A stretch of 62,941 nucleotides of DNA, the filler included, from Nemertoderma westbladi (lineage: Eukaryota > Animalia > Xenacoelomorpha): NCBI GenBank assembly GCA_032718475.1. It is 3 parts of 3 records of this genome, joined end to end, with 100 filler letters (N's around TTAATTAATTAA, not from the genome) between each part and the next. Parts side by side here need not be neighbours in the genome. Positions count along the whole stretch, not along the records: positions 23,072 to 50,057 come from JAUCBJ010008956.1; positions 50,158 to 62,941 come from JAUCBJ010000967.1; 1 more part is not named here. The stretch is one strand, 5' to 3'. Under the pieces are notes generated by a model, which was given only the letters and a program-made list of their open reading frames with translations, did no database searches and was not told where the DNA came from. Positions within the stretch are counted from its first letter, which is position 1. Each line of letters starts with the position of its first letter. Both the position numbers and the translations under genes were made by a program. Shown here piece after piece: positions 1-62,941 of the stretch.

Positions 1-897
1 GTTATGATTTTAGGACTTTATTATCAGTGTTTTAAGACCGTGTTGAAATAGCGAAATGTTTTCTGCCTTTTTATAAGAACATTAGTAGGCTAAATTATAG
101 AAAGCATAGCTATTATCTTACCAATTCCAAATCAACTCGATTCATATCACTTTATATCGATCTTAATTCAATGCAATCTAATTATATCTTAACCTACCGT
201 CATACTGCTTTTACTGTTTGTAATTTTGTATCAGTATAATTGGATGTTATTAGTTGAAGAATATCAATAATCAACCCACGTTTTCCCAATATCCTTGATA
301 CACTACAGGTTAGAGAGAAGGGTTATGTACAACAATTGCGACTTTATTATTGTGTTTGTAGTGAATCTAATGTTGTTTGACAGACACTACCTGAGTCCAG
401 TGCGTATCTCTTTATACCTGATCAAAGTCAGTAACTGTCGGCATATCAGTGAGCAGTGTTGTGCGTTACCGGTAGCGTGCGTGATTGTAAAGTGATTTGG
501 ATCTGATAATAAAGCATTCCTAAAGAATGCGCCCTATGCTTGAAATTTAAGCCATATCGTTGTGTGTAGTATCAGTCATAACTCTGTTTACATAGGTAGA
601 GCGCCACGTCCTAAAAGGAACTGCTAATATTTCCCGAAAGTGAATAATATTTGTCAGAGATTATATATTAGTAATCAATCGAATAATACAGTAGGCTTGA
701 CCGCAAATAAATTTAAGCCCACGAATCCAGTCTCCCGGTGTTATAAACGGGTCATTTGGACGCGCATGGACTGGCTTCGGCTAATGTTTTTGGTTTGTTT
801 TGTATTAAATCTTATCATCTTAAAAAAGGCAGATTATCAATAAAGACATATAAATTTCGGCAGGTTAAACTGCTGAAGGTCTATAAAAGCGCGTACA
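1..897 (+). mobile_element. LTR (copy A, 5' end outside window) of the exonuclease-carrying LTR family
   Basis: Aligns by eye with ~26220-27011 and ~54450-55278. Homology stops at the same point in all three copies, ...AAAGCGCG(T/A)ACA. AATAAA at 706-711. No TGG PBS follows, so this is a 3' or solo LTR. Confidence 0.8.
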
Positions 898-1330
898 GTC
901 TGTCCACTATGCTTATTCGCTCCATGAGGCCGCCAAAGCACAAGATTATCTTTAAAACCAATCAGGAAATAGTGATAAACAAAATGTTATAGATTTATGA
1001 GTTTATTATATTAATTTATACATAAAGTTCTGGAACATTTTATTTATGTATGAAATAGCTACCGGTGTGCAATAGAGATATTGAATTAAGGGAAAGGAAT
1101 GGGTCACATGTAACCAAAACAATAATGGAGTCAATAGCACTGGTACATTATAATTTTTGCTGGTAATCAATCATATGTTATTTGCGCGTGTTATTGGCTG
1201 CATCCAGGTCATATAACAGGCAGTAATCTGATAATCTGAAAGAGCTTATCTATTAGAAGTTTGATGCCATTAACAATGCTGATGAAAGCAGGCAATTAGC
1301 ACAGGCACAGCAATACTATTACTACAGATC

Positions 1331-1745
1331 GTAGTAGTACGATCGGCATGATGCATTGCAGCTGCATTATATATATATTACATATATAATAATAATGTTG
1401 TGCCGGCTAAAGACAAAATTGCACCGCCACAACTCCCTATCACCCATGACATTTGCTAGATCATCCGCATCTTCAAGGCCAGTGTCTTTTAAGATGCGTC
1501 TCAAGAAAGTTATGGGCTGTCCACCGTGCTTATTCGCCCCATGAGGGTGCCAAAGCACAAGATTATGCACTGGCTGGTCCTCACGGCGAAAGCAATGTCC
1601 TGCAAAGCGTAGGCGGCTCCGTTCAAGTGTCAAGCTAAGTGGAACCAATGAGACACATCCAATGTTATATAGTGTCTGGTTGGAGATGTGTGCATTGTAC
1701 CCACAATGAACCCGGCGTAGCATTCTTGTGAAAGTGCCATCCAAA
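1331..1745 (-). mobile_element. RTE-clade LINE, 3' fragment
   Basis: ORF 1367-1744 (DGTFTRMLRR...RLRFAGHCFR...LVLW) is nearly identical to the C-terminus of the RTE copies at 20274, 21373 and 32163. It has the same 3' UTR, AATGCAGCTGCAATGC. Confidence 0.9.
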
Positions 1746-1783
1746 GATAATTGGACCGTAAGTAATTATTAATAATTGAATCT

Positions 1784-1991
1784 GTGAAATGCAAAAGGGC
1801 GTAAGTCCGTTTTTGAGGTTTCGTGTTGAATACATTTTCTAGGGTAAAAAACTATGCTGATTTGATTGGTCGCGCCATCTAAGCCGTATCTATGTTTATT
1901 AACGAGATAATTTCATGTAAAAGTAAAGGTAGGTTTTGATTTCAGTGAAAAAATGGTGTAACTACCAAAGATATACCCTTTTGCATCCCAC
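1784..1991. mobile_element. Possible small MITE
   Basis: Imperfect 20-bp terminal inverted repeats, GTGAAATGCAAAAGGGCGTA and TATACCCTTTTGCATCCCAC. No coding capacity and no clear TSD. Confidence 0.4.
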
Positions 1992-2309
1992 CACTTAAAA
2001 ATTAACCTCATTTTTACACCACTTTATAAATATTGGTTGATAACTCACTCATATTATATGCTAAAAGTTACCTCATTCTTTGATTTGCTGGACATTTAGT
2101 GAGAAATGTGGCGGGAATTCAAAAAGCAGTTTAATCAAGCATGCCTAAACAACATGTGAATACAGGATTAGCCAGCCATAGTCATTTTGCAGTTTGCACT
2201 TTGCACTAGGCTTACTACATAGGTTACATATTCAGTGGTATTATTGCATAAGATATGTTTTTAGGGATTTTAGCGTTTTTAGGATTTAGATCGAATCTGT
2301 AACCACGTA

Positions 2310-2426
2310 TTTTGGGGTAATTCTAAACTATTTTGGGGTATTTTTTGGGGTAATTATAACCTATTTTGGGGTATTTTGGGGTAGTTTTATACTATTTTGG
2401 GGTGTTTTAGGGTATTTTGGGGTAAT
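2310..2426 (+). repeat. Degenerate TTTTGGGGTA minisatellite
   Basis: Several TTTTGGGGTA units separated by short AT-rich spacers. Confidence 0.75.
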
Positions 2427-2440
2427 TCGTAGGACCGTCA

Positions 2441-2632
2441 AAGGACACTGGCCTTGAAGATGCGGATGATCTAGCAAATGTCATGGGTGATAAGGCTGTA
2501 AGAGTGTAAGGGAGTTGTGGAGGCGCACTTTTGTCAACAAAGCCGGTACAGCATTCTTAATACAGTAATAGGGCTTATATATATAATGCAGCTGCAATGC
2601 AGCATCCCGATTGCTGGATTGTAGTTAGTAGT
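2441..2632 (+). mobile_element. RTE LINE extreme 3' fragment
   Basis: Encodes KDTGLEDADDLANVMGD, followed by the family 3' UTR and a degenerate (TAG)n tail. Confidence 0.85.
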
Positions 2633-3323
2633 ATGTGGTGATAGGGCTCCTTCAATTGGTAAAGTCAAAAGTGGCCGTTTATTGTTTTAGTTAGCAAAGC
2701 CTGCCTCTGTAACCTGTTCCTTTCCCTCAATTGGTTTATGACGTGTGTTACTTCTGTACTTATTATGTGGAGACCCCAACACGTTAATCAGTTAATCTCC
2801 TTTCATTATCCAGCCGTTTTAAAATACCCTTCCTGTTGTATGGAAAAATTAGAAGAGATGGTGGTAGCATCAACTTTGTACAGTAGTATTTCTTTCTGAT
2901 AGGGCTCCCATAGGCTTAGAGGAAATCGTAGCTTGTACTGTGTACTGTAGTTAGCCTTAGCAGCAGCTGCAGTTGGCAAACTGCAAACCTGGCATTGCTA
3001 CCAGTTTCCACCAAATATAATTTGTAATTAAATATTTCTTGGAGCATAATCTAATCTAGTCCTAAAGACTCTAAAGTCCTGGGTACATAAGGCTGTAAGG
3101 TTAGACATAACATGAATGTAAACTAAACAATATGCTAAAAGTAAAGTACAAAGTACCAAGAATGCTAGAATGTACCATTTAGCCTATATTCTAAGTACAG
3201 TACACTGAAGATACATACAGAGCTGCAAAGGTAACTTTCCATAACTTAATTGCTGTCTGGCTGTCTCTCATCTGTCACGTCTGTTATGCTTCATGTACAT
3301 TTAAGTTTGATTCTCAATGTCGT

Positions 3324-3580
3324 GTCCAAAATTGGACTTAAAGTCCAATATTGGACTTTTGTAAAAATTCAAAGCCTTATAAAAAAAGTTCCCCCTGGTG
3401 AATTTCAGGTCCCCCTGTTCAAAACTCTTATTTTTTGATATATTTTCGATTAAAAAAAAAAATCCGCCCGATCCAATTACCCAAGGCCCTGGAACAATTG
3501 GCTGATTTGAAGTCCAATATTGGACTCACAGAAGTCCAATTTTGGACTTGAACTGGAGTCGAAGTCCAATTTTTGACTTC
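3324..3580. repeat. Cluster of AGTCCAA(T/A)(A/T)TTGGACT palindromes, probably a non-autonomous DNA transposon remnant
   Basis: Five short palindromic units in two groups, at ~3324-3358 and ~3510-3580. Confidence 0.5.
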
Positions 3581-3970
3581 TCACCGACTGATTTATGCCT
3601 GAAGGGGATACAACAGTTTAGACCTTTCTATTTTGCTTGTATTTTTTATATAAATTCATATTCTTTGGAAATTTGCATAAAACTTGTAAGCCTCTAAATT
3701 AACATTATACTCATTAAATTGACTTTATTTGAAAACTAGATATAAAAATATGAGGAGGTCTTTGTGTAGAAAGTTAAAATAGGTTGAAGAATAATACTGA
3801 TTTAACCACAGGTGAAAATCTAGTATTTTACAAAAATTTAAACGGGTAATCATTTCAGATTTTTTTAGTATAATTTCTTCTAGAGCAAAATTTAAAGGTG
3901 ATTTTAAATCTCACAATTTCAAAGAAAAAGTGACTGAAATTTACAGCAAGAAGTATTTACAAATAACGTC

Positions 3971-6900
3971 TGTCGTGACCTCATAACAAACTAGATGGCT
4001 CGCCCCAATATACTTGATGGACCTACCGTAGCTGGTTATGGGGTACCAGTACTTAACACTGCAGCACTGTAAGACAATATACTGATATTCTTAATTCTGT
4101 AATTATATGGAAGTAGCCAGATCGATTAACCTGTACTTAACACTGCAAGGCCTATCAGTATTCTGTATATAATTGAAACATAATATGGCGCAGTGTGCGG
4201 CTGGCCGGTATGGTCAGTTGAACTAACGTGGGAGTTAATTCACATAAGATTAACAACCGTAATGGCAACGTCGATAGAACCGGAGGACTGGCTGGATCTA
4301 AACGCAGCTCAGATAGAGCTACTGGAACGCCCCGCGTTAAAACAACATTGCAGCAACGCCGGGGTCCCGTTCGATCCAAAAACGCCATCAGCAACTCTCC
4401 GTAAACGACTAATAAAAGCGGTAAACGAGCAGGAAGATTCGAGCGAGGGGGAAAAACAAACTCCTCCGGATTGGACTCAAATCCTTCAGTACATGGAGCG
4501 TCAACGCGCAGCTGATCGGGCGGAAGAACAACAGCTCCGCCTTGAGGAGGAACGTCGACGCGAACAACGGGACGAGGAACGGGAGCTTCGATTACTGCAA
4601 CTCCTGCAACAACCAGGCGGACAGTCTGCAGGTCGCCGCGAGGATAACGCCCCGCGGAACAACGACGGTACAACCGCGGCCGCTAAACTAACAGCCAGAG
4701 CACCGGATAAACTCGAGGTAGATTATAGCTACCACCGTTTCGTGCGCTGGGAGAGGCAGTGGCTGAACTACGGCCGTATCGTCCACCTGGAACAAAAATC
4801 GAGGGAAGACCAGGTAGCTATATTTTTCAGCAACTGTTCCCCCGAGTTCCTCAACCGGATCCACCACCGACTAGATATTCCCGCAGATACGACAAAAACT
4901 CTAACAGAAATCATCGATGATATACGGCAATATCTCCGGGCAGAACGCAACATCGTTGTGGATCGGCACCAACTGGTACAACTTAAACAGGAACCAGGTC
5001 AGACTTTCGATGATTACTATGTCAGACTGCTCGAGTTGGCGCAAGATGCCGACCTAGACACGATGAACCGTGACGACTGGATAAACACCCTCATAGTTCG
5101 GGGAATTCAGGACGATGAAACAAGGGAGGAAATATTCGCTAAACGTCCTCCACTAACTCGGGAACAAATCCCAGACTTCTGCCGATTGCGCGAAGTTGCC
5201 GCTCGCGATAATAAACTCATTCGCGAGCAACGCATTAATGCTGTCCAGCATACAACCTCGGCCAATCAGTGGCGAGGTCGGAGTCGCTATAAGAAGAAGA
5301 GTAACTACCAGCGCTCTAAGTCCGCCATATCTACAGACAGGAACCGGGGTACCTCTAACTACAACGTACGGGAAACAATCCACCACGTGAAACAGCGGGG
5401 GGAATGCTTAAACTGCGGGGGTCAGTACCCCCACCCGAATAATAACCCCTGTAAAGCAACTAACATTGACTGTCATAAATGTGGTAGAAAGGGACATTTC
5501 GGATCAAAATGTCTCCAATCAAAATTTGGCGGAAAAACCAGCGGGGCCATAATAATCTCGAACATTAATAAACCGCTCATAGCCGTAGACTTCTTGAAAT
5601 CTGGCATATGGATGGGTAATAAAATGTGCGTGGCAGACACAGGTGCAGAAGTTGTGGTAGCGGGCGACGCAATCCGCACAGAATGGGGACTTAAAAATTG
5701 CAAACTCATCCCAGCAGACTCCCCACTCACAGCTGTTAATGGTAGCCCAGTTAAATGTTTGGGTAAACTGCACATGGAACTCTCCGCCGGCGATCGCACA
5801 TATAAGGACTGGGTCTATTGGTGTGTGGGTTTGGGCAATGTTGTATACTTGTCTCTCCAGGCTTGTAAAGGGCTTGGAATTGTGGAGGATAACTTCCCAA
5901 CACCACGGGAAATTAACGCAACCACCTCCACACCCAAACCTATAGAGCACTGTGAGACGACTGAGCCATATACCAACATTGCAATAACGGACACTGGTGG
6001 CACACAACCGCTCATCAGTGACACACAACCGCACATCAGTGGCGCACCTCTCCTCAACAGCGGCGCCCAAACGCCACTTATCGCACAACGCGCAACATAT
6101 GTGGCCACCATGAAACAAGGCATAGAGAATGAGGCGACCAAACTAAAACTCATGGAGGAATTTAAAGATGTCTTTGCCTCCAAGGGTCACCTCCTAACCA
6201 TGTCCGGCCCACCAATGAGCATCCAATTAGTGGACGGTGCGCAACCATTCTGCGTAAATGCGGCTCGACCCATACCCTTCCCTCTCCGTGAGAAAGTGCG
6301 CCAGGAACTGGCTCAGATGGAGGAGAAGGGTATCATAGAACGCATCGGGGACCGACCAACCGCCTGGTGCCATCCTATAGTTGTGTGCAACAAACCCAAC
6401 CGCCCTGGTGAAATTCGCATGACTGTGGACTTAACAAAACTTAACTCACAGGTCATGCGAACCATACACAACTCTAGGACGCCACACGATGTAGTCTCCG
6501 ACCGGACTAAGGGAACCTGCATATTCACCACGCTAGACGCAAAGTCTGGCTATTGGCAGGTTGCCTTAGACGAAGACTCACGTGATCTAACGACCTTCAT
6601 TACGCCGTGGGGCCGTTTTCGTTATTGCCGTGCCCCCATGGGCTTTATATCAGCTGGAGACAGCTATAACTTCAGGGGCGATATGGCACTCCAAGGCGTA
6701 ACCCAGGTCCATAAGATCGTCGATGATATACTCATCGAAGATACCAACATTCGGGAACACATCGAACGGGTCCGCACCATTCTCGAGAAGTGTCGTGCAG
6801 CCGGAATCACACTTCACCCAGAAAAATTTAACTTTGCTAAACCAAGCGTTAAGTTTGCTGGTTTCATTGTCACCGAGAATGGAACTGAGGTGGACCCAGG

Positions 6901-9234
6901 TAAAATTAAAGCAATCGCTGAATATCCTACCCCAAAGAACGTAACGGATCTTCGCAGTTTTATGGGGCTGGTTAATCAATTAGGACATTTTTCCAGCGAT
7001 ATCAGCACCACAGCGGCACCTCTGCGTGATCTGCTTCGAACAAGGAACGAGTTCCTATGGACTGCGAACCACCAACAAGCGTTCCAGCGGGTTAAAACCG
7101 CCCTCGTTCAACCACCTGTACTCGCTCCGTTCGACTTGAAAGCAGAAACAAGACTCGAAACGGACGCCAGTCGTCTCCATGGCTTTGGTTTTAACTTACT
7201 CCAACGACACGGGGACCACTTCAAACTTATAGCTTGTGGCAGCAGGTTCATCAGCGACCCGGAAACAAGGTATGCCACGATTGAACTGGAAGCTATTGCT
7301 ATCCGGTACGCCATTAACAAGTGCCGGATATATCTGTCTGGTCTACCGGAATTCACAGTGGTCACCGACCACCGCCCACTGGTCACTATATTTAATAAAT
7401 ACAGCGTTGACCAAGTGGACAATGGCAAACTGCAGCGTATAAAAGCGGATCTGCAGAGTTGCTACCAGTTCCGCGTAGAGTGGCAGAAGGGCAAGGCCCA
7501 TCGAATAGCTGATGGCCTGAGTCGTGCCCCCGTCGACAAACCGACGATCGATGATAGTCAACCCGAGGAAGAACCTATAAATATCGCAACAATCTGCGCA
7601 AACTTACCTCACACTACGACATCGATCAAGGATCCCATGTTGACCGAATTACATAACGCAGCATTGGGCGATATTGACTATATTGAACTCATCCGGCAAA
7701 TCCGGGATGACTTCCGGAATATAAACTCAGCCTCGCCGTATATTTGTCAATTTAAATCAATATCGGACAGTCTCGCAATCTCACCCGATAATCTGATAGT
7801 TTACGGGAACAGACTGGTTATCCCACAAACCTACCAGCATCAGGTTCTAGAACGACTACATGCCTCCCACCAAGGCATAACCAGAACCAAACAAAGGGCG
7901 CGGCAAACGGTTTACTGGCCAGGTATTGGTGGTGATATCGAGCGTACTATCCGACAGTGTACCAAGTGCCAGGAAATCCGGCCGAGTCTCCAGAAGGAGA
8001 CTATGCTATCAGAGGACATTCCAGGACGTCCATTTGTATCTGCCTCCGCCGATCTATTCTCCATAGGGGGGAAACACTATCTAGTGTATTCCGACCGACT
8101 GTCGGGATATCCCGAAGTCCATGAATGGAAACACGACCCAACATCACGGGATGTTGTATTCGCAATTCGTAGATGGTTCGTTAACCTCGGTGTACCGACA
8201 ACACTACGCACCGATGGTGGACCACAGTTCGACTCTGCGCACTTCAGGGACTTTTGTAAACGATGGGGGGTCAACTGGACTCCCAGTAGCCCACACTACC
8301 CGCAGTCCAATGGCCACGCCGAGTCAGCGGTGAAGGCTGTAAAACACCTGCTATTAAAGGTACCGAGGAACGACTCCAACTCCGACGAATTCCTCACTGG
8401 ACTTTTGGAGTTGAGGAACACTCCACGCGCTGATGGGCTGTCTCCTAATGAGACTGTCTTCGGACACATACTACGGTCGAAGGTTCCTGCCCATCACAGC
8501 GCCTACGCACAACATTGGCGGGAAACGGCGGATGAAACAGACAACCGTGCGGCCGAACTCCGGAACCGAAACATTGCTCACTATAACGAGACTTCGCGGG
8601 ACCACAAACCACTCAGGATCGGGATGGACGTCCGCATCCAGAGTACGGACCGACCGCAACGTTGGACTAAAACTGGAACGATCGTCAGTATCGGAAAAAA
8701 CCGGGATTACCACGTGAAGCTGCCATCTGGCAGAACATGGTGGAGAAACCGTCGATTCCTACGTCCTTTATATCCGGAAGTTGAACCAATAACACCCGAA
8801 CCAGCGAATGAACTGTCAAACAACGTTGGATCGCAAAAAAGTGCCATTTACCAGCCAAGTGACAACGAGTCCGAAACTGAAAGTAATTGGCAAGTTGTTG
8901 AACCACGCCGCAGTACACGCCACAAAAAGCCCGTGGTCCGGTTTGGGGATACGACCGTAAAACTATTCTCTTAACTCTTAAGACCATTGTAGAACTAATG
9001 ATCTCGGAGGAAAGGGGGGTGTCGTGACCTCATAACAAACTAGATGGCTCGCCCCAATATACTTGATGGACCTACCGTAGCTGGTTATGGGGTACCGGTA
9101 CTTAACACTGCAGCACTGTAAGACAATATACTGATATTCTTAATTCTGTAATTATATGGAAGTAGCCAGATCGATTAACCTGTACTTAACACTGCAAGGC
9201 CTATCAGTATTCTGTATATAATTGAAACATAATA
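3971..9234 (+). mobile_element. Full-length Ty3/Gypsy LTR retrotransposon (Mag-like), very recent insertion
   Basis: 215-bp LTRs at 3971-4185 and 9020-9234 with one mismatch seen. 5-bp TSD ACGTC (3966-3970, 9235-9239). PBS TGGCGCAG at 4186 (tRNA-Ser-like). PPT GGAGGAAAGGGGGG at 9006-9019. Single intact gag-pol ORF. Confidence 0.97.
4262..8974 (+). CDS. Gag-Pol polyprotein (Gag, two zinc knuckles, protease, RT, RNase H, integrase)
   Basis: First ATG at 4262, in the frame of the 1593-aa ORF. Motifs: CHKCGRKGHFGSKC knuckle, ADTGA protease, LDAKSGYWQ and IVDD in RT, TDAS...E...TDH RNase H, HASH...C..C zinc finger, and DLF...TDGG...E integrase. Order is RT-RH-IN. Confidence 0.97.
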   Translation: MATSIEPEDWLDLNAAQIELLERPALKQHCSNAGVPFDPKTPSATLRKRLIKAVNEQEDSSEGEKQTPPDWTQILQYMERQRAADRAEEQQLRLEEERRREQRDEERELRLLQLLQQPGGQSAGRREDNAPRNNDGTTAAAKLTARAPDKLEVDYSYHRFVRWERQWLNYGRIVHLEQKSREDQVAIFFSNCSPEFLNRIHHRLDIPADTTKTLTEIIDDIRQYLRAERNIVVDRHQLVQLKQEPGQTFDDYYVRLLELAQDADLDTMNRDDWINTLIVRGIQDDETREEIFAKRPPLTREQIPDFCRLREVAARDNKLIREQRINAVQHTTSANQWRGRSRYKKKSNYQRSKSAISTDRNRGTSNYNVRETIHHVKQRGECLNCGGQYPHPNNNPCKATNIDCHKCGRKGHFGSKCLQSKFGGKTSGAIIISNINKPLIAVDFLKSGIWMGNKMCVADTGAEVVVAGDAIRTEWGLKNCKLIPADSPLTAVNGSPVKCLGKLHMELSAGDRTYKDWVYWCVGLGNVVYLSLQACKGLGIVEDNFPTPREINATTSTPKPIEHCETTEPYTNIAITDTGGTQPLISDTQPHISGAPLLNSGAQTPLIAQRATYVATMKQGIENEATKLKLMEEFKDVFASKGHLLTMSGPPMSIQLVDGAQPFCVNAARPIPFPLREKVRQELAQMEEKGIIERIGDRPTAWCHPIVVCNKPNRPGEIRMTVDLTKLNSQVMRTIHNSRTPHDVVSDRTKGTCIFTTLDAKSGYWQVALDEDSRDLTTFITPWGRFRYCRAPMGFISAGDSYNFRGDMALQGVTQVHKIVDDILIEDTNIREHIERVRTILEKCRAAGITLHPEKFNFAKPSVKFAGFIVTENGTEVDPGKIKAIAEYPTPKNVTDLRSFMGLVNQLGHFSSDISTTAAPLRDLLRTRNEFLWTANHQQAFQRVKTALVQPPVLAPFDLKAETRLETDASRLHGFGFNLLQRHGDHFKLIACGSRFISDPETRYATIELEAIAIRYAINKCRIYLSGLPEFTVVTDHRPLVTIFNKYSVDQVDNGKLQRIKADLQSCYQFRVEWQKGKAHRIADGLSRAPVDKPTIDDSQPEEEPINIATICANLPHTTTSIKDPMLTELHNAALGDIDYIELIRQIRDDFRNINSASPYICQFKSISDSLAISPDNLIVYGNRLVIPQTYQHQVLERLHASHQGITRTKQRARQTVYWPGIGGDIERTIRQCTKCQEIRPSLQKETMLSEDIPGRPFVSASADLFSIGGKHYLVYSDRLSGYPEVHEWKHDPTSRDVVFAIRRWFVNLGVPTTLRTDGGPQFDSAHFRDFCKRWGVNWTPSSPHYPQSNGHAESAVKAVKHLLLKVPRNDSNSDEFLTGLLELRNTPRADGLSPNETVFGHILRSKVPAHHSAYAQHWRETADETDNRAAELRNRNIAHYNETSRDHKPLRIGMDVRIQSTDRPQRWTKTGTIVSIGKNRDYHVKLPSGRTWWRNRRFLRPLYPEVEPITPEPANELSNNVGSQKSAIYQPSDNESETESNWQVVEPRRSTRHKKPVVRFGDTTVKLFS

Positions 9235-9599
9235 ACGTCCTTCTACTGTATTAGCATAGAGGCAGAAAAACTATCATTAGGCCTATGGTATTACATGATA
9301 CCGGGTAGCTGACGACACTACTGTGAGGTTGACATTGACTGTCACACCGTTACCCGATATCTGGATATAGCAAGCGCTTCAATTACTTAGGTAATTATTG
9401 GACTCTCATATAAGAGTTTATCTAAGTAACCAGAAAAAAATCAGCATTGAGTTTTTAACATGAGATCCTCTCAGAACCAACTGCGATATTTAATTTATTA
9501 GTTGCAACAGAAGAAGGAAATTCAAATAATATTAATAATGTCCGGGAGTTGTGAGCCTTCTACTCCACATGATATCCATGTTTGGTAGATTGGTTTGGA

Positions 9600-10545
9600 A
9601 CACAATAGATGGTGTTAATGGTTAATGGAAACATGGTATGGAGCTGCCTGATGGGGTGATTGTATTCAGACTTTTAACGAGAACTGGACTGTCATGCACA
9701 GAAGAACAACTTGCAAGGTCTGTCTCTGTCTCTGTTTTAAGTGTCAAAGGTATGCAAGACACCTTAAATAAAATTTCATGGAAAAGAAATGATGTTTCAT
9801 CAGAATTAGGTGAGTTGGATATAAAGCAAAAGGAAAAAGTGTGTTCAGATGAAATAGCTGAAGACCTTTTACTTTTGATAGAAGATTTAAAGGTTACCAG
9901 TGCAGCGTGGGGGAGGAGTTGGTAGATTTAATTATCGAAGGCAGAATCAGTATTCAAGTGGACAGTATAGTGGACTGGACATAGTGATCAGTTTGGTTGA
10001 GGTCAGTTTTCAGATCAGTTTGGCAGAGGTAGAGTTCTTCATATCAGTTTGGCCAAGGACAAAGTTGGGGTTCTGGTCCAGTAAGAAATCCCCTGGATCG
10101 ATATGGTAATATAAGTAAATGTTTAATGTGTGGGAGTATTTACAACTATTCAGGTAGTTGCTTTCAGAGGAGGACTTGAGTTGACAATGAAACCTCCCAC
10201 TTCTGTGATGATCACCTACTCCTCATACAATCTGCCTACTGCTGCTGAATCACCATGGTCTAATGGTCTGTGTGAATGACAGAATGCAGTTCTTGGCTTA
10301 GATGTTCAAAAGATAATGGCTCAAGAAAAATGTGAAATTGATTGGCAGTGGCATGGGCAGTTGCTGCTCACAATGCATTAACTAATATTCATGGGTTTTC
10401 ACCCATTCAATTAGATTTCAAATGGGAAAAATCCAATGCGTCCTACAGTAGAGTATAATAAACTACTACCCTTAGAAGGAAACATCACAAGCACTGTAGT
10501 TGCAGACAATATTAATGCCATGCATGCTGCTCGTCAGGAATTCAG
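9600..10545 (+). pseudogene. Degraded Ty1/Copia (GalEa-like) remnant: gag and integrase fragments
   Basis: Gag-like ELPDGVIVFRLL...EEQLAR from 9638. Integrase core AAESPWSNGLCE*QNAVL...AVAWAVAAHNALTNIHGFSPIQL at ~10241-10412, with stops and frameshifts. Confidence 0.65.
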
Positions 10546-13124
10546 ATATTCAGGGGGCATAGACGCTCTGAAAGCCATGAAAGAAACCCGGACGAGTGGT
10601 TACTATGATTCGAATCTTACACGGCAGGAGGAAAACATACAGACAAAACAATAGACATGGTATACACCTCAGATTCTATTTCTTCTCGAAGGAACAGGAG
10701 CGTTATTATATGGAAAAACGGAACTAACTTCACAAGTCATGATCTAATGGCTGCCTCATCAAAGACGAGTCTGGAAATAATTCAACAGAAGATAACATCG
10801 TTGGGATCTACAGGATTGGATGACCTCGGTTGATGGTTATTGCATAACGTATCAAGTGCTAACATAGGACAGCAGCAGATAATCGAGAAAGACTTGGAAG
10901 AAATACCATTGAAGAAACGAAACGTTATTGAAACTCCATATTACAATGTTAAGCATTCCTATTTGAGTGAACGAGGATATTAATAATTTTTATACTTACT
11001 TACAACGTTCCTATATAGTAAATGATACCTATGTAGAAGAAATCCTATATATAATGATAAGTTGTATAAATAAATAATGAAGCATTAATTACATAATATA
11101 TTGGACATTTATATGACTCTAAGTATGTTATTACTTTACAGAACTATAAAATAACTTTATCGAGTATCTCACACACCCGATGAAAGATATCCCTCTAGTG
11201 ACCTTTACAAGAGGAGTTCCCTTACAAAGCACTCGAAATGTTTATTACATGAACCAACCTGTTGCTGGAGTTTAGTCCAATCTACTTTACCCGACTTCTT
11301 TGTGTTGTTGAGGAGGCTCCTCGTAGTATTGTGGCCTCGTGTTTATATCTGGCTTTCATCTACGTCCTCATCCTCCACTGGTAGACTTCCTTGGTTTCTC
11401 CTCATCCAGCGGCGGTACTGTGGGCCTGCCCGCTGCCATTCCGTCGGGCCGCACGCCACATATATCCCCCTGTTGACCAGTGGTCCCAGTACTCACCACC
11501 TCATCTTCGCGTGTCAAGCTGCGTTCCACATCCCATACTGATCCACACTCCTCACCCCGACTGATCCACATCCCTCCTCCGATTGATACAGTGTAGCAGG
11601 CTGGTATGGTACCACTGTATCACCACCTCACATATGGTTGCATCCTTCTCGCTGGGGGTTCAAGGTGGAGTGCTCCTCCTCTTGGAACCCTGAGGTGTAT
11701 CAGCGAGTTCAGGTCCACTCATCATCATTGTCGCTTTAGCTGTAGTTTCCACTGTGCGGGATCATGTGTTGGTCTCGGGATCCCGACTGTTCGACTTTGT
11801 GAATGTGTTACCTAAGCTCTGCCATGGCTTGTACCTCGTAATGGACTGAGTGGCCGAGAGTCCGTTCTTGGTGCTAATATTAATGTCCTAATGTTGATTG
11901 CACGGTTCACCGGTAACTGTTATTAGGCCAAGAATGCAGTTAAGGCTGCATCTAGGTCCCTGAACAGGCAGTACTCTGTTAATCTACAGGAGCTAATAAA
12001 CCAACAGGTTGATGCCATCAATGATGCTGACGACAGCAGGCAATCATCCCAGGCATGGAAATCGATCAATTTGCTTACTGGGCGGCAAAGCCAACCAACC
12101 ACCACGGTTAAGGCTGAATCACCAGCCGATCGCCTCAATGGTTGGAAAGCCCACTTTGAAAAGCTCCTCAATAATGACAGGGTATTGCCTGATAACTTTA
12201 TAGAAGTAAAAGTGTCTGAGTCTGTACTCCCAGATATTCCCATTGGCGATATCTCCTTTGCACAAGTGAAGGCTGCTGCAAAGAGCATTAAGACTAATCA
12301 TGCCAGTGGAGTTGATGGTGTTCCCCCTGAGGTCTTTAAAATACCTGGGTGTTTAAAGCTCATCTATCCCATCATAGTAGACATGTACCGAACAACAAGA
12401 GTCCCACAAGAAATGAAAACAAATAAGTTGGTGCCAGTTCCCAAGAAGGGCAACCTAACACTCTATGGTTCTTTTCGGGAAATCTCATTGATCTCGATTG
12501 CTGTTAGCTTATCCAATTCCGCTAACACAAACCCATAGAGTGAGCCATAAAGCAATATTGGGAGCACGAGGTTGATTACCAATCAACCTCGTGTCAGCCC
12601 AGTAAACGGGGACAATAGGCCCCAAAGGAGACACACACAATAGGGGTCAGGGGCCAAACCCCTAACCGAGAGAGAACACAGGGAGTGAAGGGAAACACTC
12701 CAAAGGGTGCCAACAAGGGTATCAACCAATCAGAGGGGGGAAAGGCATCGATTGAGTAGCAATAAGGCCACCGTGCAATATAACCAGTAACCTGTAATCA
12801 TTCATTCAGTTTACTCAGTCAGATCAGTAGGGTGGAACGGGGACTTCTGTCACCGTCCGCTACCGCCATCATACTTATCTACCGGTGACTGTGCTGTACT
12901 ATACTACATATATATCAGACTATTATACCTTATACATATAACCGGACACCAGAACTATTTTACCTTTCACACAACGGCGGGGACGCGTGGATAGAAAACC
13001 CAACGGATAAACCGGGATCCGTAGATCCCGTCACAGTGACAGAACTAGATCCGCCCAGCTGCCCTGACAGAGATAGAATAGAGCTACCGTCCTAGCTAGC
13101 GACGACCAGCTACCAAAGACGACG

Positions 13125-16100
13125 ATGAGTCGAGAGAGAGGAACGACACCGCCGCGGACCCCGGACGACGATCTAACGATCCGCGAGGCCACGGCGAGAC
13201 GATACGAACCCACGACGCCGATCGATGCTACGCCGACCACGTCGACGCAGGTTGACGCCACGTCGACAACGAGCAACCCGACGAATCAAGATGTGGGGGG
13301 TCGTCTACAACCGGAGAGTGAGTCGAGGGAAGGAGACGAGAAGGGAGAAGAAGAGAAAGACGAGTCGACGCGGAGCGAGGGTCGACATACCGATGTCACC
13401 GGCCAGCCACAGGCCGAGGACGACGAACGGTCCACCGGAACGGCGACGGTGGGGCCGTCGGTACGACGTCGGACCCGGAGAGATGAGGGAGATGTCGGTA
13501 CCGATGTCGCCGGCCAGCCACAGGCCGAGGACGACGAACGGTCCACCGGAGGGGCGACGGTGGGACCGACGGTACGACGCCGGACACGGAAGGATAGAGG
13601 AGATGTCGGCAACGAGGATGTCGGAGGCGGCGACCGGCTCCGACGAGCCTACCTCGCGACCCGAGAGCGACTGAGAGAGGCCAAAGGAGGGGCGAAGATA
13701 GACAAGGTGAGACTGAGGAAACGACTAGGTGAGTCGAATAGACACTTTGATTACCTAATGCGTTTTGGGCAGAGAGAACTAGCCGAGGAGAGGGCGAGGG
13801 GAGTTGCCAACGAACTGATCGAACTATGGGAATGTGGGGGTATGGAACCTAGCGTAGTGTACATAGGGCCATACTTAGTCGATGCCCGGGGAGTAAAATT
13901 AGTGGGTTGGAAGAGACCTGAGGAGGGCGAATCCAAGGTTAACTCCGAGGATTCGGTCTCATCGGTCGGAGGAAGTTCCAAGAGGCGGGGGAAAGTTAGT
14001 GGGACGGAGGGGCGACGGGAGTCCGTCGCAACCGATAAGTCTGCTACATCCTCCGTAAAAGAAAGACGGGTGCGAGAGAGTAAACGCATGGCGTATAAAT
14101 TAGAAATGGTTGCGACAGAGCAGAATGAGTTAGAGAGACGATTGAGAGAGGGAACCGCATTCTCAGAGAAGGTAGGAGAGTTGGAGAGGGAGTGTAGAGA
14201 GAGGGCCGAGAAGTGTAGAGAGGGAGCCAAGGAGTGTAGAGAGCGAGAGATAGGAGTAGAGAGCGAGCCGGCGAGGCGGCTTGAGATGCTTGCGAGAGAG
14301 GCAGAGTTGGCCGAGCAGAATATGCGAGAGATGGGGATAGAGGGTGAGCGCATGCGGGATGATTTGCGTGCTCAGCTAGGGAGGCTAGCGCAATATCAAG
14401 CCAAATTAGACCAGCGCCGACTAGAACTGGCGCGGTTGGAGATATCAGAGAGTGAGCCCCCACTTACAGGCACCGGGCGAGAGAGCCAGAACTGGTGTAG
14501 CCGTACGGGCGGGGGGTGTAGTAGTAGTACGTTAGAGACAGTTAATGTTAATAGTACCGTAGTAAATAACCCTAATCCCTTTATTACAGGAAATATTTTA
14601 CCCGGTAGTAGTAATTTAAGTTTAAATTCAAATAATAACATTAATTCAAATATTCAGAATAATTCAAATAATACGAATAATAATTTAAATTTTGAAAATA
14701 ATAACAATCCTAATTTAAATAATTTAAATAATAATCCCGTTTCAAATTCTAATAATTTAATTGATTTAACAAATAATATTGGGAATGGTGCTATTGATAT
14801 GAGCGTGTCGGACGTGCATAACCCGACAGACGGTGGCCTGGTAGGCCACGTAGTTAGTAGGCAGGAAGTGGCAGGGCTGAGCCAACCCGACGGCGGCCTG
14901 GTAGGCCACGTAGTTGGTAGGCAGGGGGTAGCGGGGTTGAGCCAACCCGAAGTGGCCTGTGGGCCACGCAGTAGTAGAGAGAGAGGCGGGGGTGAATAGA
15001 CCCAGCCGTAGTAGAGACAGTGCGTCGACTAGAGAGGGGTGTAGAGACGAAGTAAGAGATAGTGAAGTTAGATGTGGCGAGTGGGGGGGGGCTACCGGCG
15101 CCCCACCACGTAAGACTAGTGGCGAGAGAGGGGGGGCAGAGAATGCCCCACAAGAGGGACGCAGAAGTGTAGTAAGAGATAGTGAAGTTAGAAGTGGCGG
15201 GTGGGGGGGGGCTACGGGCACCCCACCGCGAGAAGTTAGTAGAGAGAGAGGGGGGGCAGAGAGTGTCCCACAGCCGTCAGCGGATAATGCGCGGGCCGAA
15301 TCAGGTAAACCGCAACAACCGGCGACGGAGAGTAATAGGGGGATTGCGAGTATCCCCAGCGGCGTGCGATCGAGCAGAGAGAGGCAGGTTGACGTCGCGA
15401 GAGGGCAGGCGAAGCGTCGAGCCCGATCAGAAGAGAGAAGAAGAACAGTGGAGTTTAACCGGGAGGTCGACGAGAGATCTCACGAGCCGGAATACTACAC
15501 AGAAAAGAGAAGAAGAGAAGATAGTAGAAGAAGTGTCGCCACGAACGATAGCAGTGCGAGGACGGATAACGGACCGTCGACAGTAGAGATGGAGTCAGGG
15601 AGCCAGTGGGGTCGAACTTCGGGAGATTGCCGTCGCCCCGGAGAAACGCACCGCACGCCAAGAGAGGGGTACAGGAGGTACCAATACAAAGTCGAGAACA
15701 GGAGAGGGGATCGAAGAGAAGCTTCCCGACGGGATATAGCTGCCGATCGAGAGTGCAGTAGTCGCGGGGAGATTCGAGATTCGCGAAGAATAAACTTCGG
15801 TTCGGAAGGGCACATGCAGACTGCAGGACATACTGTAGGCCTTACTGCACATACTATTATAGGCCATGCTGGGAGAGATAGAGTAGGCGATGGGGTAGCG
15901 CGAACGACGGGATTAAACCCGGAAGTCGCGGAGTACATACCGGTAGGTAGGCGAGAGGTAGGTAGGCCTATATCGGTACAGCAGCATGACTATAATACAC
16001 AGGGACATAACATATATCCAGGGGAGGGGGGAGTTATTGGAGATAGACGTATGGGCCCCAATGTATTAACATCAACCCCAGTACCAAACATACCGGCTGG

Positions 16101-16821
16101 GGGGGGACAGGGTGACATTCCCCCATCACAATATCGACAATGTACCCCGATAGGAGCGAGAACATCGAACTCCCTGGACGAGAGCAGGTCGTGCGGACAG
16201 TCACCACCACACGCGGCCATACAGGGGACTACCAGTCCACAGTTAGCTGGTAGTAGGGCCACACCGTGGCAGGGACAGAAAGAAAATAACACCATAAATA
16301 AACACAATCCCAATATACCCAGTAGGCCGAGTCTAGACAACCAAAACATTAAATCGGTACATATAAACCTAAGCGCGATACGTGAAGGACTATACAGGAA
16401 ACGCTATAATCCAGGATTCCAATGTCAATTACATCGGGACGGAACCCATAAGACCAGGAGTTGCAAGTACTGGCAAGCGTTGCCCAAACGAGATCGTGTA
16501 GCCTACACAGACGCAAACGGACTATGTCATCGATGTGTGGTAAAAGGACACAGATCCGGAGAGTGTTGGAAAGGGAGAGGATATGAAAGGACTAAACCAG
16601 GGGCAGAGAAGCCCATTAGCAAACATAAGGGAGTCGGGAAAGTAGGAGGAGGCGTGTTGCATACACACGCAGGACGGACACAGTGCGAGGGGGCATTGCA
16701 CGGGCAGACACCGCGTATACCGAGGGACGAGCGGGGGTCGTCGAGGGCTCTTAATGCCAGCGCACATACGAAGGGGGAGGCCAGCAAAGGTAGCACCGAA
16801 GAGAGTGTGGCGAAGAGTTAG
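13125..16821 (+). CDS. Large Gag-like protein split by a frameshift near 14955 (ORFs 13125-14999 and 14959-16821)
   Basis: Coiled-coil, Asn-rich and internally repeated segments. The C-terminal CQLHRDGTHKTRSC...R......LCHRCVVKGHRSGEC matches BEL/Pao Gag knuckle spacing. The frameshift falls in the third copy of a 60-bp repeat (GLVGHVV). Confidence 0.75.
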
Positions 16822-16999
16822 AGGACGTATAGGAGGGCAGCAGGAGAGTGCCTACCGGAAGAAGGGGCACGTGAGAGTTTTTAGTCGTCCAAAGTTTTGG
16901 ACTGAGGGGGGTGGGAATGAGGGCGAGACGCCCTTCCCACGCACAAAATATAAAATAATTATTTAATTAAATAAAATAATTAAATAATAGAGTAGGTAG

Positions 17000-18560
17000 A
17001 AGTTAGGTAGTTAGGAGTTATTTAGGAGGTACGTAGTACCTAGAGTCAGAGTTAGTTAGTTAGTCAGTTAGCACTGATAGTTAGTGTTAGAGTAAGAGTT
17101 AGAGAGTCTCTCTACCGTTAGAGAGTAGAGTTAGTAGGTACGTAGTACCGTTAGAGATTAGTAGAGTTAGTAGGTACGTAGTACCTAGAGTTAGTTAGAG
17201 AGTTAGTAGGTACGTAGTACCTAGTTAGAGTTAGAGTTAGAAGGTACGTAGTACCTAGTTAGAGTTAGAGTTAGAAGGTACGTAGTACCGTTAGTTAGAG
17301 TTAGAGTTAGAGGGTACGTAAGTACCGCTAGTTAGTTAGAGTTAGAGGGTACGTAAGTACCGGTTAGAGAGTAAGAGTTAGAGGGTACGTAAGTACCGGC
17401 TAGAGAGTAGGAGTAGTAAGAGGGTACGTTGTACCGCTAGCTAGTAGAGAGAGCTAGAGTAGTAAGAGGGTACGTTGTACCGCTAGCTAGTAGAGAGAGC
17501 TAGAGTAGTAAGAGGGTACGTAGTACCGCTAGTTAGGGGTGTTAGTAGTAGCAGTAGAGGGTTGTGGGCACCGTAAGCGCCACGTAGTTAGAGTTAGTAG
17601 GGAATGCGCTGAACTTAGTGGGGCACGGGCGTGATGATGTGTTTGATGTAAGAGCAAGGTATGTTAATTAGGGTGGGTGCCGGGCACAAGAGGTGCCGGG
17701 CACAAAAAGAGTAGAGTAGTAGACGGGCACATAGGGTGCCAGGTAGTAGAGTTAGAGAGTTAGAGATAGAGTAGAGTAGTAGAGAAGGCACATAGGGTGC
17801 CAGGTAGTAGAGTTAGAGAGTTAGAGATAGTGTAGAGTAGTAGAGAGTGCACATAGGGTGCCAGTTAGTAGAGTTAGAAGGTGCCGGGCACAAGAGGTGC
17901 CGGGCACAAAAAGAGTTAGTAGAGTTAGAAGAGAGTTAGTAGAGTCAGTAGTAGTTCACATAATTAACGTACCCACTCTGCCGGCACTCAGAGCGTCACG
18001 TGTAGGCGATGAGACGTAAAGGGGATGTAGAGGAGTAGAGACGGGCACATAGGGTGCCAGAGAGTAGAAGAGTAGAGACGGGCACATAGGGTGCCAGGTA
18101 GTAAGTTAGAGAGGTAGTAGTGTAGTAGAGAGGGCACATAGGGTGCCAGGTAGTAGAGTAGAGCAGAGAGGGCACATAGGGTGCCAGGTAGTAGAGCTAG
18201 AGAGGTAGCTGAGTAGTAGAAGGGCACATAGGGTGCCAGATAGTAGAATGGTTGTGGGCACCGCAAGCGCCACGTAGTTAGAAGAGTGGAGTAGAGTTAG
18301 TAGAGCTAGTTAGTAGAGTTAGCAGAGCTAGTGGAGTAGAGTTAGTAGAGCTAGTTAGCAGAGTTGGTAGACTCAGAGGAGTCAAGTAGAGTTAGTAGAA
18401 GTAGAAAGTTAGTAGGAGTTAGTTAGACTTAGTAGAGAGTTAGAGTCAGTAGAAAGTTAGAGGCTCTCAGTTAGAGCTAGAAGTAGTAAGAGTTAGTAGT
18501 TAGCAGAGTTAGTTAGATAGTTAGAGTTAGTAAGCAGTAGGTAGATAGTATGATAGCACA
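17000..18560 (+). repeat. Array of short hairpins in C-poor (A/G/T) spacers inside the LTR element
   Basis: About 12 GGTAC-N3/4-GTACC units (17028-17527) and about 10 GGCAC-N5-GTGCC units (17682-18237), separated by (GAGTTA/GTA)-rich spacers. Confidence 0.9.
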
Positions 18561-21543
18561 GGGGTAGCATTAGAGATTAAAGCCTTAGGGAGTGACAAGA
18601 GAGTGGAGAGGTGATAGTGCGGAGTGCGAAGAGAGCGTGGGCGCAATTCAAGTGTGGGGGAGGAGAAGTGAGAGGAAGAGTGTGGGACGAGGAGGTCCGG
18701 GAGGATGAGAGAGTCGGAGTAGAGTGGTGAGAGTGTTGGGGAAACAAAAATTGTGTGAGAGAAGCGCACGATCGGCCCGACACGAGACGCCAGAGGGTAG
18801 TGACATCATACCCATAGGGAGCGGCCTGGAAAGCCGACTCCGAAAAAATATACCCACCCCACACCCGATAATAGATCGGGATCCAGCGGAATTGTAGCGC
18901 ACTTTGAGTTGGATGCTATCTTCTTACCGGGAAGATAGCATGGGGGGGAGTGTTAGCTTATCCAATTCCGCTAACACAAACCCATAGAGTGAGCCATAAA
19001 GCAATATTGGGAGCACGAGGTTGATTACCAATCAACCTCGTGTCAGCCCAGTAAACGGGGACAATAGGCCCCAAAGGAGACACACACAATAGGGGTCAGG
19101 GGCCAAACCCCTAACCGAGAGAGAACACAGGGAGTGAAGGGAAACACTCCAAAGGGTGCCAACAAGGGTATCAACCAATCAGAGGGGGGAAAGGCATCGA
19201 TTGAGTAGCAATAAGGCCACCGTGCAATATAACCAGTAACCTGTAATCATTCATTCAGTTTACTCAGTCAGATCAGTAGGGTGGAACGGGGACTTCTGTC
19301 ACCGTCCGCTACCGCCATCATACTTATCTACCGGTACTGTGCATACTATACTACATATATATCAGACTATTATACCTTATACATATAACCGGACACCAGA
19401 ACTCTTTTACCTTTCACACAACGGCGGGGACGCGTGGATAGAAAACCCAACGGATAAACCGGGATCCGTAGATCCCGTCACAATTGCTGCAATGCTATAC
19501 AATAGGATTCTATTAAATCGCATCAGGGATCCCATTGAGAGACTGCTCCGTGTAAATCAGAATGGGTTCCGTAAAGGTTGTGGGACCATGGAGCCCATTT
19601 TGGCACTTAGAAGGATAATTGAAGAGTTATCAAAAAAGAAAGACAGGCATGTGGCTGTTACCTTTGTTGACTTCTTCAAGGCCTTTGATTCAGTCTCTCG
19701 CTCACGTATGTTCAGCATACTTTCATTATATGGGATTCCTGATGAAATTATTGCAGCAATCAGATCAGTATACGATGGTTCGACAACATTTGTGTCTACT
19801 GTTGACGGTGACACAGAACCATTTGAAGTGTTATGGGGCGTCCTCCAAGGAGACACACTTGCACCATTCTTGTTCATTATTGTGGTTGACTATGTTCTAC
19901 GCATGTCCTTAGATCATCATAATGATGATGGGGTGATGATAACTCCACCTACTGGCTCCATAAGTCGAGGAAATCCTGCCAAGTACCTAACTGATCTAGA
20001 CTTTGCTGATGACTTAAGAGTACTCTCAGAATCATTAGAGGGAGCCCAACGGCTCCTCAGCTCATTAGAACATGATGCTTCTAGTGTTGGTCTTTTTATT
20101 AACTCCAGAAAGACCAAAATTTTGACAGTTAACTTTGAAAGTCCTCAGCAAGTCTCTGATCGGATGAGCATAAGCTCAAAGGATGGTATATTAGAGCATG
20201 TGGACGACTTCTGTTACCTGGGATCATGGATCCGGAAGTCGGGTGAGGACCTTCGAATACGTAAGGGAAAGGCATGGGCTGGGCAGCCTTGAATAGGCTT
20301 TCCAGGATTTGGAAGTCACCGGGAATTAATCAGAAACTTAAGGTCCGATTATTTAGAGCAGCAGTAGTTCCAGTACTCCTCTACGGGAGTCCACGCTGGG
20401 CTCTATCTGCTGAGGACACCCAATCTCTGGATGGCACATTCACAAGAATGCTACGCCGGGTTCATTGTGTCAAGTACAATGCACACATCTCCAACCAGAC
20501 ACTATATAACATTGGCGGTGTCTCATTGGTTCCCCCAAGGTTGACACTAGAACAAAGTCGCCTCCGCTTTGCAGGACGTTGCTTTTGCCGTGAGGACCAG
20601 CCAGTGCATAATCTTGTACTTTGGCAGCCTCATGGAGTGAATAAGCATGGTGGAAAGCCCATGACTTTCTTGAGACGCATCTTAAAGGACAGTGGCCTTA
20701 AAGATGCGGATGATCTAGCAAATGTCATGGGTAATAGGGAGTTGTGGCGGTGCAATTTTGTTGACAAGCCGGCACAGCATTCCTAAAAATGCAGCTGCAA
20801 TGCAGCATGCCAATCCTAGTAGTAGTAGTTATTAGGCCTAATGTAATAAGTTTGCTAGCACGGCAGTGGAAACTATTCATTCACCTACTGCCATCAGATA
20901 AATTGCCAACTGGCTAATAATGAGCACATACTGGTTTATATAGGTAATGAAATTGTGGTGAGTGAAATTATACATTGATCGAAAGCTCTCGCCCCGAGTA
21001 CGTAAACTATCGCTATCTTGAGGCTTATTTTACACTTATGCTTGCTTACGTGAATGCGTATTTTGTGTTCGCCACAACATGTTGTGTGTCAAAATCTCAA
21101 AGTGATTCGTATATTCCTAGCTTAGAATAAAATGTTAGCAAGTCAGCTGCAACTCGCAGACCAATCATCTCTTGAGGTGACCTCAGGCAGGAGGGTGTTG
21201 GTTATCTCTGCTTAAGTGCTGCCTGAGGAAGTATCACAACAAATACGAATCTGTCACACTAAACTACACGTTGGCTCTTATCTTGACTCTATCATCATGA
21301 GCATCTACGTGATGCAGACTGTCCTAACCCCTAAGCACGTGATCCTTCGCTATCTCGGGGTTTATTTTATGCTTGCGTGAATGCGCTAGGGGGAAAATGT
21401 CTGAAATAGGAATCCTTACACAATTTCGTTGTATATTATGCTTTTTAACTGATTCTTGGCAGATCTCTATTACACCAATGAATGCGTATTTGGGGAGGAC
21501 GTTGACCAGTATGCAGTTTTCCAGTCTGCTGGTAGGGGAGAAA

Positions 21544-22272
21544 GAAAGACCCAGAAAGACCAAAATTATGACAGTTAACTTTGAAAGTCCTCAGCAAGTC
21601 TTTGATCGGATGAGCATAAGCTCAAAGGATGGTATGCTTGAGCATGTGGACGACTTCTGTTACCTGGGATCATGGATCCGGAAGTCAGGTGAGGACCTTC
21701 GAATACGTAAGGGAAAGGCATGGGCAGCCTTGAATAGGCTTTCCAGGATTTGGAAGTCACCGAGAATTAATCGGAAACTTAAGGTCCGATTATTTAGAGC
21801 AGCAGTAGTTCCAGTACTCCTCTACGGGAGTCCATGCTGGGCTCTAACTGCTGAGGACACCAAATCTCTGGATGGCACATTTACAAGAATGCTACGCCGG
21901 GTTCATTGTGTCAAGTACAATGCACACATCTCCAACCAGACACTATATAACATTGGAGGTGTCTCATTGGTTCCCCCAAGCTTGACACTAGAACAAAATG
22001 GCCTCCGCTTTGCAGGACATTGCTTTCGCCGTGAGGACCAGCCAGTGCATAATCTTGTACTTTGGCAGCCTCATGGAGTGAATAAGCATGGTGGACAGCC
22101 CATGACTTTCTTGAGACGCATCTTAAAGGACACAGGCCTTAAAGATGCGGGTGATCTAGCAAATGTCATGGGTGATAGGGAGTTGTGGCGGTGCAATTTT
22201 GTTGACAAGCCGGCACAACATTCCTAAAAATGCAGCTGCAATGCAGCATGCCGATCCTAGTAGTAGTAGTAG
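21544..22272 (+). mobile_element. 5'-truncated RTE LINE
   Basis: RT C-terminus in ORF 21373-22227, whose N-terminal ~59 aa come from flanking DNA. (TAG)n tail. 14-bp TSD TGGTAGGGGAGAAA at 21530-21543 and 22273-22286. Confidence 0.93.
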
Positions 22273-22971
22273 TGGTAGGGGAGAAAATGTATGAAAGTGA
22301 TAACCTTCTCTCATTTCGTTATTTATATTGCGTTTTAGCTGATACTTGGCACTACTGCATATTTGGGGAGCGGGGACGATTTTTTTATTTTTTATATTTA
22401 TCGTAATATGTTATAATATTAATTTATCACTGTAACAAAAATGGGCTACCAGTTGTTCAGTTGTTGTTCAGACTTTCAGTTCAAGTTGTTCATAGATTCA
22501 AGGAAGATGGTGGTGAAGGTATAGTAGATGTTTGTGAAGCTGAAGATGATCTGATACACGTATTCGGGAGAAATTACCGCCCGTAATTTGGGAGGAGTGC
22601 TAGTTCTAGTTGAGTTGATTTTAATAAATAATAATGTAAGTTGCAACAATTATAGTGGCAGTCAGTTACCTTTTTTGTCTTGTTATGATAAAATCCATTT
22701 TCACATGAAAAAATTTGTCAAAAAGCGGTTACCCTACCCAGGGCATAGTAATGCCGAATTTTTTAACGGCTTGTCATTTTGACAGACGTTAGTTACCATA
22801 TATTTCGTTATGGTATCTAGTTTTTATTTAAGAAAGATATACAATAATTTACCTTCCTGAACAATAATGTAATAAAAAGTGGGCATTTTGACGGACATCA
22901 TGTTTTGGATAAAAAAAAACAATAAAAAACACTCAGACACTAGCTATTAAATAATTACTAGATAGAAGGCA

Positions 22972-23071
22972 NNNNNNNNNNNNNNNNNNNNNNNNNNNNN
23001 NNNNNNNNNNNNNNNTTAATTAATTAANNNNNNNNNNNNNNNNNNNNNNNNNNNNNNNNNNNNNNNNNNNN
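22972..23071. other. Artificial assembly linker
   Basis: 44 N + TTAATTAATTAA + 44 N, identical in form to 50058-50157. Confidence 0.97.
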
Positions 23072-23938
23072 TAACTCGAAGGATAGAACGTGAAAGAAGG
23101 TTGATACGGACAAATAAAGGAGAACCACTGGAGAAGAGACATGGGTTAATGTCCAGGGTCCATAATGTGAATAGTTTTCCCCGGGGCACGGGTGCTCGCG
23201 GGCGGTCTCTTTCGGGAGGCTGTAAATTTCTCTTCCTTCATCGTTTTCCTGTAATTATTGTGATCAGTGTCACAATTAAAAGACAAGAATGAATGATGAC
23301 GTGATGGAAAACTTGTCCATTGTGGTGTCTTATGGATACTACCCTATATCCTTCCTCCTCTTTACTCCCTTCATCGATCGACCAATCATAGTGGTATCGT
23401 GGTATGGATCATACCTCATCCTAATAAATCTCCTCACCTTCTTTTCCCAACGTTCTCGGAGCTTCGGGAAACGAATACTAAACCTCCCATCCCTTACTGT
23501 TCATCTGGATGCTAATATTGGTGTCCGCACCTCCTGTCAATGTCATATTCTGTTGATATTTATGATATCAGCTTCCACCCTCTCGTTCTTGATTAGATAA
23601 TCAACCACTTCCTAATTTCCTCAAGTCCACAACCGTGAAACAAGGACTGAAAGGACACGCGGATAGTTTGTGAACAACTGGTACCATTATGTGTCATAAA
23701 TCTGGTTGTTCACCTCCCTTAATGATTGGGGATATAAATCTTATGTAGAACAACTGAGGCAAACATATCATTGAACTGGTTGTTCCCTCATCGCACTGGG
23801 GATAAATTCAGTTGGAGATAGTCTTCGAATGTAACAATCCTCCTACTGAGATCGTATTTCGGAATATTTCTGAATACGACCTAGGTCTCCCCCTGCTCTC
23901 TACCACTACCATCAATGTCACTGTCGGAAAACATATTG

Positions 23939-25730
23939 GGCATACAACAGGAATATGGAGAACATTCCATACCCTTTCGTGGATACTCAGCTGATTGCTC
24001 CTTGGGCCGAAGGCCGAGGTTTCTTTCGCACTATGTATGCCAATACACCCAGCGGCATTACTAAAGTACAACGGACATCCATCGGACATCTTGCCTTTCA
24101 AGAATATGGTTGGAATTTCAAAGTTGGAAATCCTATAAATTACCAGCAAGTATATGGAGATCATTACTCTCGTTTATATTTTGATGGACCATTAACTGCG
24201 CCTGGTGCCGTATATAGCTTTATGAGTGTTCCCCTTCGCCCTTCCTTAGCTATATACACGATCTTTGAAAACGCAGCACTTACCGGTTGGCTGGCCGATG
24301 TGTGCAGTCGTACCATACGCGCTCACCCGTTAATACTTGGAACTAAACTCGCCAAGTTAGACGAACACAATAAGTTCATACGTTTCGAATGTTTCCGGCA
24401 CTTTCTGACTCCGTTCCGTAACGTCGATAGTCAGTTCAAGGATCGCGCGCTGACCAAGCTCAGTCTTAGAGACTCATCTGCGGAGAAACTGAGTAGCGCT
24501 GGATTTGCCGTGTTTCAAGACGTTTGTATACAGAACTCACATTCATCTGTTATACAAAGACCCCGAATACCTACAGGTTATTCTGTCATGGAAATACAGA
24601 CAGTGGGTCCACTTACGGAAACCGACGCACCCACTTCGTCTATGCAGCTGGAGGATGAACCAGTATGCTTGGAATCCGAAGCGATTCAACCTACGGCTTC
24701 TCGGAGCAGTGACAATGATTATGTCATAGAGTGGTATCAAGGTCCACAGCGTCTCACAGCGTACGATTATCGACACGCCAACTACGTTTCCCGAAAACGT
24801 TGTCGATTATGCGCATCGAGAGACCACTTCACTCCTCTAGACTCGAGCGTACCTTGTTCCTATTTCCTCGAACAACCGATGATGGAAATATATTGTGCCT
24901 ATTGCCGGCTTAATAACTCTCATATATTTGCCGTCTGCCCACAATTTATGACTCAATGTCACTATTGCCAACTTAAAGGACACAAAAGTTACAATTGTCC
25001 CTTTAATCGCGATTTAGAGAGTGTAGACGAGATGATCACCCTGCGATACATCCGAGCTTGGGAAGCGAACGCAGATTTACATTGCGAATCCAGACATCGC
25101 TATTACCCAGGACGAGCTTACGAGGGAGTTTACGCGTTCCATCCTTATCTATTCGCGTCGATTGAACAGAAAACACGCGTACCAAGTTACGAGTTAATGA
25201 AGCGTGTTGGTGAGTGTATTTCCACCAAGTTTGTCAGGAAATACCTTAGAAACGTTAACCCTAATGATATAACCACATATCACCTGATCAATTTTATCCG
25301 TCAGGACCCGGAGTATGGCGACATCTTTGTGAACTCGCATCCTGAACTACAGGAAATATCTCGGCGACCATATGAATATCGAACCCGAGAACGCGAACTG
25401 GAGAGAACCATTAAACCGAGAAAGTTCCTCACTACTCACGGTCCACCCACCGCTAGTGTCCAGACGACCCGTCAAGGACCCGTAGGAGCTGCTGTCCTGA
25501 GACGCGCTCTAAAGGCCGTTAGATCTCACTCCACTGAGGTTGATATTAATCAACCAGGTACTTCGACCGGCGGGTATACCGATCGTAACCCTGCACCTTC
25601 TGATGCAATTATATTGCACCCTTCGCCTAGGAGCTACAGCCCTCCTCGTAAAGTGGCTCGCCCCAAAGAGAAAAGGACTCTTGCTAGCCTCAAGAAACTG
25701 CGTAAACGCCGTCCGCGCAAGAAAGACTAA
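23939..25730 (+). CDS. 5'-truncated accessory ORF of LTR family (copy B): DEDDy-like 3'-5' exonuclease (C-terminal half), three CCHC knuckles, basic tail
   Basis: 591-aa ORF. FVDTQLIA...SIGHLAFQEYGWNFK...PLRPSLAIYTIFE resembles RNase D/WRN. Removing one A at 23952 restores an ExoII-like GIQQD. Knuckles: CRLCASRDH..C, CAYCRLNNSHIFAVC, CHYCQLKGHKSYNC. Ends KKLRKRRPRKKD. Paralog at 52286-53992. Confidence 0.75.
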
Positions 25731-25808
25731 CTGTTTAGAGTATTTTTATATTTTAGAAACTGTGATTTTGTATATTTTATAGACTTAAATCCCATTTTCT
25801 GGGAGCGG

Positions 25809-27011
25809 TGTAAAAGCTTTTGTGGGATAACTGATTCGTTGCCTTGTTGGCCAGTTCCCCCCCAGTCGCTAGAATACTCTCAAAAGGGATCTATAGCTAA
25901 AAATAGTGCAAGTTACCAGCTTATTGGCTGATTTGCTGTACGCAGGCATCTGGGCTCTGTTTAATCGGCCAACAAGCCTAGGGAGGTTGCGTCATAGCCT
26001 TGTTTTTGTATCTCCCAATAGAATTTGAGTTAGCCTTGATTTTGACCTATCACAGAGCTACTGAACTGAAATTTTCCTATCTCACTGCTCTTTCTCTGTG
26101 TTGAACGGGAGCTTCGTGGAATAAGGGAGTTGGTATCCTCGTATAGAGCAGTAGTCACGAGTTTTTCAAAGCCACGAAAGAACGGCTTTTTAGTGTTTTG
26201 TGCTTTCTGCTTTTTAGCTCAACACTAGTAGGTTTAATTATAAGGACATATATCCTTTAACTGACTAATTGTCTTAACTCAAAACAAACTGGCTTTTAAT
26301 CACTTGAATAACTGCTGCTAAAATTACCTGCTCAATCAATACCGTATACTGCTATTTGTTGTCGGTTATTCATTATATTTGTTGATGAATTATTATATTG
26401 GAATAACGAGAAATAACCCCGACACCCAATATTCTTGATATACCGAAGGTAAGAGAGAAAGGTTACCAATAACGATTGTGACTTATGTTAAAGTGGTTTG
26501 AAGTGAATCTAATGTTATTTGATAGACCCTACATGAGTCAGTCTGTGTTCCTTTTATATGTGACTAAAATCAGTGAAGATTGGCAGATTAGTGTGCAGTA
26601 TTGTGCAGCATTGTGTATGAGTGAGTCTGTTAAAGAAGCATTTCCTAAAGAATGCGCCATATATGTGAATTATAATTAAGCCATATCGTTGTGAGTAGTT
26701 TAAGTCATAACTCTGTTTATATAAATAAAGCGCCACGTCCTAAAGGAACTGTTAATATTCCCGAAGGTGAATAATATTGTCAGAGATTATATAATACTGT
26801 CAGTCGAATAATACATTAGGCTTACATAGCAATAAAATTAAACCGTCGAACCCAATCTCCCGGGAATATCCAGCGGGTGAATGGTCGCGCACAGATTGGT
26901 TTCGACTAGTGTAGTGAATCAAATACTTGTCATAGGCTAAAAAGCGATTTAATATCTAGAAGACATCTTAATTTGGCGGGTTAAACTGCCAAAGGTCTGA
27001 AAGCGCGAACA
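25809..27011 (+). mobile_element. 3' LTR (copy B), 1203 bp
   Basis: Begins TGTAAAAGCTTTT directly after the PPT-like GGGAGCGG and ends AAAGCGCGAACA (imperfect terminal inverted repeat). AATAAA at 26831-26836. Confidence 0.8.
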
Positions 27012-28456
27012 GGATATTTGGGGGAAGGGGGAAGTTACAGTGTGCATTCGGGGGAAGTTTGGTGAACTGCATTTATGCAGTGAATCCAAACTTCCCCCTT
27101 TGATATATCATATACTTAAGACATGCTAGGGTGACGGGGAAATATTTGTTACTGTCACACTTTGTTTCCATTTATCCTATCCTTTATTATTACCCCAGTC
27201 AGATAAGAGATAATAAATCAGTAAAAACTAAACTAAACTGTCTTTCATGCAAACAAATTTCTAACTAAAGACGGGTGCATGACCATGACCATGGAAATAA
27301 TTTTAAATATAATTGTATATCAACTATTTGGGGAGGCTTCCAAGTTAAACCCGAAAACAATTATTTTGTTACATAGTAAATAACGTTGTATGTTCTTCTT
27401 CCTCTCATAATAAAATATAAATGAAATCTCTCAGATCGCTATGCCCTGTAACATTTCACAACCAAAATATTTAAGTGTGAAAAGTGTAGGCCTACCACAC
27501 TCCGCCCAAACAACCGCAAACGCATAGCCAACAAATTTAACAAAAGGTTACATACATGTTGGGTTCATGACGAGATGAGTGAAAATTGATCGCGTAATAT
27601 AAAGTAAAAAATTAAGAGACGGGCTGGCTCTCCTCCACTTTCTTACCCAATGGATATGTTGTTGTAATAATCTAATATTGGGGCGGCTTTCTCTCGGTCT
27701 GCCGAATGAATTCAACAGGAATAATATTTAATAAAGACAAGATTACTAGTGATACCAACATAACATACCATAACATAATCGATGGAAACCTATTAAGATG
27801 TCTGTCAGACATGGAACATACTGTACTGTACGACCAGTACAACAGTACTGTACAGTAGTGTATTGATCATATGTTACCATTCTGTTCACAGTCCAACTAC
27901 CAATATCAATCGACCTGTAGTACTTATAAGCTAGCAGTCTGGCGATGTGATTGATTTATTGATTAGATTTTCACCGCTTAAGTAACTCTAAATATTTGCA
28001 ATGTGCCTTGTATGCTGTTGGTCTATAGTCTCTCCATAGTAAATTTAATGCAGCAGCACGCGATGATAACATAACAGAAGCAATGTGTGGTAGTAGCCGA
28101 ATTTTAATGAAGACTTGAATCCAAACACAAGGGATAATGCATAAATCTTTCTGTATCATAGGCGCCACATGCTCGAAGACACCGTGAATAACCGGCACAA
28201 CGCCCTAGAGTACAACGCGAACTCGGACAGTGGAAATAAAACCCTTCCAGGCTTCTCGATTCTACAGTATATTATTCTATACAGAAAATAATTACGAGTA
28301 AGGGAGGGGGGGTCTTGAGCCACTGTTATTATATATTATATATATATATTATATATATATTATTATTATTATTATATATATATATAAAACATTATTAGTT
28401 TATCTTATACAGTAGCTATTTCACGCATCCCGCACGTCTACAGTGGTTATTATTAA

Positions 28457-29547
28457 CCCTATTAAACCCGGGGGAGGGTCAATATGACCCCCCCCCCCCC
28501 CGTGGTTTTTTTTTATTATAATTCTGAAACAAACGCAGTTGGGAATCTGAAATTTTATGACTTTTCCTAAAAATCTATTGTCTTACTAGTAATGAAAACC
28601 GTTTTCAAAAATATTGGGTAGTTTTCGAGTTATAGCACCATTTTTTAACCCTACTTTTGGCACTTTTTTGTAGACGTTTTTTGAAAATTAGATTTCATCA
28701 AATATTAATTGTAACATCTCCATTTTTGATTTATACTGGTTTTTTGGTGTTTGCAATTGGATGGAATTCATATAAATTGATTTAGAAATTTTAAACTTGT
28801 TTTTTTCGGCGGGTGCCAAATTTTGAAATATGTCAATTTTGTAAATTGATTGTTTGATTGTAAATTGATCAGTAGATAGTATCATCTTGTTTATTGCGTT
28901 ATACGGGTTTATGAGGGTCCTGAATCCGATGGAATCAATAAAAACAGCACTGGACATCGCAAACTTGTACTTTTTGGTGATGGGTACGAAATTTGGTGCT
29001 AGCACCAAAATTTGCCAAATTACGCCGAAAAATACGAGTAGCACTGATCTGGCATATTTGAAATGTATTCCATTAGAATCAGCGCCCTAGAAAACCTGAA
29101 AATGTGAATTTATAGCATCGAATAAGTGAATTAAAAATTTTGTGTTCTCACTGAAAAGTGCTGGTTACTTGTTTTTTTCATTTTTTTCCTACGCATAGAG
29201 GATTAAACAGCCATTTATGGTAATCATATCATATTTAAATATTTTCCAATGTATTTTGCGCCCCAGAAAACCTGTATTGAAAAATAATTAGCCGAAAAAT
29301 GTAACTCTCAAATTTTGTGAAAATTGTGCACTACTTGTAATTTTGGTGCTGCAATATTACCACCCCAGTACATTTTTTCGAAAATTTTTTTTTTCGGTCG
29401 GATCCAGACTAGTGATACCTACTTACAAACAGAAAATCAGACGTTTTCGTTAATATTTGTAGATTTTAGAGGGAGGGGTCAATATGACCCCCCCCCCCCC
29501 CCCCCTCCCGTATTTGTACAGCATTTTATAGCCCGGTACTAATAGGG
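28457..29547. mobile_element. piggyBac-type MITE
   Basis: TTAA on both sides. TIRs CCCTATTAAACCCGGG and CCCGGTACTAATAGGG. Subterminal GGGTCAATATGACCC palindromes at both ends. Non-coding. Confidence 0.85.
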
Positions 29548-30464
29548 TTAAACAATAGGCCTATAAATAAAATTTAATTAAAAAATAATAAACTACAGTA
29601 CCGGTACCAATTATGTACTCGAATAAGTCATATTAGTGGGGAAAAAATTCCTAGTAAGAGGGTCTAATTGGCTAATATTACGTAATGATAAATGTAATTT
29701 TTTATATTAATTAATTATTTATTTATTTATTTATCTCATCGCTGAATTATGTACTCACGTCTCCACCTCCACCTTATGGTCCAGCAGCGCCCCAAAACTT
29801 AAATAAGACTCCAGCTAGTGGACCAAAATACATCTCTTGCAATGGGCCTCGTTGCAACTGCTGTTCGGCCCTTCTAGACCAGCCGGACACCATGGGGTGA
29901 CCCCATCCATGGGATATTTAACTGCAAATAATTTAATTAATGTGATTTATTTTATTAAAATGTAAACTGCATCCACACTTGTAGTACCTCGGCCAGAAGG
30001 AAGAGCGTTTACATGAGCGCCTCCGAGGTCACCGTAGTGCCATAAATGACGCAGCTGGCAGGGGGCTCTAGGAGTCGATTTATCGAGTCCTGAAGTCTTA
30101 CTACTGCAACACTCTGCTATTTGTGGGATCATCGGTTAGCTCTATAATAAAATGTTCTAAAAGATTCACTACCGCGAATGTAGGATTGGACTATACTATA
30201 ATTATGTATTAGGCCCACATGGGGAAAAAAGTAGAACTTTTTTTCATTATTCTCGAGGCATTTTATTTACATCGCGCCAGCGAGGTTAATAAATGATCGA
30301 GGGAATATTGAAAAAAAAAATTTTCCGATGTAATGCGTAATTTTGTTGTTGCTCAATTCATTAATAAAACATACAGTAGAGTGATACCGGTATACAGTAC
30401 TACAGTACAGTGTAGTTAGGAGCCCGCTTGACAGCGGGATACTTACTGTAGGAATCTGGATACT

Positions 30465-31050
30465 TTCACTAAAAATCTCAGGATATATAACACTGACTGA
30501 CTGACTGACTGATAATTATCCAGGTTCAGGTACTTCCTGCCTGGCGATTTTGATGAAATTTTGCAAGTACATTGCTTTGGTGGTTCATAATCGCGTTACA
30601 AAATTTCAGATCGATTCTATGTGTGGTATTCGATATATTTAGTTTTTTGACATTGTTTTGTCGCGAAATTAAAAGCATTGGTAAAATAACAGCTGGTGTT
30701 CATGATGAAATATGGCTTAATATGTTATACACAGTCATAGAAAACGTGTTGGTTGCCAAGTTTTACTAGTAGGCTATAAGGAAAGGCAATGTTTACTCAC
30801 ACATAAGCTGTTGGTTTCTAATGTATTACCCCATAAGCTGATTGCTCTCCCAGTGCTTCCTAAGGGTATATCTACAATAAAGTTACTCACTCTGCTATGT
30901 TAAGGAGTGGATCAGGAGAATGAATTTTAGTTACACAAAGCAGTGTGTTGTGTCCTATTGCAGTCGATACTCACTGTGGATTGCAAAATGTTTTATAGTT
31001 GACCTACACTATAATACAGTAGTTGCATGTATTTAAGGAGCCCGCTCTGG
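30465..31050 (+). mobile_element. Possible non-autonomous Helitron/Helentron-like element
   Basis: (CTGA)n near the start, and AGGAGCCCGCT repeated at ~30418 and ~31037 with a CCCGCT..AGCGGG hairpin. Termini not established. Confidence 0.3.
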
Positions 31051-31100
31051 CCTACCGCCTAAGGAGTACCTATATTACATATTCATATATTACATATTCT

Positions 31101-32529
31101 TATGAAAACAAATAAGTTGGTGCCAGTTCCCAAGAAGGGCAACCTAACACTCTATGGTTCTTTTCGGGGAATCTCATTGATCTCGATTGCTGCAAAGCTA
31201 TACAATAGGATTCTATTTAATCGCATCAGGGATCCCATTGAGAGACTGCTCCGTGGAAATCAGAATGGGTTCCGTAAAGGTCGTAGGACCATGGAGCCCA
31301 TTTTGGCACTTAGAAGGATAATTGAAGAATTATCAAAAAATAAAGACAGGCATCTGGCTGTTATCTTTGTTGACTTCTTCAAGGCCTTAGATTCAGTCTC
31401 TCGCTCACGTATGTTCAGCATACTTTCATTATATGGGATTCCTGATGAAATTATTGCAGCAATCAGATCAGTATACGATGGTTCGACAACATTTGTGTCT
31501 ACTGTTGACGGTGACACAGAACCATTTGAAGTGTTATGGGGCGTCCTCCAAGGAGACACACTTGCACCATTCTTGTTCATTATAGTGGTTGACTATGTTC
31601 TACGCATGTCCTTAGATCATCATAATGATGATGGGGTGATGATAACTCCACCTACTGGCTCCAGAAGTCGAGGAAATCCTGCCAAGTACCTAACTGATCT
31701 AGACTTTGCTGATGACTTAGGAGTACTCTCAGAATCATTAGAAGGAGCCCAACGGCTCCTCAGCTCATTAGAACATGCTGCTTCTAGTGTTGGTCTTTTT
31801 ATTAACTCCAGAATGACCAAAATTTATACAGTAAACTTTGAAAGTCCTCAGCAAGTCTCTGATCGGATGAGCATAAGCTCAAAGGATGGTATGCTTGAGC
31901 ATGTGGACGACTTCTGTTACCTGGGATCATGGATCCGGAAGTCAGGTGAGGACCTTCGAATACGTAAGGGAAAGGCATGGGCAGCCTTGAATAGGCTTTC
32001 CAGGATTTGGAAGTCACCGAGAATTAATCAAAAACTTAAGGTCCGATTATTTAGAGCAGCAGTAGTTCCAGTACTCCTCTACGGGAATCCATGCTGGGCT
32101 CTAACTGCTGAGGACACCAAATCTCTGGATGGCACATTCACAAGAATGCTACGCCGGGTTCATTGTGTCAAGTACTGTACAATGCACACATCTCCAACCA
32201 GACACTATATAACATTGGAGGTGTCTCATTGGTTCCCCCAAGCTTGACACTAGAACAAAATCGCCTCCGCTTTGCAGGACATTGCTTTCGCCGTGAGGAC
32301 CAGCCAGTGCATAATCTTGTACTTTGGCAGCCTCATGGAGTGAATAAGCATGGTGGACAGCCCATGACTTTCTTGAGACGCATTTTAAAGGACACTGGCC
32401 TTAAAGATGCGGATGATCTAGCAAATGTCATGGGTGATAGGGAGTTGTGGCGGTGCAATTTTGTTGACAAGCCGGCACAGCATTCTTAAAAATGCAGCTG
32501 CAATGCAGCATGTCGATCCTAGTAGTAGT
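31101..32529 (+). mobile_element. 5'-truncated RTE LINE
   Basis: ORFs 31102-32247 and 32163-32489 cover the RT, with a frameshift near 32175. (TAG)n tail. TSD AGTACCTATATTACATATTCA at 31065-31085 and 32530-32550. Confidence 0.93.
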
Positions 32530-33616
32530 AGTACCTATATTACATATTCACATAGAATTCACTGGGAAGAAATATTCTGCTTGACGACGGGGTAATACCT
32601 ATAGAAGGAAACTAAATTTGTTATTTGGCTCTATTCGTTGTTATTTATCTGGTTGTGCATCATGGGCATTTTTTATAAATATTCGGTAATCGCATCTTAT
32701 ATCTTGTAAACGTTCTTGATAATGAAATTATTTGCTTCATATTATATTTTTGTTAGTGGTAGCTAAGTTGCATTTTTTATTAAGTGGGGCGAGCCACAAA
32801 GTCAGCTAGCCTCACGCCTTGCAGTTTAGATAATTTTAGTTTACTTACTGCTGACTGACATAGTTCTTTGTAATAGTCTTGGCTAGGATTTTTCCCCCGG
32901 GCTCCTTCCAGCCAGCTTGCTGGCTTTCTAGTGTTATGTTACAAAATAGTATTTTACTATATTGCTTCCATAGTTACTACGATTCAAATTATTGTACTCT
33001 TGAACTCCTGATGCTGCCTTACTCAATGTTAAAATAATTTAGTGTTCTCGAATATTTATTACGTAACTGGAGAGACATAAACAAATATTGGATATTGAGT
33101 TCCCTTTTGGTGTACAGTACGCCTTGCAGACACTAAACTAAATTTGCAATAACTTTTGAGTGTGTGAATGGATTTTTTCACCGGGAAAAAATTAAAATCA
33201 ATGCATTCCTATGGGTTACTTTTTTACCCTAGGGAAAAAAGTGAAACTTTTTCTCCCGACTTTGGGGTATATTCGAGCGAAAAAGTAACAATTTAAGAAT
33301 AAAAACATTTGATCCTTGTTGTATGATTTTGCATTAATCAGCTTATTTTATTGCCCGTAGTTTTGCTGTATGGCCTGCCACACATTCTCGCTTTTAGGAT
33401 ACTTTTATACCGGTTTTAGTGCTTTGGATAGCTGGCCCCTCAGGCAATTTATCCCTATGAAGTTGTTAGTATTTTACTTAATCATTCTGTTAGTTTTATT
33501 TTATTATTTTTTAACATTTTTATTTCTGCAATTTCTGACGATTTTATATGTAATTTTATGTGTCATTTATATATACACTTTATCGGTCTTGTAGCATTTA
33601 TATGCAATCCAACCTC

Positions 33617-33810
33617 TTAAGCAGCCCTCTCCACTTTATTCAGTAGAAGCTGTGCATCTGCTAGCGTATTAGAGAGCAGGGTGATGTCATCCGCAAAGTA
33701 GGTGCCTGTGACAGTAGTTGCCGGATATCTGCTATGTACTTCTGCGTTCTTGTTGTGTGAATCCCAGATCTTATCTTGACCCTTTGTGGCCGTCCTCATT
33801 GCGTAATCCA
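33617..33810 (-). pseudogene. RT fragment from a different RTE-like LINE
   Basis: YFADDITLLSNTLADAQLLLNKVERAA. Confidence 0.75.
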
Positions 33811-36206
33811 GTAGTACAAGTACAGTACAAAAATTAAATATTGCAAAATTAAAGCAAATTACGGCAAGTAGGTATTATGTGCATAATAATTGAAGAATTA
33901 AGCACTAATGTCTCTCTGACCAACCTCCTTAGACCAGAAGAGATCAGTATAGTTGATATCATAATTAAAATAGATCTATAGGGCTAGTAGTATAATGGAG
34001 CGAACCACATACTGTAGTACAGTAGCAGTAGGCGAAGCTACCACTTTTTAAAACCTTTTAAAACGGCACTTACCGATCGTGTTAAAGATGTAGAGTTTGT
34101 AAAAATTTGTAAAGATAAATACTGTATGTAGGACCTTAAGATAATTTGACAGCTTATCTGACATTCGGTATTACAGACTCCAGCAAGAGATTATGTTGTT
34201 ATTGATTTAGTCCGTTCAAGTTGAAACTCAGCCGATATGTAGTGTATCTTTGTGGTGTTAGCTTATCCTTCTGCAGTTCTCCAGTAAACCTTCCCAAATT
34301 TATCTTGAAATCCTTTAATGCTAAATTCTTTGCAGCTACGTATGTATAGGCTACGACTCTTTTAAATAAACTGTACAGTTATAAGATACCGTTAACACCC
34401 AGGTGTTAATTATTTAGTTTCAGCGCCGACCTATTTAATCTGACCCCAAACTGCGAACTTAAAGTTCAGTATTAATATACTGTAGAACCACATCATGAAT
34501 ACCAATCCGAGTCTCCTATACAGTTCATTCTTATCTTATGATGCTAATTTCTTGAAACCTTATTCTTCACAATTAAGTGACACCTTTCGGCAAGGCCATC
34601 TAAATAGCACACGGCCTTTCCTTTCGGCTTTAGATATGCCATGTACGTACACTCAACGCATATCTCACTCTGTTGAAGTATCAGCAGTATCAGCCAGCAC
34701 CCGTCCATATTTACCAGACGCCACTTAATGTAAAACAGATAAGCTCCATCATCAAAGAAACCATACAAAGGAAAAAAAGGAGACGAATATCTATCTAACT
34801 TTATATACTGGTTGGTGAATTGGTAGGGGATAAGTGCCCAGGCATTATGGAGACTTGTTTGCTTGAAAAGGTTTTTACGTTTTATGCGGACACACGTCGT
34901 GTGCGATTCGGACAATACACATAGCCGCAATTCTACCCTCTCCAGGGTAAATTCTAAGAAAATCACCAGCTTATTTCCCTCAATAAATACAAATTTGTGC
35001 TACTGTATTATACTGTAGTGCTTTTAGTTTATTGTTTTGCTTAGAATATCGTGCCACGACTGTAACTTGCTCATTTCCCTTGATTTATAATTTGACATTA
35101 AAACGATATATTCATTCGACTTGTTCTCATTTTATGTTTAAATTATTATTATTATTATTATTATTGATTATTTTAATTATGATACAGTTCCATGTTCGTG
35201 TTCAACTGCAAATAATATTTAGCATCAACAGAAATAACGACAAAAAATACCATGACATCAAAACCAGGAAATTATAACTATACAGAATACTTTTTTAAAA
35301 AAATTGTGTACACTCTTTGATGAGACTGATTTGGTCAGTTCAAGTCAATATAACTAATGCAGTATACAGTACTGTATACATACCTATACTACTACTGTAG
35401 ACCTTGTAGGCCTAATAATTACAGTACAGTAATAGGCTATCATTTATATAAAAATATAACTTTATTTAACTTCTCAACCGATTCCAGAAGAATGTAAATA
35501 AAGATTCCGACTAAAAAAATCTGAAAAATTTTTGCTTAGAAATATTTATGGATGTTTTATGTAATGATAGTGATTTTTTAGATTTTTGGTAATTTTAGGC
35601 ACACGACATACACACACATATCTATCCTGGAACAAATTAAAGGCAGGCTGGGGCGTGTTTTTCACTAAACCTAATCTAAACACTATAATTTTTGCATTGT
35701 TAAATTTCCTTTTGGCACTATGGCTCTTCACACAGAGAAATTCGGTAAGGCTTATTAATTGATTATTCCGTACTCGGGTTATTGATCATGATCATTGATC
35801 ACACTGTACATTTGGTCGATGAGAATCGATATTTTACTCCATAAAAATTCAATATTTTACACCGTAAACTTTCCACCCCACAGGATGTTGCATAAATGAG
35901 CAGCCGCGTACTGTTAGACAAACTGAAAATCTAGCATTACAATATGATTAATAATAAAAAATAATTAAAACGAAGTCATGTACCGGTAAAAAAAGTAGGC
36001 CTACAGTGAGAGAGACACGTATCGGTCTATCAGCCTACTGTTAGTCAGTAAGTATTGTAGGCTGTCCCATCTACAGTATCCAATGAAACTGAAAGTATTT
36101 ACCTTATTTATAGTTTGATACAGTACACATCACTTCATACAATCATTATGTATAGATCAATTTTAGAAATAGGACGTTACAATAATAGGTCGCTATTTTT
36201 TTCCAG

Positions 36207-36461
36207 GTGTTAAGAATCAGCATTGCCCTATCTGCTTGCTACCTGGCCTGCTGGACACCGCATTCTATGTGCCATCCTTTCCTTGTGATTCGCACACTTC
36301 TTGGATACGCTATGGTTGATCCTATAGTCAACAAGTACGTTGTAACGACAACGGCATTAGTGTCGCTCACTCACATGATCTATCCGATAATATACACGTT
36401 TCAATACACGGAATTCCGTAAAGTAGCTAAAAGGATGTTGCTGTGTAGAAGCAGAAACTGA
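36207..36461 (+). CDS. Terminal exon of a rhodopsin-like (class A) GPCR (TM6, TM7, helix 8)
   Basis: Preceded by a polypyrimidine tract and CAG acceptor ending at 36206. Contains YLACWTP (CWxP), IYPIIY (NPxxY variant) and FRKVAKRMLLC (helix 8). Upstream exons not resolved. Confidence 0.8.
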   Translation: MLRISIALSACYLACWTPHSMCHPFLVIRTLLGYAMVDPIVNKYVVTTTALVSLTHMIYPIIYTFQYTEFRKVAKRMLLCRSRN

Positions 36462-36749
36462 AACTCTAAATGGAACTCAATTGGTATACTGTGTGTGTTT
36501 ATTAGTTAACGTCTACCTCTACTGTTACCGTATAACTGTTGGTTTGTTTGTTTGTTTATAGTGTTCAGAAATCTTAAATTACAAATATTTTCTAAATGCT
36601 GTGATTGCAGAACTGGTCGTAGTAAAATGACTTGTAATTCTCGAGCTTTTTGTTAAAAATTATTGTTCGGAAAAATGTTCATAGTATATAACTTGTGATT
36701 AAATTTTAAATAATTAAATTTCAAAACTCGGGGACCATGGGGAGAGGTT

Positions 36750-38490
36750 AAGGGGGAGAGAACGGGTGAAGGGCGCATGAGGAGGAGTGAAGGGGGACAT
36801 GGGATGAATGGGGACATGGGGAGGGGTTAAGGGGGGCATGGAGAGGGGTGAAAGGGGGACATGGGGATGGGTGAAAGGGGGGGGGGTGAAGGGGGACATG
36901 GGGATGGGTGGAAGGGGTGAAGGCTGAAAGGGGACATGGGGATGAGTGAAAGGTGAAGGGGGACATGGGGATGAGTGAAAGGGGAAGAGGGGTGAAGGGG
37001 GACATGGGGAGGAGTGAAGGAGGGCATGGTGAGGGGTAGAGGGGGACATGGGAAGGGGTTGAGGGGGGCATGGGAAGGGGTGGAGGGGGACATGGGGATG
37101 AGTGAAAGGGGAAGAGGGGTGAAGGGGGACATGGGGAGGAGTGAAGGAGGGCATGGTGAGGGGTAGAGGGGGACATGGGAAGGGGTTGAGGGGGGCATGG
37201 GAAGGGTTGGAGGGGGACATGGGGATGGGTGAAGGGGGGTGGGGTGGAGGGGGGCATGGGGATGGGTGGAAGGGGTGAAGGCTGAAAGGGGACATGGGGA
37301 TGGGTGAAAGGGGAAGAGGGGTGAAGGGGGACATGGGGAGGAGTGAAGGAGGGCATGGTGAGGGGTAGAGGGGGACATGGGAAGGGGTTGAGGGGGGCAT
37401 GGGAAGGGGTGGAGGGGGACATGGGGATGGGTGAAAGGGGAAGAGGGGTGAAGGGGGACATGGGGAGGAGTGAAGGAGGGCATGGTGAGGGGTAGAGGGG
37501 GACACGGGAAGGGGTTGAGGGGGGCATGGGAAGGGGTGGAGGGGGACATGGGGATGGGTGAAGGGGGGTGGGGTGGAGGGAGGCATGGGGAGGGGTAAAG
37601 GGGGACATGGGGATGGGTGAAAGGGGGAGGGGTGAAGGGGGACATGGTGATGGGTGGAGGGGGACATGGGGATGGGTGAAAGGGGGAGGGGTGGATGGGG
37701 GCATGGGGCGGGGTGGAGGGGGACATGGGAAGAGGTGGAGGGGGGCATGGGGATAGTTGAAAGGGGGAGGGGTGAAGGGGGACATGGGGATGGGTGAAAG
37801 GGGGGGGTGAAGGGGGACATGGGGATGGGTGGAAGGGGTGAAGGCTGAAAGGGGACATGGGGATGGGTGAAAGGGGAAGAGGGGTGAAGGGGGACATGGG
37901 GAGGAGTGAAGGAGGGCATGGTGAGGGGTAGAGGGGGACATGGGAAGGGGTTGAGGGGGGCATGGGAAGGGGTGGAGGGGGACATGGGGATGGGTGAAGG
38001 GGGGTGGGGTGGAGGGGAGCATGGGGAGGGGTAAAGGGGGACATGGGGATGGGTGAAAGGGGGAGGGGTGAAGGGGGACATGGTGATGGGTGGAGGGGGA
38101 CATGGGGATGGGTGAAAGGGGGAGGGGTGGAGGGGGGCATGGGGCGGGGTGGAGGGGGGACATGGGAAGAGGTGGAGGGGGGCATGGGGATAGTTGAAAG
38201 GGGGAGGGGTGAAGGGGGACATGGGGAAGGGTGGAGGGGGACATGGGAAGGGGTGGATGGGGACATGGGGATGGGTGAAAGGGGGAGGGGTGAAGGGGGA
38301 CATGGGGATGGGTGAAAGGGGGAGTGGTGAAGGGGGACATATGGAGGGGTGGAGGAGGACATGGAAAGGGGTGGAGGGGGACATGGGGATTGGTTAAAGG
38401 GGGGGTGAAGGGGGACATGGGGAGGGTTGGAGGGGAACATGGGAAGGGGTGGAGGGGGACATAGGAAGTGGTGGAGGGGGACAGTGTGAG
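36750..38490 (+). repeat. G-rich minisatellite (GAAGGGGGACATGGGGATGGGT-type units with higher-order repeats)
   Basis: About 1.7 kb of ~21-33 bp units, nearly C-free except for CATG. It produces spurious Pro-rich ORFs in all three reverse frames. Confidence 0.95.
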
Positions 38491-38544
38491 GATTGAAGGG
38501 GACAGTGTGAGTGTGGGAGGATTGAAGGGGGCTGTCGCCAACGA

Positions 38545-39030
38545 TCTTTCATATACAGCACATTGAAACTGTGGAATGAACTCCCTAATTATATTAGGGA
38601 AACCCAAAAATTCAAAAGTTTTTAAGATTAATTTACGAGAATACCAGCAGTACCGACCAACAATAATCGCTCGTTATTTTTCACTGGGATCATTTGCGAT
38701 AAACGGTCTGTTAGGCTACGGCGTTCTTGCTGCACTCTTAAGGGTGACTTGTTTAACAATCATCTCGCTAATAATTATTGCTGTTCCTGTGGTGACGACC
38801 ACGAAAACGCCAAACATTTATTTATCTTCTGTCCATTATATTATGTACACCGTCTTGTTCTGGAGAACTCTGAACTTCTGTTCTTTAGATTTGGCCCTAA
38901 CGTTTTCGATAGAAAATACCCTGTATGGCCCAAGCAAGGGTAACATTTCTGACCTACACACTCTTATTGAAGCCGTTGAGACTTTTATTACAGCCACCGG
39001 ACGTTTCAGTGATCTCGCGTACTAAAAATT
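38545..39030 (+). pseudogene. 3' end of a CR1/L2-group LINE ORF2
   Basis: SFIYSTLKLWNELP...; LKGDLFNNHLANNYCCSCGDDHENAKHLFIFCPLY (C-terminal zinc finger), with frameshifts. Confidence 0.75.
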
Positions 39031-39689
39031 ACATATGTAATTATTACACTGTCCCAAATACTGAAGTTACGTTTATTGAATTGTTCAACGTTTCTGAATT
39101 TAAAATATTAAAATGCCAATGTTTTTCACCCCAAAGTAATTAATTAATAAATTAATTTCGTATCGCCACCACCTATGTCAATGCCAAGAAAACACAATAG
39201 ATTAAGCTTTTACGGTCATTAAACCGTAAAAGCCCGTTTGTCATGTTTTAGTCTGTAAGCGCTTTCTTGAATAACTTTAATTATTTTTTAATAACGCTGG
39301 TACCTCACCTTGTACTGTAACCTCACCTTGTATCTGTTAGGCATTATATGTATATTTTATTTCTATTCAATATTTTCATATGTCGTTTCCATCACCCACT
39401 ATTTATGATTTTTGATGCTTTGTGATTCTAATTCTATAATTTCGCTCTTTATATCAATTATTAGACATTAACGGAAGGAGACGGCATTAATATAAGCCTG
39501 TCAGGGGCGTAGCGAGTCCTTCTGGCGCCCGGGAGAATGAAACTGCGTTAGCCCCCCCCCCCACCCCCCCCCCCCCCCCCCCTTCAATAATTGTAACTTT
39601 TCATTTATCATGTTTATGACGGTGTATAGTGCATACGGCCTTAGGCCTGACTAAGGACCGTTCTATTCCCATCATAACCAACCACAACC

Positions 39690-39825
39690 ATGTTTCTCTA
39701 TTCGCCTCATTCCACGGGAGCATATGACTTTCTTCGATGCTGGATTATCATGGAATCCAGTTTCGTCAAAATTAAAAATGTTTGTATTTGGGATGCCATC
39801 AATAGACTCGGGTCCGACGAATCTG
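39690..39825 (-). pseudogene. pogo/Tigger-like DDE transposase fragment
   Basis: NIFNFDETGFHDNPASKKVICSRG. Confidence 0.7.
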
Positions 39826-40699
39826 TACAAAAAAAATACAAATGAGTACAATATAGTACAAAAGAATACAAAAGAGTACAATAAAGTGCAAAAAATAGTA
39901 CAAAAGAGTCAAAAATAGTACAAACGAGTGAGAAACGCTTGCAAAATGTGTATCCAAGACAAGTGTAGTTCAAATCGTGTTCGTGTAGAGGGGCGCGCAT
40001 TACAGCATTATGTGGAAAATAAAACAAAGCATTGTCTGATTGTGGGGCGAGCCACGCATTGAGCGGTGGGCTGAGCTGATCTAGCAGTCAGGGAGTATGA
40101 CAATACAAAAAACACAAAAAACTGTCCCAAGCCCACAAAATTACAGAGGAGAACTCAATAGAGTAGCAGATAGAGGCATACATAATTACATACATAGCCT
40201 ACATAATGTAGCATACAGTCCACAGTCTATCCTTCAGTATATGAGTTACTTTAAGACTACTGGACAAGTCCCTAAAAGGTGCCACCCTGCTCCATAGCGC
40301 GGGAAATTCAAATGATTGAAAGACATGTTATTTGTACTGGAAAGGGTGGCAGATCCTATAGGGGCTGTTGCGCTGTCAGTCAGAGAGGTAACAGCCCATG
40401 GGGTAAGGATTTACCCAGGGGGCGCTAACTATCAGATAGTCTGATACCAACTGTCAGACAGTCTTTTTCAACTATCAGATAGATGATCGCCCAGTTACAA
40501 GTTGCCCGATAGTTGTATTTTTTAAACCACTCGAGTGTTGTTGACGGAGTCTGTTACTTCCGAAATCGTTGATCGTGGTGCCGGTGCCGGAATTCTGGCT
40601 TTGATTAAAAACACTGAACTGCTGAACGATGGCGGAATCTACGAAACCCGGCCGGATTCCTAATCCGAGGAGGCGACGGAGTCAATTAAACGTAACAAT

Positions 40700-41100
40700 G
40701 AAACGATCGCGATGGACAATGGACTGATGGAGTCTATTCAATGTATCCAGAACGATACGATGGCGGCGGAGTCTATTACAGTATTAAACACGCAACCAAA
40801 GCGATCAGATGATGGCGAAGTAATCTACAAAACAGAGAACGACAGCAAGGCGATGGAGTTTCTGAGTTAATTAAACCCAGTAAGATGTGCATAGCGAAGC
40901 GATCGAGGCGGATAACGGAGTCTATTACAGTATTAAACACGCAACCAAAGCGATCAGACGATGGCGAAGTAATCTACAAAACAGAGAACGACAGGAAGGC
41001 GATGGAGTTTAATAAACCCAGTAAGATAGTGCATAGCGAAGCGATCGAGACGGATAACGGAGTCTATTATAGAATTAAACCTGGAACGAAGACGGTGGAA
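40700..41100 (+). repeat. Degenerate ~150-bp tandem repeat
   Basis: GGAGTCTATTACAGTATTAAACACGCAACCAAAGCGATCAGA...ACAGAGAACGACAG occurs at ~40768 and ~40917, plus partial copies. Confidence 0.75.
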
Positions 41101-41312
41101 TCTATAGGCCTAAACCTGGAACAATGCGACAAGGCTACTCTAAAGTTAGACTAGACTGGTTTGTGAGATTAACTTGCCAATACTAACTCAATACAATTTG
41201 CTTTCTTTGAATTCCTAATAATATATTTTAATCTTAATAATAAATTATTCAACATCAATTATTTGACTATTATTTATTATCTTGTCAATGTATAAGATTG
41301 CTAAAGACTAAC

Positions 41313-41444
41313 GAGCTAACTTTAGGAAGATCTGCCTTATAATATAAGGCAGATCTTCCTAAAGTTAGCTCTTCCTAAAGATAGCAATTAATTATAATAA
41401 TTCTAAAAATATAAGTTATATTTTTAGAATTATTATAATTAATT
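41313..41444. repeat. Two adjacent perfect 59-bp palindromes
   Basis: 41313-41371 and 41386-41444, each with 29-bp arms and a 1-nt loop. Confidence 0.95.
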
Positions 41445-42134
41445 TTGTTATGTTTATAATGAATTGTATCTTTTGACAGACTACTTGATGTGCGACCGTG
41501 ATAATAAAATTAAAAGTGCCGAAATATTTTCACTTACTTAACTGCAGGGGGGGGGGGGGGGGGGGGGGCAATCAATATTCTTCCCTCTCCAGGTGAAAAT
41601 CGACGCAAATAACAGCTTGTTTACTACTAAAATAAAACTGCATCCTGTTCTATAGGAAAAAACATTATAGGGGAAGGTCTATCAGTGGAGGGGGATGGCG
41701 GTGGGCCAGGATTTAGTTATACTTGAATAAAGAATAGTGATTAAACCAAGCAGCCAAGGGATACGCGATATATGACACTGATGTATAAGTTCATTGAATG
41801 ACTGTTGATTTCGAAACATTTAATTCAAAACTATATAAATGTTAATATAATGTTGGATTTTTTTTTGTTATAATTAACAGATGAATTATATTTCATTAAT
41901 TTATTTTTTTTATCTAATCACATTATTAAACCAATCGACCACTGAAGGATAAAAGCCGGGGTTGGGCTAGGCTGCAGCATTTAAAGCACTGTGCCCAAAC
42001 AGTACTGCTCCATCTAGGGATCGAACATTGAATATTTGAGATTGCATAAGATAGAGTATTGAATATCTTCGGCCGTCACCCCATTGGTGACTGCATTGGC
42101 AACCATTTCGACAGTTTCGATTGGTTTCGGCTCT

Positions 42135-42465
42135 TCAGTCCCCGAATAGACCGATGGTCGGCGTGGTTGCTGTCCCCGTGACTGAGGCTGCATTACCAAC
42201 CAAAATTGCCATCTCCCGACGCTGGAGCAGAAACTGGTGTGACCGCGGTTCGTGGGTGGCACTGTGGAGACGAGCCCCGATCTCCCGGAGGAAGGTGGAT
42301 GTCTCTGGACCAGGGCGGCCAAAGGTCTCAAAGGCCACGGGGTGAAATAAATGGCCCCGGTCCATTAGGTCGCGATACTTAGAGTTTTTAATGCGCTCCG
42401 CCCCCTTAGCTGAGTGCCCCTCGGCAATGATGGTTTGTTGAAGGTGGCTGGGGGCCAGTGGATCT
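42135..42465 (-). pseudogene. C-terminal restriction-like endonuclease fragment of a CRE-like non-LTR retrotransposon
   Basis: AERIKNSKYRDL...FHPVAFETFGRPGPET...FLLQRREMAILVGNAASV. Confidence 0.75.
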
Positions 42466-43040
42466 AGTAATAATTAACGCAAAGATATGATTAGGTAGGC
42501 CTACGTGATATTACTGTATTAATTTCTCAAACCAAACCTCCATTGACGTCAAATATATCAAATTTATCAATCCATACTAATCCGTATGTAATAATGCAGT
42601 AATGTACACTGTAATGCAACACCGGTAATGTCAATGTCCAACCAAACAATGCGTTGAGTGTTATCGGACCAGCCTCCGAGAAATGTTAGGCTAACGGCAC
42701 CTCGCTCTGTCGCATCAGTTTTTGTAGTGGTCAGGTGGTCTAGTTCCAGGTTACCAGAATCCGTTAGGCCTAGTGCATGATATAGAATCAGCACATCCTG
42801 ACATCTGTGCAACTCCTGAACTCACGCGAGCATTTTACAGATGGTGGTCTAATTTATATGGTCTTGTACCGCGAAACCGTGTATTATTTACAGATGTAGG
42901 CTAAATTTCGGGTCTTGTACCGTGCACAGTACTGGTGGGCCTACACAGCTACTGCTATTTTGCCTAATACAGGTCCCAGAGGTAAATCCTTACCCCACAG
43001 GCTGTTACCTCTCTGACTGACAGCGCAACAGCCCTCTCTC

Positions 43041-43843
43041 GGCAGATCAGATCTGCCACCTATATATTGGCGGTAAATTCAAATCTGTTTTAACATTGAA
43101 TACACGAATAGAGTAAGACTAATGTAATTCATTGAATCAGAATAAATTATTCTTATCGGTTTAACTCACTCATCCGTTCAGCCGTTAATGTTTGATTTAT
43201 CTATTCTGGGACTTCAAGCAGCACGTGAACAACTACAGTACACCAGCACGTTAACTAGTCTGGGCTCTGGCATCTGGGGCTTCGAGCACTACGTGAACAA
43301 CTAAACTGACTAGTTAACTAGTCTGGTACATGTCTGGGACAGATATAGCAGTATAGGCAGAGACATTATACACCTGTTGTTATTACAGTAGGCCTACGTG
43401 CGATATATTTTACTATCAGTTCCCTGCTATATTGTTATAATAATTATAATGTTCTGATGTAATTATAACTGATACAAGCAAATAATAAATGTTCTTTACA
43501 TTTTACTGCTAGAAGTTAAGCCAAATCCCCCCCCCCCCCCCCCCCCCCTCCTCAATTTGCAATTTTGCTCAAAGTCTCAGACTAGGTAACCAGCCAGTTT
43601 AGTTGTTCACGTGCTGCTCTATGACCAAGACTAGTTAACGTCGTGTTTAGTTGTTCACGTACTGCTCGAAGTCCCACAATAGATAAAACAACAACAATAA
43701 CGGATGAGTGAATTAAACCGATAAGAAATAATTTATTCTGATTCAATGAATTACATTAGTCTTACTCTATTCATGTATTCAATGTTAAAACAGATTTGAA
43801 TTTACCGCCAAAATATAGGTAGCAGTAGCAGATCTGATCTGCC
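43041..43843. mobile_element. ~800-bp inverted-repeat (foldback) MITE
   Basis: GGCAGATCAGATCTGC...TTGGCGGTAAATTCAAATCTGTTTTAACATTGAATAC... is mirrored at the right end for more than 130 bp. Confidence 0.8.
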
Positions 43844-44866
43844 ACTGCCACCCTTTCCAGTACAAATTACATGTCTTTCAATGATTTGAATTTCCCGCGC
43901 TGTGGAGCAGGTTGGCACCTTTTAGGGACTTGTAAGTTGTAAGACTACTGCTGTACTGGACTATGACCTAAATTTTGAGTCTCAGCATTACCATTGCATT
44001 ACCGGCTGACCGGTCTGCCGGTACTGGTATATTTTATTATACGAACAGTAGCCTAGATTTCTACTTGTATGCCAGTAAAATCTACATGAATCAAAGTTCT
44101 GTCAATCATTTTGTAATAAGCTATCTCATCGTGCTCTTATCTGCATCAACCCGATCATATAAATAACGTAGTCTGTTGCTTATACTTGGTTCATCATAAT
44201 ATAGGGACTGTATAATAAAATATAATAACAAAATATAATCACATCAGAACATCTGTACATCACCATTTGACTACCATAATAATATCATCATATATATAGT
44301 TTAGTTATATTAGCAACAAATACTAACCACGTTCTACAGGCCTATCTGCCTATGCCTAACCTAAAACAAAGTAAAGGCTATACGCTACCGATACTGTTAT
44401 ATTCCTATTACATCCCCCTTGGAAATAAAGATCGACTCGATCTTCAAAATTACTAAAAAATTATTACACTATTAATATTCTACTATCTTAAAAAAATAAC
44501 ATATCTCAATTCTTTATATTATAATCGTAATTAAAGCACTCAAAATAAATTCACAAAATACTTTCAGTTTATAATAATCGTATCAATCAAATTATCTATA
44601 TAGTATATTGTTAGGTGTACCAAATGCTTTAATCTATTACAACTGCAATACTCCTTTCCTTCATCACAAAAAATAGTTTTCCAAATACAAATTAAAAATA
44701 TATGCACAATAATTAAATTATTAATTACATTGTAATTGCTAACAAAATATAATCACATCAGAACATCTGTACATCACCATTTGACTACCATAATAATATC
44801 ATCATATATATAGTTTAGTTATATTAGCAACAAATACTAACCACGTTCTACAGGCCTATGCCTAAC

Positions 44867-45600
44867 CTAAATGTGACGGAATTTACATTTCTTCAACTTT
44901 AATTTCATTCCAACTCTTTCCAATGCTACTAAGACAGTTTCTAATCGCTTTAAGTGTTCTTCAGAACCAAATGCAAATATTAAAATATCATCGAGATATA
45001 TTAGACAAGTAATATATTGCAGTCCCGATAATGTCAGTTCCAGTCCAAATGTCATATTGCAGGTGCATTGGTCAAACCAAACGGCATACGTTTAAAATGA
45101 AATAAACCCATATGAGTTGAAAATGCTGTCTTCTCCTTGTCCTTTGGTTCAATCTTTACAGTCCAATAAGCCGAATAAACGTCAAGAGTACTACAATAAA
45201 GCCCCCGTCGGTGGTGCTCCAATACAGTCAATTAACTCAGTAACCGATGGTAAAGGATAAGCATCCCTCTTTGTCACTGCATTTAACGGCCTAAAATCAA
45301 TACAAAATCGTATACCACCACCTTTCTTAAGAGCAAGCACCGGCCTAAACAACCATGGACTCTCAGAACGTTCTATCACATCATTTTCTAACATATGATT
45401 TATTTGTTTCTCAATAACTGGCCAATGCGATTTCGGAGTTCTAACACCTTTAACTCTAATTGGTTTTGAGTCTCCTGTATCAATATGGTGAGACACACCC
45501 TCCACTAAACCTAAATCAGCTTCATTTCTGGCAAATACATGACAATGATTGTATAATATATTAACAAGTTAATCTTTCTCCTTGTGACTGGAATCATCCC
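44867..45600 (-). pseudogene. Disrupted Gypsy reverse transcriptase
   Basis: HHIDTGDSKPI...SPW...RFCIDFRPLN...YPLP; YLDDILIF; stops and frameshifts. Confidence 0.9.
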
Positions 45601-45629
45601 CTATTTGAAGTTCGGATTCAAATGTTTCC

Positions 45630-47639
45630 CTAGTCCATGGGCTCTGATAAAACATCTGGTACAGGCATAGACATACATTCCATATCACTATCATCTTCCC
45701 TATCATCACCATCTGTATTATTAATCTCATGTACAGTCTCAATATATTCTACCGATCCAAGTTTAGTCTTCTTATTGATTCGCATTTCCATGTTAGATGT
45801 ATTTAGAACCTGCACAGGTATACGTTGTAACTCATCAACTTTGGTAAGTGATCTTGCTGCATTGAGACCATGTTTCTTTGTTAAAGATTCAGACTGCTCA
45901 AATAAAAGAGAATCTCCCCTATTCATAGCATTATCTACATATCCAGTTATCATCTGTCGACTCCGTGGAGGTATTATTACTATATCATTACACCATACAG
46001 TTGCAATCGTCTTATCCCCATAAGAACGTGTAACTGTTTCACTGATCAGTTCCTCACCATCCATTTCGAGGATTATATCTCCGCTAACATTCCATCTCAT
46101 ACAAATACGGAATGCACCTAGCAAATCCAAGCCAATTAATACATCATGTTGTCCACTACGACCCACTAATAATTCTACGGTATGTTGCTTTCTCCCTAAC
46201 TGCATATTCAACATCACTGATCCCGTTATATCCATGACATGACCAGACGCAGACTTTGGTTCCACTGGCGGCGGTAATACCTGAACTTTCGTTGATGTAA
46301 GAGACTGTATTCTGTCCAAAGCAGCCTCAGATATTATTGATACTTCACTACCCCCATCGACGAAAGAACGATAATCTACACCCCCTACCGTTGCCAATGT
46401 AAAACATCGTCGTAAATGCTGACCATTCCATGGCAATTTAGATTTACCCTCCATTGTAGAGTTAGTTTTTCTGGCATCAATTGCTGATGATATTGCACCT
46501 TCCCCTTTGCTCACAGTTGGTGCTTCATTATAATCATCTTGAGTATGATTACATTTATCGTATCCCACAATAACTGTGTTACAAGATAAAGAAGATTGTT
46601 GATATTTATCATCTGTCTTACCTTTGCATTTATTCTTGTCATCCTTCTTTTTATTGTTCTTATAACAGTCTTTTATACGATGTCCGGACTTTCCACAACC
46701 ATGACACTTAATAGGTGAGCGACAATCATAAGCAAAATGACCATATTTTCCACAATTATAACAATGGACATTTGGTTTCTTTACAATTTCTGTGTTAGTA
46801 GAAAAATTAGCATTATTATTTGAACTAGACTTTGATTTGTTATAATTACTCGATTTATAATCAATTGAAGATGTAGTTACTGAACATTTCGGCTCTACAG
46901 CATGTTCCATATCTAGTGCATTTGCTTGTTGGAATAACTCTTTCCAAGTTGAGTCAGGATGAAGTCGTCGCCAACCTCGCAGACGTCCACTAAGTCCAGA
47001 ACGGATATTAACAGCAAAGAAATCCTGAAGTAATGGAGTTTCACCAACACCGTCTACTTCTTCCTTACGACGTCGAACACAAACCATGAATCGTTCAATA
47101 AATTCAGGTAAAGATTCATTAATACCCTGTTTACAGGAGGCAACTTCAGTAGCTGTACTCCTTCTACTGTCCCCAAGAATGCCTATTACAGCTTTCTTTA
47201 ATGAATCATAACTCTCCTTATCCGACTCGTCTAAGGTTTCTTCTAGCATTGTATGAAGTCGACCAATTTTCACTAGTAAACGGTTCTTCTTCTCTTCTGC
47301 TCCGACCTGGGAATCAGTCATTACCCTGTCATAATACTCATCAAACCATTCTTGGATTGACATTGTTTTTGGGTCGAAAGGAGGAATTTTTTCAGTTAAT
47401 TTCGTGGAACGCCTACTCATATCTCTAGAACCCGTTGCCGAATACATAGGATCGTCACCCTCATAATCTCTTCCCAAACGTTCCTGGTTATTCAGAAGAG
47501 ATCGGAACATCTCTTCTACCCGACGATTCCTCTCTTCTGCTACAACGCGTTCACTCTCTAAACGTGCGGCATCTTTATCGTAAAGTTTCTCCATCATTTG
47601 AGTAAACATTCTCGCCTGATTTTCCATCTGTTGTTGCAT
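45630..47639 (-). CDS. Gag plus aspartic protease
   Basis: Double knuckle CYNCGKYGHFAYDC / CHGCGKSGHRIKDC, protease VDGGS...LIGLDLL. The true start is probably frameshifted upstream. Confidence 0.88.
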   Translation of the reverse strand: MQQQMENQARMFTQMMEKLYDKDAARLESERVVAEERNRRVEEMFRSLLNNQERLGRDYEGDDPMYSATGSRDMSRRSTKLTEKIPPFDPKTMSIQEWFDEYYDRVMTDSQVGAEEKKNRLLVKIGRLHTMLEETLDESDKESYDSLKKAVIGILGDSRRSTATEVASCKQGINESLPEFIERFMVCVRRRKEEVDGVGETPLLQDFFAVNIRSGLSGRLRGWRRLHPDSTWKELFQQANALDMEHAVEPKCSVTTSSIDYKSSNYNKSKSSSNNNANFSTNTEIVKKPNVHCYNCGKYGHFAYDCRSPIKCHGCGKSGHRIKDCYKNNKKKDDKNKCKGKTDDKYQQSSLSCNTVIVGYDKCNHTQDDYNEAPTVSKGEGAISSAIDARKTNSTMEGKSKLPWNGQHLRRCFTLATVGGVDYRSFVDGGSEVSIISEAALDRIQSLTSTKVQVLPPPVEPKSASGHVMDITGSVMLNMQLGRKQHTVELLVGRSGQHDVLIGLDLLGAFRICMRWNVSGDIILEMDGEELISETVTRSYGDKTIATVWCNDIVIIPPRSRQMITGYVDNAMNRGDSLLFEQSESLTKKHGLNAARSLTKVDELQRIPVQVLNTSNMEMRINKKTKLGSVEYIETVHEINNTDGDDREDDSDMECMSMPVPDVLSEPMD

Positions 47640-48160
47640 AACAGTCTGACAGTACTGAACATTTGTGCGATGTTGCTCAAGTCAGTTGCCAACCCTGTAT
47701 CACCTCCTGCAGCACCCTTTGATGTCTGTTTCGACTTTTTCTCCTCACTCATTGCTGCTTTTCTAATCTCCCCGTGATAAATATCTTTCGTTTCTTCGGC
47801 AGTTTGACGAGTAACACGCTCCAGTTCTGCTACTTACCGCATAACCCACCTCTAGCTGTCTAGATGTTAAACATAAGCCTGTATACCCTTACCCTATAGA
47901 TCGTAGTGAATGCAGTCGGTGGGACCTCCATGTAATAAGCTATCTCATCATGCTCTTATCTGCATCAACCCGATCATATAAATAACGTAGTCTGTTGCTT
48001 ATACTTGGTTCATCATAATATAGGGACTGTATAATAAAATATAATAACAAAATATAATCACATCAGAACATCTGTACATCACCATTTGACTACCATAATA
48101 ATATCATCATATATATAGTTTAGTTATATTAGCAACAAATACTAACCACGTTCTACAGGC

Positions 48161-48967
48161 TAGGGCTCGATCGGAGCTCCGGCCTCCAGCTCCGGCTCCG
48201 GCCATTTTGGCACCTCCGGCTCCTGCTCCGGCTCCGGTAAAAATATTGCCGGAGTTAATTTTTTAATAAAGTATTATATTTCGTGCATATTCTAATCTGA
48301 ACAATTATTTACACTAGTATTATACAGCTATAGGCCTAAGTACTTTAGTACAGCTTCAATATCAAGCATAATACTGCAGTATTTACTGCTAGTCAATGAC
48401 TGACTGACTGCTGGACTGTACTGCAGTACCGGTACTGGTACTGGCCAGCTGACTGACTAGCAGACTATAACAGATAGGCCCTACTGTAAAAAATTTTAAA
48501 TGCTATGACTGTATGATTGTACACTATACCACTGCAGCTGCAGCCATTTACTGATGTCATGCCAGCATACTGTACTGCAGTACTAGCTGACTGGTAAACG
48601 TTTGGTAGGCTACCTTCCTACCTACAGACCTACAGTACACACCTCTACCACAGTTAGACAGTTAGTGAGATAGGTACGGTACTGTAGGTAATTTTTAACG
48701 TCAGGCCGTCCTGCCGTCTGTCCGTGATAAATTAATTACTTAAATTTTAAATTGAAAATTCGTAAATCTATAAATTATGAAATTAATTAGACCTACAGTG
48801 TGATTGATTATGAGCGATTTGCGAACAATAACCATACTTTATTTTTTTTTAAATAAATAATTGAATTTTTAAAATTTTTGAAAAACTCCGGCTCCTGCTC
48901 CGGCTCCGGCCAAATTGTCCAACTCCGGCTCCGGCTCCGGCCAAATCCCAACTCCGATCGAGCCCTA
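48161..48967. mobile_element. hAT-type MITE inserted in the Gypsy 5' LTR
   Basis: 16-bp TIR TAGGGCTCGATCGGAG, 8-bp TSD CTACAGGC, subterminal (CTCCGG)n. Confidence 0.92.
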
Positions 48968-50057
48968 CTACAGGCCTATGCCTAACCTAAAACAAAGTAT
49001 AGGCTATACGCTACCGATACTGTTATATTCCTATTACAATTTCATACTTGACCACAGACAGACAGAACCAAGGCCAAAGGCCGCTAGGGGTCCGTCTAAA
49101 AGCCACATCGGACCCAATCGGTACCACATCGGACCACATCGGACCACATCGGGGCCACATCGGACCACATCGGGGCCACATCGGAGCCACATCGGCCATA
49201 AAATAGCAATTTAGGATGTAAATAACAAGTTCCAGCACCAACCAGCCAACTGACCAAACTCGTATCAGTAATTCAGTAATTGTTAGTCTTTCTGACAACA
49301 TGTCAGGCTGGTAACCGGTACTGCACTGCAGTAGGTACTAGATACTACAATATCTAATGCAGAGACTATTGCCCCTACTTATACAGTACTGTACCCGTCT
49401 GCAGGTATACACAATGAGCTTGGCAGTTATTGTATTTGTATAATTAGGGGTAGGAGGTACAGGGTCATATTCTTGGAATCAAGGGGGTCGCCCCACATTC
49501 TATCCATTATGATCCCAGAACTACAAAAAAATCAAAAATTTGAAAAAAAATTTCATTTTCATCAGTAGACATCATATTTAGTCTGTCGCGTCGACAAAAA
49601 CTAATTTTCACCTTAGGCATAGTGATCGGAATCATTAATATGTTGTAACAAGAGTTTGGGAGGTCGTATAAAGTTGAAAATAGTCTCATTGGAACCGCAA
49701 TCGTCGGTTTACTGTTAGTGGATTAAAAAATATTTATTTTTCAACAGCGAACAATTTTTCAGTTAGAGACATGTCAAAAATCGACTTTTCAACCTAGGCG
49801 CGTAGTGATCAGAAGTCATAATATGTTGTAACAAGAGTTTGGAAGGTCGTATGAAGTTGAAAATAGTCTCATTGGAACCGCAATCGTCAGCTTACTGTTT
49901 AGTGAATTAAAAAAATTATTTTTCCACAGCAAACAATTTTTTCAGTATGACACTTCCCAATTTTCTTTGTTACTTTTCACCCTATGCCTATAGTGATCAG
50001 AAATCATGTTGTATACTCATCTGAACTTGAAATAAATTCTCATTGGAACCACAAATT

Positions 50058-50157
50058 NNNNNNNNNNNNNNNNNNNNNNNNNNNNNNNNNNNNNNNNNNN
50101 NTTAATTAATTAANNNNNNNNNNNNNNNNNNNNNNNNNNNNNNNNNNNNNNNNNNNN
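50058..50157. other. Artificial assembly linker
   Basis: 44 N + TTAATTAATTAA + 44 N. Confidence 0.97.
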
Positions 50158-51026
50158 CGGGGTGGAACGACGGCCGATGACCGAGATCCTGGCAGTGGGG
50201 ACGGTAGAAGAGGAGCGGGCCTCCAAGATGCAGTCAGCGTCGACGGCGAGTGCATTGAGGTCCGTTTGGTTCGACCTGGCGAGGACGCCCCGGACCTCGG
50301 CCGGCAGCTGGGCCAGGAAGATGGCCCGCAGGAGCGTTTCCGGGTCGGCATTGAGGCCTCTAATGTGCCGGAGGAGGCCGGTTGGCTTGTGGTCGCCGAG
50401 GCCGGCCAGCGAGAGAAGTTCCGCATCTTTGTTCGCCTGGGTGCGGCCGAAGGCCCTGCAGAGGGCGGTCTTGATGCCGTCGTACAGGTCGTTGGCCGGG
50501 GGGTTGATGATGTCGGACCGGACCTCCGCGGCGACGGCGTTGTCAAGGCACGCGATGATGTGGTTGTACTTGGTGCTGTCCACCGTGATCCCCTTGACGT
50601 CGAATTGGGCCTCCACCTGCCGGAACCAAACCTCCGGGTCGGAAGTCCAGAACGGAGGCAGTTTGAGAGCGACCGCAGAGATGGCGGCTGGGGTAGCCAG
50701 GGCGGCTTTTGCGCCGGTGGGGTTGGCGGCCAAGGAGGCGGCTTCGGCGAAGGCCTGATGTTCCTCGCGGGTAAGAGGCATGAGGACGAAGTAGGCGGGG
50801 AAAATAATCAGGAAAGGGAGTCTGAATCTCCGGGTCACCAATGTAGTGGTCAACGAAAGAATAATATAATAAAACGAAATATAATATTATTGCCTGAATA
50901 ATAATGACATACTGACTAACATGATATAAGGAAAGATAAGCAGTAGGACAGAGATGAAAGGCAGTGTAGTATAAATGTTCAATCAATGAATAGTTTTGAA
51001 TATCCCGCCAAAGTCTCTACCCTACA
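50158..51026 (-). mobile_element. 5' end of a CsRN1/Kabuki-like Gypsy element (LTR, PBS, gag), cut by the gap
   Basis: LTR TGTAG...CTACA at ~50842-51026. PBS TGGTGACCC (tRNA-Trp-like) at 50832-50840. Gag from ATG 50781 with KLPPFWTSDPEVWFRQVEAQF. Confidence 0.85.
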
Positions 51027-51249
51027 CGCCCATCCTACTTAGCCGGATTGGGACGCGGGCATCTAATATCACCATTTGATCCTTACAATCGTCCAGGATT
51101 AAACCCGATGCAACCCGCCACGGAAGTCGAGGAGAGCGTTATAAGAAACGCTTTTCGACGCTATTCGACAGAAGATCGGAAAGGGAACACAAGATTGTTT
51201 AGAGAAACGTAAATTACAACAACAAGTCCAATCGGAGAAGGAGTTAGCC

Positions 51250-53992
51250 TTGCCACAGTTCGATAGAGAAATCCAAAACCTCGAGGAGGACATCGAGCTT
51301 GGACGCACGTATTCTCTACAAGAGTTTCTAGATGAACGCTTACAGAGACAAGCGGAGGAAAATCTACTCGAGGAGAAACACACTAAATTGGACGAGAGAG
51401 AAGAAGCCGCTTTAGCCCAACCCGAAGCTCAAATCCTTATGACAGATCTCTACTCTAAAACCGTCCGTCATCCCTCGATGGTTCCACATTTCGGAGACAA
51501 ACTCTTCGCGACGATACAACCCCAACCGGTTGATATCAGTACAGGATCGCAAAATCTTATCGCTGACGCCCCTATGTTACAGCGTCCGCCAATCGAGGCT
51601 GCTCATGTTGACGGTATACTCGTTGAACCTCCGGACAATCGAGCGGATCTTGTCCGTCGTATGGTACACGATGTCAACATACGCGCTAGACCTTTACAGA
51701 ACTCGTTTTATGGGATTAAAGACCACCCTTATTACGTTAATCTGACTCAATATTATATGGTAAAACCAGAAGACCCGACGCATAATTTAAAGTTTCTACC
51801 ACTAATAAATCCTCTAGACGTTGTCGAACTCGAACAATTGCAGAAACATCTGGATCAGTTAGTAAAGGTAAACTCATTCAGAAAACCATATAACATTTCT
51901 CGAATCGAGAAGGATATAGAACCTCCTTATAATCTCGATGGATTTATTAAAACTCGATTAGTCCATTGGAATCTAGATGTATTATTTGAAGAAGAGAAAA
52001 TACAAAGATATGGAAATGTGGAGACGTATACCACTCGGCACATGAAGTATAGTGATCTCCCTGACGCTAACCAATGCGCCACCTTGTGGCATCCAGTAGG
52101 GATGACCCTAGAGAACGCCACCAAAGAGTGGAATGAAACTCTTAATGTCATTGAGATGTATGGAGTTGTCACCTACGATAATGAAGGTAGCGTTCCGGTC
52201 GGAGAACTAGGAACTACGCGCATGATCCACATACGCGGATTAGCTGGTTCTACCCACGTGTTTACTCGAGCGTGTTCCGACGTGATTGATTATTCCTTTG
52301 AAACTCTCACTGAAACGCAAAACTTCCATCGGACGAACTTCCATCGGACATCTTGCCTTTCAGGAATACGGATGGAATTTCAAAGTCGGAAATCCCATCA
52401 ACTATCAACAAGTATACGGAGACCATTATTCTCGATTATACTTTGATGGACCATTGACCGCACCTGGCGCCGTGTATAGCTTCATGAGTGTTCCACTCCG
52501 TCCCTCCTTAGCTATCTACACGATATTTGAAAACACCGCACTTTCCGGTTGGCTAGCCGATGTGTGCAGTCGTACTATACGCGCCCATCCATTAATACTT
52601 GGGACCAAACTCGCTAAGCTAGATGAACATAATAAATTCATCCGCTTCGAATGTTTCCGGCGATTTTTAACCCCGTTCCGCAACGTGGATAGCCAATTTA
52701 AAGACCGCGCTTTGACCAAGCTCAGCCTAAGAAACTCAGCTGCAAAGAAGTTAGATAGCGCTGGATTTGCCATTTTCAAAGAGATTTGTATATCGAACTT
52801 GCACTCCTCTGTTATACAAAGACCTCGAATCCCCACAGGTTATTCTGTCGTGGAAATTCAGACAATAGGTCCACTTGAAGAGACAGACACGCCCACCTCA
52901 GCTATGCACTGGGAAGACAAACCAATATGCCTAGAATCTGAGGAGATTCAGCCTATCACGCCCCGGAACAGCGACAACGATTACATCCTAGAATGGTATC
53001 AAGGTCCACAGTGTCTCACTGCGTACGATTATCGCCATGCCAACTATGTTTCTCGGCAACGTTGTCGGTTATGCGCATCGAGAGACCATGTTACGCCCAT
53101 GGACACAAACGTCCGCTGTTCCTATTTCCACGAACAACCGGCGATGGAAATTTATTGCACATATTGCAGACTCAATAACTTGCATATTTTTGCGGTTTGC
53201 CCTCAATTTATGACTCAATGTCACCATTGTCAACTAAAGGGACACGCCAGTTTCGATTGCCCTTTTAATCACGATTTGGAAAGCGTAGATGAAATGATTA
53301 CACTACGTTATATCAGAGCTTGGGAAGCGAACGCTGATTTACATTGTGATTCGCGCCATCGCTATTATCTTGGACGCGCTTACGAAGGAGTTTATGCGTT
53401 CCATCCTTATCTATTCGCTTCTGTCGAACAGAAATCACGCATATCGAGTTACGAACTACTGAAGCGCGTCGGAGAATGTATTTCAACCAAATTTGTACGC
53501 AAATTTCTCAGGAGTGTTAATCCTAGCGACCTTCATTCCTATAACTTAATCAATTATATCCGTCAGGATCCGGACTATGGAGACTTATTTGTTAACTCAC
53601 ACCCCGAGTTACAGGAAGTATATCGACGGCCTTACGAATACCGAGCCCGCGAACGCGAGTTGGAAAGAACCATTAAACCCAAGAAGTTTCTGACTGCCTA
53701 TGGTCCACCCACGGCTCTCGTTCAGACCACTCGTAAAGGACCCGTAAGAGCGGCCGTCCTAAAACGCGCTCTAAAGGCCGTTAGACCCCTCTCCCCCGAC
53801 GTTGATGTCAACCAACCTGGCACTTCGACCGGCGGATACACCGACCATAATCCTACACCCTCTGATGCAATCATATTGCACCCTTCACCCAGGAGTTATA
53901 GCCCTCCTTGTAAAGTGGCTCGCCCCAAAGAGAAAAAGACTCTGGCCAGCTTTAAAAAACTGCGTAAACGCCGTCTGCGCAAGAAAGACTAA
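51250..53992 (+). pseudogene. Accessory ORF of LTR family (copy C): coiled-coil N-terminus, DEDDy-like exonuclease, three CCHC knuckles; frameshifted near 52330
   Basis: ORF 51250-52446 contains the ExoI-like GVVTYDNEG...RMIHIRGLAGSTHVF. ORF 52286-53992 is highly similar to 23955-25730. The junction has a duplicated AACTTCCATCGGAC and lacks the FVDTQ block seen in copy B. Confidence 0.75.
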
Positions 53993-54069
53993 CTGTTTAG
54001 AGTATTTACGTATATTAGAAACTGTGATTTTGTATATTTATAGACTTGAATCCCATTTTCTGGGAGCGG

Positions 54070-55278
54070 TGTAAAAGCTTTTGCGGATATAATCAGTCCC
54101 CTTGCCCGCAAAGTACCGTGTGGGTGTTTTAACGGACATAAAAGTTGTTCTTCTATATGTGTGCTTTGGAGGACATGGCAAGACACAAAACCCGCAATGC
54201 GTCAAATCCTCTAGCACAGTGTAGCCTTGATGATTCAGATTACGACATCTAACAGCTGGTTGCTGGCATGGAAATGGCCGTTGGACACATGGTTCTTTGT
54301 TCAGCTTAACAGCCAATCAGAGCGATTTTTACTTTAGATGTGGAGATATTCTACAGATCGTACTAGGCGTGTTCAGTCTTACAGTGTTAGAGTTTTGTTG
54401 TTTCTATCTAGGCCAAGAACACCGGCTCTGGAGTAAAATTGTTTCAGACTTTAGAAGAAACATTAGTAGGCTTAGATTATAGAACGTATAACTGTTACCA
54501 ACCCAACCCAGTGCAACCCAATCAGTTCAGTATTACATTATCGGTTCAGTGCACGGTGCAAGTCACTGCAACATACATTATTATACTGCTATTTACTGTT
54601 GTCATTATTTGTATCAGTTGGTTGAATATTATTACTTGGAGAACATCGATAAATAACCCAAATTTCCCAATTTTCTTGATACACTACAGGTTAGAGAGAC
54701 AGGTTACATATAGCGATTGCGACTTATATTATCGTGGTTTGTAGTGAATTTAATGCTATTTGATAGGCACTACATGAGTCAATTGCTGTTCTCTTTATGT
54801 ATGATAAAATTCATTGACGGTCGGCAGATTAGTGTGCAGTATTGTGCGGTACCGGTAGTGTGCATGATTGTGGCTGATAACTAAGCATTTCCTAAAGAAT
54901 GCGCCTCATACGTGAATCATAAGCCTTACCTTCTTACCGTTGTGTTTAGTATAAGTCATATCTCTGTTTACCTAGATAGAGCGCCACGTCCTAAAGGAAC
55001 TGTTAATATTTCCCGAACGTGAATAATATTCGTCAGAAATTATTTATTAACGATCAATCGAATAATACAGTAAGCTTACACTGCAATAAAATCTAAGCCC
55101 TCCGAATCCAGTCTCCCGGGTATATCCAGCGGGTGAATGGACGCGCACTAGGCTGGCTTCGGCTAATGTTGTGTTTATTGGTATTAAATACTTGTCATAT
55201 GTTAAAGTCTATTTATAAACCAAAAGACATATAAATTTTGGCAGGTTAAACTGCTAAAGGTCTTCAAAAGCGCGTACA
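54070..55278 (+). mobile_element. 3' LTR (copy C), 1209 bp
   Basis: GGGAGCGG|TGTAAAAGCTTTT ... AAAAGCGCGTACA (10/13 terminal inverted repeat). AATAAA at 55085-55090. Confidence 0.82.
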
Positions 55279-55899
55279 CCATTTTTATCTCATTGTTTTC
55301 TTTATATGATTGTTTACATTAATATTCCGTAATAATTGCACCGCCAGAGCGGAGTATTTGGTCCGTTTGGTAAATCATATCCGGTTTGGTGCAAATTGAT
55401 TGTATAAATTAAATCATATTAATTGTTATAATATATAATAAATATAAATATTCACTCTAATAATATAAATTATATTATAAAAATTAGTAAAAAGTTTCGA
55501 AATCACAAACGAGATGGGAGCTGGGGGGGGGGGGGGGGCGTGGATCGGGCTTTGCGAATAAATATATTGTTTTGGCAAATTAACAATGTTAAAAACATCA
55601 ATAGATTGTACTGGACAGTGGCAAGCCATTCCAACAAAAACAATAAACAAACGTCAATAGCACAGGTTACAGTTAAATTGTTGCTCGTAATCCATAATCA
55701 GCTGCGATTTGCGTAGATTTTCCTCTGGGAGTGCCCAATTTTGATCCCCCCCCCCCCCCACCCCCTTTTTTCTACAAACTTACCAGTAACGTTATTTATC
55801 TCACTTAAACTAATCAATCGTAATTATTGTATAAATAAATAAATAATAAATAAATATAGCAACGATACAGTAATAGCACAATCGTCTGTAGAATTAGCA

Positions 55900-57321
55900 C
55901 TAATCCAAAGCGCACACTATCCGCCTCCGCCTCCTTCGAACCACTTTTTCTCTTCGAGGCCACTCTCCCTCCTTACTGCTCGCAATGTTACGAAGCTGTA
56001 TTAGCTGGATTACATTGTATGAGACGTTATAGATAAAGAAAACACCCAAGACGACATGAAGAATGATGAACAACAATGGCATCGAATCATTAGAGAAATC
56101 CGGGAATATTATCATAACCGTAAAAACAGTGAGGACGCATCGTACCGCTTCCAGAACGGGAGCGTATGGTACGTCATCAAGGAAACAGCCAACACAGATG
56201 AGAGTGAATATAAGAAGGAATATACTGAGAAGGTTGAGGAAAGCGGGGAGCTTTAGGGAGATGTATACCTCGAACCCAAAGAGAAACAGTGATAGTTCGA
56301 ACATAGTGTAAACCCACATGAAGGCTGGTTATTTGGGGTCGAACTTTGGTCTGGGCGCGTTCACTAACTTACTGTTGGGTCTAACGTTATTGGGTTTAAA
56401 TAACATTCGTAACTTGTTTCCCAATCCAGGGCAATGGTAGACTTTCTTCGCACCAAATACGAGGAAACATATCTGTATCCAGATTGGGTTGAATGTGCTG
56501 ACCAATTGGTTATTGAGGATTCCGTAACGCTTCTCCAGAGTTCTATCCTCGGCAACGTAAGTACCGAAAATTCGATCCCATATAATGAGGGTTCCCCCGT
56601 AGTTGCTGTGGCGACTGTAACTGTTGGTGTCATGGTGAACTCTGTGGTTACTCGGTGTGTTAAACAGGAACTCTATGGGACCCCCCAGGGAGGTAACATA
56701 CTCCGAGTGGATCCAGAACTGGAATAAAAGATTAAACTGAAAGTGGACGAGGAGGGTGGGTAAAGGAGCTATTAGTGCGAGTGGGAGGTGTAGGAATAGA
56801 CTCGATATGTGCTGCAGGACTCCCTGACGAAGGGCTGTGGTTAAATTGTATTCCTGCGAGCTGTGGTGGGTCTGGTGGAACCACCATAGAAGGAAGACCT
56901 CGTGGGAGAACCTATGGAACCAGTAGTACGCGAAGTCGACGAGAATGAATACAATATACCAGGTGGAGGGATGGTTCCACTGCAAGTCTACCAAACGGTA
57001 CCGGTTGTGGACCCAGAGATACAGAGCCAGTTGAAATGCCCTCGTTAACTGGGCTACTAACTGTTGTACCAGACCGGCAGATACGGAGGCTATACCGTCA
57101 TTAAGACGAATATTCTCCCGTCTAATCAGCTTCACACCGAGTTCTAAGAAGATAAGTGTAGCAAATAAAGGAAAACATGGATTTACGAAATCAGGAACTT
57201 CATTAACATTGTGGAACAATACTTCGGATGGTTTTACAGCGTGGAACATATATCGAATTGAATTCACAGAACGATAAAATCCATCTGTAATAATTGTGGT
57301 TGTGATATTATTCTCCGACAT
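55900..57321 (-). CDS. AGMO: Alkylglycerol monooxygenase-like (fatty acid hydroxylase superfamily), intronless, in-frame TAA at 56329-56331
   Basis: His boxes YYWFHRFSHE, HQTHHSSQEYNLTTALRQ, QFWIH and TPSNHRVHH, plus NYGGTLIIWDRIFGT. The hydrophobic C-terminal domain continues in the same frame after the stop. Confidence 0.88.
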
Positions 57322-59269
57322 ATCGCAATTAGTAGATTTCAATTAACATAATTCAGTACGGTAATTAAATATAATTAAAACTTTTGTCGTGGCAAATTGT
57401 ACCAAAATGACACACACAGTATGCCAGTTATATAAATAAAGTTGTCCTTGTCCCGGACATATTAAAGTTAAGAATTCAATATAATCCTGTAATCAACCCA
57501 ACCACGATATTTATATTATATTAAACTTGCATGGATTGGATACAGTCAGGCAGTAGGCCTACTGTACACAGTATATTGTGCAAAGTACAGTACATACTGG
57601 GTTACATGAAATGACGTAATTTTACAGATAAAAATAATAATGACATAATGATAATAATATAATTCCAAGAGCCAAATCACAAAGATTACGGTTTGGGGGA
57701 TTTACAAGCTGTAAACGACGTAGGCTATGGCATACACATACTTTACTTTATGTAGTATTGGGTATTGAGTATGGCGCAGGCTATGCCTCACTGAGGCATA
57801 GTCTGTGCCTCAGTGAGGCATACTGTAGTCTGTGCCTCACTGCGCAGTGAGGCAGAGTCTGTGTTTCAGTGAGGCATAGTCTGTGGCTCAAACCTAAAAC
57901 TCGAGGCTTTTTAGTAGTGCCTCATATCTTAAATCCGAGTCTTTAGCAGCAGACTGGAGAACTGCGGGTCGATCAACCTCCTCGGTAAAGTATAGCATAT
58001 GATATAGTAGATGTCTTGTCTACCAAGTTTCAGCCTAAATGGTTTAAAAACAATCAAATGAAATCAGGTTTCCACTTTAAGACAATTCGCCCGGCTCTAG
58101 CGGCAGACTAGAGAACTTCAGACTACTCTGCGACTCTGTAAAAGATAGCCTATGTCATAGATGCCTCCCAAGTTTCAGCCTAAATGGATTAAAAACAATC
58201 AAATGAGATCAGGTTTTCACTTTGAGACATTTCGCCCTCTAGCGGCAGACTGGGGAACTTCAGACTACTCTACGACTCCGTAAAAGATATAGCCTATATT
58301 GTAATAGATACCGACTGAGGGGTCAAAATTATGTAATAATATATCTAAATAAGTCTCAAACATCTTGCCTCATGGCTCGACCCTTCAGAACTCGTGGGCG
58401 ATATAGCTTCATAGTTTTTAAGGAAAACTGGTAAACGAGATTTGTTAATTACGCATGGCTCGCAGTCTTAAGTAATTAATTATATAGTAGGTTAGATCGT
58501 TTCGAGAATAGGACCATTGGAAACAGCGCCCTCGAAAACTTCAGTACAAAGAAAATTAATAAAGATTAACAAGATATAGCTTGCTATACTAAAACATAAA
58601 TTATTATACAAAATTAAATTTAAAAATGAAAAATAATTATAATTATAATAATAATATAATAAAATTAAATAAATTGAAGATAAACTGTATATAACTTATG
58701 TATTAAAAGAGGGCCTTATTTAACTAGTGACGGGCCTAGCGGCCCGATAAGGAACCGACTTTTTATTTCAAATAAAAGAGACAACGAGAATTATTATAGA
58801 ACTAATAATTATGTAAAAATACAATCTTATTTCATACAATAATTATTAATAAATTAGAGCAGTTTTGGCTGTAGATCAGCCAGCCAGTCAGTCAGCCAGC
58901 CAGTCAGTCAGCCAGTCAGTAAGCTAACAATTCTTACAGTAATGAACCTCTCGGTTCCTAATTATACAGTATACTGAAAATGATTCATCGAACTACCGGT
59001 ACTGTATTAATTGTGGGGCCCTTTATGATGGTAGGACTTGAAGTGCGTTAAATAATGCATGGGGATAATAATTCCCTATACTGTAGCAGGGCCTACAACC
59101 TACAGAAATTCGTGCCTTGATAGGCGTCAAAGTGAGTCATTGATGGGGCCGCTCGGGTAAATAGCATAAGGGGTATAAAGAGCAGGTTGCAAGTGAATGG
59201 TTTCAAATCTAAAAACTAATTATTGGTAAATCTAAAAATATAAAACAATTAAATAAAGTAAAAGTAATA

Positions 59270-59400
59270 CAATTAATTAATTTAAAAGTAATACAATTAA
59301 TTATTTTAAAATTAAATACAAATAATTAATTTAAAATTAAATACAAATAATTAATTTAAAATTAAATACAAATAATTAATTTAAAATTAAATACAAATAA
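59270..59400. repeat. AT-rich tandem repeat (TTAATTTAAAATTAAATACAAATAA)
   Basis: About four to five tandem copies. Confidence 0.85.
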
Positions 59401-60505
59401 ATAAGTATTAATAAATAAAAGAGCAGAGGTGTCACTTATGACACCCACTTGGGCAGCTTTGCGACAGTTAGTCCTCACTGCTAACCATTGCGTGTCAGGG
59501 CGTTAATCCGTCTGATTAATTAGGATAATCAATTAAACCCTAATTATGAGTCATAAGACACCTATTAGGGTTTAATTTTACTAATTAATTGATAACACCT
59601 GCCAATTAGGGTCTAATTAGCCTAATTAGGAGGTGTCACCCAGACAGTCTGGCGCCATTAAGACCCAATGACACCCTATGGGTGTTAATTTGGTGACATA
59701 TGACACCCAATGGTTGTCCAGACTAACAGCACAGCAACACAACAACTGGCTGACTGGCCATGCAGTACACAGTACTGCAGTAGGCAGAACAGCAGAATGG
59801 AAACTGGTTGACTAGTCTAGTCATTTATTTATACAGTATCCAGCTATCAGCTGATCAGCCATTATTGGTCAGTCAGTTTATTTATTTACTGTATAAGCTA
59901 GGCCTATTGATAATGAAACAATTTACTACTGTACAGCTAATTATTATTCCTTCAGACATGCCGTAGCCGTTGGCCTATAGCATTGGTTGATACACTACGT
60001 ATACGTACTAACGTAGTAAAGTAGAACGTAGTACCTACTTATAAATACAAGGACTAGAAACGAGTCCTACTGAAAGTAAATCCTTGTATAAATACATAAC
60101 AACAGTTTAAATACGATATACAGCTAAAAATAGACGGTCCGTGCAATTCAAACAATAACAGAAAAACCAAACCACTTTGGATTCTGTTTGAATTGGACGG
60201 CAGGCCAATTGATAGGTTTACCTTACTACTCCCTACTACCAACAGGAACAGCAGGCATGGCCATGGGTATAACTGTATAAGCACCCCACTCCACTACTAT
60301 CAAATTGCTAAACTACTCTGAATCTGGACTACGTAACTTAGATAGTAGAGTTAAGCAGCTACTCCTAACCCTGTGCATAAAGTGTATAATGTCCCTACCT
60401 AAAACAAAAATTCAACAGAGTACGCTATACACAGTCTTACAGTACCAGAGCTAGTGCTTCAAACTTCTACCTCCCGAATTGTAAATCCTTTGAATCTGAT
60501 ACTTT

Positions 60506-62805
60506 ATGCTGGCAGATTTGATACTGGCAGGGCTGCCACCTGCCACGACCTCTGCAATGACGTCACCATCACTGCTTATGGCAATCCCACCGCAAGCATC
60601 TGCCAGGGCTGCTACTCCTAGCAGCACAACCAGTGCAATCACGTCACCACCACTGCCTATAACTAGCCCACATCAAGCACCATCCAGGGCTGCCACGCCC
60701 AGCAGCACGACATCTGCCGTAACTACCACACCACCCTCATCCCAGTATTCTACTCTCCAATCAGGGAAGCTGCAGGGGAGTCTGGAGACATTTGGCTTTA
60801 GGTTATCAGGGCCTGATGTTGAGGAACAAGGAGAAACTATTGAAAATAAAATTAATAAAATTTGTTCCCAATTAGAGAACATCAACATAACTCTAAAGAT
60901 TTCAAAAACAAAGCAGGAGTCCGCGAATCTGGAGGAAGCTACGGAAATAGCCTACCTGGAGGAAAAGAAACATCGAGATAAGATCACCAATCTATTAGAA
61001 ATGGTCGAATCGTACAATTCTTTGACTTTGGTTAAATTTCCTCAAGGAAATCAAGTTTTTCCCGACGGCGGTGCCATTCTTCGTTGTAACACCTGCTTCG
61101 CACTGAAGGGAGAGAAGGAGGAAGGAGGAGCGTTGTGATACGATATTGGCAGCCAAACTCCTAGATTAAAGGTGTTATACGATCTCAACTGGGAAATACT
61201 TGTCTCCAGAAACATTGGATGGTCTTGTAAATGGGGATACCGCCACTTGGCGAAGTTTCAAACATCGTATTTTAAATCACATGTCCTGTCAAGAGGATGC
61301 CAAGGGCGCTAGCTTCCATCTAGAAGCTTCTAGGGAGCGCGCTAGACGACAAGTTCTGAAAACCCGTAACATAAATCACGCTGAATCGCTATTGCGTTGT
61401 GCAATTGTTACAATTAAATCAAAGGCAGGGGCGCGGCATTTCGAACAACAGGTGGCGTTGGTGCATTCTTGTGGTGGTACAGTTGGTGCATTGGGCCACT
61501 CAAGGGTCATAGTACCACCAATGCTGAAAGCTCTACGTTTAAGAATTGATAAACAAGTAAGTTAAATACTAATTTTGTAAATGTGAAGTAAATTTGTAAC
61601 TGAAAATATCAGTTATTTATAGTTTACTATATTACCTAATTGTAGAGACAGTTTTGGAGGCTAGCAGCATCATAATAATCATAGCGATTTCGTTTGGATC
61701 GATATAATAATAATGCTTTATAATAATAATAAATATAATAATAATGCTTTATACGACGGGTGAGAATGCTTTATACAACGGATGAGAATGCTTTATACGA
61801 CGAATGAGAATGCTTTATACGACGGATGAGATTGCTTTATACGACGGGTGAGCATCCAGTAGTCTTCATCGCACGAAACGTAGTAGTTAACACTGTAATA
61901 TTATGGAACCCAGAAGTACAAATATTTTGGTAAAAAAAATATAACTATGTTCTGTTTAAATATAGGTATTATTACATATATACTACTTTCAATTTGTTCT
62001 AGATGAAAGATTATATGAAGACACCATTGGCATCTACTTTATTTCCACCGCATTTTTCTGGCGCCGTAGACAAGGGAACATTGCTATCCAAGACAACCAG
62101 GCTGTGGTGGTTTGCACTCAAGTTGACGGTGAACGAGTTTCTTTAATATTAGCTGCTCAATTAGTGTTACCTGTCGGCTGAGGGCGATGTTATTGGAGGG
62201 AAGGCTAGGGACTCAGCTATGCAAGTTCTAGATGTAATTGAATCTGTGCTGGGAAAAGAGTCTCTTGATTTCATGCAAGGTATTTCTTAAATTAAATTGT
62301 CCAATGAAATTAGTATGTTATTATGATCTAGTAGTTTTTTTGCATTGCATGCATAATTGCCCCACCGGACAAATTCAGCCAGAGGAAAATTGTAAAATAA
62401 TCAAGGTCGTTCTATCAAACCTGGTTGTTAATACGATAAAAATGTCTGTCATAGAACACTGTAGTACAATTGCAATGGTGGCCAATCTTCACGTGACACA
62501 GTTTGTGAAAGGGGGGGGGGGGGGGGGGGGGGGCGCGGGGTTCAAAAAGCGTTACGTAATTTAAGGACGATCCCTTATCATTTAATTATTAACTCACTAA
62601 TTATAGGAACAACCGGTGACGGTCCATATCAGGCTCGTGAGTTTGATGTGTACATCAGAAATCGCCTCCAGGTACCAGAGACGAATAAACTGAACGCGTT
62701 AGATATGGTGGATGCGTCTCACCTGATGAATCTGATTATTTGCGACATAAAAGATAAAGATAAGAAAGATGGAAAGTTTCCCCAATCGTGTGCATTCTTC
62801 GGTGG
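60506..62805 (+). pseudogene. Intron-containing hAT-like transposase relic
   Basis: LRCNTC...WRSFKHRILNH...H; GALGHSR; intron 61557-62002 (GTAAGT..TAG); PPHFSGAVDKGT; intron ~62280-62606; GDGPYQ...DASHLMNL. Stops and frameshifts present. Confidence 0.6.
61743..61852 (+). repeat. 22-bp tandem repeat, five copies, inside an intron
   Basis: AATGCTTTATACGACGG(A/G)TGAG units, directly adjacent to each other. Confidence 0.9.
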
Positions 62806-62941
62806 TTAGTTTATTTTCAATTAACACAATAAAATTATTTTTTTATATTTTTTTTTTATTTAAAACGTTATGAGTATTGAATTTAATTGAATTGAATATA
62901 CTCTTTATTTATTAAAAACTCAACGTATAGAAATACAATTG

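Follow-up and report, generated by a model that had tools for sequence, protein, structure and literature searches.

Three diverged copies of a repeat in the genome of Nemertoderma westbladi were found to end in about 840 bases that almost certainly adopt a real RNA structure, which is larger than first described and uncatalogued. The copies lie within one stretch of DNA of 62,941 nucleotides, filler included (the window), and comparison among them supports the view that this domain is a functional + strand RNA under selection. We hypothesize that these last 840 bases form a pseudoknotted, multi-helix + strand scaffold for tRNA-free, Tf1-like self-primed reverse transcription, a reading that we hold at slightly better than even chances.

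The repeat family and its setting

The eukaryotic DNA of the window is rich in repeats, among which are nested LTR elements as well as RTE-like LINEs. On its + strand, the structured RNA domain occupies positions 59-897 in copy A, whose repeat is truncated by the window start and which has its terminal ACA at 897, 26203-27011 in copy B and 54439-55278 in copy C, where the depth of run contigs stops at 55278. The putative 3' LTRs of copies B and C, both on the + strand, would extend over 25809-27011 (1203 nt, TGTA...AACA) and 54070-55278 (1209 nt, TGTA...TACA). Both start with TGTA after an identical 10-nt tract (25799-25808 and 54060-54069), in which only 7 of the 10 positions are purines, and A, B and C all end in ACA, which gives the TG...CA ends of an LTR. 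The two LTRs begin approximately 80 nt after the stop codon of an ORF common to both, and the first ~370 nt of LTR C are barely alignable with B (59% different). Taken together, the TGT...ACA ends, the common purine-rich tract and the point at which run depth abruptly ends suggest that the three repeats are 3' LTRs, and the continuation beyond the repeat that is common to the run contigs lends indirect support to the pairing of LTRs. Within the window no 5' LTR copy, target-site duplication or pol gene of this family was found, copies B and C being interrupted upstream by other elements and gaps, and the window contains no tRNA genes. A change in copy B at 27008 keeps the RNA pseudoknot pair described below and cuts the TGTA...TACA terminal inverted repeat to 3 bp, which suggests that pseudoknot pairing may outrank the symmetry of the LTR ends.

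The family is very abundant in the host, with a summed contig depth, which is not a copy number, of up to 2.5 million in run X1. Pattern scans for further copies returned seven loci in viral contigs with only 16-26 matching letters, judged to be chance (two other patterns gave 0 and 0), one locus in metagenome contigs that was unrelated outside the pattern, and none in genome contigs. A protein scan of viral contigs for relatives confirmed neither of its two candidates, and a covariance model of the 3' part of the domain retrieved nothing but its three training copies and, weakly, three further matches (E 0.04-0.56).

The ORF before LTR B (23874-25730, +) carries three Cys/His knuckle-like motifs and has sequence in common with copy C from 24071 onwards. 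Its counterpart before LTR C (51145-53992, +) consists of two frames, 51145-52446 and 52286-53992, with the frame change near a 14-nt near-tandem repeat (52321-52349). In copy C, a D-x-E motif lies in a predicted strand followed by a further strand and a helix, in a model with pLDDT under 40; a second AlphaFold model of the ORF reached a pLDDT of 29. Judged by eye only, this ORF may be a DEDDy-like exonuclease; no Pfam, PDB, Atlas or homolog match was obtained for it, nor a homolog for the ORF before LTR B, and Atlas matches under 0.9 point only to CCHC knuckles. The ORF of B adjoins a decayed antisense Gypsy-like RT/RNase H piece (23072-24070, -), recognized by eye, not recovered by tblastn and not attributable to the family, and the upstream end of the C ORF adjoins a Gypsy-type element (50160-50985, -) with a DUF7041 gag and a TGG primer site.

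Several other features of the window are recorded here. Two LTR elements, each with a TGG primer site and LTRs that are nearly identical, lie at 3971-9234 (+), where an unbroken gag-pol of 1596 aa is present, and at 44112-48160 (-). An uninterrupted frame of 337 aa at 56329-57342 (-) contains a fatty acid hydroxylase domain (PF04116, E 3e-27) and resembles alkylglycerol monooxygenase. Near-perfect inverted repeats, probably MITE-like, occur at 41309-41374, 57782-57822 and 43041-43843, the first with weak miRNA-family matches below gathering score, and a G-rich 22-nt minisatellite with extreme strand skew spans 36750-38670.

An extended covarying fold at the end of the putative LTR

In a preliminary description, made from the sequence alone, a covarying RNA of ~600 nt was placed in R/U5 at 262-897. 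Its letters were present at 8 of the 8 positions checked, and its view of a + strand functional RNA under selection was borne out; its limits were not, since pairing and conservation already begin near 59 and the size is ~840 nt. Taken alone, 262-897 has no significant folding z (-0.5, -1.2 and -0.2; 25 shuffles each), so that a range no more stable than its shuffles undersells the case for structure. The best-supported helices fall outside it: when all ungapped helices common to the three copies were listed, the long-range ones reaching beyond 262-897 ranked top.

In the extended fold, numbered here on copy A and on the + strand throughout, the 5' strand (59-117) engages five or six distant partners one after another. 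The crossing helix H0 (59-63 with 315-319) shows one double change among the copies and is followed by H1 (64-72 with 823-831), of 9 bp, with five double changes and none broken, by H3 (79-86 with 780-787), with one double and one single change, and by H3b (88-96 with 710-719), which has three double changes and is perfect over 9 bp in B and 10 bp in C and bulged in A. H2 (102-109 with 534-541), of 8 bp, has four double changes and one broken cell, and H2b (111-117 with 505-511), which overlaps the putative primer strand, has three double changes and two cells broken in C. Inner domain I (202-459), closed by H6 (202-208:453-459), contains H7 (227-234:295-302), H8 (311-314:411-414), H9 (340-344:393-397) and H10 (357-363:385-391), the last two crossed by H5 (329-334:371-376; two double changes). 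H11 (364-368:658-662; one double change) is also a crossing helix, which brings the crossing helices of the domain to at least four (H0, H5, H11 and the pseudoknot). Inner domain II (542-708), the most conserved sequence with 10-13% divergence at its centre, comprises H14 (548-553:694-699), hairpins at 559-582 and 582-601, a second CCTAAA hairpin and the AATATT stem (626-651). An AATAAA kept in all three copies (706 in A, 26831 in B and 55085 in C) lies between H14 and H3b, followed by H4 (722-779), the stem first described, with an inner CCCG/CGGG hairpin and the 5' strand of the pseudoknot (760-765). The terminal region (844-897) consists of a hairpin (856-877) on the stem 844-847:879-882, the 3' strand of the pseudoknot (889-894) and the final ACA. 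A candidate H12 (376-381:678-683) never varies and overlaps H5, and a helix 273-277:320-324 was dropped because its register is not the same in all copies and because it is broken by run variants at 54654 and 54704.

Most of the local pairings first described held on inspection. The stem 727-733:768-774 is paired in all three copies, with one double and two single changes and an invariant CGAA/TTCG pair, and the terminal hairpin has 8 bp with one double and two single changes and no broken pair. The loop-to-end pairing 760-765:889-894, which crosses that stem, is likewise paired in the three copies, with one double change, and is the strongest helix common to all of them (-13.8 kcal of stacking in the weakest copy). 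The CCTAAA hairpins and the AATATT stem do exist; having no double change, they add no evidence of covariation. AATATT is a palindrome, and the second CCTAAA hairpin in B and C needs 3 bp around TAAA because 4 bp would leave a loop of two bases. The proposed preference for the + strand was also recovered, since each copy folds 12-25 kcal better on it and the modelled helices hold 39 G-U against 4 A-C cells, an excess that is partly circular because the helices were chosen on that strand.

Covariation, which rests on three copies, and for the pseudoknot on one double change, was evaluated with and without a model. Among ungapped helices of at least 6 bp in the three copies, two had at least three double changes and three had at least two, when shuffle means were 0.01-0.02 and 0.26-0.28, respectively; none of 150 shuffles under a local-block null and none of 150 under a conservation-class null reached the observed covariation, the total of shared helices being unremarkable (35 vs 33 in shuffles). 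RNAalifold, unaided, recovered H1, H3, H3b, H2, H2b, H6-H10, H4 and the terminal stem. In the hand model, 16 of 128 pairs showed double changes, a count that favours the model in so far as it was drawn from the same three sequences; no shuffle of 500 was as good and sliding the model gave at most 4. That count enters H2b and the AGAC stem one column off, against the model, and omits H3b, H14, the first CCTAAA hairpin and the pseudoknot (MAFFT shifts the end of B by two columns). The extended domain gave folding z values of -2.2 (A), -3.8 (B) and -1.1 (C), with 12 shuffles each. In single-sequence folding, A and B form H1, H2 and H3 (pair probability 0.69-1.0), whereas of these C forms only H3, with H1, H2 and H6 at 0.0-0.2. 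Divergence between B and C is 47% (71/152) at fourfold-degenerate sites of the adjacent ORF and 59% in U3, compared with 21% in the core of the domain, 13% at the centre of the core and 22% in the 3' part. Since indels in the domain are mostly not multiples of three, coding does not explain this conservation.

Contigs from four runs (X1, X3, X4 and X5, of which X1 is possibly the window's own sample) gave very high summed depth over the repeat and an abrupt stop at 55278; the highest bin (54976-55007) falls in inner domain II, and high depth ceases at ~54495, where the clamped 5' strand has its 3' end. Among the run variants listed (the best 40 of 174 and the best 40 of 45), where an absent partner is not evidence, H0 changes on both sides (54440 with 54701), as does H11 (54750 with 55038), and common variants restore three mismatches of copy C (54835, 54961 and 55073). 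Several listed variants break a pair singly, their partners lying outside the stretch or not being among those listed. The first base of the pseudoknot is T in 46, 47, 85 and 19% of the depth of the four runs, and its 3' partner, three bases from the end, has no variant among the best 40 of 45; two of the listed contigs end exactly one base before this partner, which fits a branch there and proves nothing.

A candidate self-primer and the proposed mechanism

Beyond the repeat, loose ends of run contigs at 55278 were obtained from 20 contigs in X1 (agreement 0.66), 4 in X4 (0.84) and 2 in X5 (0.72); X3 had none there among those listed. The three loose ends have a common beginning and none starts with TGG, an indirect sign, from three of the four runs, that a tRNA-type TGG site is lacking; a second loose end of X5, at 55279, is unrelated sequence. 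By eye, and on the majority line, the first 10 letters of the X1 loose end are the exact complement of 54489-54498 (+), which would be the end of the self-primer in copy C, and the X4 and X5 loose ends are complementary at 10 of the first 11 letters and at the first 7. A complement within the LTR was found by chance for 0.2% of 20,000 random 10-mers of the window, in which the nearest match to the complement of 54489-54498 has one mismatch and is unrelated. The candidate corresponding places are 116-121 in A and 26260-26265 in B, and neither copy has the primer letters of C. The complementary stretch closes the clamped 5' strand on its 3' side and overlaps the covarying helix H2b; a further match of 7 letters (54474-54480) competes with H3b. 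Because the contigs behind the majority lines are mixed and X1 could be the sample of the window itself, this evidence is strong but indirect, and it points to a site after the LTR that is complementary to the LTR's own transcript, as is described for self-primed elements.

A parallel is present in the window in element D (12502-19482, +), a separate intact LTR element with LTRs 99% identical, a 5-bp target duplication and no TGG site. Nine bases directly after its 5' LTR (13036-13044) are the exact complement of 12845-12853 (chance 0.26%), 13050-13072 pairs with 12814-12836, and the full duplex amounts to -35 kcal; the fold has a z of -3.0, and 0 of 200 shuffles were equally good. This priming-type layout spans only ~270 nt. 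The LTR of D has no sequence match to the A/B/C family, and its primer-type site opens like that of the family and differs at letter 3, each LTR matching its own letter. The other LTR elements with a readable junction have TGG sites in 3 of 3 cases. Element D is a self-priming candidate in its own right, and, of the roles that had been listed for the domain, that of a priming scaffold gains support from it and from the complementarity in the run contigs. The element sits inside an RTE-like LINE and carries two gag-like ORFs and ~2 kb of purine-rich repeats; no pol was seen in it, a homolog search found none, and its knuckle pattern is presumably BEL/Pao-like. Downstream of a TATA/initiator-like pair, the first ~45 nt of D fold back on its leader, and at 13030-13040 a perfect palindrome of 5 bp, centred on a single base and made up of the LTR end and the primer site, competes with the primer duplex in folding.

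In the self-priming reading, transcription would start just before 59 and the first ~60 nt of the RNA would be clamped to its body by H0, H1, H3, H3b and H2. This strand would pair through its end with the site directly after the 5' LTR, and the pseudoknot 760-765:889-894 would fasten the LTR's final bases at a distance of three nucleotides from it; with the LTR end so placed, the primer 3' end would face the final ACA and copying would start at it. The primer might be freed from the variable linker by RNase H, as in Tf1; alternatively, the linker may be cut and then trimmed 3'-5' if the ORF is an exonuclease, or the primer 3' end may arise by RNA catalysis. More speculatively, H2b could conceal the primer until the primer site is transcribed and so act as a switch, under which a 3' LTR, having no primer site, would stay shut; equally speculative is termination of the RNA after the AATAAA at 706, which would give an R of about 600 nt. 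Given the 11-nt primer of Tf1 and the ~270 nt of D, priming does not explain 840 nt or the invariant core, and a second role of the domain, such as translation past the 8 upstream ATGs, export or packaging, is likely.

The fold may be mainly a translation element for gag (an IRES or shunt), with the self-complementarity incidental, for the leader would exceed 840 nt and hold 8 ATGs (copy A, downstream of 59), which makes it hard to scan, and a terminal pseudoknot ahead of the start site is typical of viral IRESs. However, this would leave the primer-like match and the clamp on the 5' strand unaccounted for, no Rfam IRES matched, and the strands of the pseudoknot are separated by 123 nt in which H3, H1 and a hairpin intervene, when dicistrovirus PKI is compact and unlike 760-765:889-894; we consider this unlikely. 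An export, packaging or dimerisation signal, the 'pseudoknot' then joining two genomes, would suit the repeated invariant CCTAAA loops, which could bind protein, and the adjacent ORF with its knuckle-like motifs, and covariation is blind to whether pairing occurs within one molecule or between two. Yet neither strand of the pseudoknot is palindromic and the missing tRNA site would go unexplained, so this reading is quite unlikely. The conserved sequence could instead reflect promoter or integrase signals in the DNA, with pairings arising by chance among three related copies: many helices are invariant and the model came from the same sequences. This is most improbable in view of shuffle tests that are independent of the model, five double changes in the 9 bp of H1 across ~750 nt, and run changes that are two-sided in H0 and H11 or repair mismatches of copy C. 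As to host tRNAs, the 7 letters after the LTR of D are probably complementary to the tRNA-Asp anticodon loop. A tRNA half cut in that loop could then prime, the fold merely presenting the site. This has very little to recommend it, because the LTR of D itself matches 9 letters and ~19 more pairs, and because letter 3 of the A/B/C family would mismatch the tRNA and is matched by its own LTR; half-tRNA priming does exist in copia lineages (PMC6317226).

The fold could instead be a ribozyme, or the RNA component of a particle with the element's knuckle protein (an RNP), whose cut behind the primer would generate a 3'-OH; a self-primer requires a cut. The size of the domain, its at least four crossing helices and its invariant unpaired stretches resemble those of large ribozymes, and by eye there are group I P/R/S-like words and a hairpin like group II domain V that has an AC bulge and is preceded by AGC. 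Nevertheless, no Rfam match was obtained, narrow searches to E 10 included, exact group I R or S, domain V, twister and HDV patterns are absent from the + strand, and the one hammerhead-like word lies on the - strand of copy C only. The R-like word pairs upstream (H11) and the partner order of H2/H2b is nested, both unlike group I/II topology; moreover, no such domain accompanies the same priming layout in element D, and the cutting in Tf1 is done by RNase H (PMC7175516). We therefore regard this reading as very unlikely, and it is quite improbable that the LTR encodes a new large ribozyme or RNP enzyme (~840 nt, at least four pseudoknots) that cuts and positions its own primer. In the class-by-class search, a group I intron or lariat-capping ribozyme was rejected for want of an Rfam match and of exact R/S words and because the R-like word covaries in H11, and a group II intron because no domain V pattern was found and the GTGYG words lie more than 280 nt from the putative primer end. 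Small self-cleaving ribozymes leave a cyclic phosphate, which is unable to prime; for these, Rfam and simple patterns (hammerhead, HDV-like, twister) were negative on the + strand, from which variants could escape. Rfam searches gave seven matches for the whole window to E 5, none of them in the three copies, and 5, 1 and 1 matches in narrow scans of the copies to E 10, all below gathering score and none shared. No acceptable match was thus obtained for the window or for any copy, in agreement with the first impression that this is no known RNA family; the ribozyme listed there among possible roles found no described motif or family to sustain it.

Known systems and significance

Self-priming as favoured here has its precedent in Tf1, whose first 11 bases pair with the primer site and are released by RNase H between bases 11 and 12 (PMC7175516); for other lineages it has been predicted (PMC6317226, PMC4600332). 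The likeness to Tf1/Tf2/Tj1 and to the Tf1/sushi group of Ty3/gypsy elements lies in the missing tRNA site and in a sequence following the 5' LTR and complementary to the LTR interior (PMC7175516, PMC4600332, PMC6317226). As in Tf1, RNA structure would be needed to join primer and site. The primer of Tf1 is its first 11 bases, whereas the candidate primer here would end ~60 nt into the RNA, the helices implying ~50 nt of RNA ahead of the match, and would be held down by five further helices, with ~780 nt of knotted RNA between it and its site. The family is likened to Tf1 by its priming layout.

In Ty1, the 5' end of the RNA is held in a long-range pseudoknot needed for starting reverse transcription, but the element is tRNA-primed and the knot is a single helix (1-7 with 264-270) that reaches into gag (PMC4974528). 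A packaging role was not demonstrable for it, in contrast to its role in reverse transcription, which argues against reading the present fold as a packaging signal (PMC4974528). The A/B/C fold is contained within the LTR and has about three times the length of that of Ty1. The MusD transport element (MTE) lies outside the LTR. It is also a retrotransposon RNA with long-range kissing and pseudoknot pairings, but an export signal (PMC3362945), and no sequence or family match to A/B/C was found. Juno and Vesta of bdelloid rotifers have an additional ORF ahead of the 3' LTR, which may encode a DEDDy exonuclease of the RNase D type (PMC5408684); it is a candidate counterpart of the A/B/C ORF, and 'priming' is absent from the main text of that paper. 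Retrozymes reportedly carry a structured RNA, the hammerhead, inside the LTR (PMC4918200), while the + strand of A/B/C has no hammerhead core. The open-access literature yielded no LTR RNA of such size or kind, subscription journals being outside its scope. Cer7 reportedly has a self-encoded primer, on which nothing relevant was found in that literature.

Self-priming has been shown only for Tf1 and predicted elsewhere, with short primers and small structures, and an 840-nt covarying LTR fold far exceeds the retrotransposon RNA elements that we found described in the open-access literature. Should the invariant core be catalytic, it would represent a new class of large ribozyme, and, if the ribozyme reading were true, a retroelement that makes its own primer by RNA catalysis. 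Since the family is very abundant in the host, a deep alignment should be readily obtained, and with it a well-determined structure. The fold would give a testable link among tRNA-free priming, long R/U5 regions and the exonuclease-like ORF3s of LTR elements, the latter two so far unexplained.

Follow-up and report, generated by a model that had tools for sequence, protein, structure and literature searches.

A conserved gene with zinc knuckles and putative DEDDy exonuclease-derived motifs in a high-copy LTR retroelement family of Nemertoderma westbladi

Introduction

The role of non-env third ORFs in LTR retrotransposons is an open question. DEDDy ORF3s have been published for bdelloid rotifers, in the LTR retrotransposons Juno and Vesta (Rodriguez, Kenefick and Arkhipova 2017, PMC5408684); that study detected no sign of selection on them and demonstrated no activity. 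It also describes EXD1 and Maelstrom as inactive DEDD derivatives that keep RNA binding (PMC5408684). For self-priming, PMC6317226 uses as a criterion at least 10 bp complementary to the LTR, beginning 0–5 nt after it.

Here we examine a window of 62,941 nt from N. westbladi (GenBank assembly GCA_032718475.1), in which an initial annotation had seen an LTR retroelement family with a DEDDy 3'-5' exonuclease and triple zinc-knuckle gene in the env position, whose product, it suggested, might destroy silencing RNAs, process a primer or proofread cDNA. The arrangement is already known from the rotifer elements, and the westbladi gene is a variant of it.

Materials and methods

The window is made of three contigs and N-linkers, thus the three copies of the family in it cannot be read as genomic neighbours. 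The DEDDy reference set was 61 proteins, bacterial only. From 40 bacterial loci and 4 earlier ones, 34 came through the motif filter, as did 105 of 120 WRN-like proteins, 27 of which entered the 61-sequence profile. Homologue queries were the C-terminal 590 residues of copy 1 or the two-copy alignment, and the N-terminal 395 residues lay outside the searches of two large protein collections.

Results

Copies 1 and 2 share a layout of ORF, ~70 nt, purine tract and 1.2-kb TG..CA repeat, and position 897 is the end of a third repeat, in agreement with the initial annotation (Table 1). The stop codons are at 25728–25730 and 53990–53992. The TG..CA terminal repeat with a purine tract abutting the 3' LTR was found in both ORF-bearing copies, AATAAA in all three LTRs (at 55085 in the coordinates of copy 2), and the flanks differ at 3/3 LTR ends in the window. 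By BLASTN the LTRs could be aligned over their last 630–720 bp only, at 74–79% identity. A Gypsy LTR, inserted on the minus strand, cuts copy 2 off at 51027; other copies extend further upstream. No pol-like sequence was found adjoining copy 1 or copy 2, and the 'env position' is presumptive because gag and pol are outside view; we infer that both lie upstream, which would make the gene an ORF3.

Table 1. Coordinates of the features in the window
Feature	Position	Strand	Remarks
Third LTR (3' or solo LTR)	1..897	+	cut by contig start; LINE fragment follows
Copy 1 ORF, 3' part	23958..25730	+	590 codons open; frame broken near 23950
DT motif PFVDTQLIAP	23973..24002	+	strongest DEDDy-like block (block score, HHalign)
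Three competing ExoIII-like registers	24132..24269	+	Y at 24153, 24213 and 24255; none recognised
Three Cys/His knuckles, one canonical CCHC	24801..24998 (copy 1), 53063..53260 (copy 2)	+	
Purine tract, copy 1	25801..25808	+	GGGAGCGG, 70 nt past stop; directly abuts LTR; likely polypurine tract
3' LTR of copy 1	25809..27011	+	1203 bp, TG..CA
Copy 2 ORF, 5' part	51027..52322	+	charged, likely coiled-coil region; unknown domain; ExoI-like motif (52165–52188)
Copy 2 internal deletion and frame break	52322..52333	+	joint 52322–52333; loose ends before 52333
Copy 2 ORF, 3' part	52334..53992	+	protein 85% identical to copy 1
Purine tract, copy 2	54062..54069	+	GGGAGCGG, 69 nt past stop; abuts LTR
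3' LTR of copy 2	54070..55278	+	1209 bp, TG..CA; sharp family boundary at 55278
Candidate self-primer LTR segment	54998..55005	+	8/8 complementary to letters 2–9 of conserved post-LTR sequence (by eye)
LTR segment with poly(A) signal	55074..55093	+	complementary to letters 13–30 of run X4 post-LTR sequence (by eye)

The family is very high-copy. With 20,334 contigs of the public run X1 placed, summed contig depth, which is not equal to copy number, was 62,000–1,180,000 across 51068–55253 compared with 112–221 on the neighbouring Gypsy gag, and it dropped from 365,433 to 854 and then to 0 over 55279–55288, marking a sharp 3' end. Past the LTR end the flanks are varied and unrelated among contigs of the public runs. 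Moreover, one conserved sequence continues past the LTR end in runs X1, X4 and X5 (in X5, its first letters only), which implies 5' LTRs; it is not present within the window and is absent among the listed matches of runs X3 and X6. Assignment of the family to the LTR retroelements is thus supported by LTR anatomy, abundance and the sharp end, and abundance, sharp end and varied flanks make it firmer than the first reading could. Both ORF-bearing copies are cut at their 5' side; the window contains no complete copy, and target-site duplications were not seen.

The ORF has ~1000 codons. In copy 1 the DT motif is followed by an SL-helix-like motif, a helical region, the three Cys/His knuckles, a helical domain and a basic tail, and the deletion in copy 2 takes out the ExoII/DT region. 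Nucleotide identity between copies 1 and 2 is 81.7% over 1755 bp, and a dN/dS of 0.072 over 550 codons (dN 0.08, dS 1.11) shows strong purifying selection on the ORF. The exonuclease-like region is the most conserved portion of the ORF, and in its C-half 90 of 92 residues are identical between copies and 36 of 38 base changes fall at third positions. The NLS-like basic tail is present as annotated, at 25692 and 53954. Of the three CCHC knuckles that had been claimed, one is a canonical CX2CX4HX4C, and the others depart from it as CX2CX4HX9C and CX2CX5HX4C; the best Pfam match is zf-CCHC_3 (E 0.0064, under the family cut-off). The helical regions matched neither HRDC nor any other Pfam family.

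The motif strings on which a DEDDy relationship had been proposed are present, namely VVTYDNEG, whose D and E fall at 52177 and 52183 as first reported, FVDTQLIA at 23976, and SIGHLAFQEYG at 24078 and 52340. The DT block scored 31.9 compared with a decoy maximum of 19.1 (3977 positions), and by HHalign none of 87 decoys equalled this motif at its probability of 5%. The ExoI block, seen in one copy only, scored 14.6 and was the top of the copy-2 ORF (decoy maximum 12.8; 3978 positions); it is not specific because two more positions of the copy-1 ORF also exceed all decoys on this block (13.9 and 13.0). The SL-helix block, at 10.4, was second best in its ORF, and 0.23% of decoys were as high. 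These three blocks occur in DEDDy order; the DT-to-SL spacing is 32 residues versus 14–18 in the references, and large insertions are needed. Block scoring against the bacterial DEDDy references found nothing at the expected places for beta2 and ExoII.

The catalytic assignments fared less well. ExoIII had been read as PL..SLAIYTIFE, and this Y-x3-E register scored −14.7 at 91 residues past DT, compared with 65 or more at 48–58 residues in the references; it ranks 30 of 569 positions in its ORF, and 4.8% of decoy positions are as high. The best-scoring register, Y-x3-S (−5.9, 77 residues past DT), has Ser replacing the acid, and a third, Y-x1-D, scored −32.6 at 57 residues. The proposed ExoII (GIQQD) needs a frame change near 23950, after which it stands 10 residues ahead of DT versus 16–17 in the references; it falls in copy 1 upstream of ~23960, where no similarity with copy 2 could be detected, and this stretch may not be the family's. 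Hence the RNase D/WRN-like domain was borne out in part: ExoI and DT exceed all decoys and an SL-helix-like motif follows, but the catalytic set is not supported.

Searches with whole profiles and folds for the DnaQ type returned no match. Neither PF01612 nor another exonuclease family gave a match that held up, and Pfam, HMMER and HHalign gave no significant DEDDy match for the pieces tested against bacterial references: HMMs from bacterial DEDDy proteins scored the ORF pieces no higher than 3.9 bits and in another register, and HHalign probability was 5% or less. Forced alignments were weak and varied with the profile (z 1.6 and −0.7 for the ExoI part, 0.9 and 2.6 for the C-half). Two AlphaFold models (pLDDT 29.5 and 42.9) were too poor for a judgement of fold, and the Foldseek searches made with them, which gave no match at E ≤ 0.001, are equally uninformative. 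No relative was found by the word-indexed protein search (0 of 4076 candidates at near length, 0 of 2417 longer), by HMMER over 1.84 billion cluster representatives (0 at E ≤ 0.001), among viral contigs, among metagenome contigs searched by protein and by DNA pattern, or among PDB sequences, and the ESM Atlas gave no usable match. The only 'exonuclease' match, phrog_1674 (E 0.46), was dropped as chance because its best genome match, which had no match in Pfam, looks by eye like a PD-(D/E)XK-type protein.

At the primer-site position, no TGG occurs within 30 letters past the LTR in runs X1 and X4, and minus-strand synthesis likely starts without a tRNA 3' end. A tRNA scan of the window gave 0 tRNAs, and a tRNA half might still serve as primer. 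The post-LTR sequence pairs with the LTR itself, thus self-priming is possible, with the element's own LTR RNA possibly the primer. By eye, the conserved site pairs over only 8 bp and a 10-bp complementary site lies at 54489–54498 in copy 2 only; the pairing at 55074–55093 has 10 contiguous pairs and 17 in all.

Discussion

A DEDDy-derived fold is probable, judging from the motif sequences. We tentatively prefer, at slightly less than an even chance, to read the gene as coding for an ORF3-type accessory RNA-binding protein in which a DEDDy (RNase D/WRN)-derived, probably catalytically impaired domain is combined with knuckles; impaired catalysis is proposed because no ExoIII register was recognised and the best one has Ser for Asp. 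Such a protein would bind the element's own RNA, its exonuclease-like cleft holding the RNA 3' end and its knuckles holding single strand, and the bound RNA would be protected or chaperoned, in the particle or the nucleus.

Rather doubtful is an orphan structural or nucleocapsid-like (gag-like) protein that is not DEDDy-derived, with the motifs arising by chance and the ORF possibly the sole gene of a non-autonomous LTR family. The charged N-terminal part, clustered knuckles and basic tail fit a gag-like protein, every whole-domain test was negative, and pol-like sequence is lacking beside either copy. However, no gag or capsid family of Pfam matches the ORF, although such matches were obtained for two other gags of the window; inspection by eye showed no protease motif downstream of the knuckles, and the DT block is a strong outlier.

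An active DEDDy 3'-5' exonuclease that has YxxxE as its ExoIII and trims element RNA, primer or small RNAs is an unlikely reading of the domain. The score of that register and its distance from DT both argue against this, as do the closeness of the putative ExoII to DT and an ExoI found in a single copy, whereas the D-x-E of ExoI in copy 2, the conservation of the exonuclease-like region and a helix predicted after the YxxxE register (residues 106–122 of a low-confidence model) would fit activity. Rotifer ORF3s are described as retaining catalytic residues in a DEED variant (PMC5408684).

An element independent of tRNA that encodes its own 3'-5' exonuclease and zinc knuckles to make its primer is highly improbable. 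In that scheme the 5' LTR RNA would fold onto the primer site, with the 5' poly(A) signal masked by the leader, and the 3' tail left unpaired would be trimmed as far as the duplex by the nuclease of the element. If true, a self-priming leader and an ORF3 nuclease would be connected, and retrotransposon DEDDy genes would gain a first function.

More improbable still is that the element, with its DEDDy ORF, is Penelope-like/Terminon or DIRS-like and its repeats are pseudo-LTRs. Terminons bear DEDDy ORFs and are mostly 5'-truncated (PMC6431247), and both window copies are without a 5' part; the Gypsy insertion accounts for the 5' end of copy 2, though, and TG..CA ends, the abutting purine tract and the lack of any Rfam match, hammerheads included, in the LTR or the window speak against it. 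A family of host genes sharing a conserved 3' UTR, which strong purifying selection and the conserved AATAAA might suggest, is effectively excluded: the copies are extremely abundant, their end is sharp to the base and borders unrelated flanks, TG..CA comes with a purine tract, and conserved sequence runs on past the repeat.

Strong purifying selection in an extremely successful family indicates that the gene matters to the element, and the gene is testable because there are many natural copies. If the gene does have a DEDDy origin, the range of such ORFs widens to include a divergent version that may be catalytically dead; otherwise its product stands as an orphan of ~1000 residues. A second lead comes from the non-tRNA primer site.

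For the preferred accessory RNA-binding protein, EXD1 and Maelstrom offer a possible functional analogy, the fold being kept for RNA binding; these are host genes, likened by description (PMC5408684). The Terminon/Athena DEDDy ORFs (PMC6431247) and the DEDDy insert of the Dada transposase (PMC3706591) are also transposon-borne, with proposed 3'-end processing, but Terminon/Athena are Penelope-like and Dada is a DDE DNA transposon, whereas the westbladi element has LTR anatomy. At the primer site it resembles Tf1/Tj1 and the Tf1/sushi group of self-primed Ty3/gypsy elements, where a non-TGG primer-site position likewise pairs with the element's own LTR (PMC7175516, PMC4600332, PMC6317226). In Tf1, 11 bases of the RNA 5' end are paired, and in the westbladi element 8 at the conserved primer site; its longer pairing, which involves the poly(A) signal, starts ~13 bases downstream. 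Closest are Juno and Vesta, LTR elements that likewise bear at their 3' end an additional non-env ORF with RNase D-like motifs, and some Vesta ORFs have a Cys-His-Cys motif (PMC5408684). Compared by description, the rotifer ORFs have strong HHpred homology and intact catalytic residues, whereas homology is marginal and ExoIII unrecognised in the westbladi ORF, which differs further by its ~1000 codons, three knuckles, further domains and basic tail. Moreover, the rotifer elements are described as low copy with no within-genome departure from neutrality (PMC5408684), whereas the westbladi family is very abundant and under purifying selection between copies.

A conserved gene in an abundant LTR family

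The window is transposon-rich eukaryotic DNA, probably of an invertebrate, and we found in it a real, abundant LTR family carrying a conserved orphan gene, with one piece on each of the three contigs (N-linkers at 22972-23071 and 50058-50157). In copies 1 and 2, which retain the 3′ part of this gene, the purine tract GGGAGCGG lies 70 and 69 nt, respectively, after the ORF stop and is followed by a TG...CA repeat, 1203 or 1209 bp long; the third repeat ends at position 897. The final 630–720 bp of the repeats are 74–79% alike; between copies 1 and 2 the first 500 bp could not be aligned by BLASTN, which would be expected if U3 is variable. AATAAA is kept in all three repeats, as is, by eye, a splice-donor-like motif AG/GT[AT]AGA upstream of the poly(A) signal. 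Copy 1 at 24071-25825 aligns with copy 2 at 52333-54086 at 81.7% identity with no frame-breaking gaps. Copy 2 has an internal deletion at 52322-52333, and a Gypsy LTR inserted on the minus strand truncates it at 51027; upstream of about 23960 copy 1 has no match to copy 2. The adjoining stretch 23072-23930 resembles decayed coding DNA with no match elsewhere in the window or in Pfam, and may be a further part of the element or unrelated to it.

Six of the seven public sequencing runs listed contain part of the copy 2 stretch. In run X1, 20,334 contigs fall on 5.4 kb, and summed contig depth, which is not copy number, was 62,000–1,180,000 on the family versus 112–221 on the inserted Gypsy gag, pointing to a diverged repeat of very high abundance. 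In run X5, contigs extend past 51027 into different sequence; the start of the gene thus probably lies beyond that point, giving a length of at least about 1000 codons. At the other end, depth drops away within ten bases of 55278, and the sequences beyond are mixed (agreement 0.47 in run X3). One continuation recurs, in three contigs of run X4 (agreement 0.91), as the majority consensus across 20 X1 contigs (0.66) and, for its first letters only, in X5; it is absent from X3 and run X6 among the rows listed. We read it as the leader after the 5′ LTR. Repeat anatomy, abundance and the sharp end at 55278 support the LTR retroelement proposed in the initial annotation.

A host-gene reading of the ORF is effectively ruled out by the abundance, the collapse of depth at 55278, the mixed flanks and the recurrent continuation.

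Features located in the window
Feature	Position	Strand	Remarks
Splice-donor-like motif	54680-54695, 26440-26455, about 301-316		All three LTRs; by eye
Inserted Gypsy LTR (about 180 bp), TGG primer site, GC-rich DUF7041 gag	50158-51027	minus	Sits in copy 2, ends at contig edge
About 7-kb element, 534-bp direct repeats (99.3% identical)	12502-19482		Two long low-complexity ORFs (13077-16821)
Gypsy element, 215-bp LTRs (99.5% identical)	3971-9234		TGG primer site, 5-bp target duplication, one 1596-codon gag-pol frame
Gypsy-like element, 230-bp LTRs (99.6%)	44112-48160	minus	Gag-protease ORF, RT as short remnant only
Fatty acid hydroxylase ORF, uninterrupted, 337 codons	56329-57342	minus	PF04116, E 3e-27
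RTE-like LINE fragments, one family, 85-97% alike	1332-1748, 19240-22271, 31063-32533		
Tandem array, units of about 22 bp	36700-38700		

Among the other elements, the 7-kb one appears to interrupt the RTE-like LINE, has no pol match in Pfam and carries a knuckle that we take to be BEL/Pao-like; it is a candidate young gag-only LTR element. The hydroxylase ORF resembles alkylglycerol monooxygenase, and its lack of introns points to retrocopying or gene transfer.

Origin of the last gene

Between copies 1 and 2, dS was 1.11 and dN 0.08 over 550 codons; the exonuclease-like C-half has 90 of 92 residues in common, and 36 of its 38 base changes are at third positions. Judged from these substitutions, the gene was evidently functional while the two subfamilies diverged.

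The initial annotation took the gene for an active DEDDy exonuclease. Searches of protein collections, viral and metagenome contigs and the ESM Atlas, run with the C-terminal 590 residues of copy 1 or the two-copy alignment, gave no relative, and no exonuclease match from Pfam, PHROGs or NCBIfam survived checking. For our own profiles we used RNase D, Pol I and WRN-like proteins of bacteria only, and the broken ORF pieces were tested one by one: local HMMs did not rise above six-frame noise, forced alignments reached z 1.6 and −0.7 (ExoI part) and 0.9 and 2.6 (C-half), and HHalign gave 5% at most, for the motif PFVDTQLIAP (DT) alone. Because pieces were tested separately against bacterial references only, these negatives are still compatible with a divergent DEDDy fold. 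Two predicted folds were unusable for judging a DnaQ-like structure.

In block scoring, GVVTYDNEG was the top ExoI site of its ORF and exceeded all 3978 decoy positions, as did two unrelated ORF positions; DT scored 31.9, where no decoy exceeded 19.1, and the SL-helix site SIGHLAFQEYGW ranked second in its ORF. Nothing was found at the places expected for the beta2 and ExoII blocks. ExoIII was not recognised in any of three registers: the one first proposed (YxxxE) scored −14.7, 91 residues after DT; another scored higher (−5.9) at 77 residues, with Ser in place of the acid; the third lies at the correct distance (57) with a broken motif. Reference ExoIII sites score 65 or more, 48–58 residues after DT. 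The catalytic set as first proposed lacks support. An exonuclease is plausible, though not proven; we favour a DEDDy origin for the domain with some confidence, and regard an intact active site as unlikely.

Priming and comparison with known elements

No TGG occurs within the 30 letters available for the recurrent post-LTR sequence. Compared by eye with the LTR, letters 2–9 of this sequence are complementary to 54998-55005, a segment conserved in copy 1 and with one mismatch in copy 3, and X4 letters 13–30 are complementary to 55074-55093, spanning the poly(A) signal. Of 52,091 overlapping 30-mers in the window, 94 show both features jointly, as do 42 of 16,305 AT-matched 30-mers, a statistic chosen after data inspection. 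A motif similar to the pairing segment is also present in U5, at 55249. The 8-base pairing is shorter than the 11 bases of Tf1 (PMC7175516), and falls below the 10-base self-priming criterion of PMC6317226. Self-priming is a lead, not a result, and a tRNA half may be the primer instead.

The element would be transcribed from its 5′ LTR, and its RNA presumably packaged and reverse-transcribed by gag/pol products. The last gene would encode an accessory protein, likely binding element RNA through the knuckles and through a domain of exonuclease origin that is probably impaired, and its basic tail may direct it to the nucleus.

The literature searched, whose coverage excludes most subscription journals, yielded no DEDDy ORF3 in LTR elements outside rotifers. 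DEDDy ORF3s are described for the rotifer Juno and Vesta elements (PMC5408684) and for Terminons (PMC6431247), DEDDy is named as a known accessory domain (PMC6338049), and Dada transposons have DEDDy inserts (PMC3706591). The rotifer DEDDy alignment could have bearing on the ExoIII register here.
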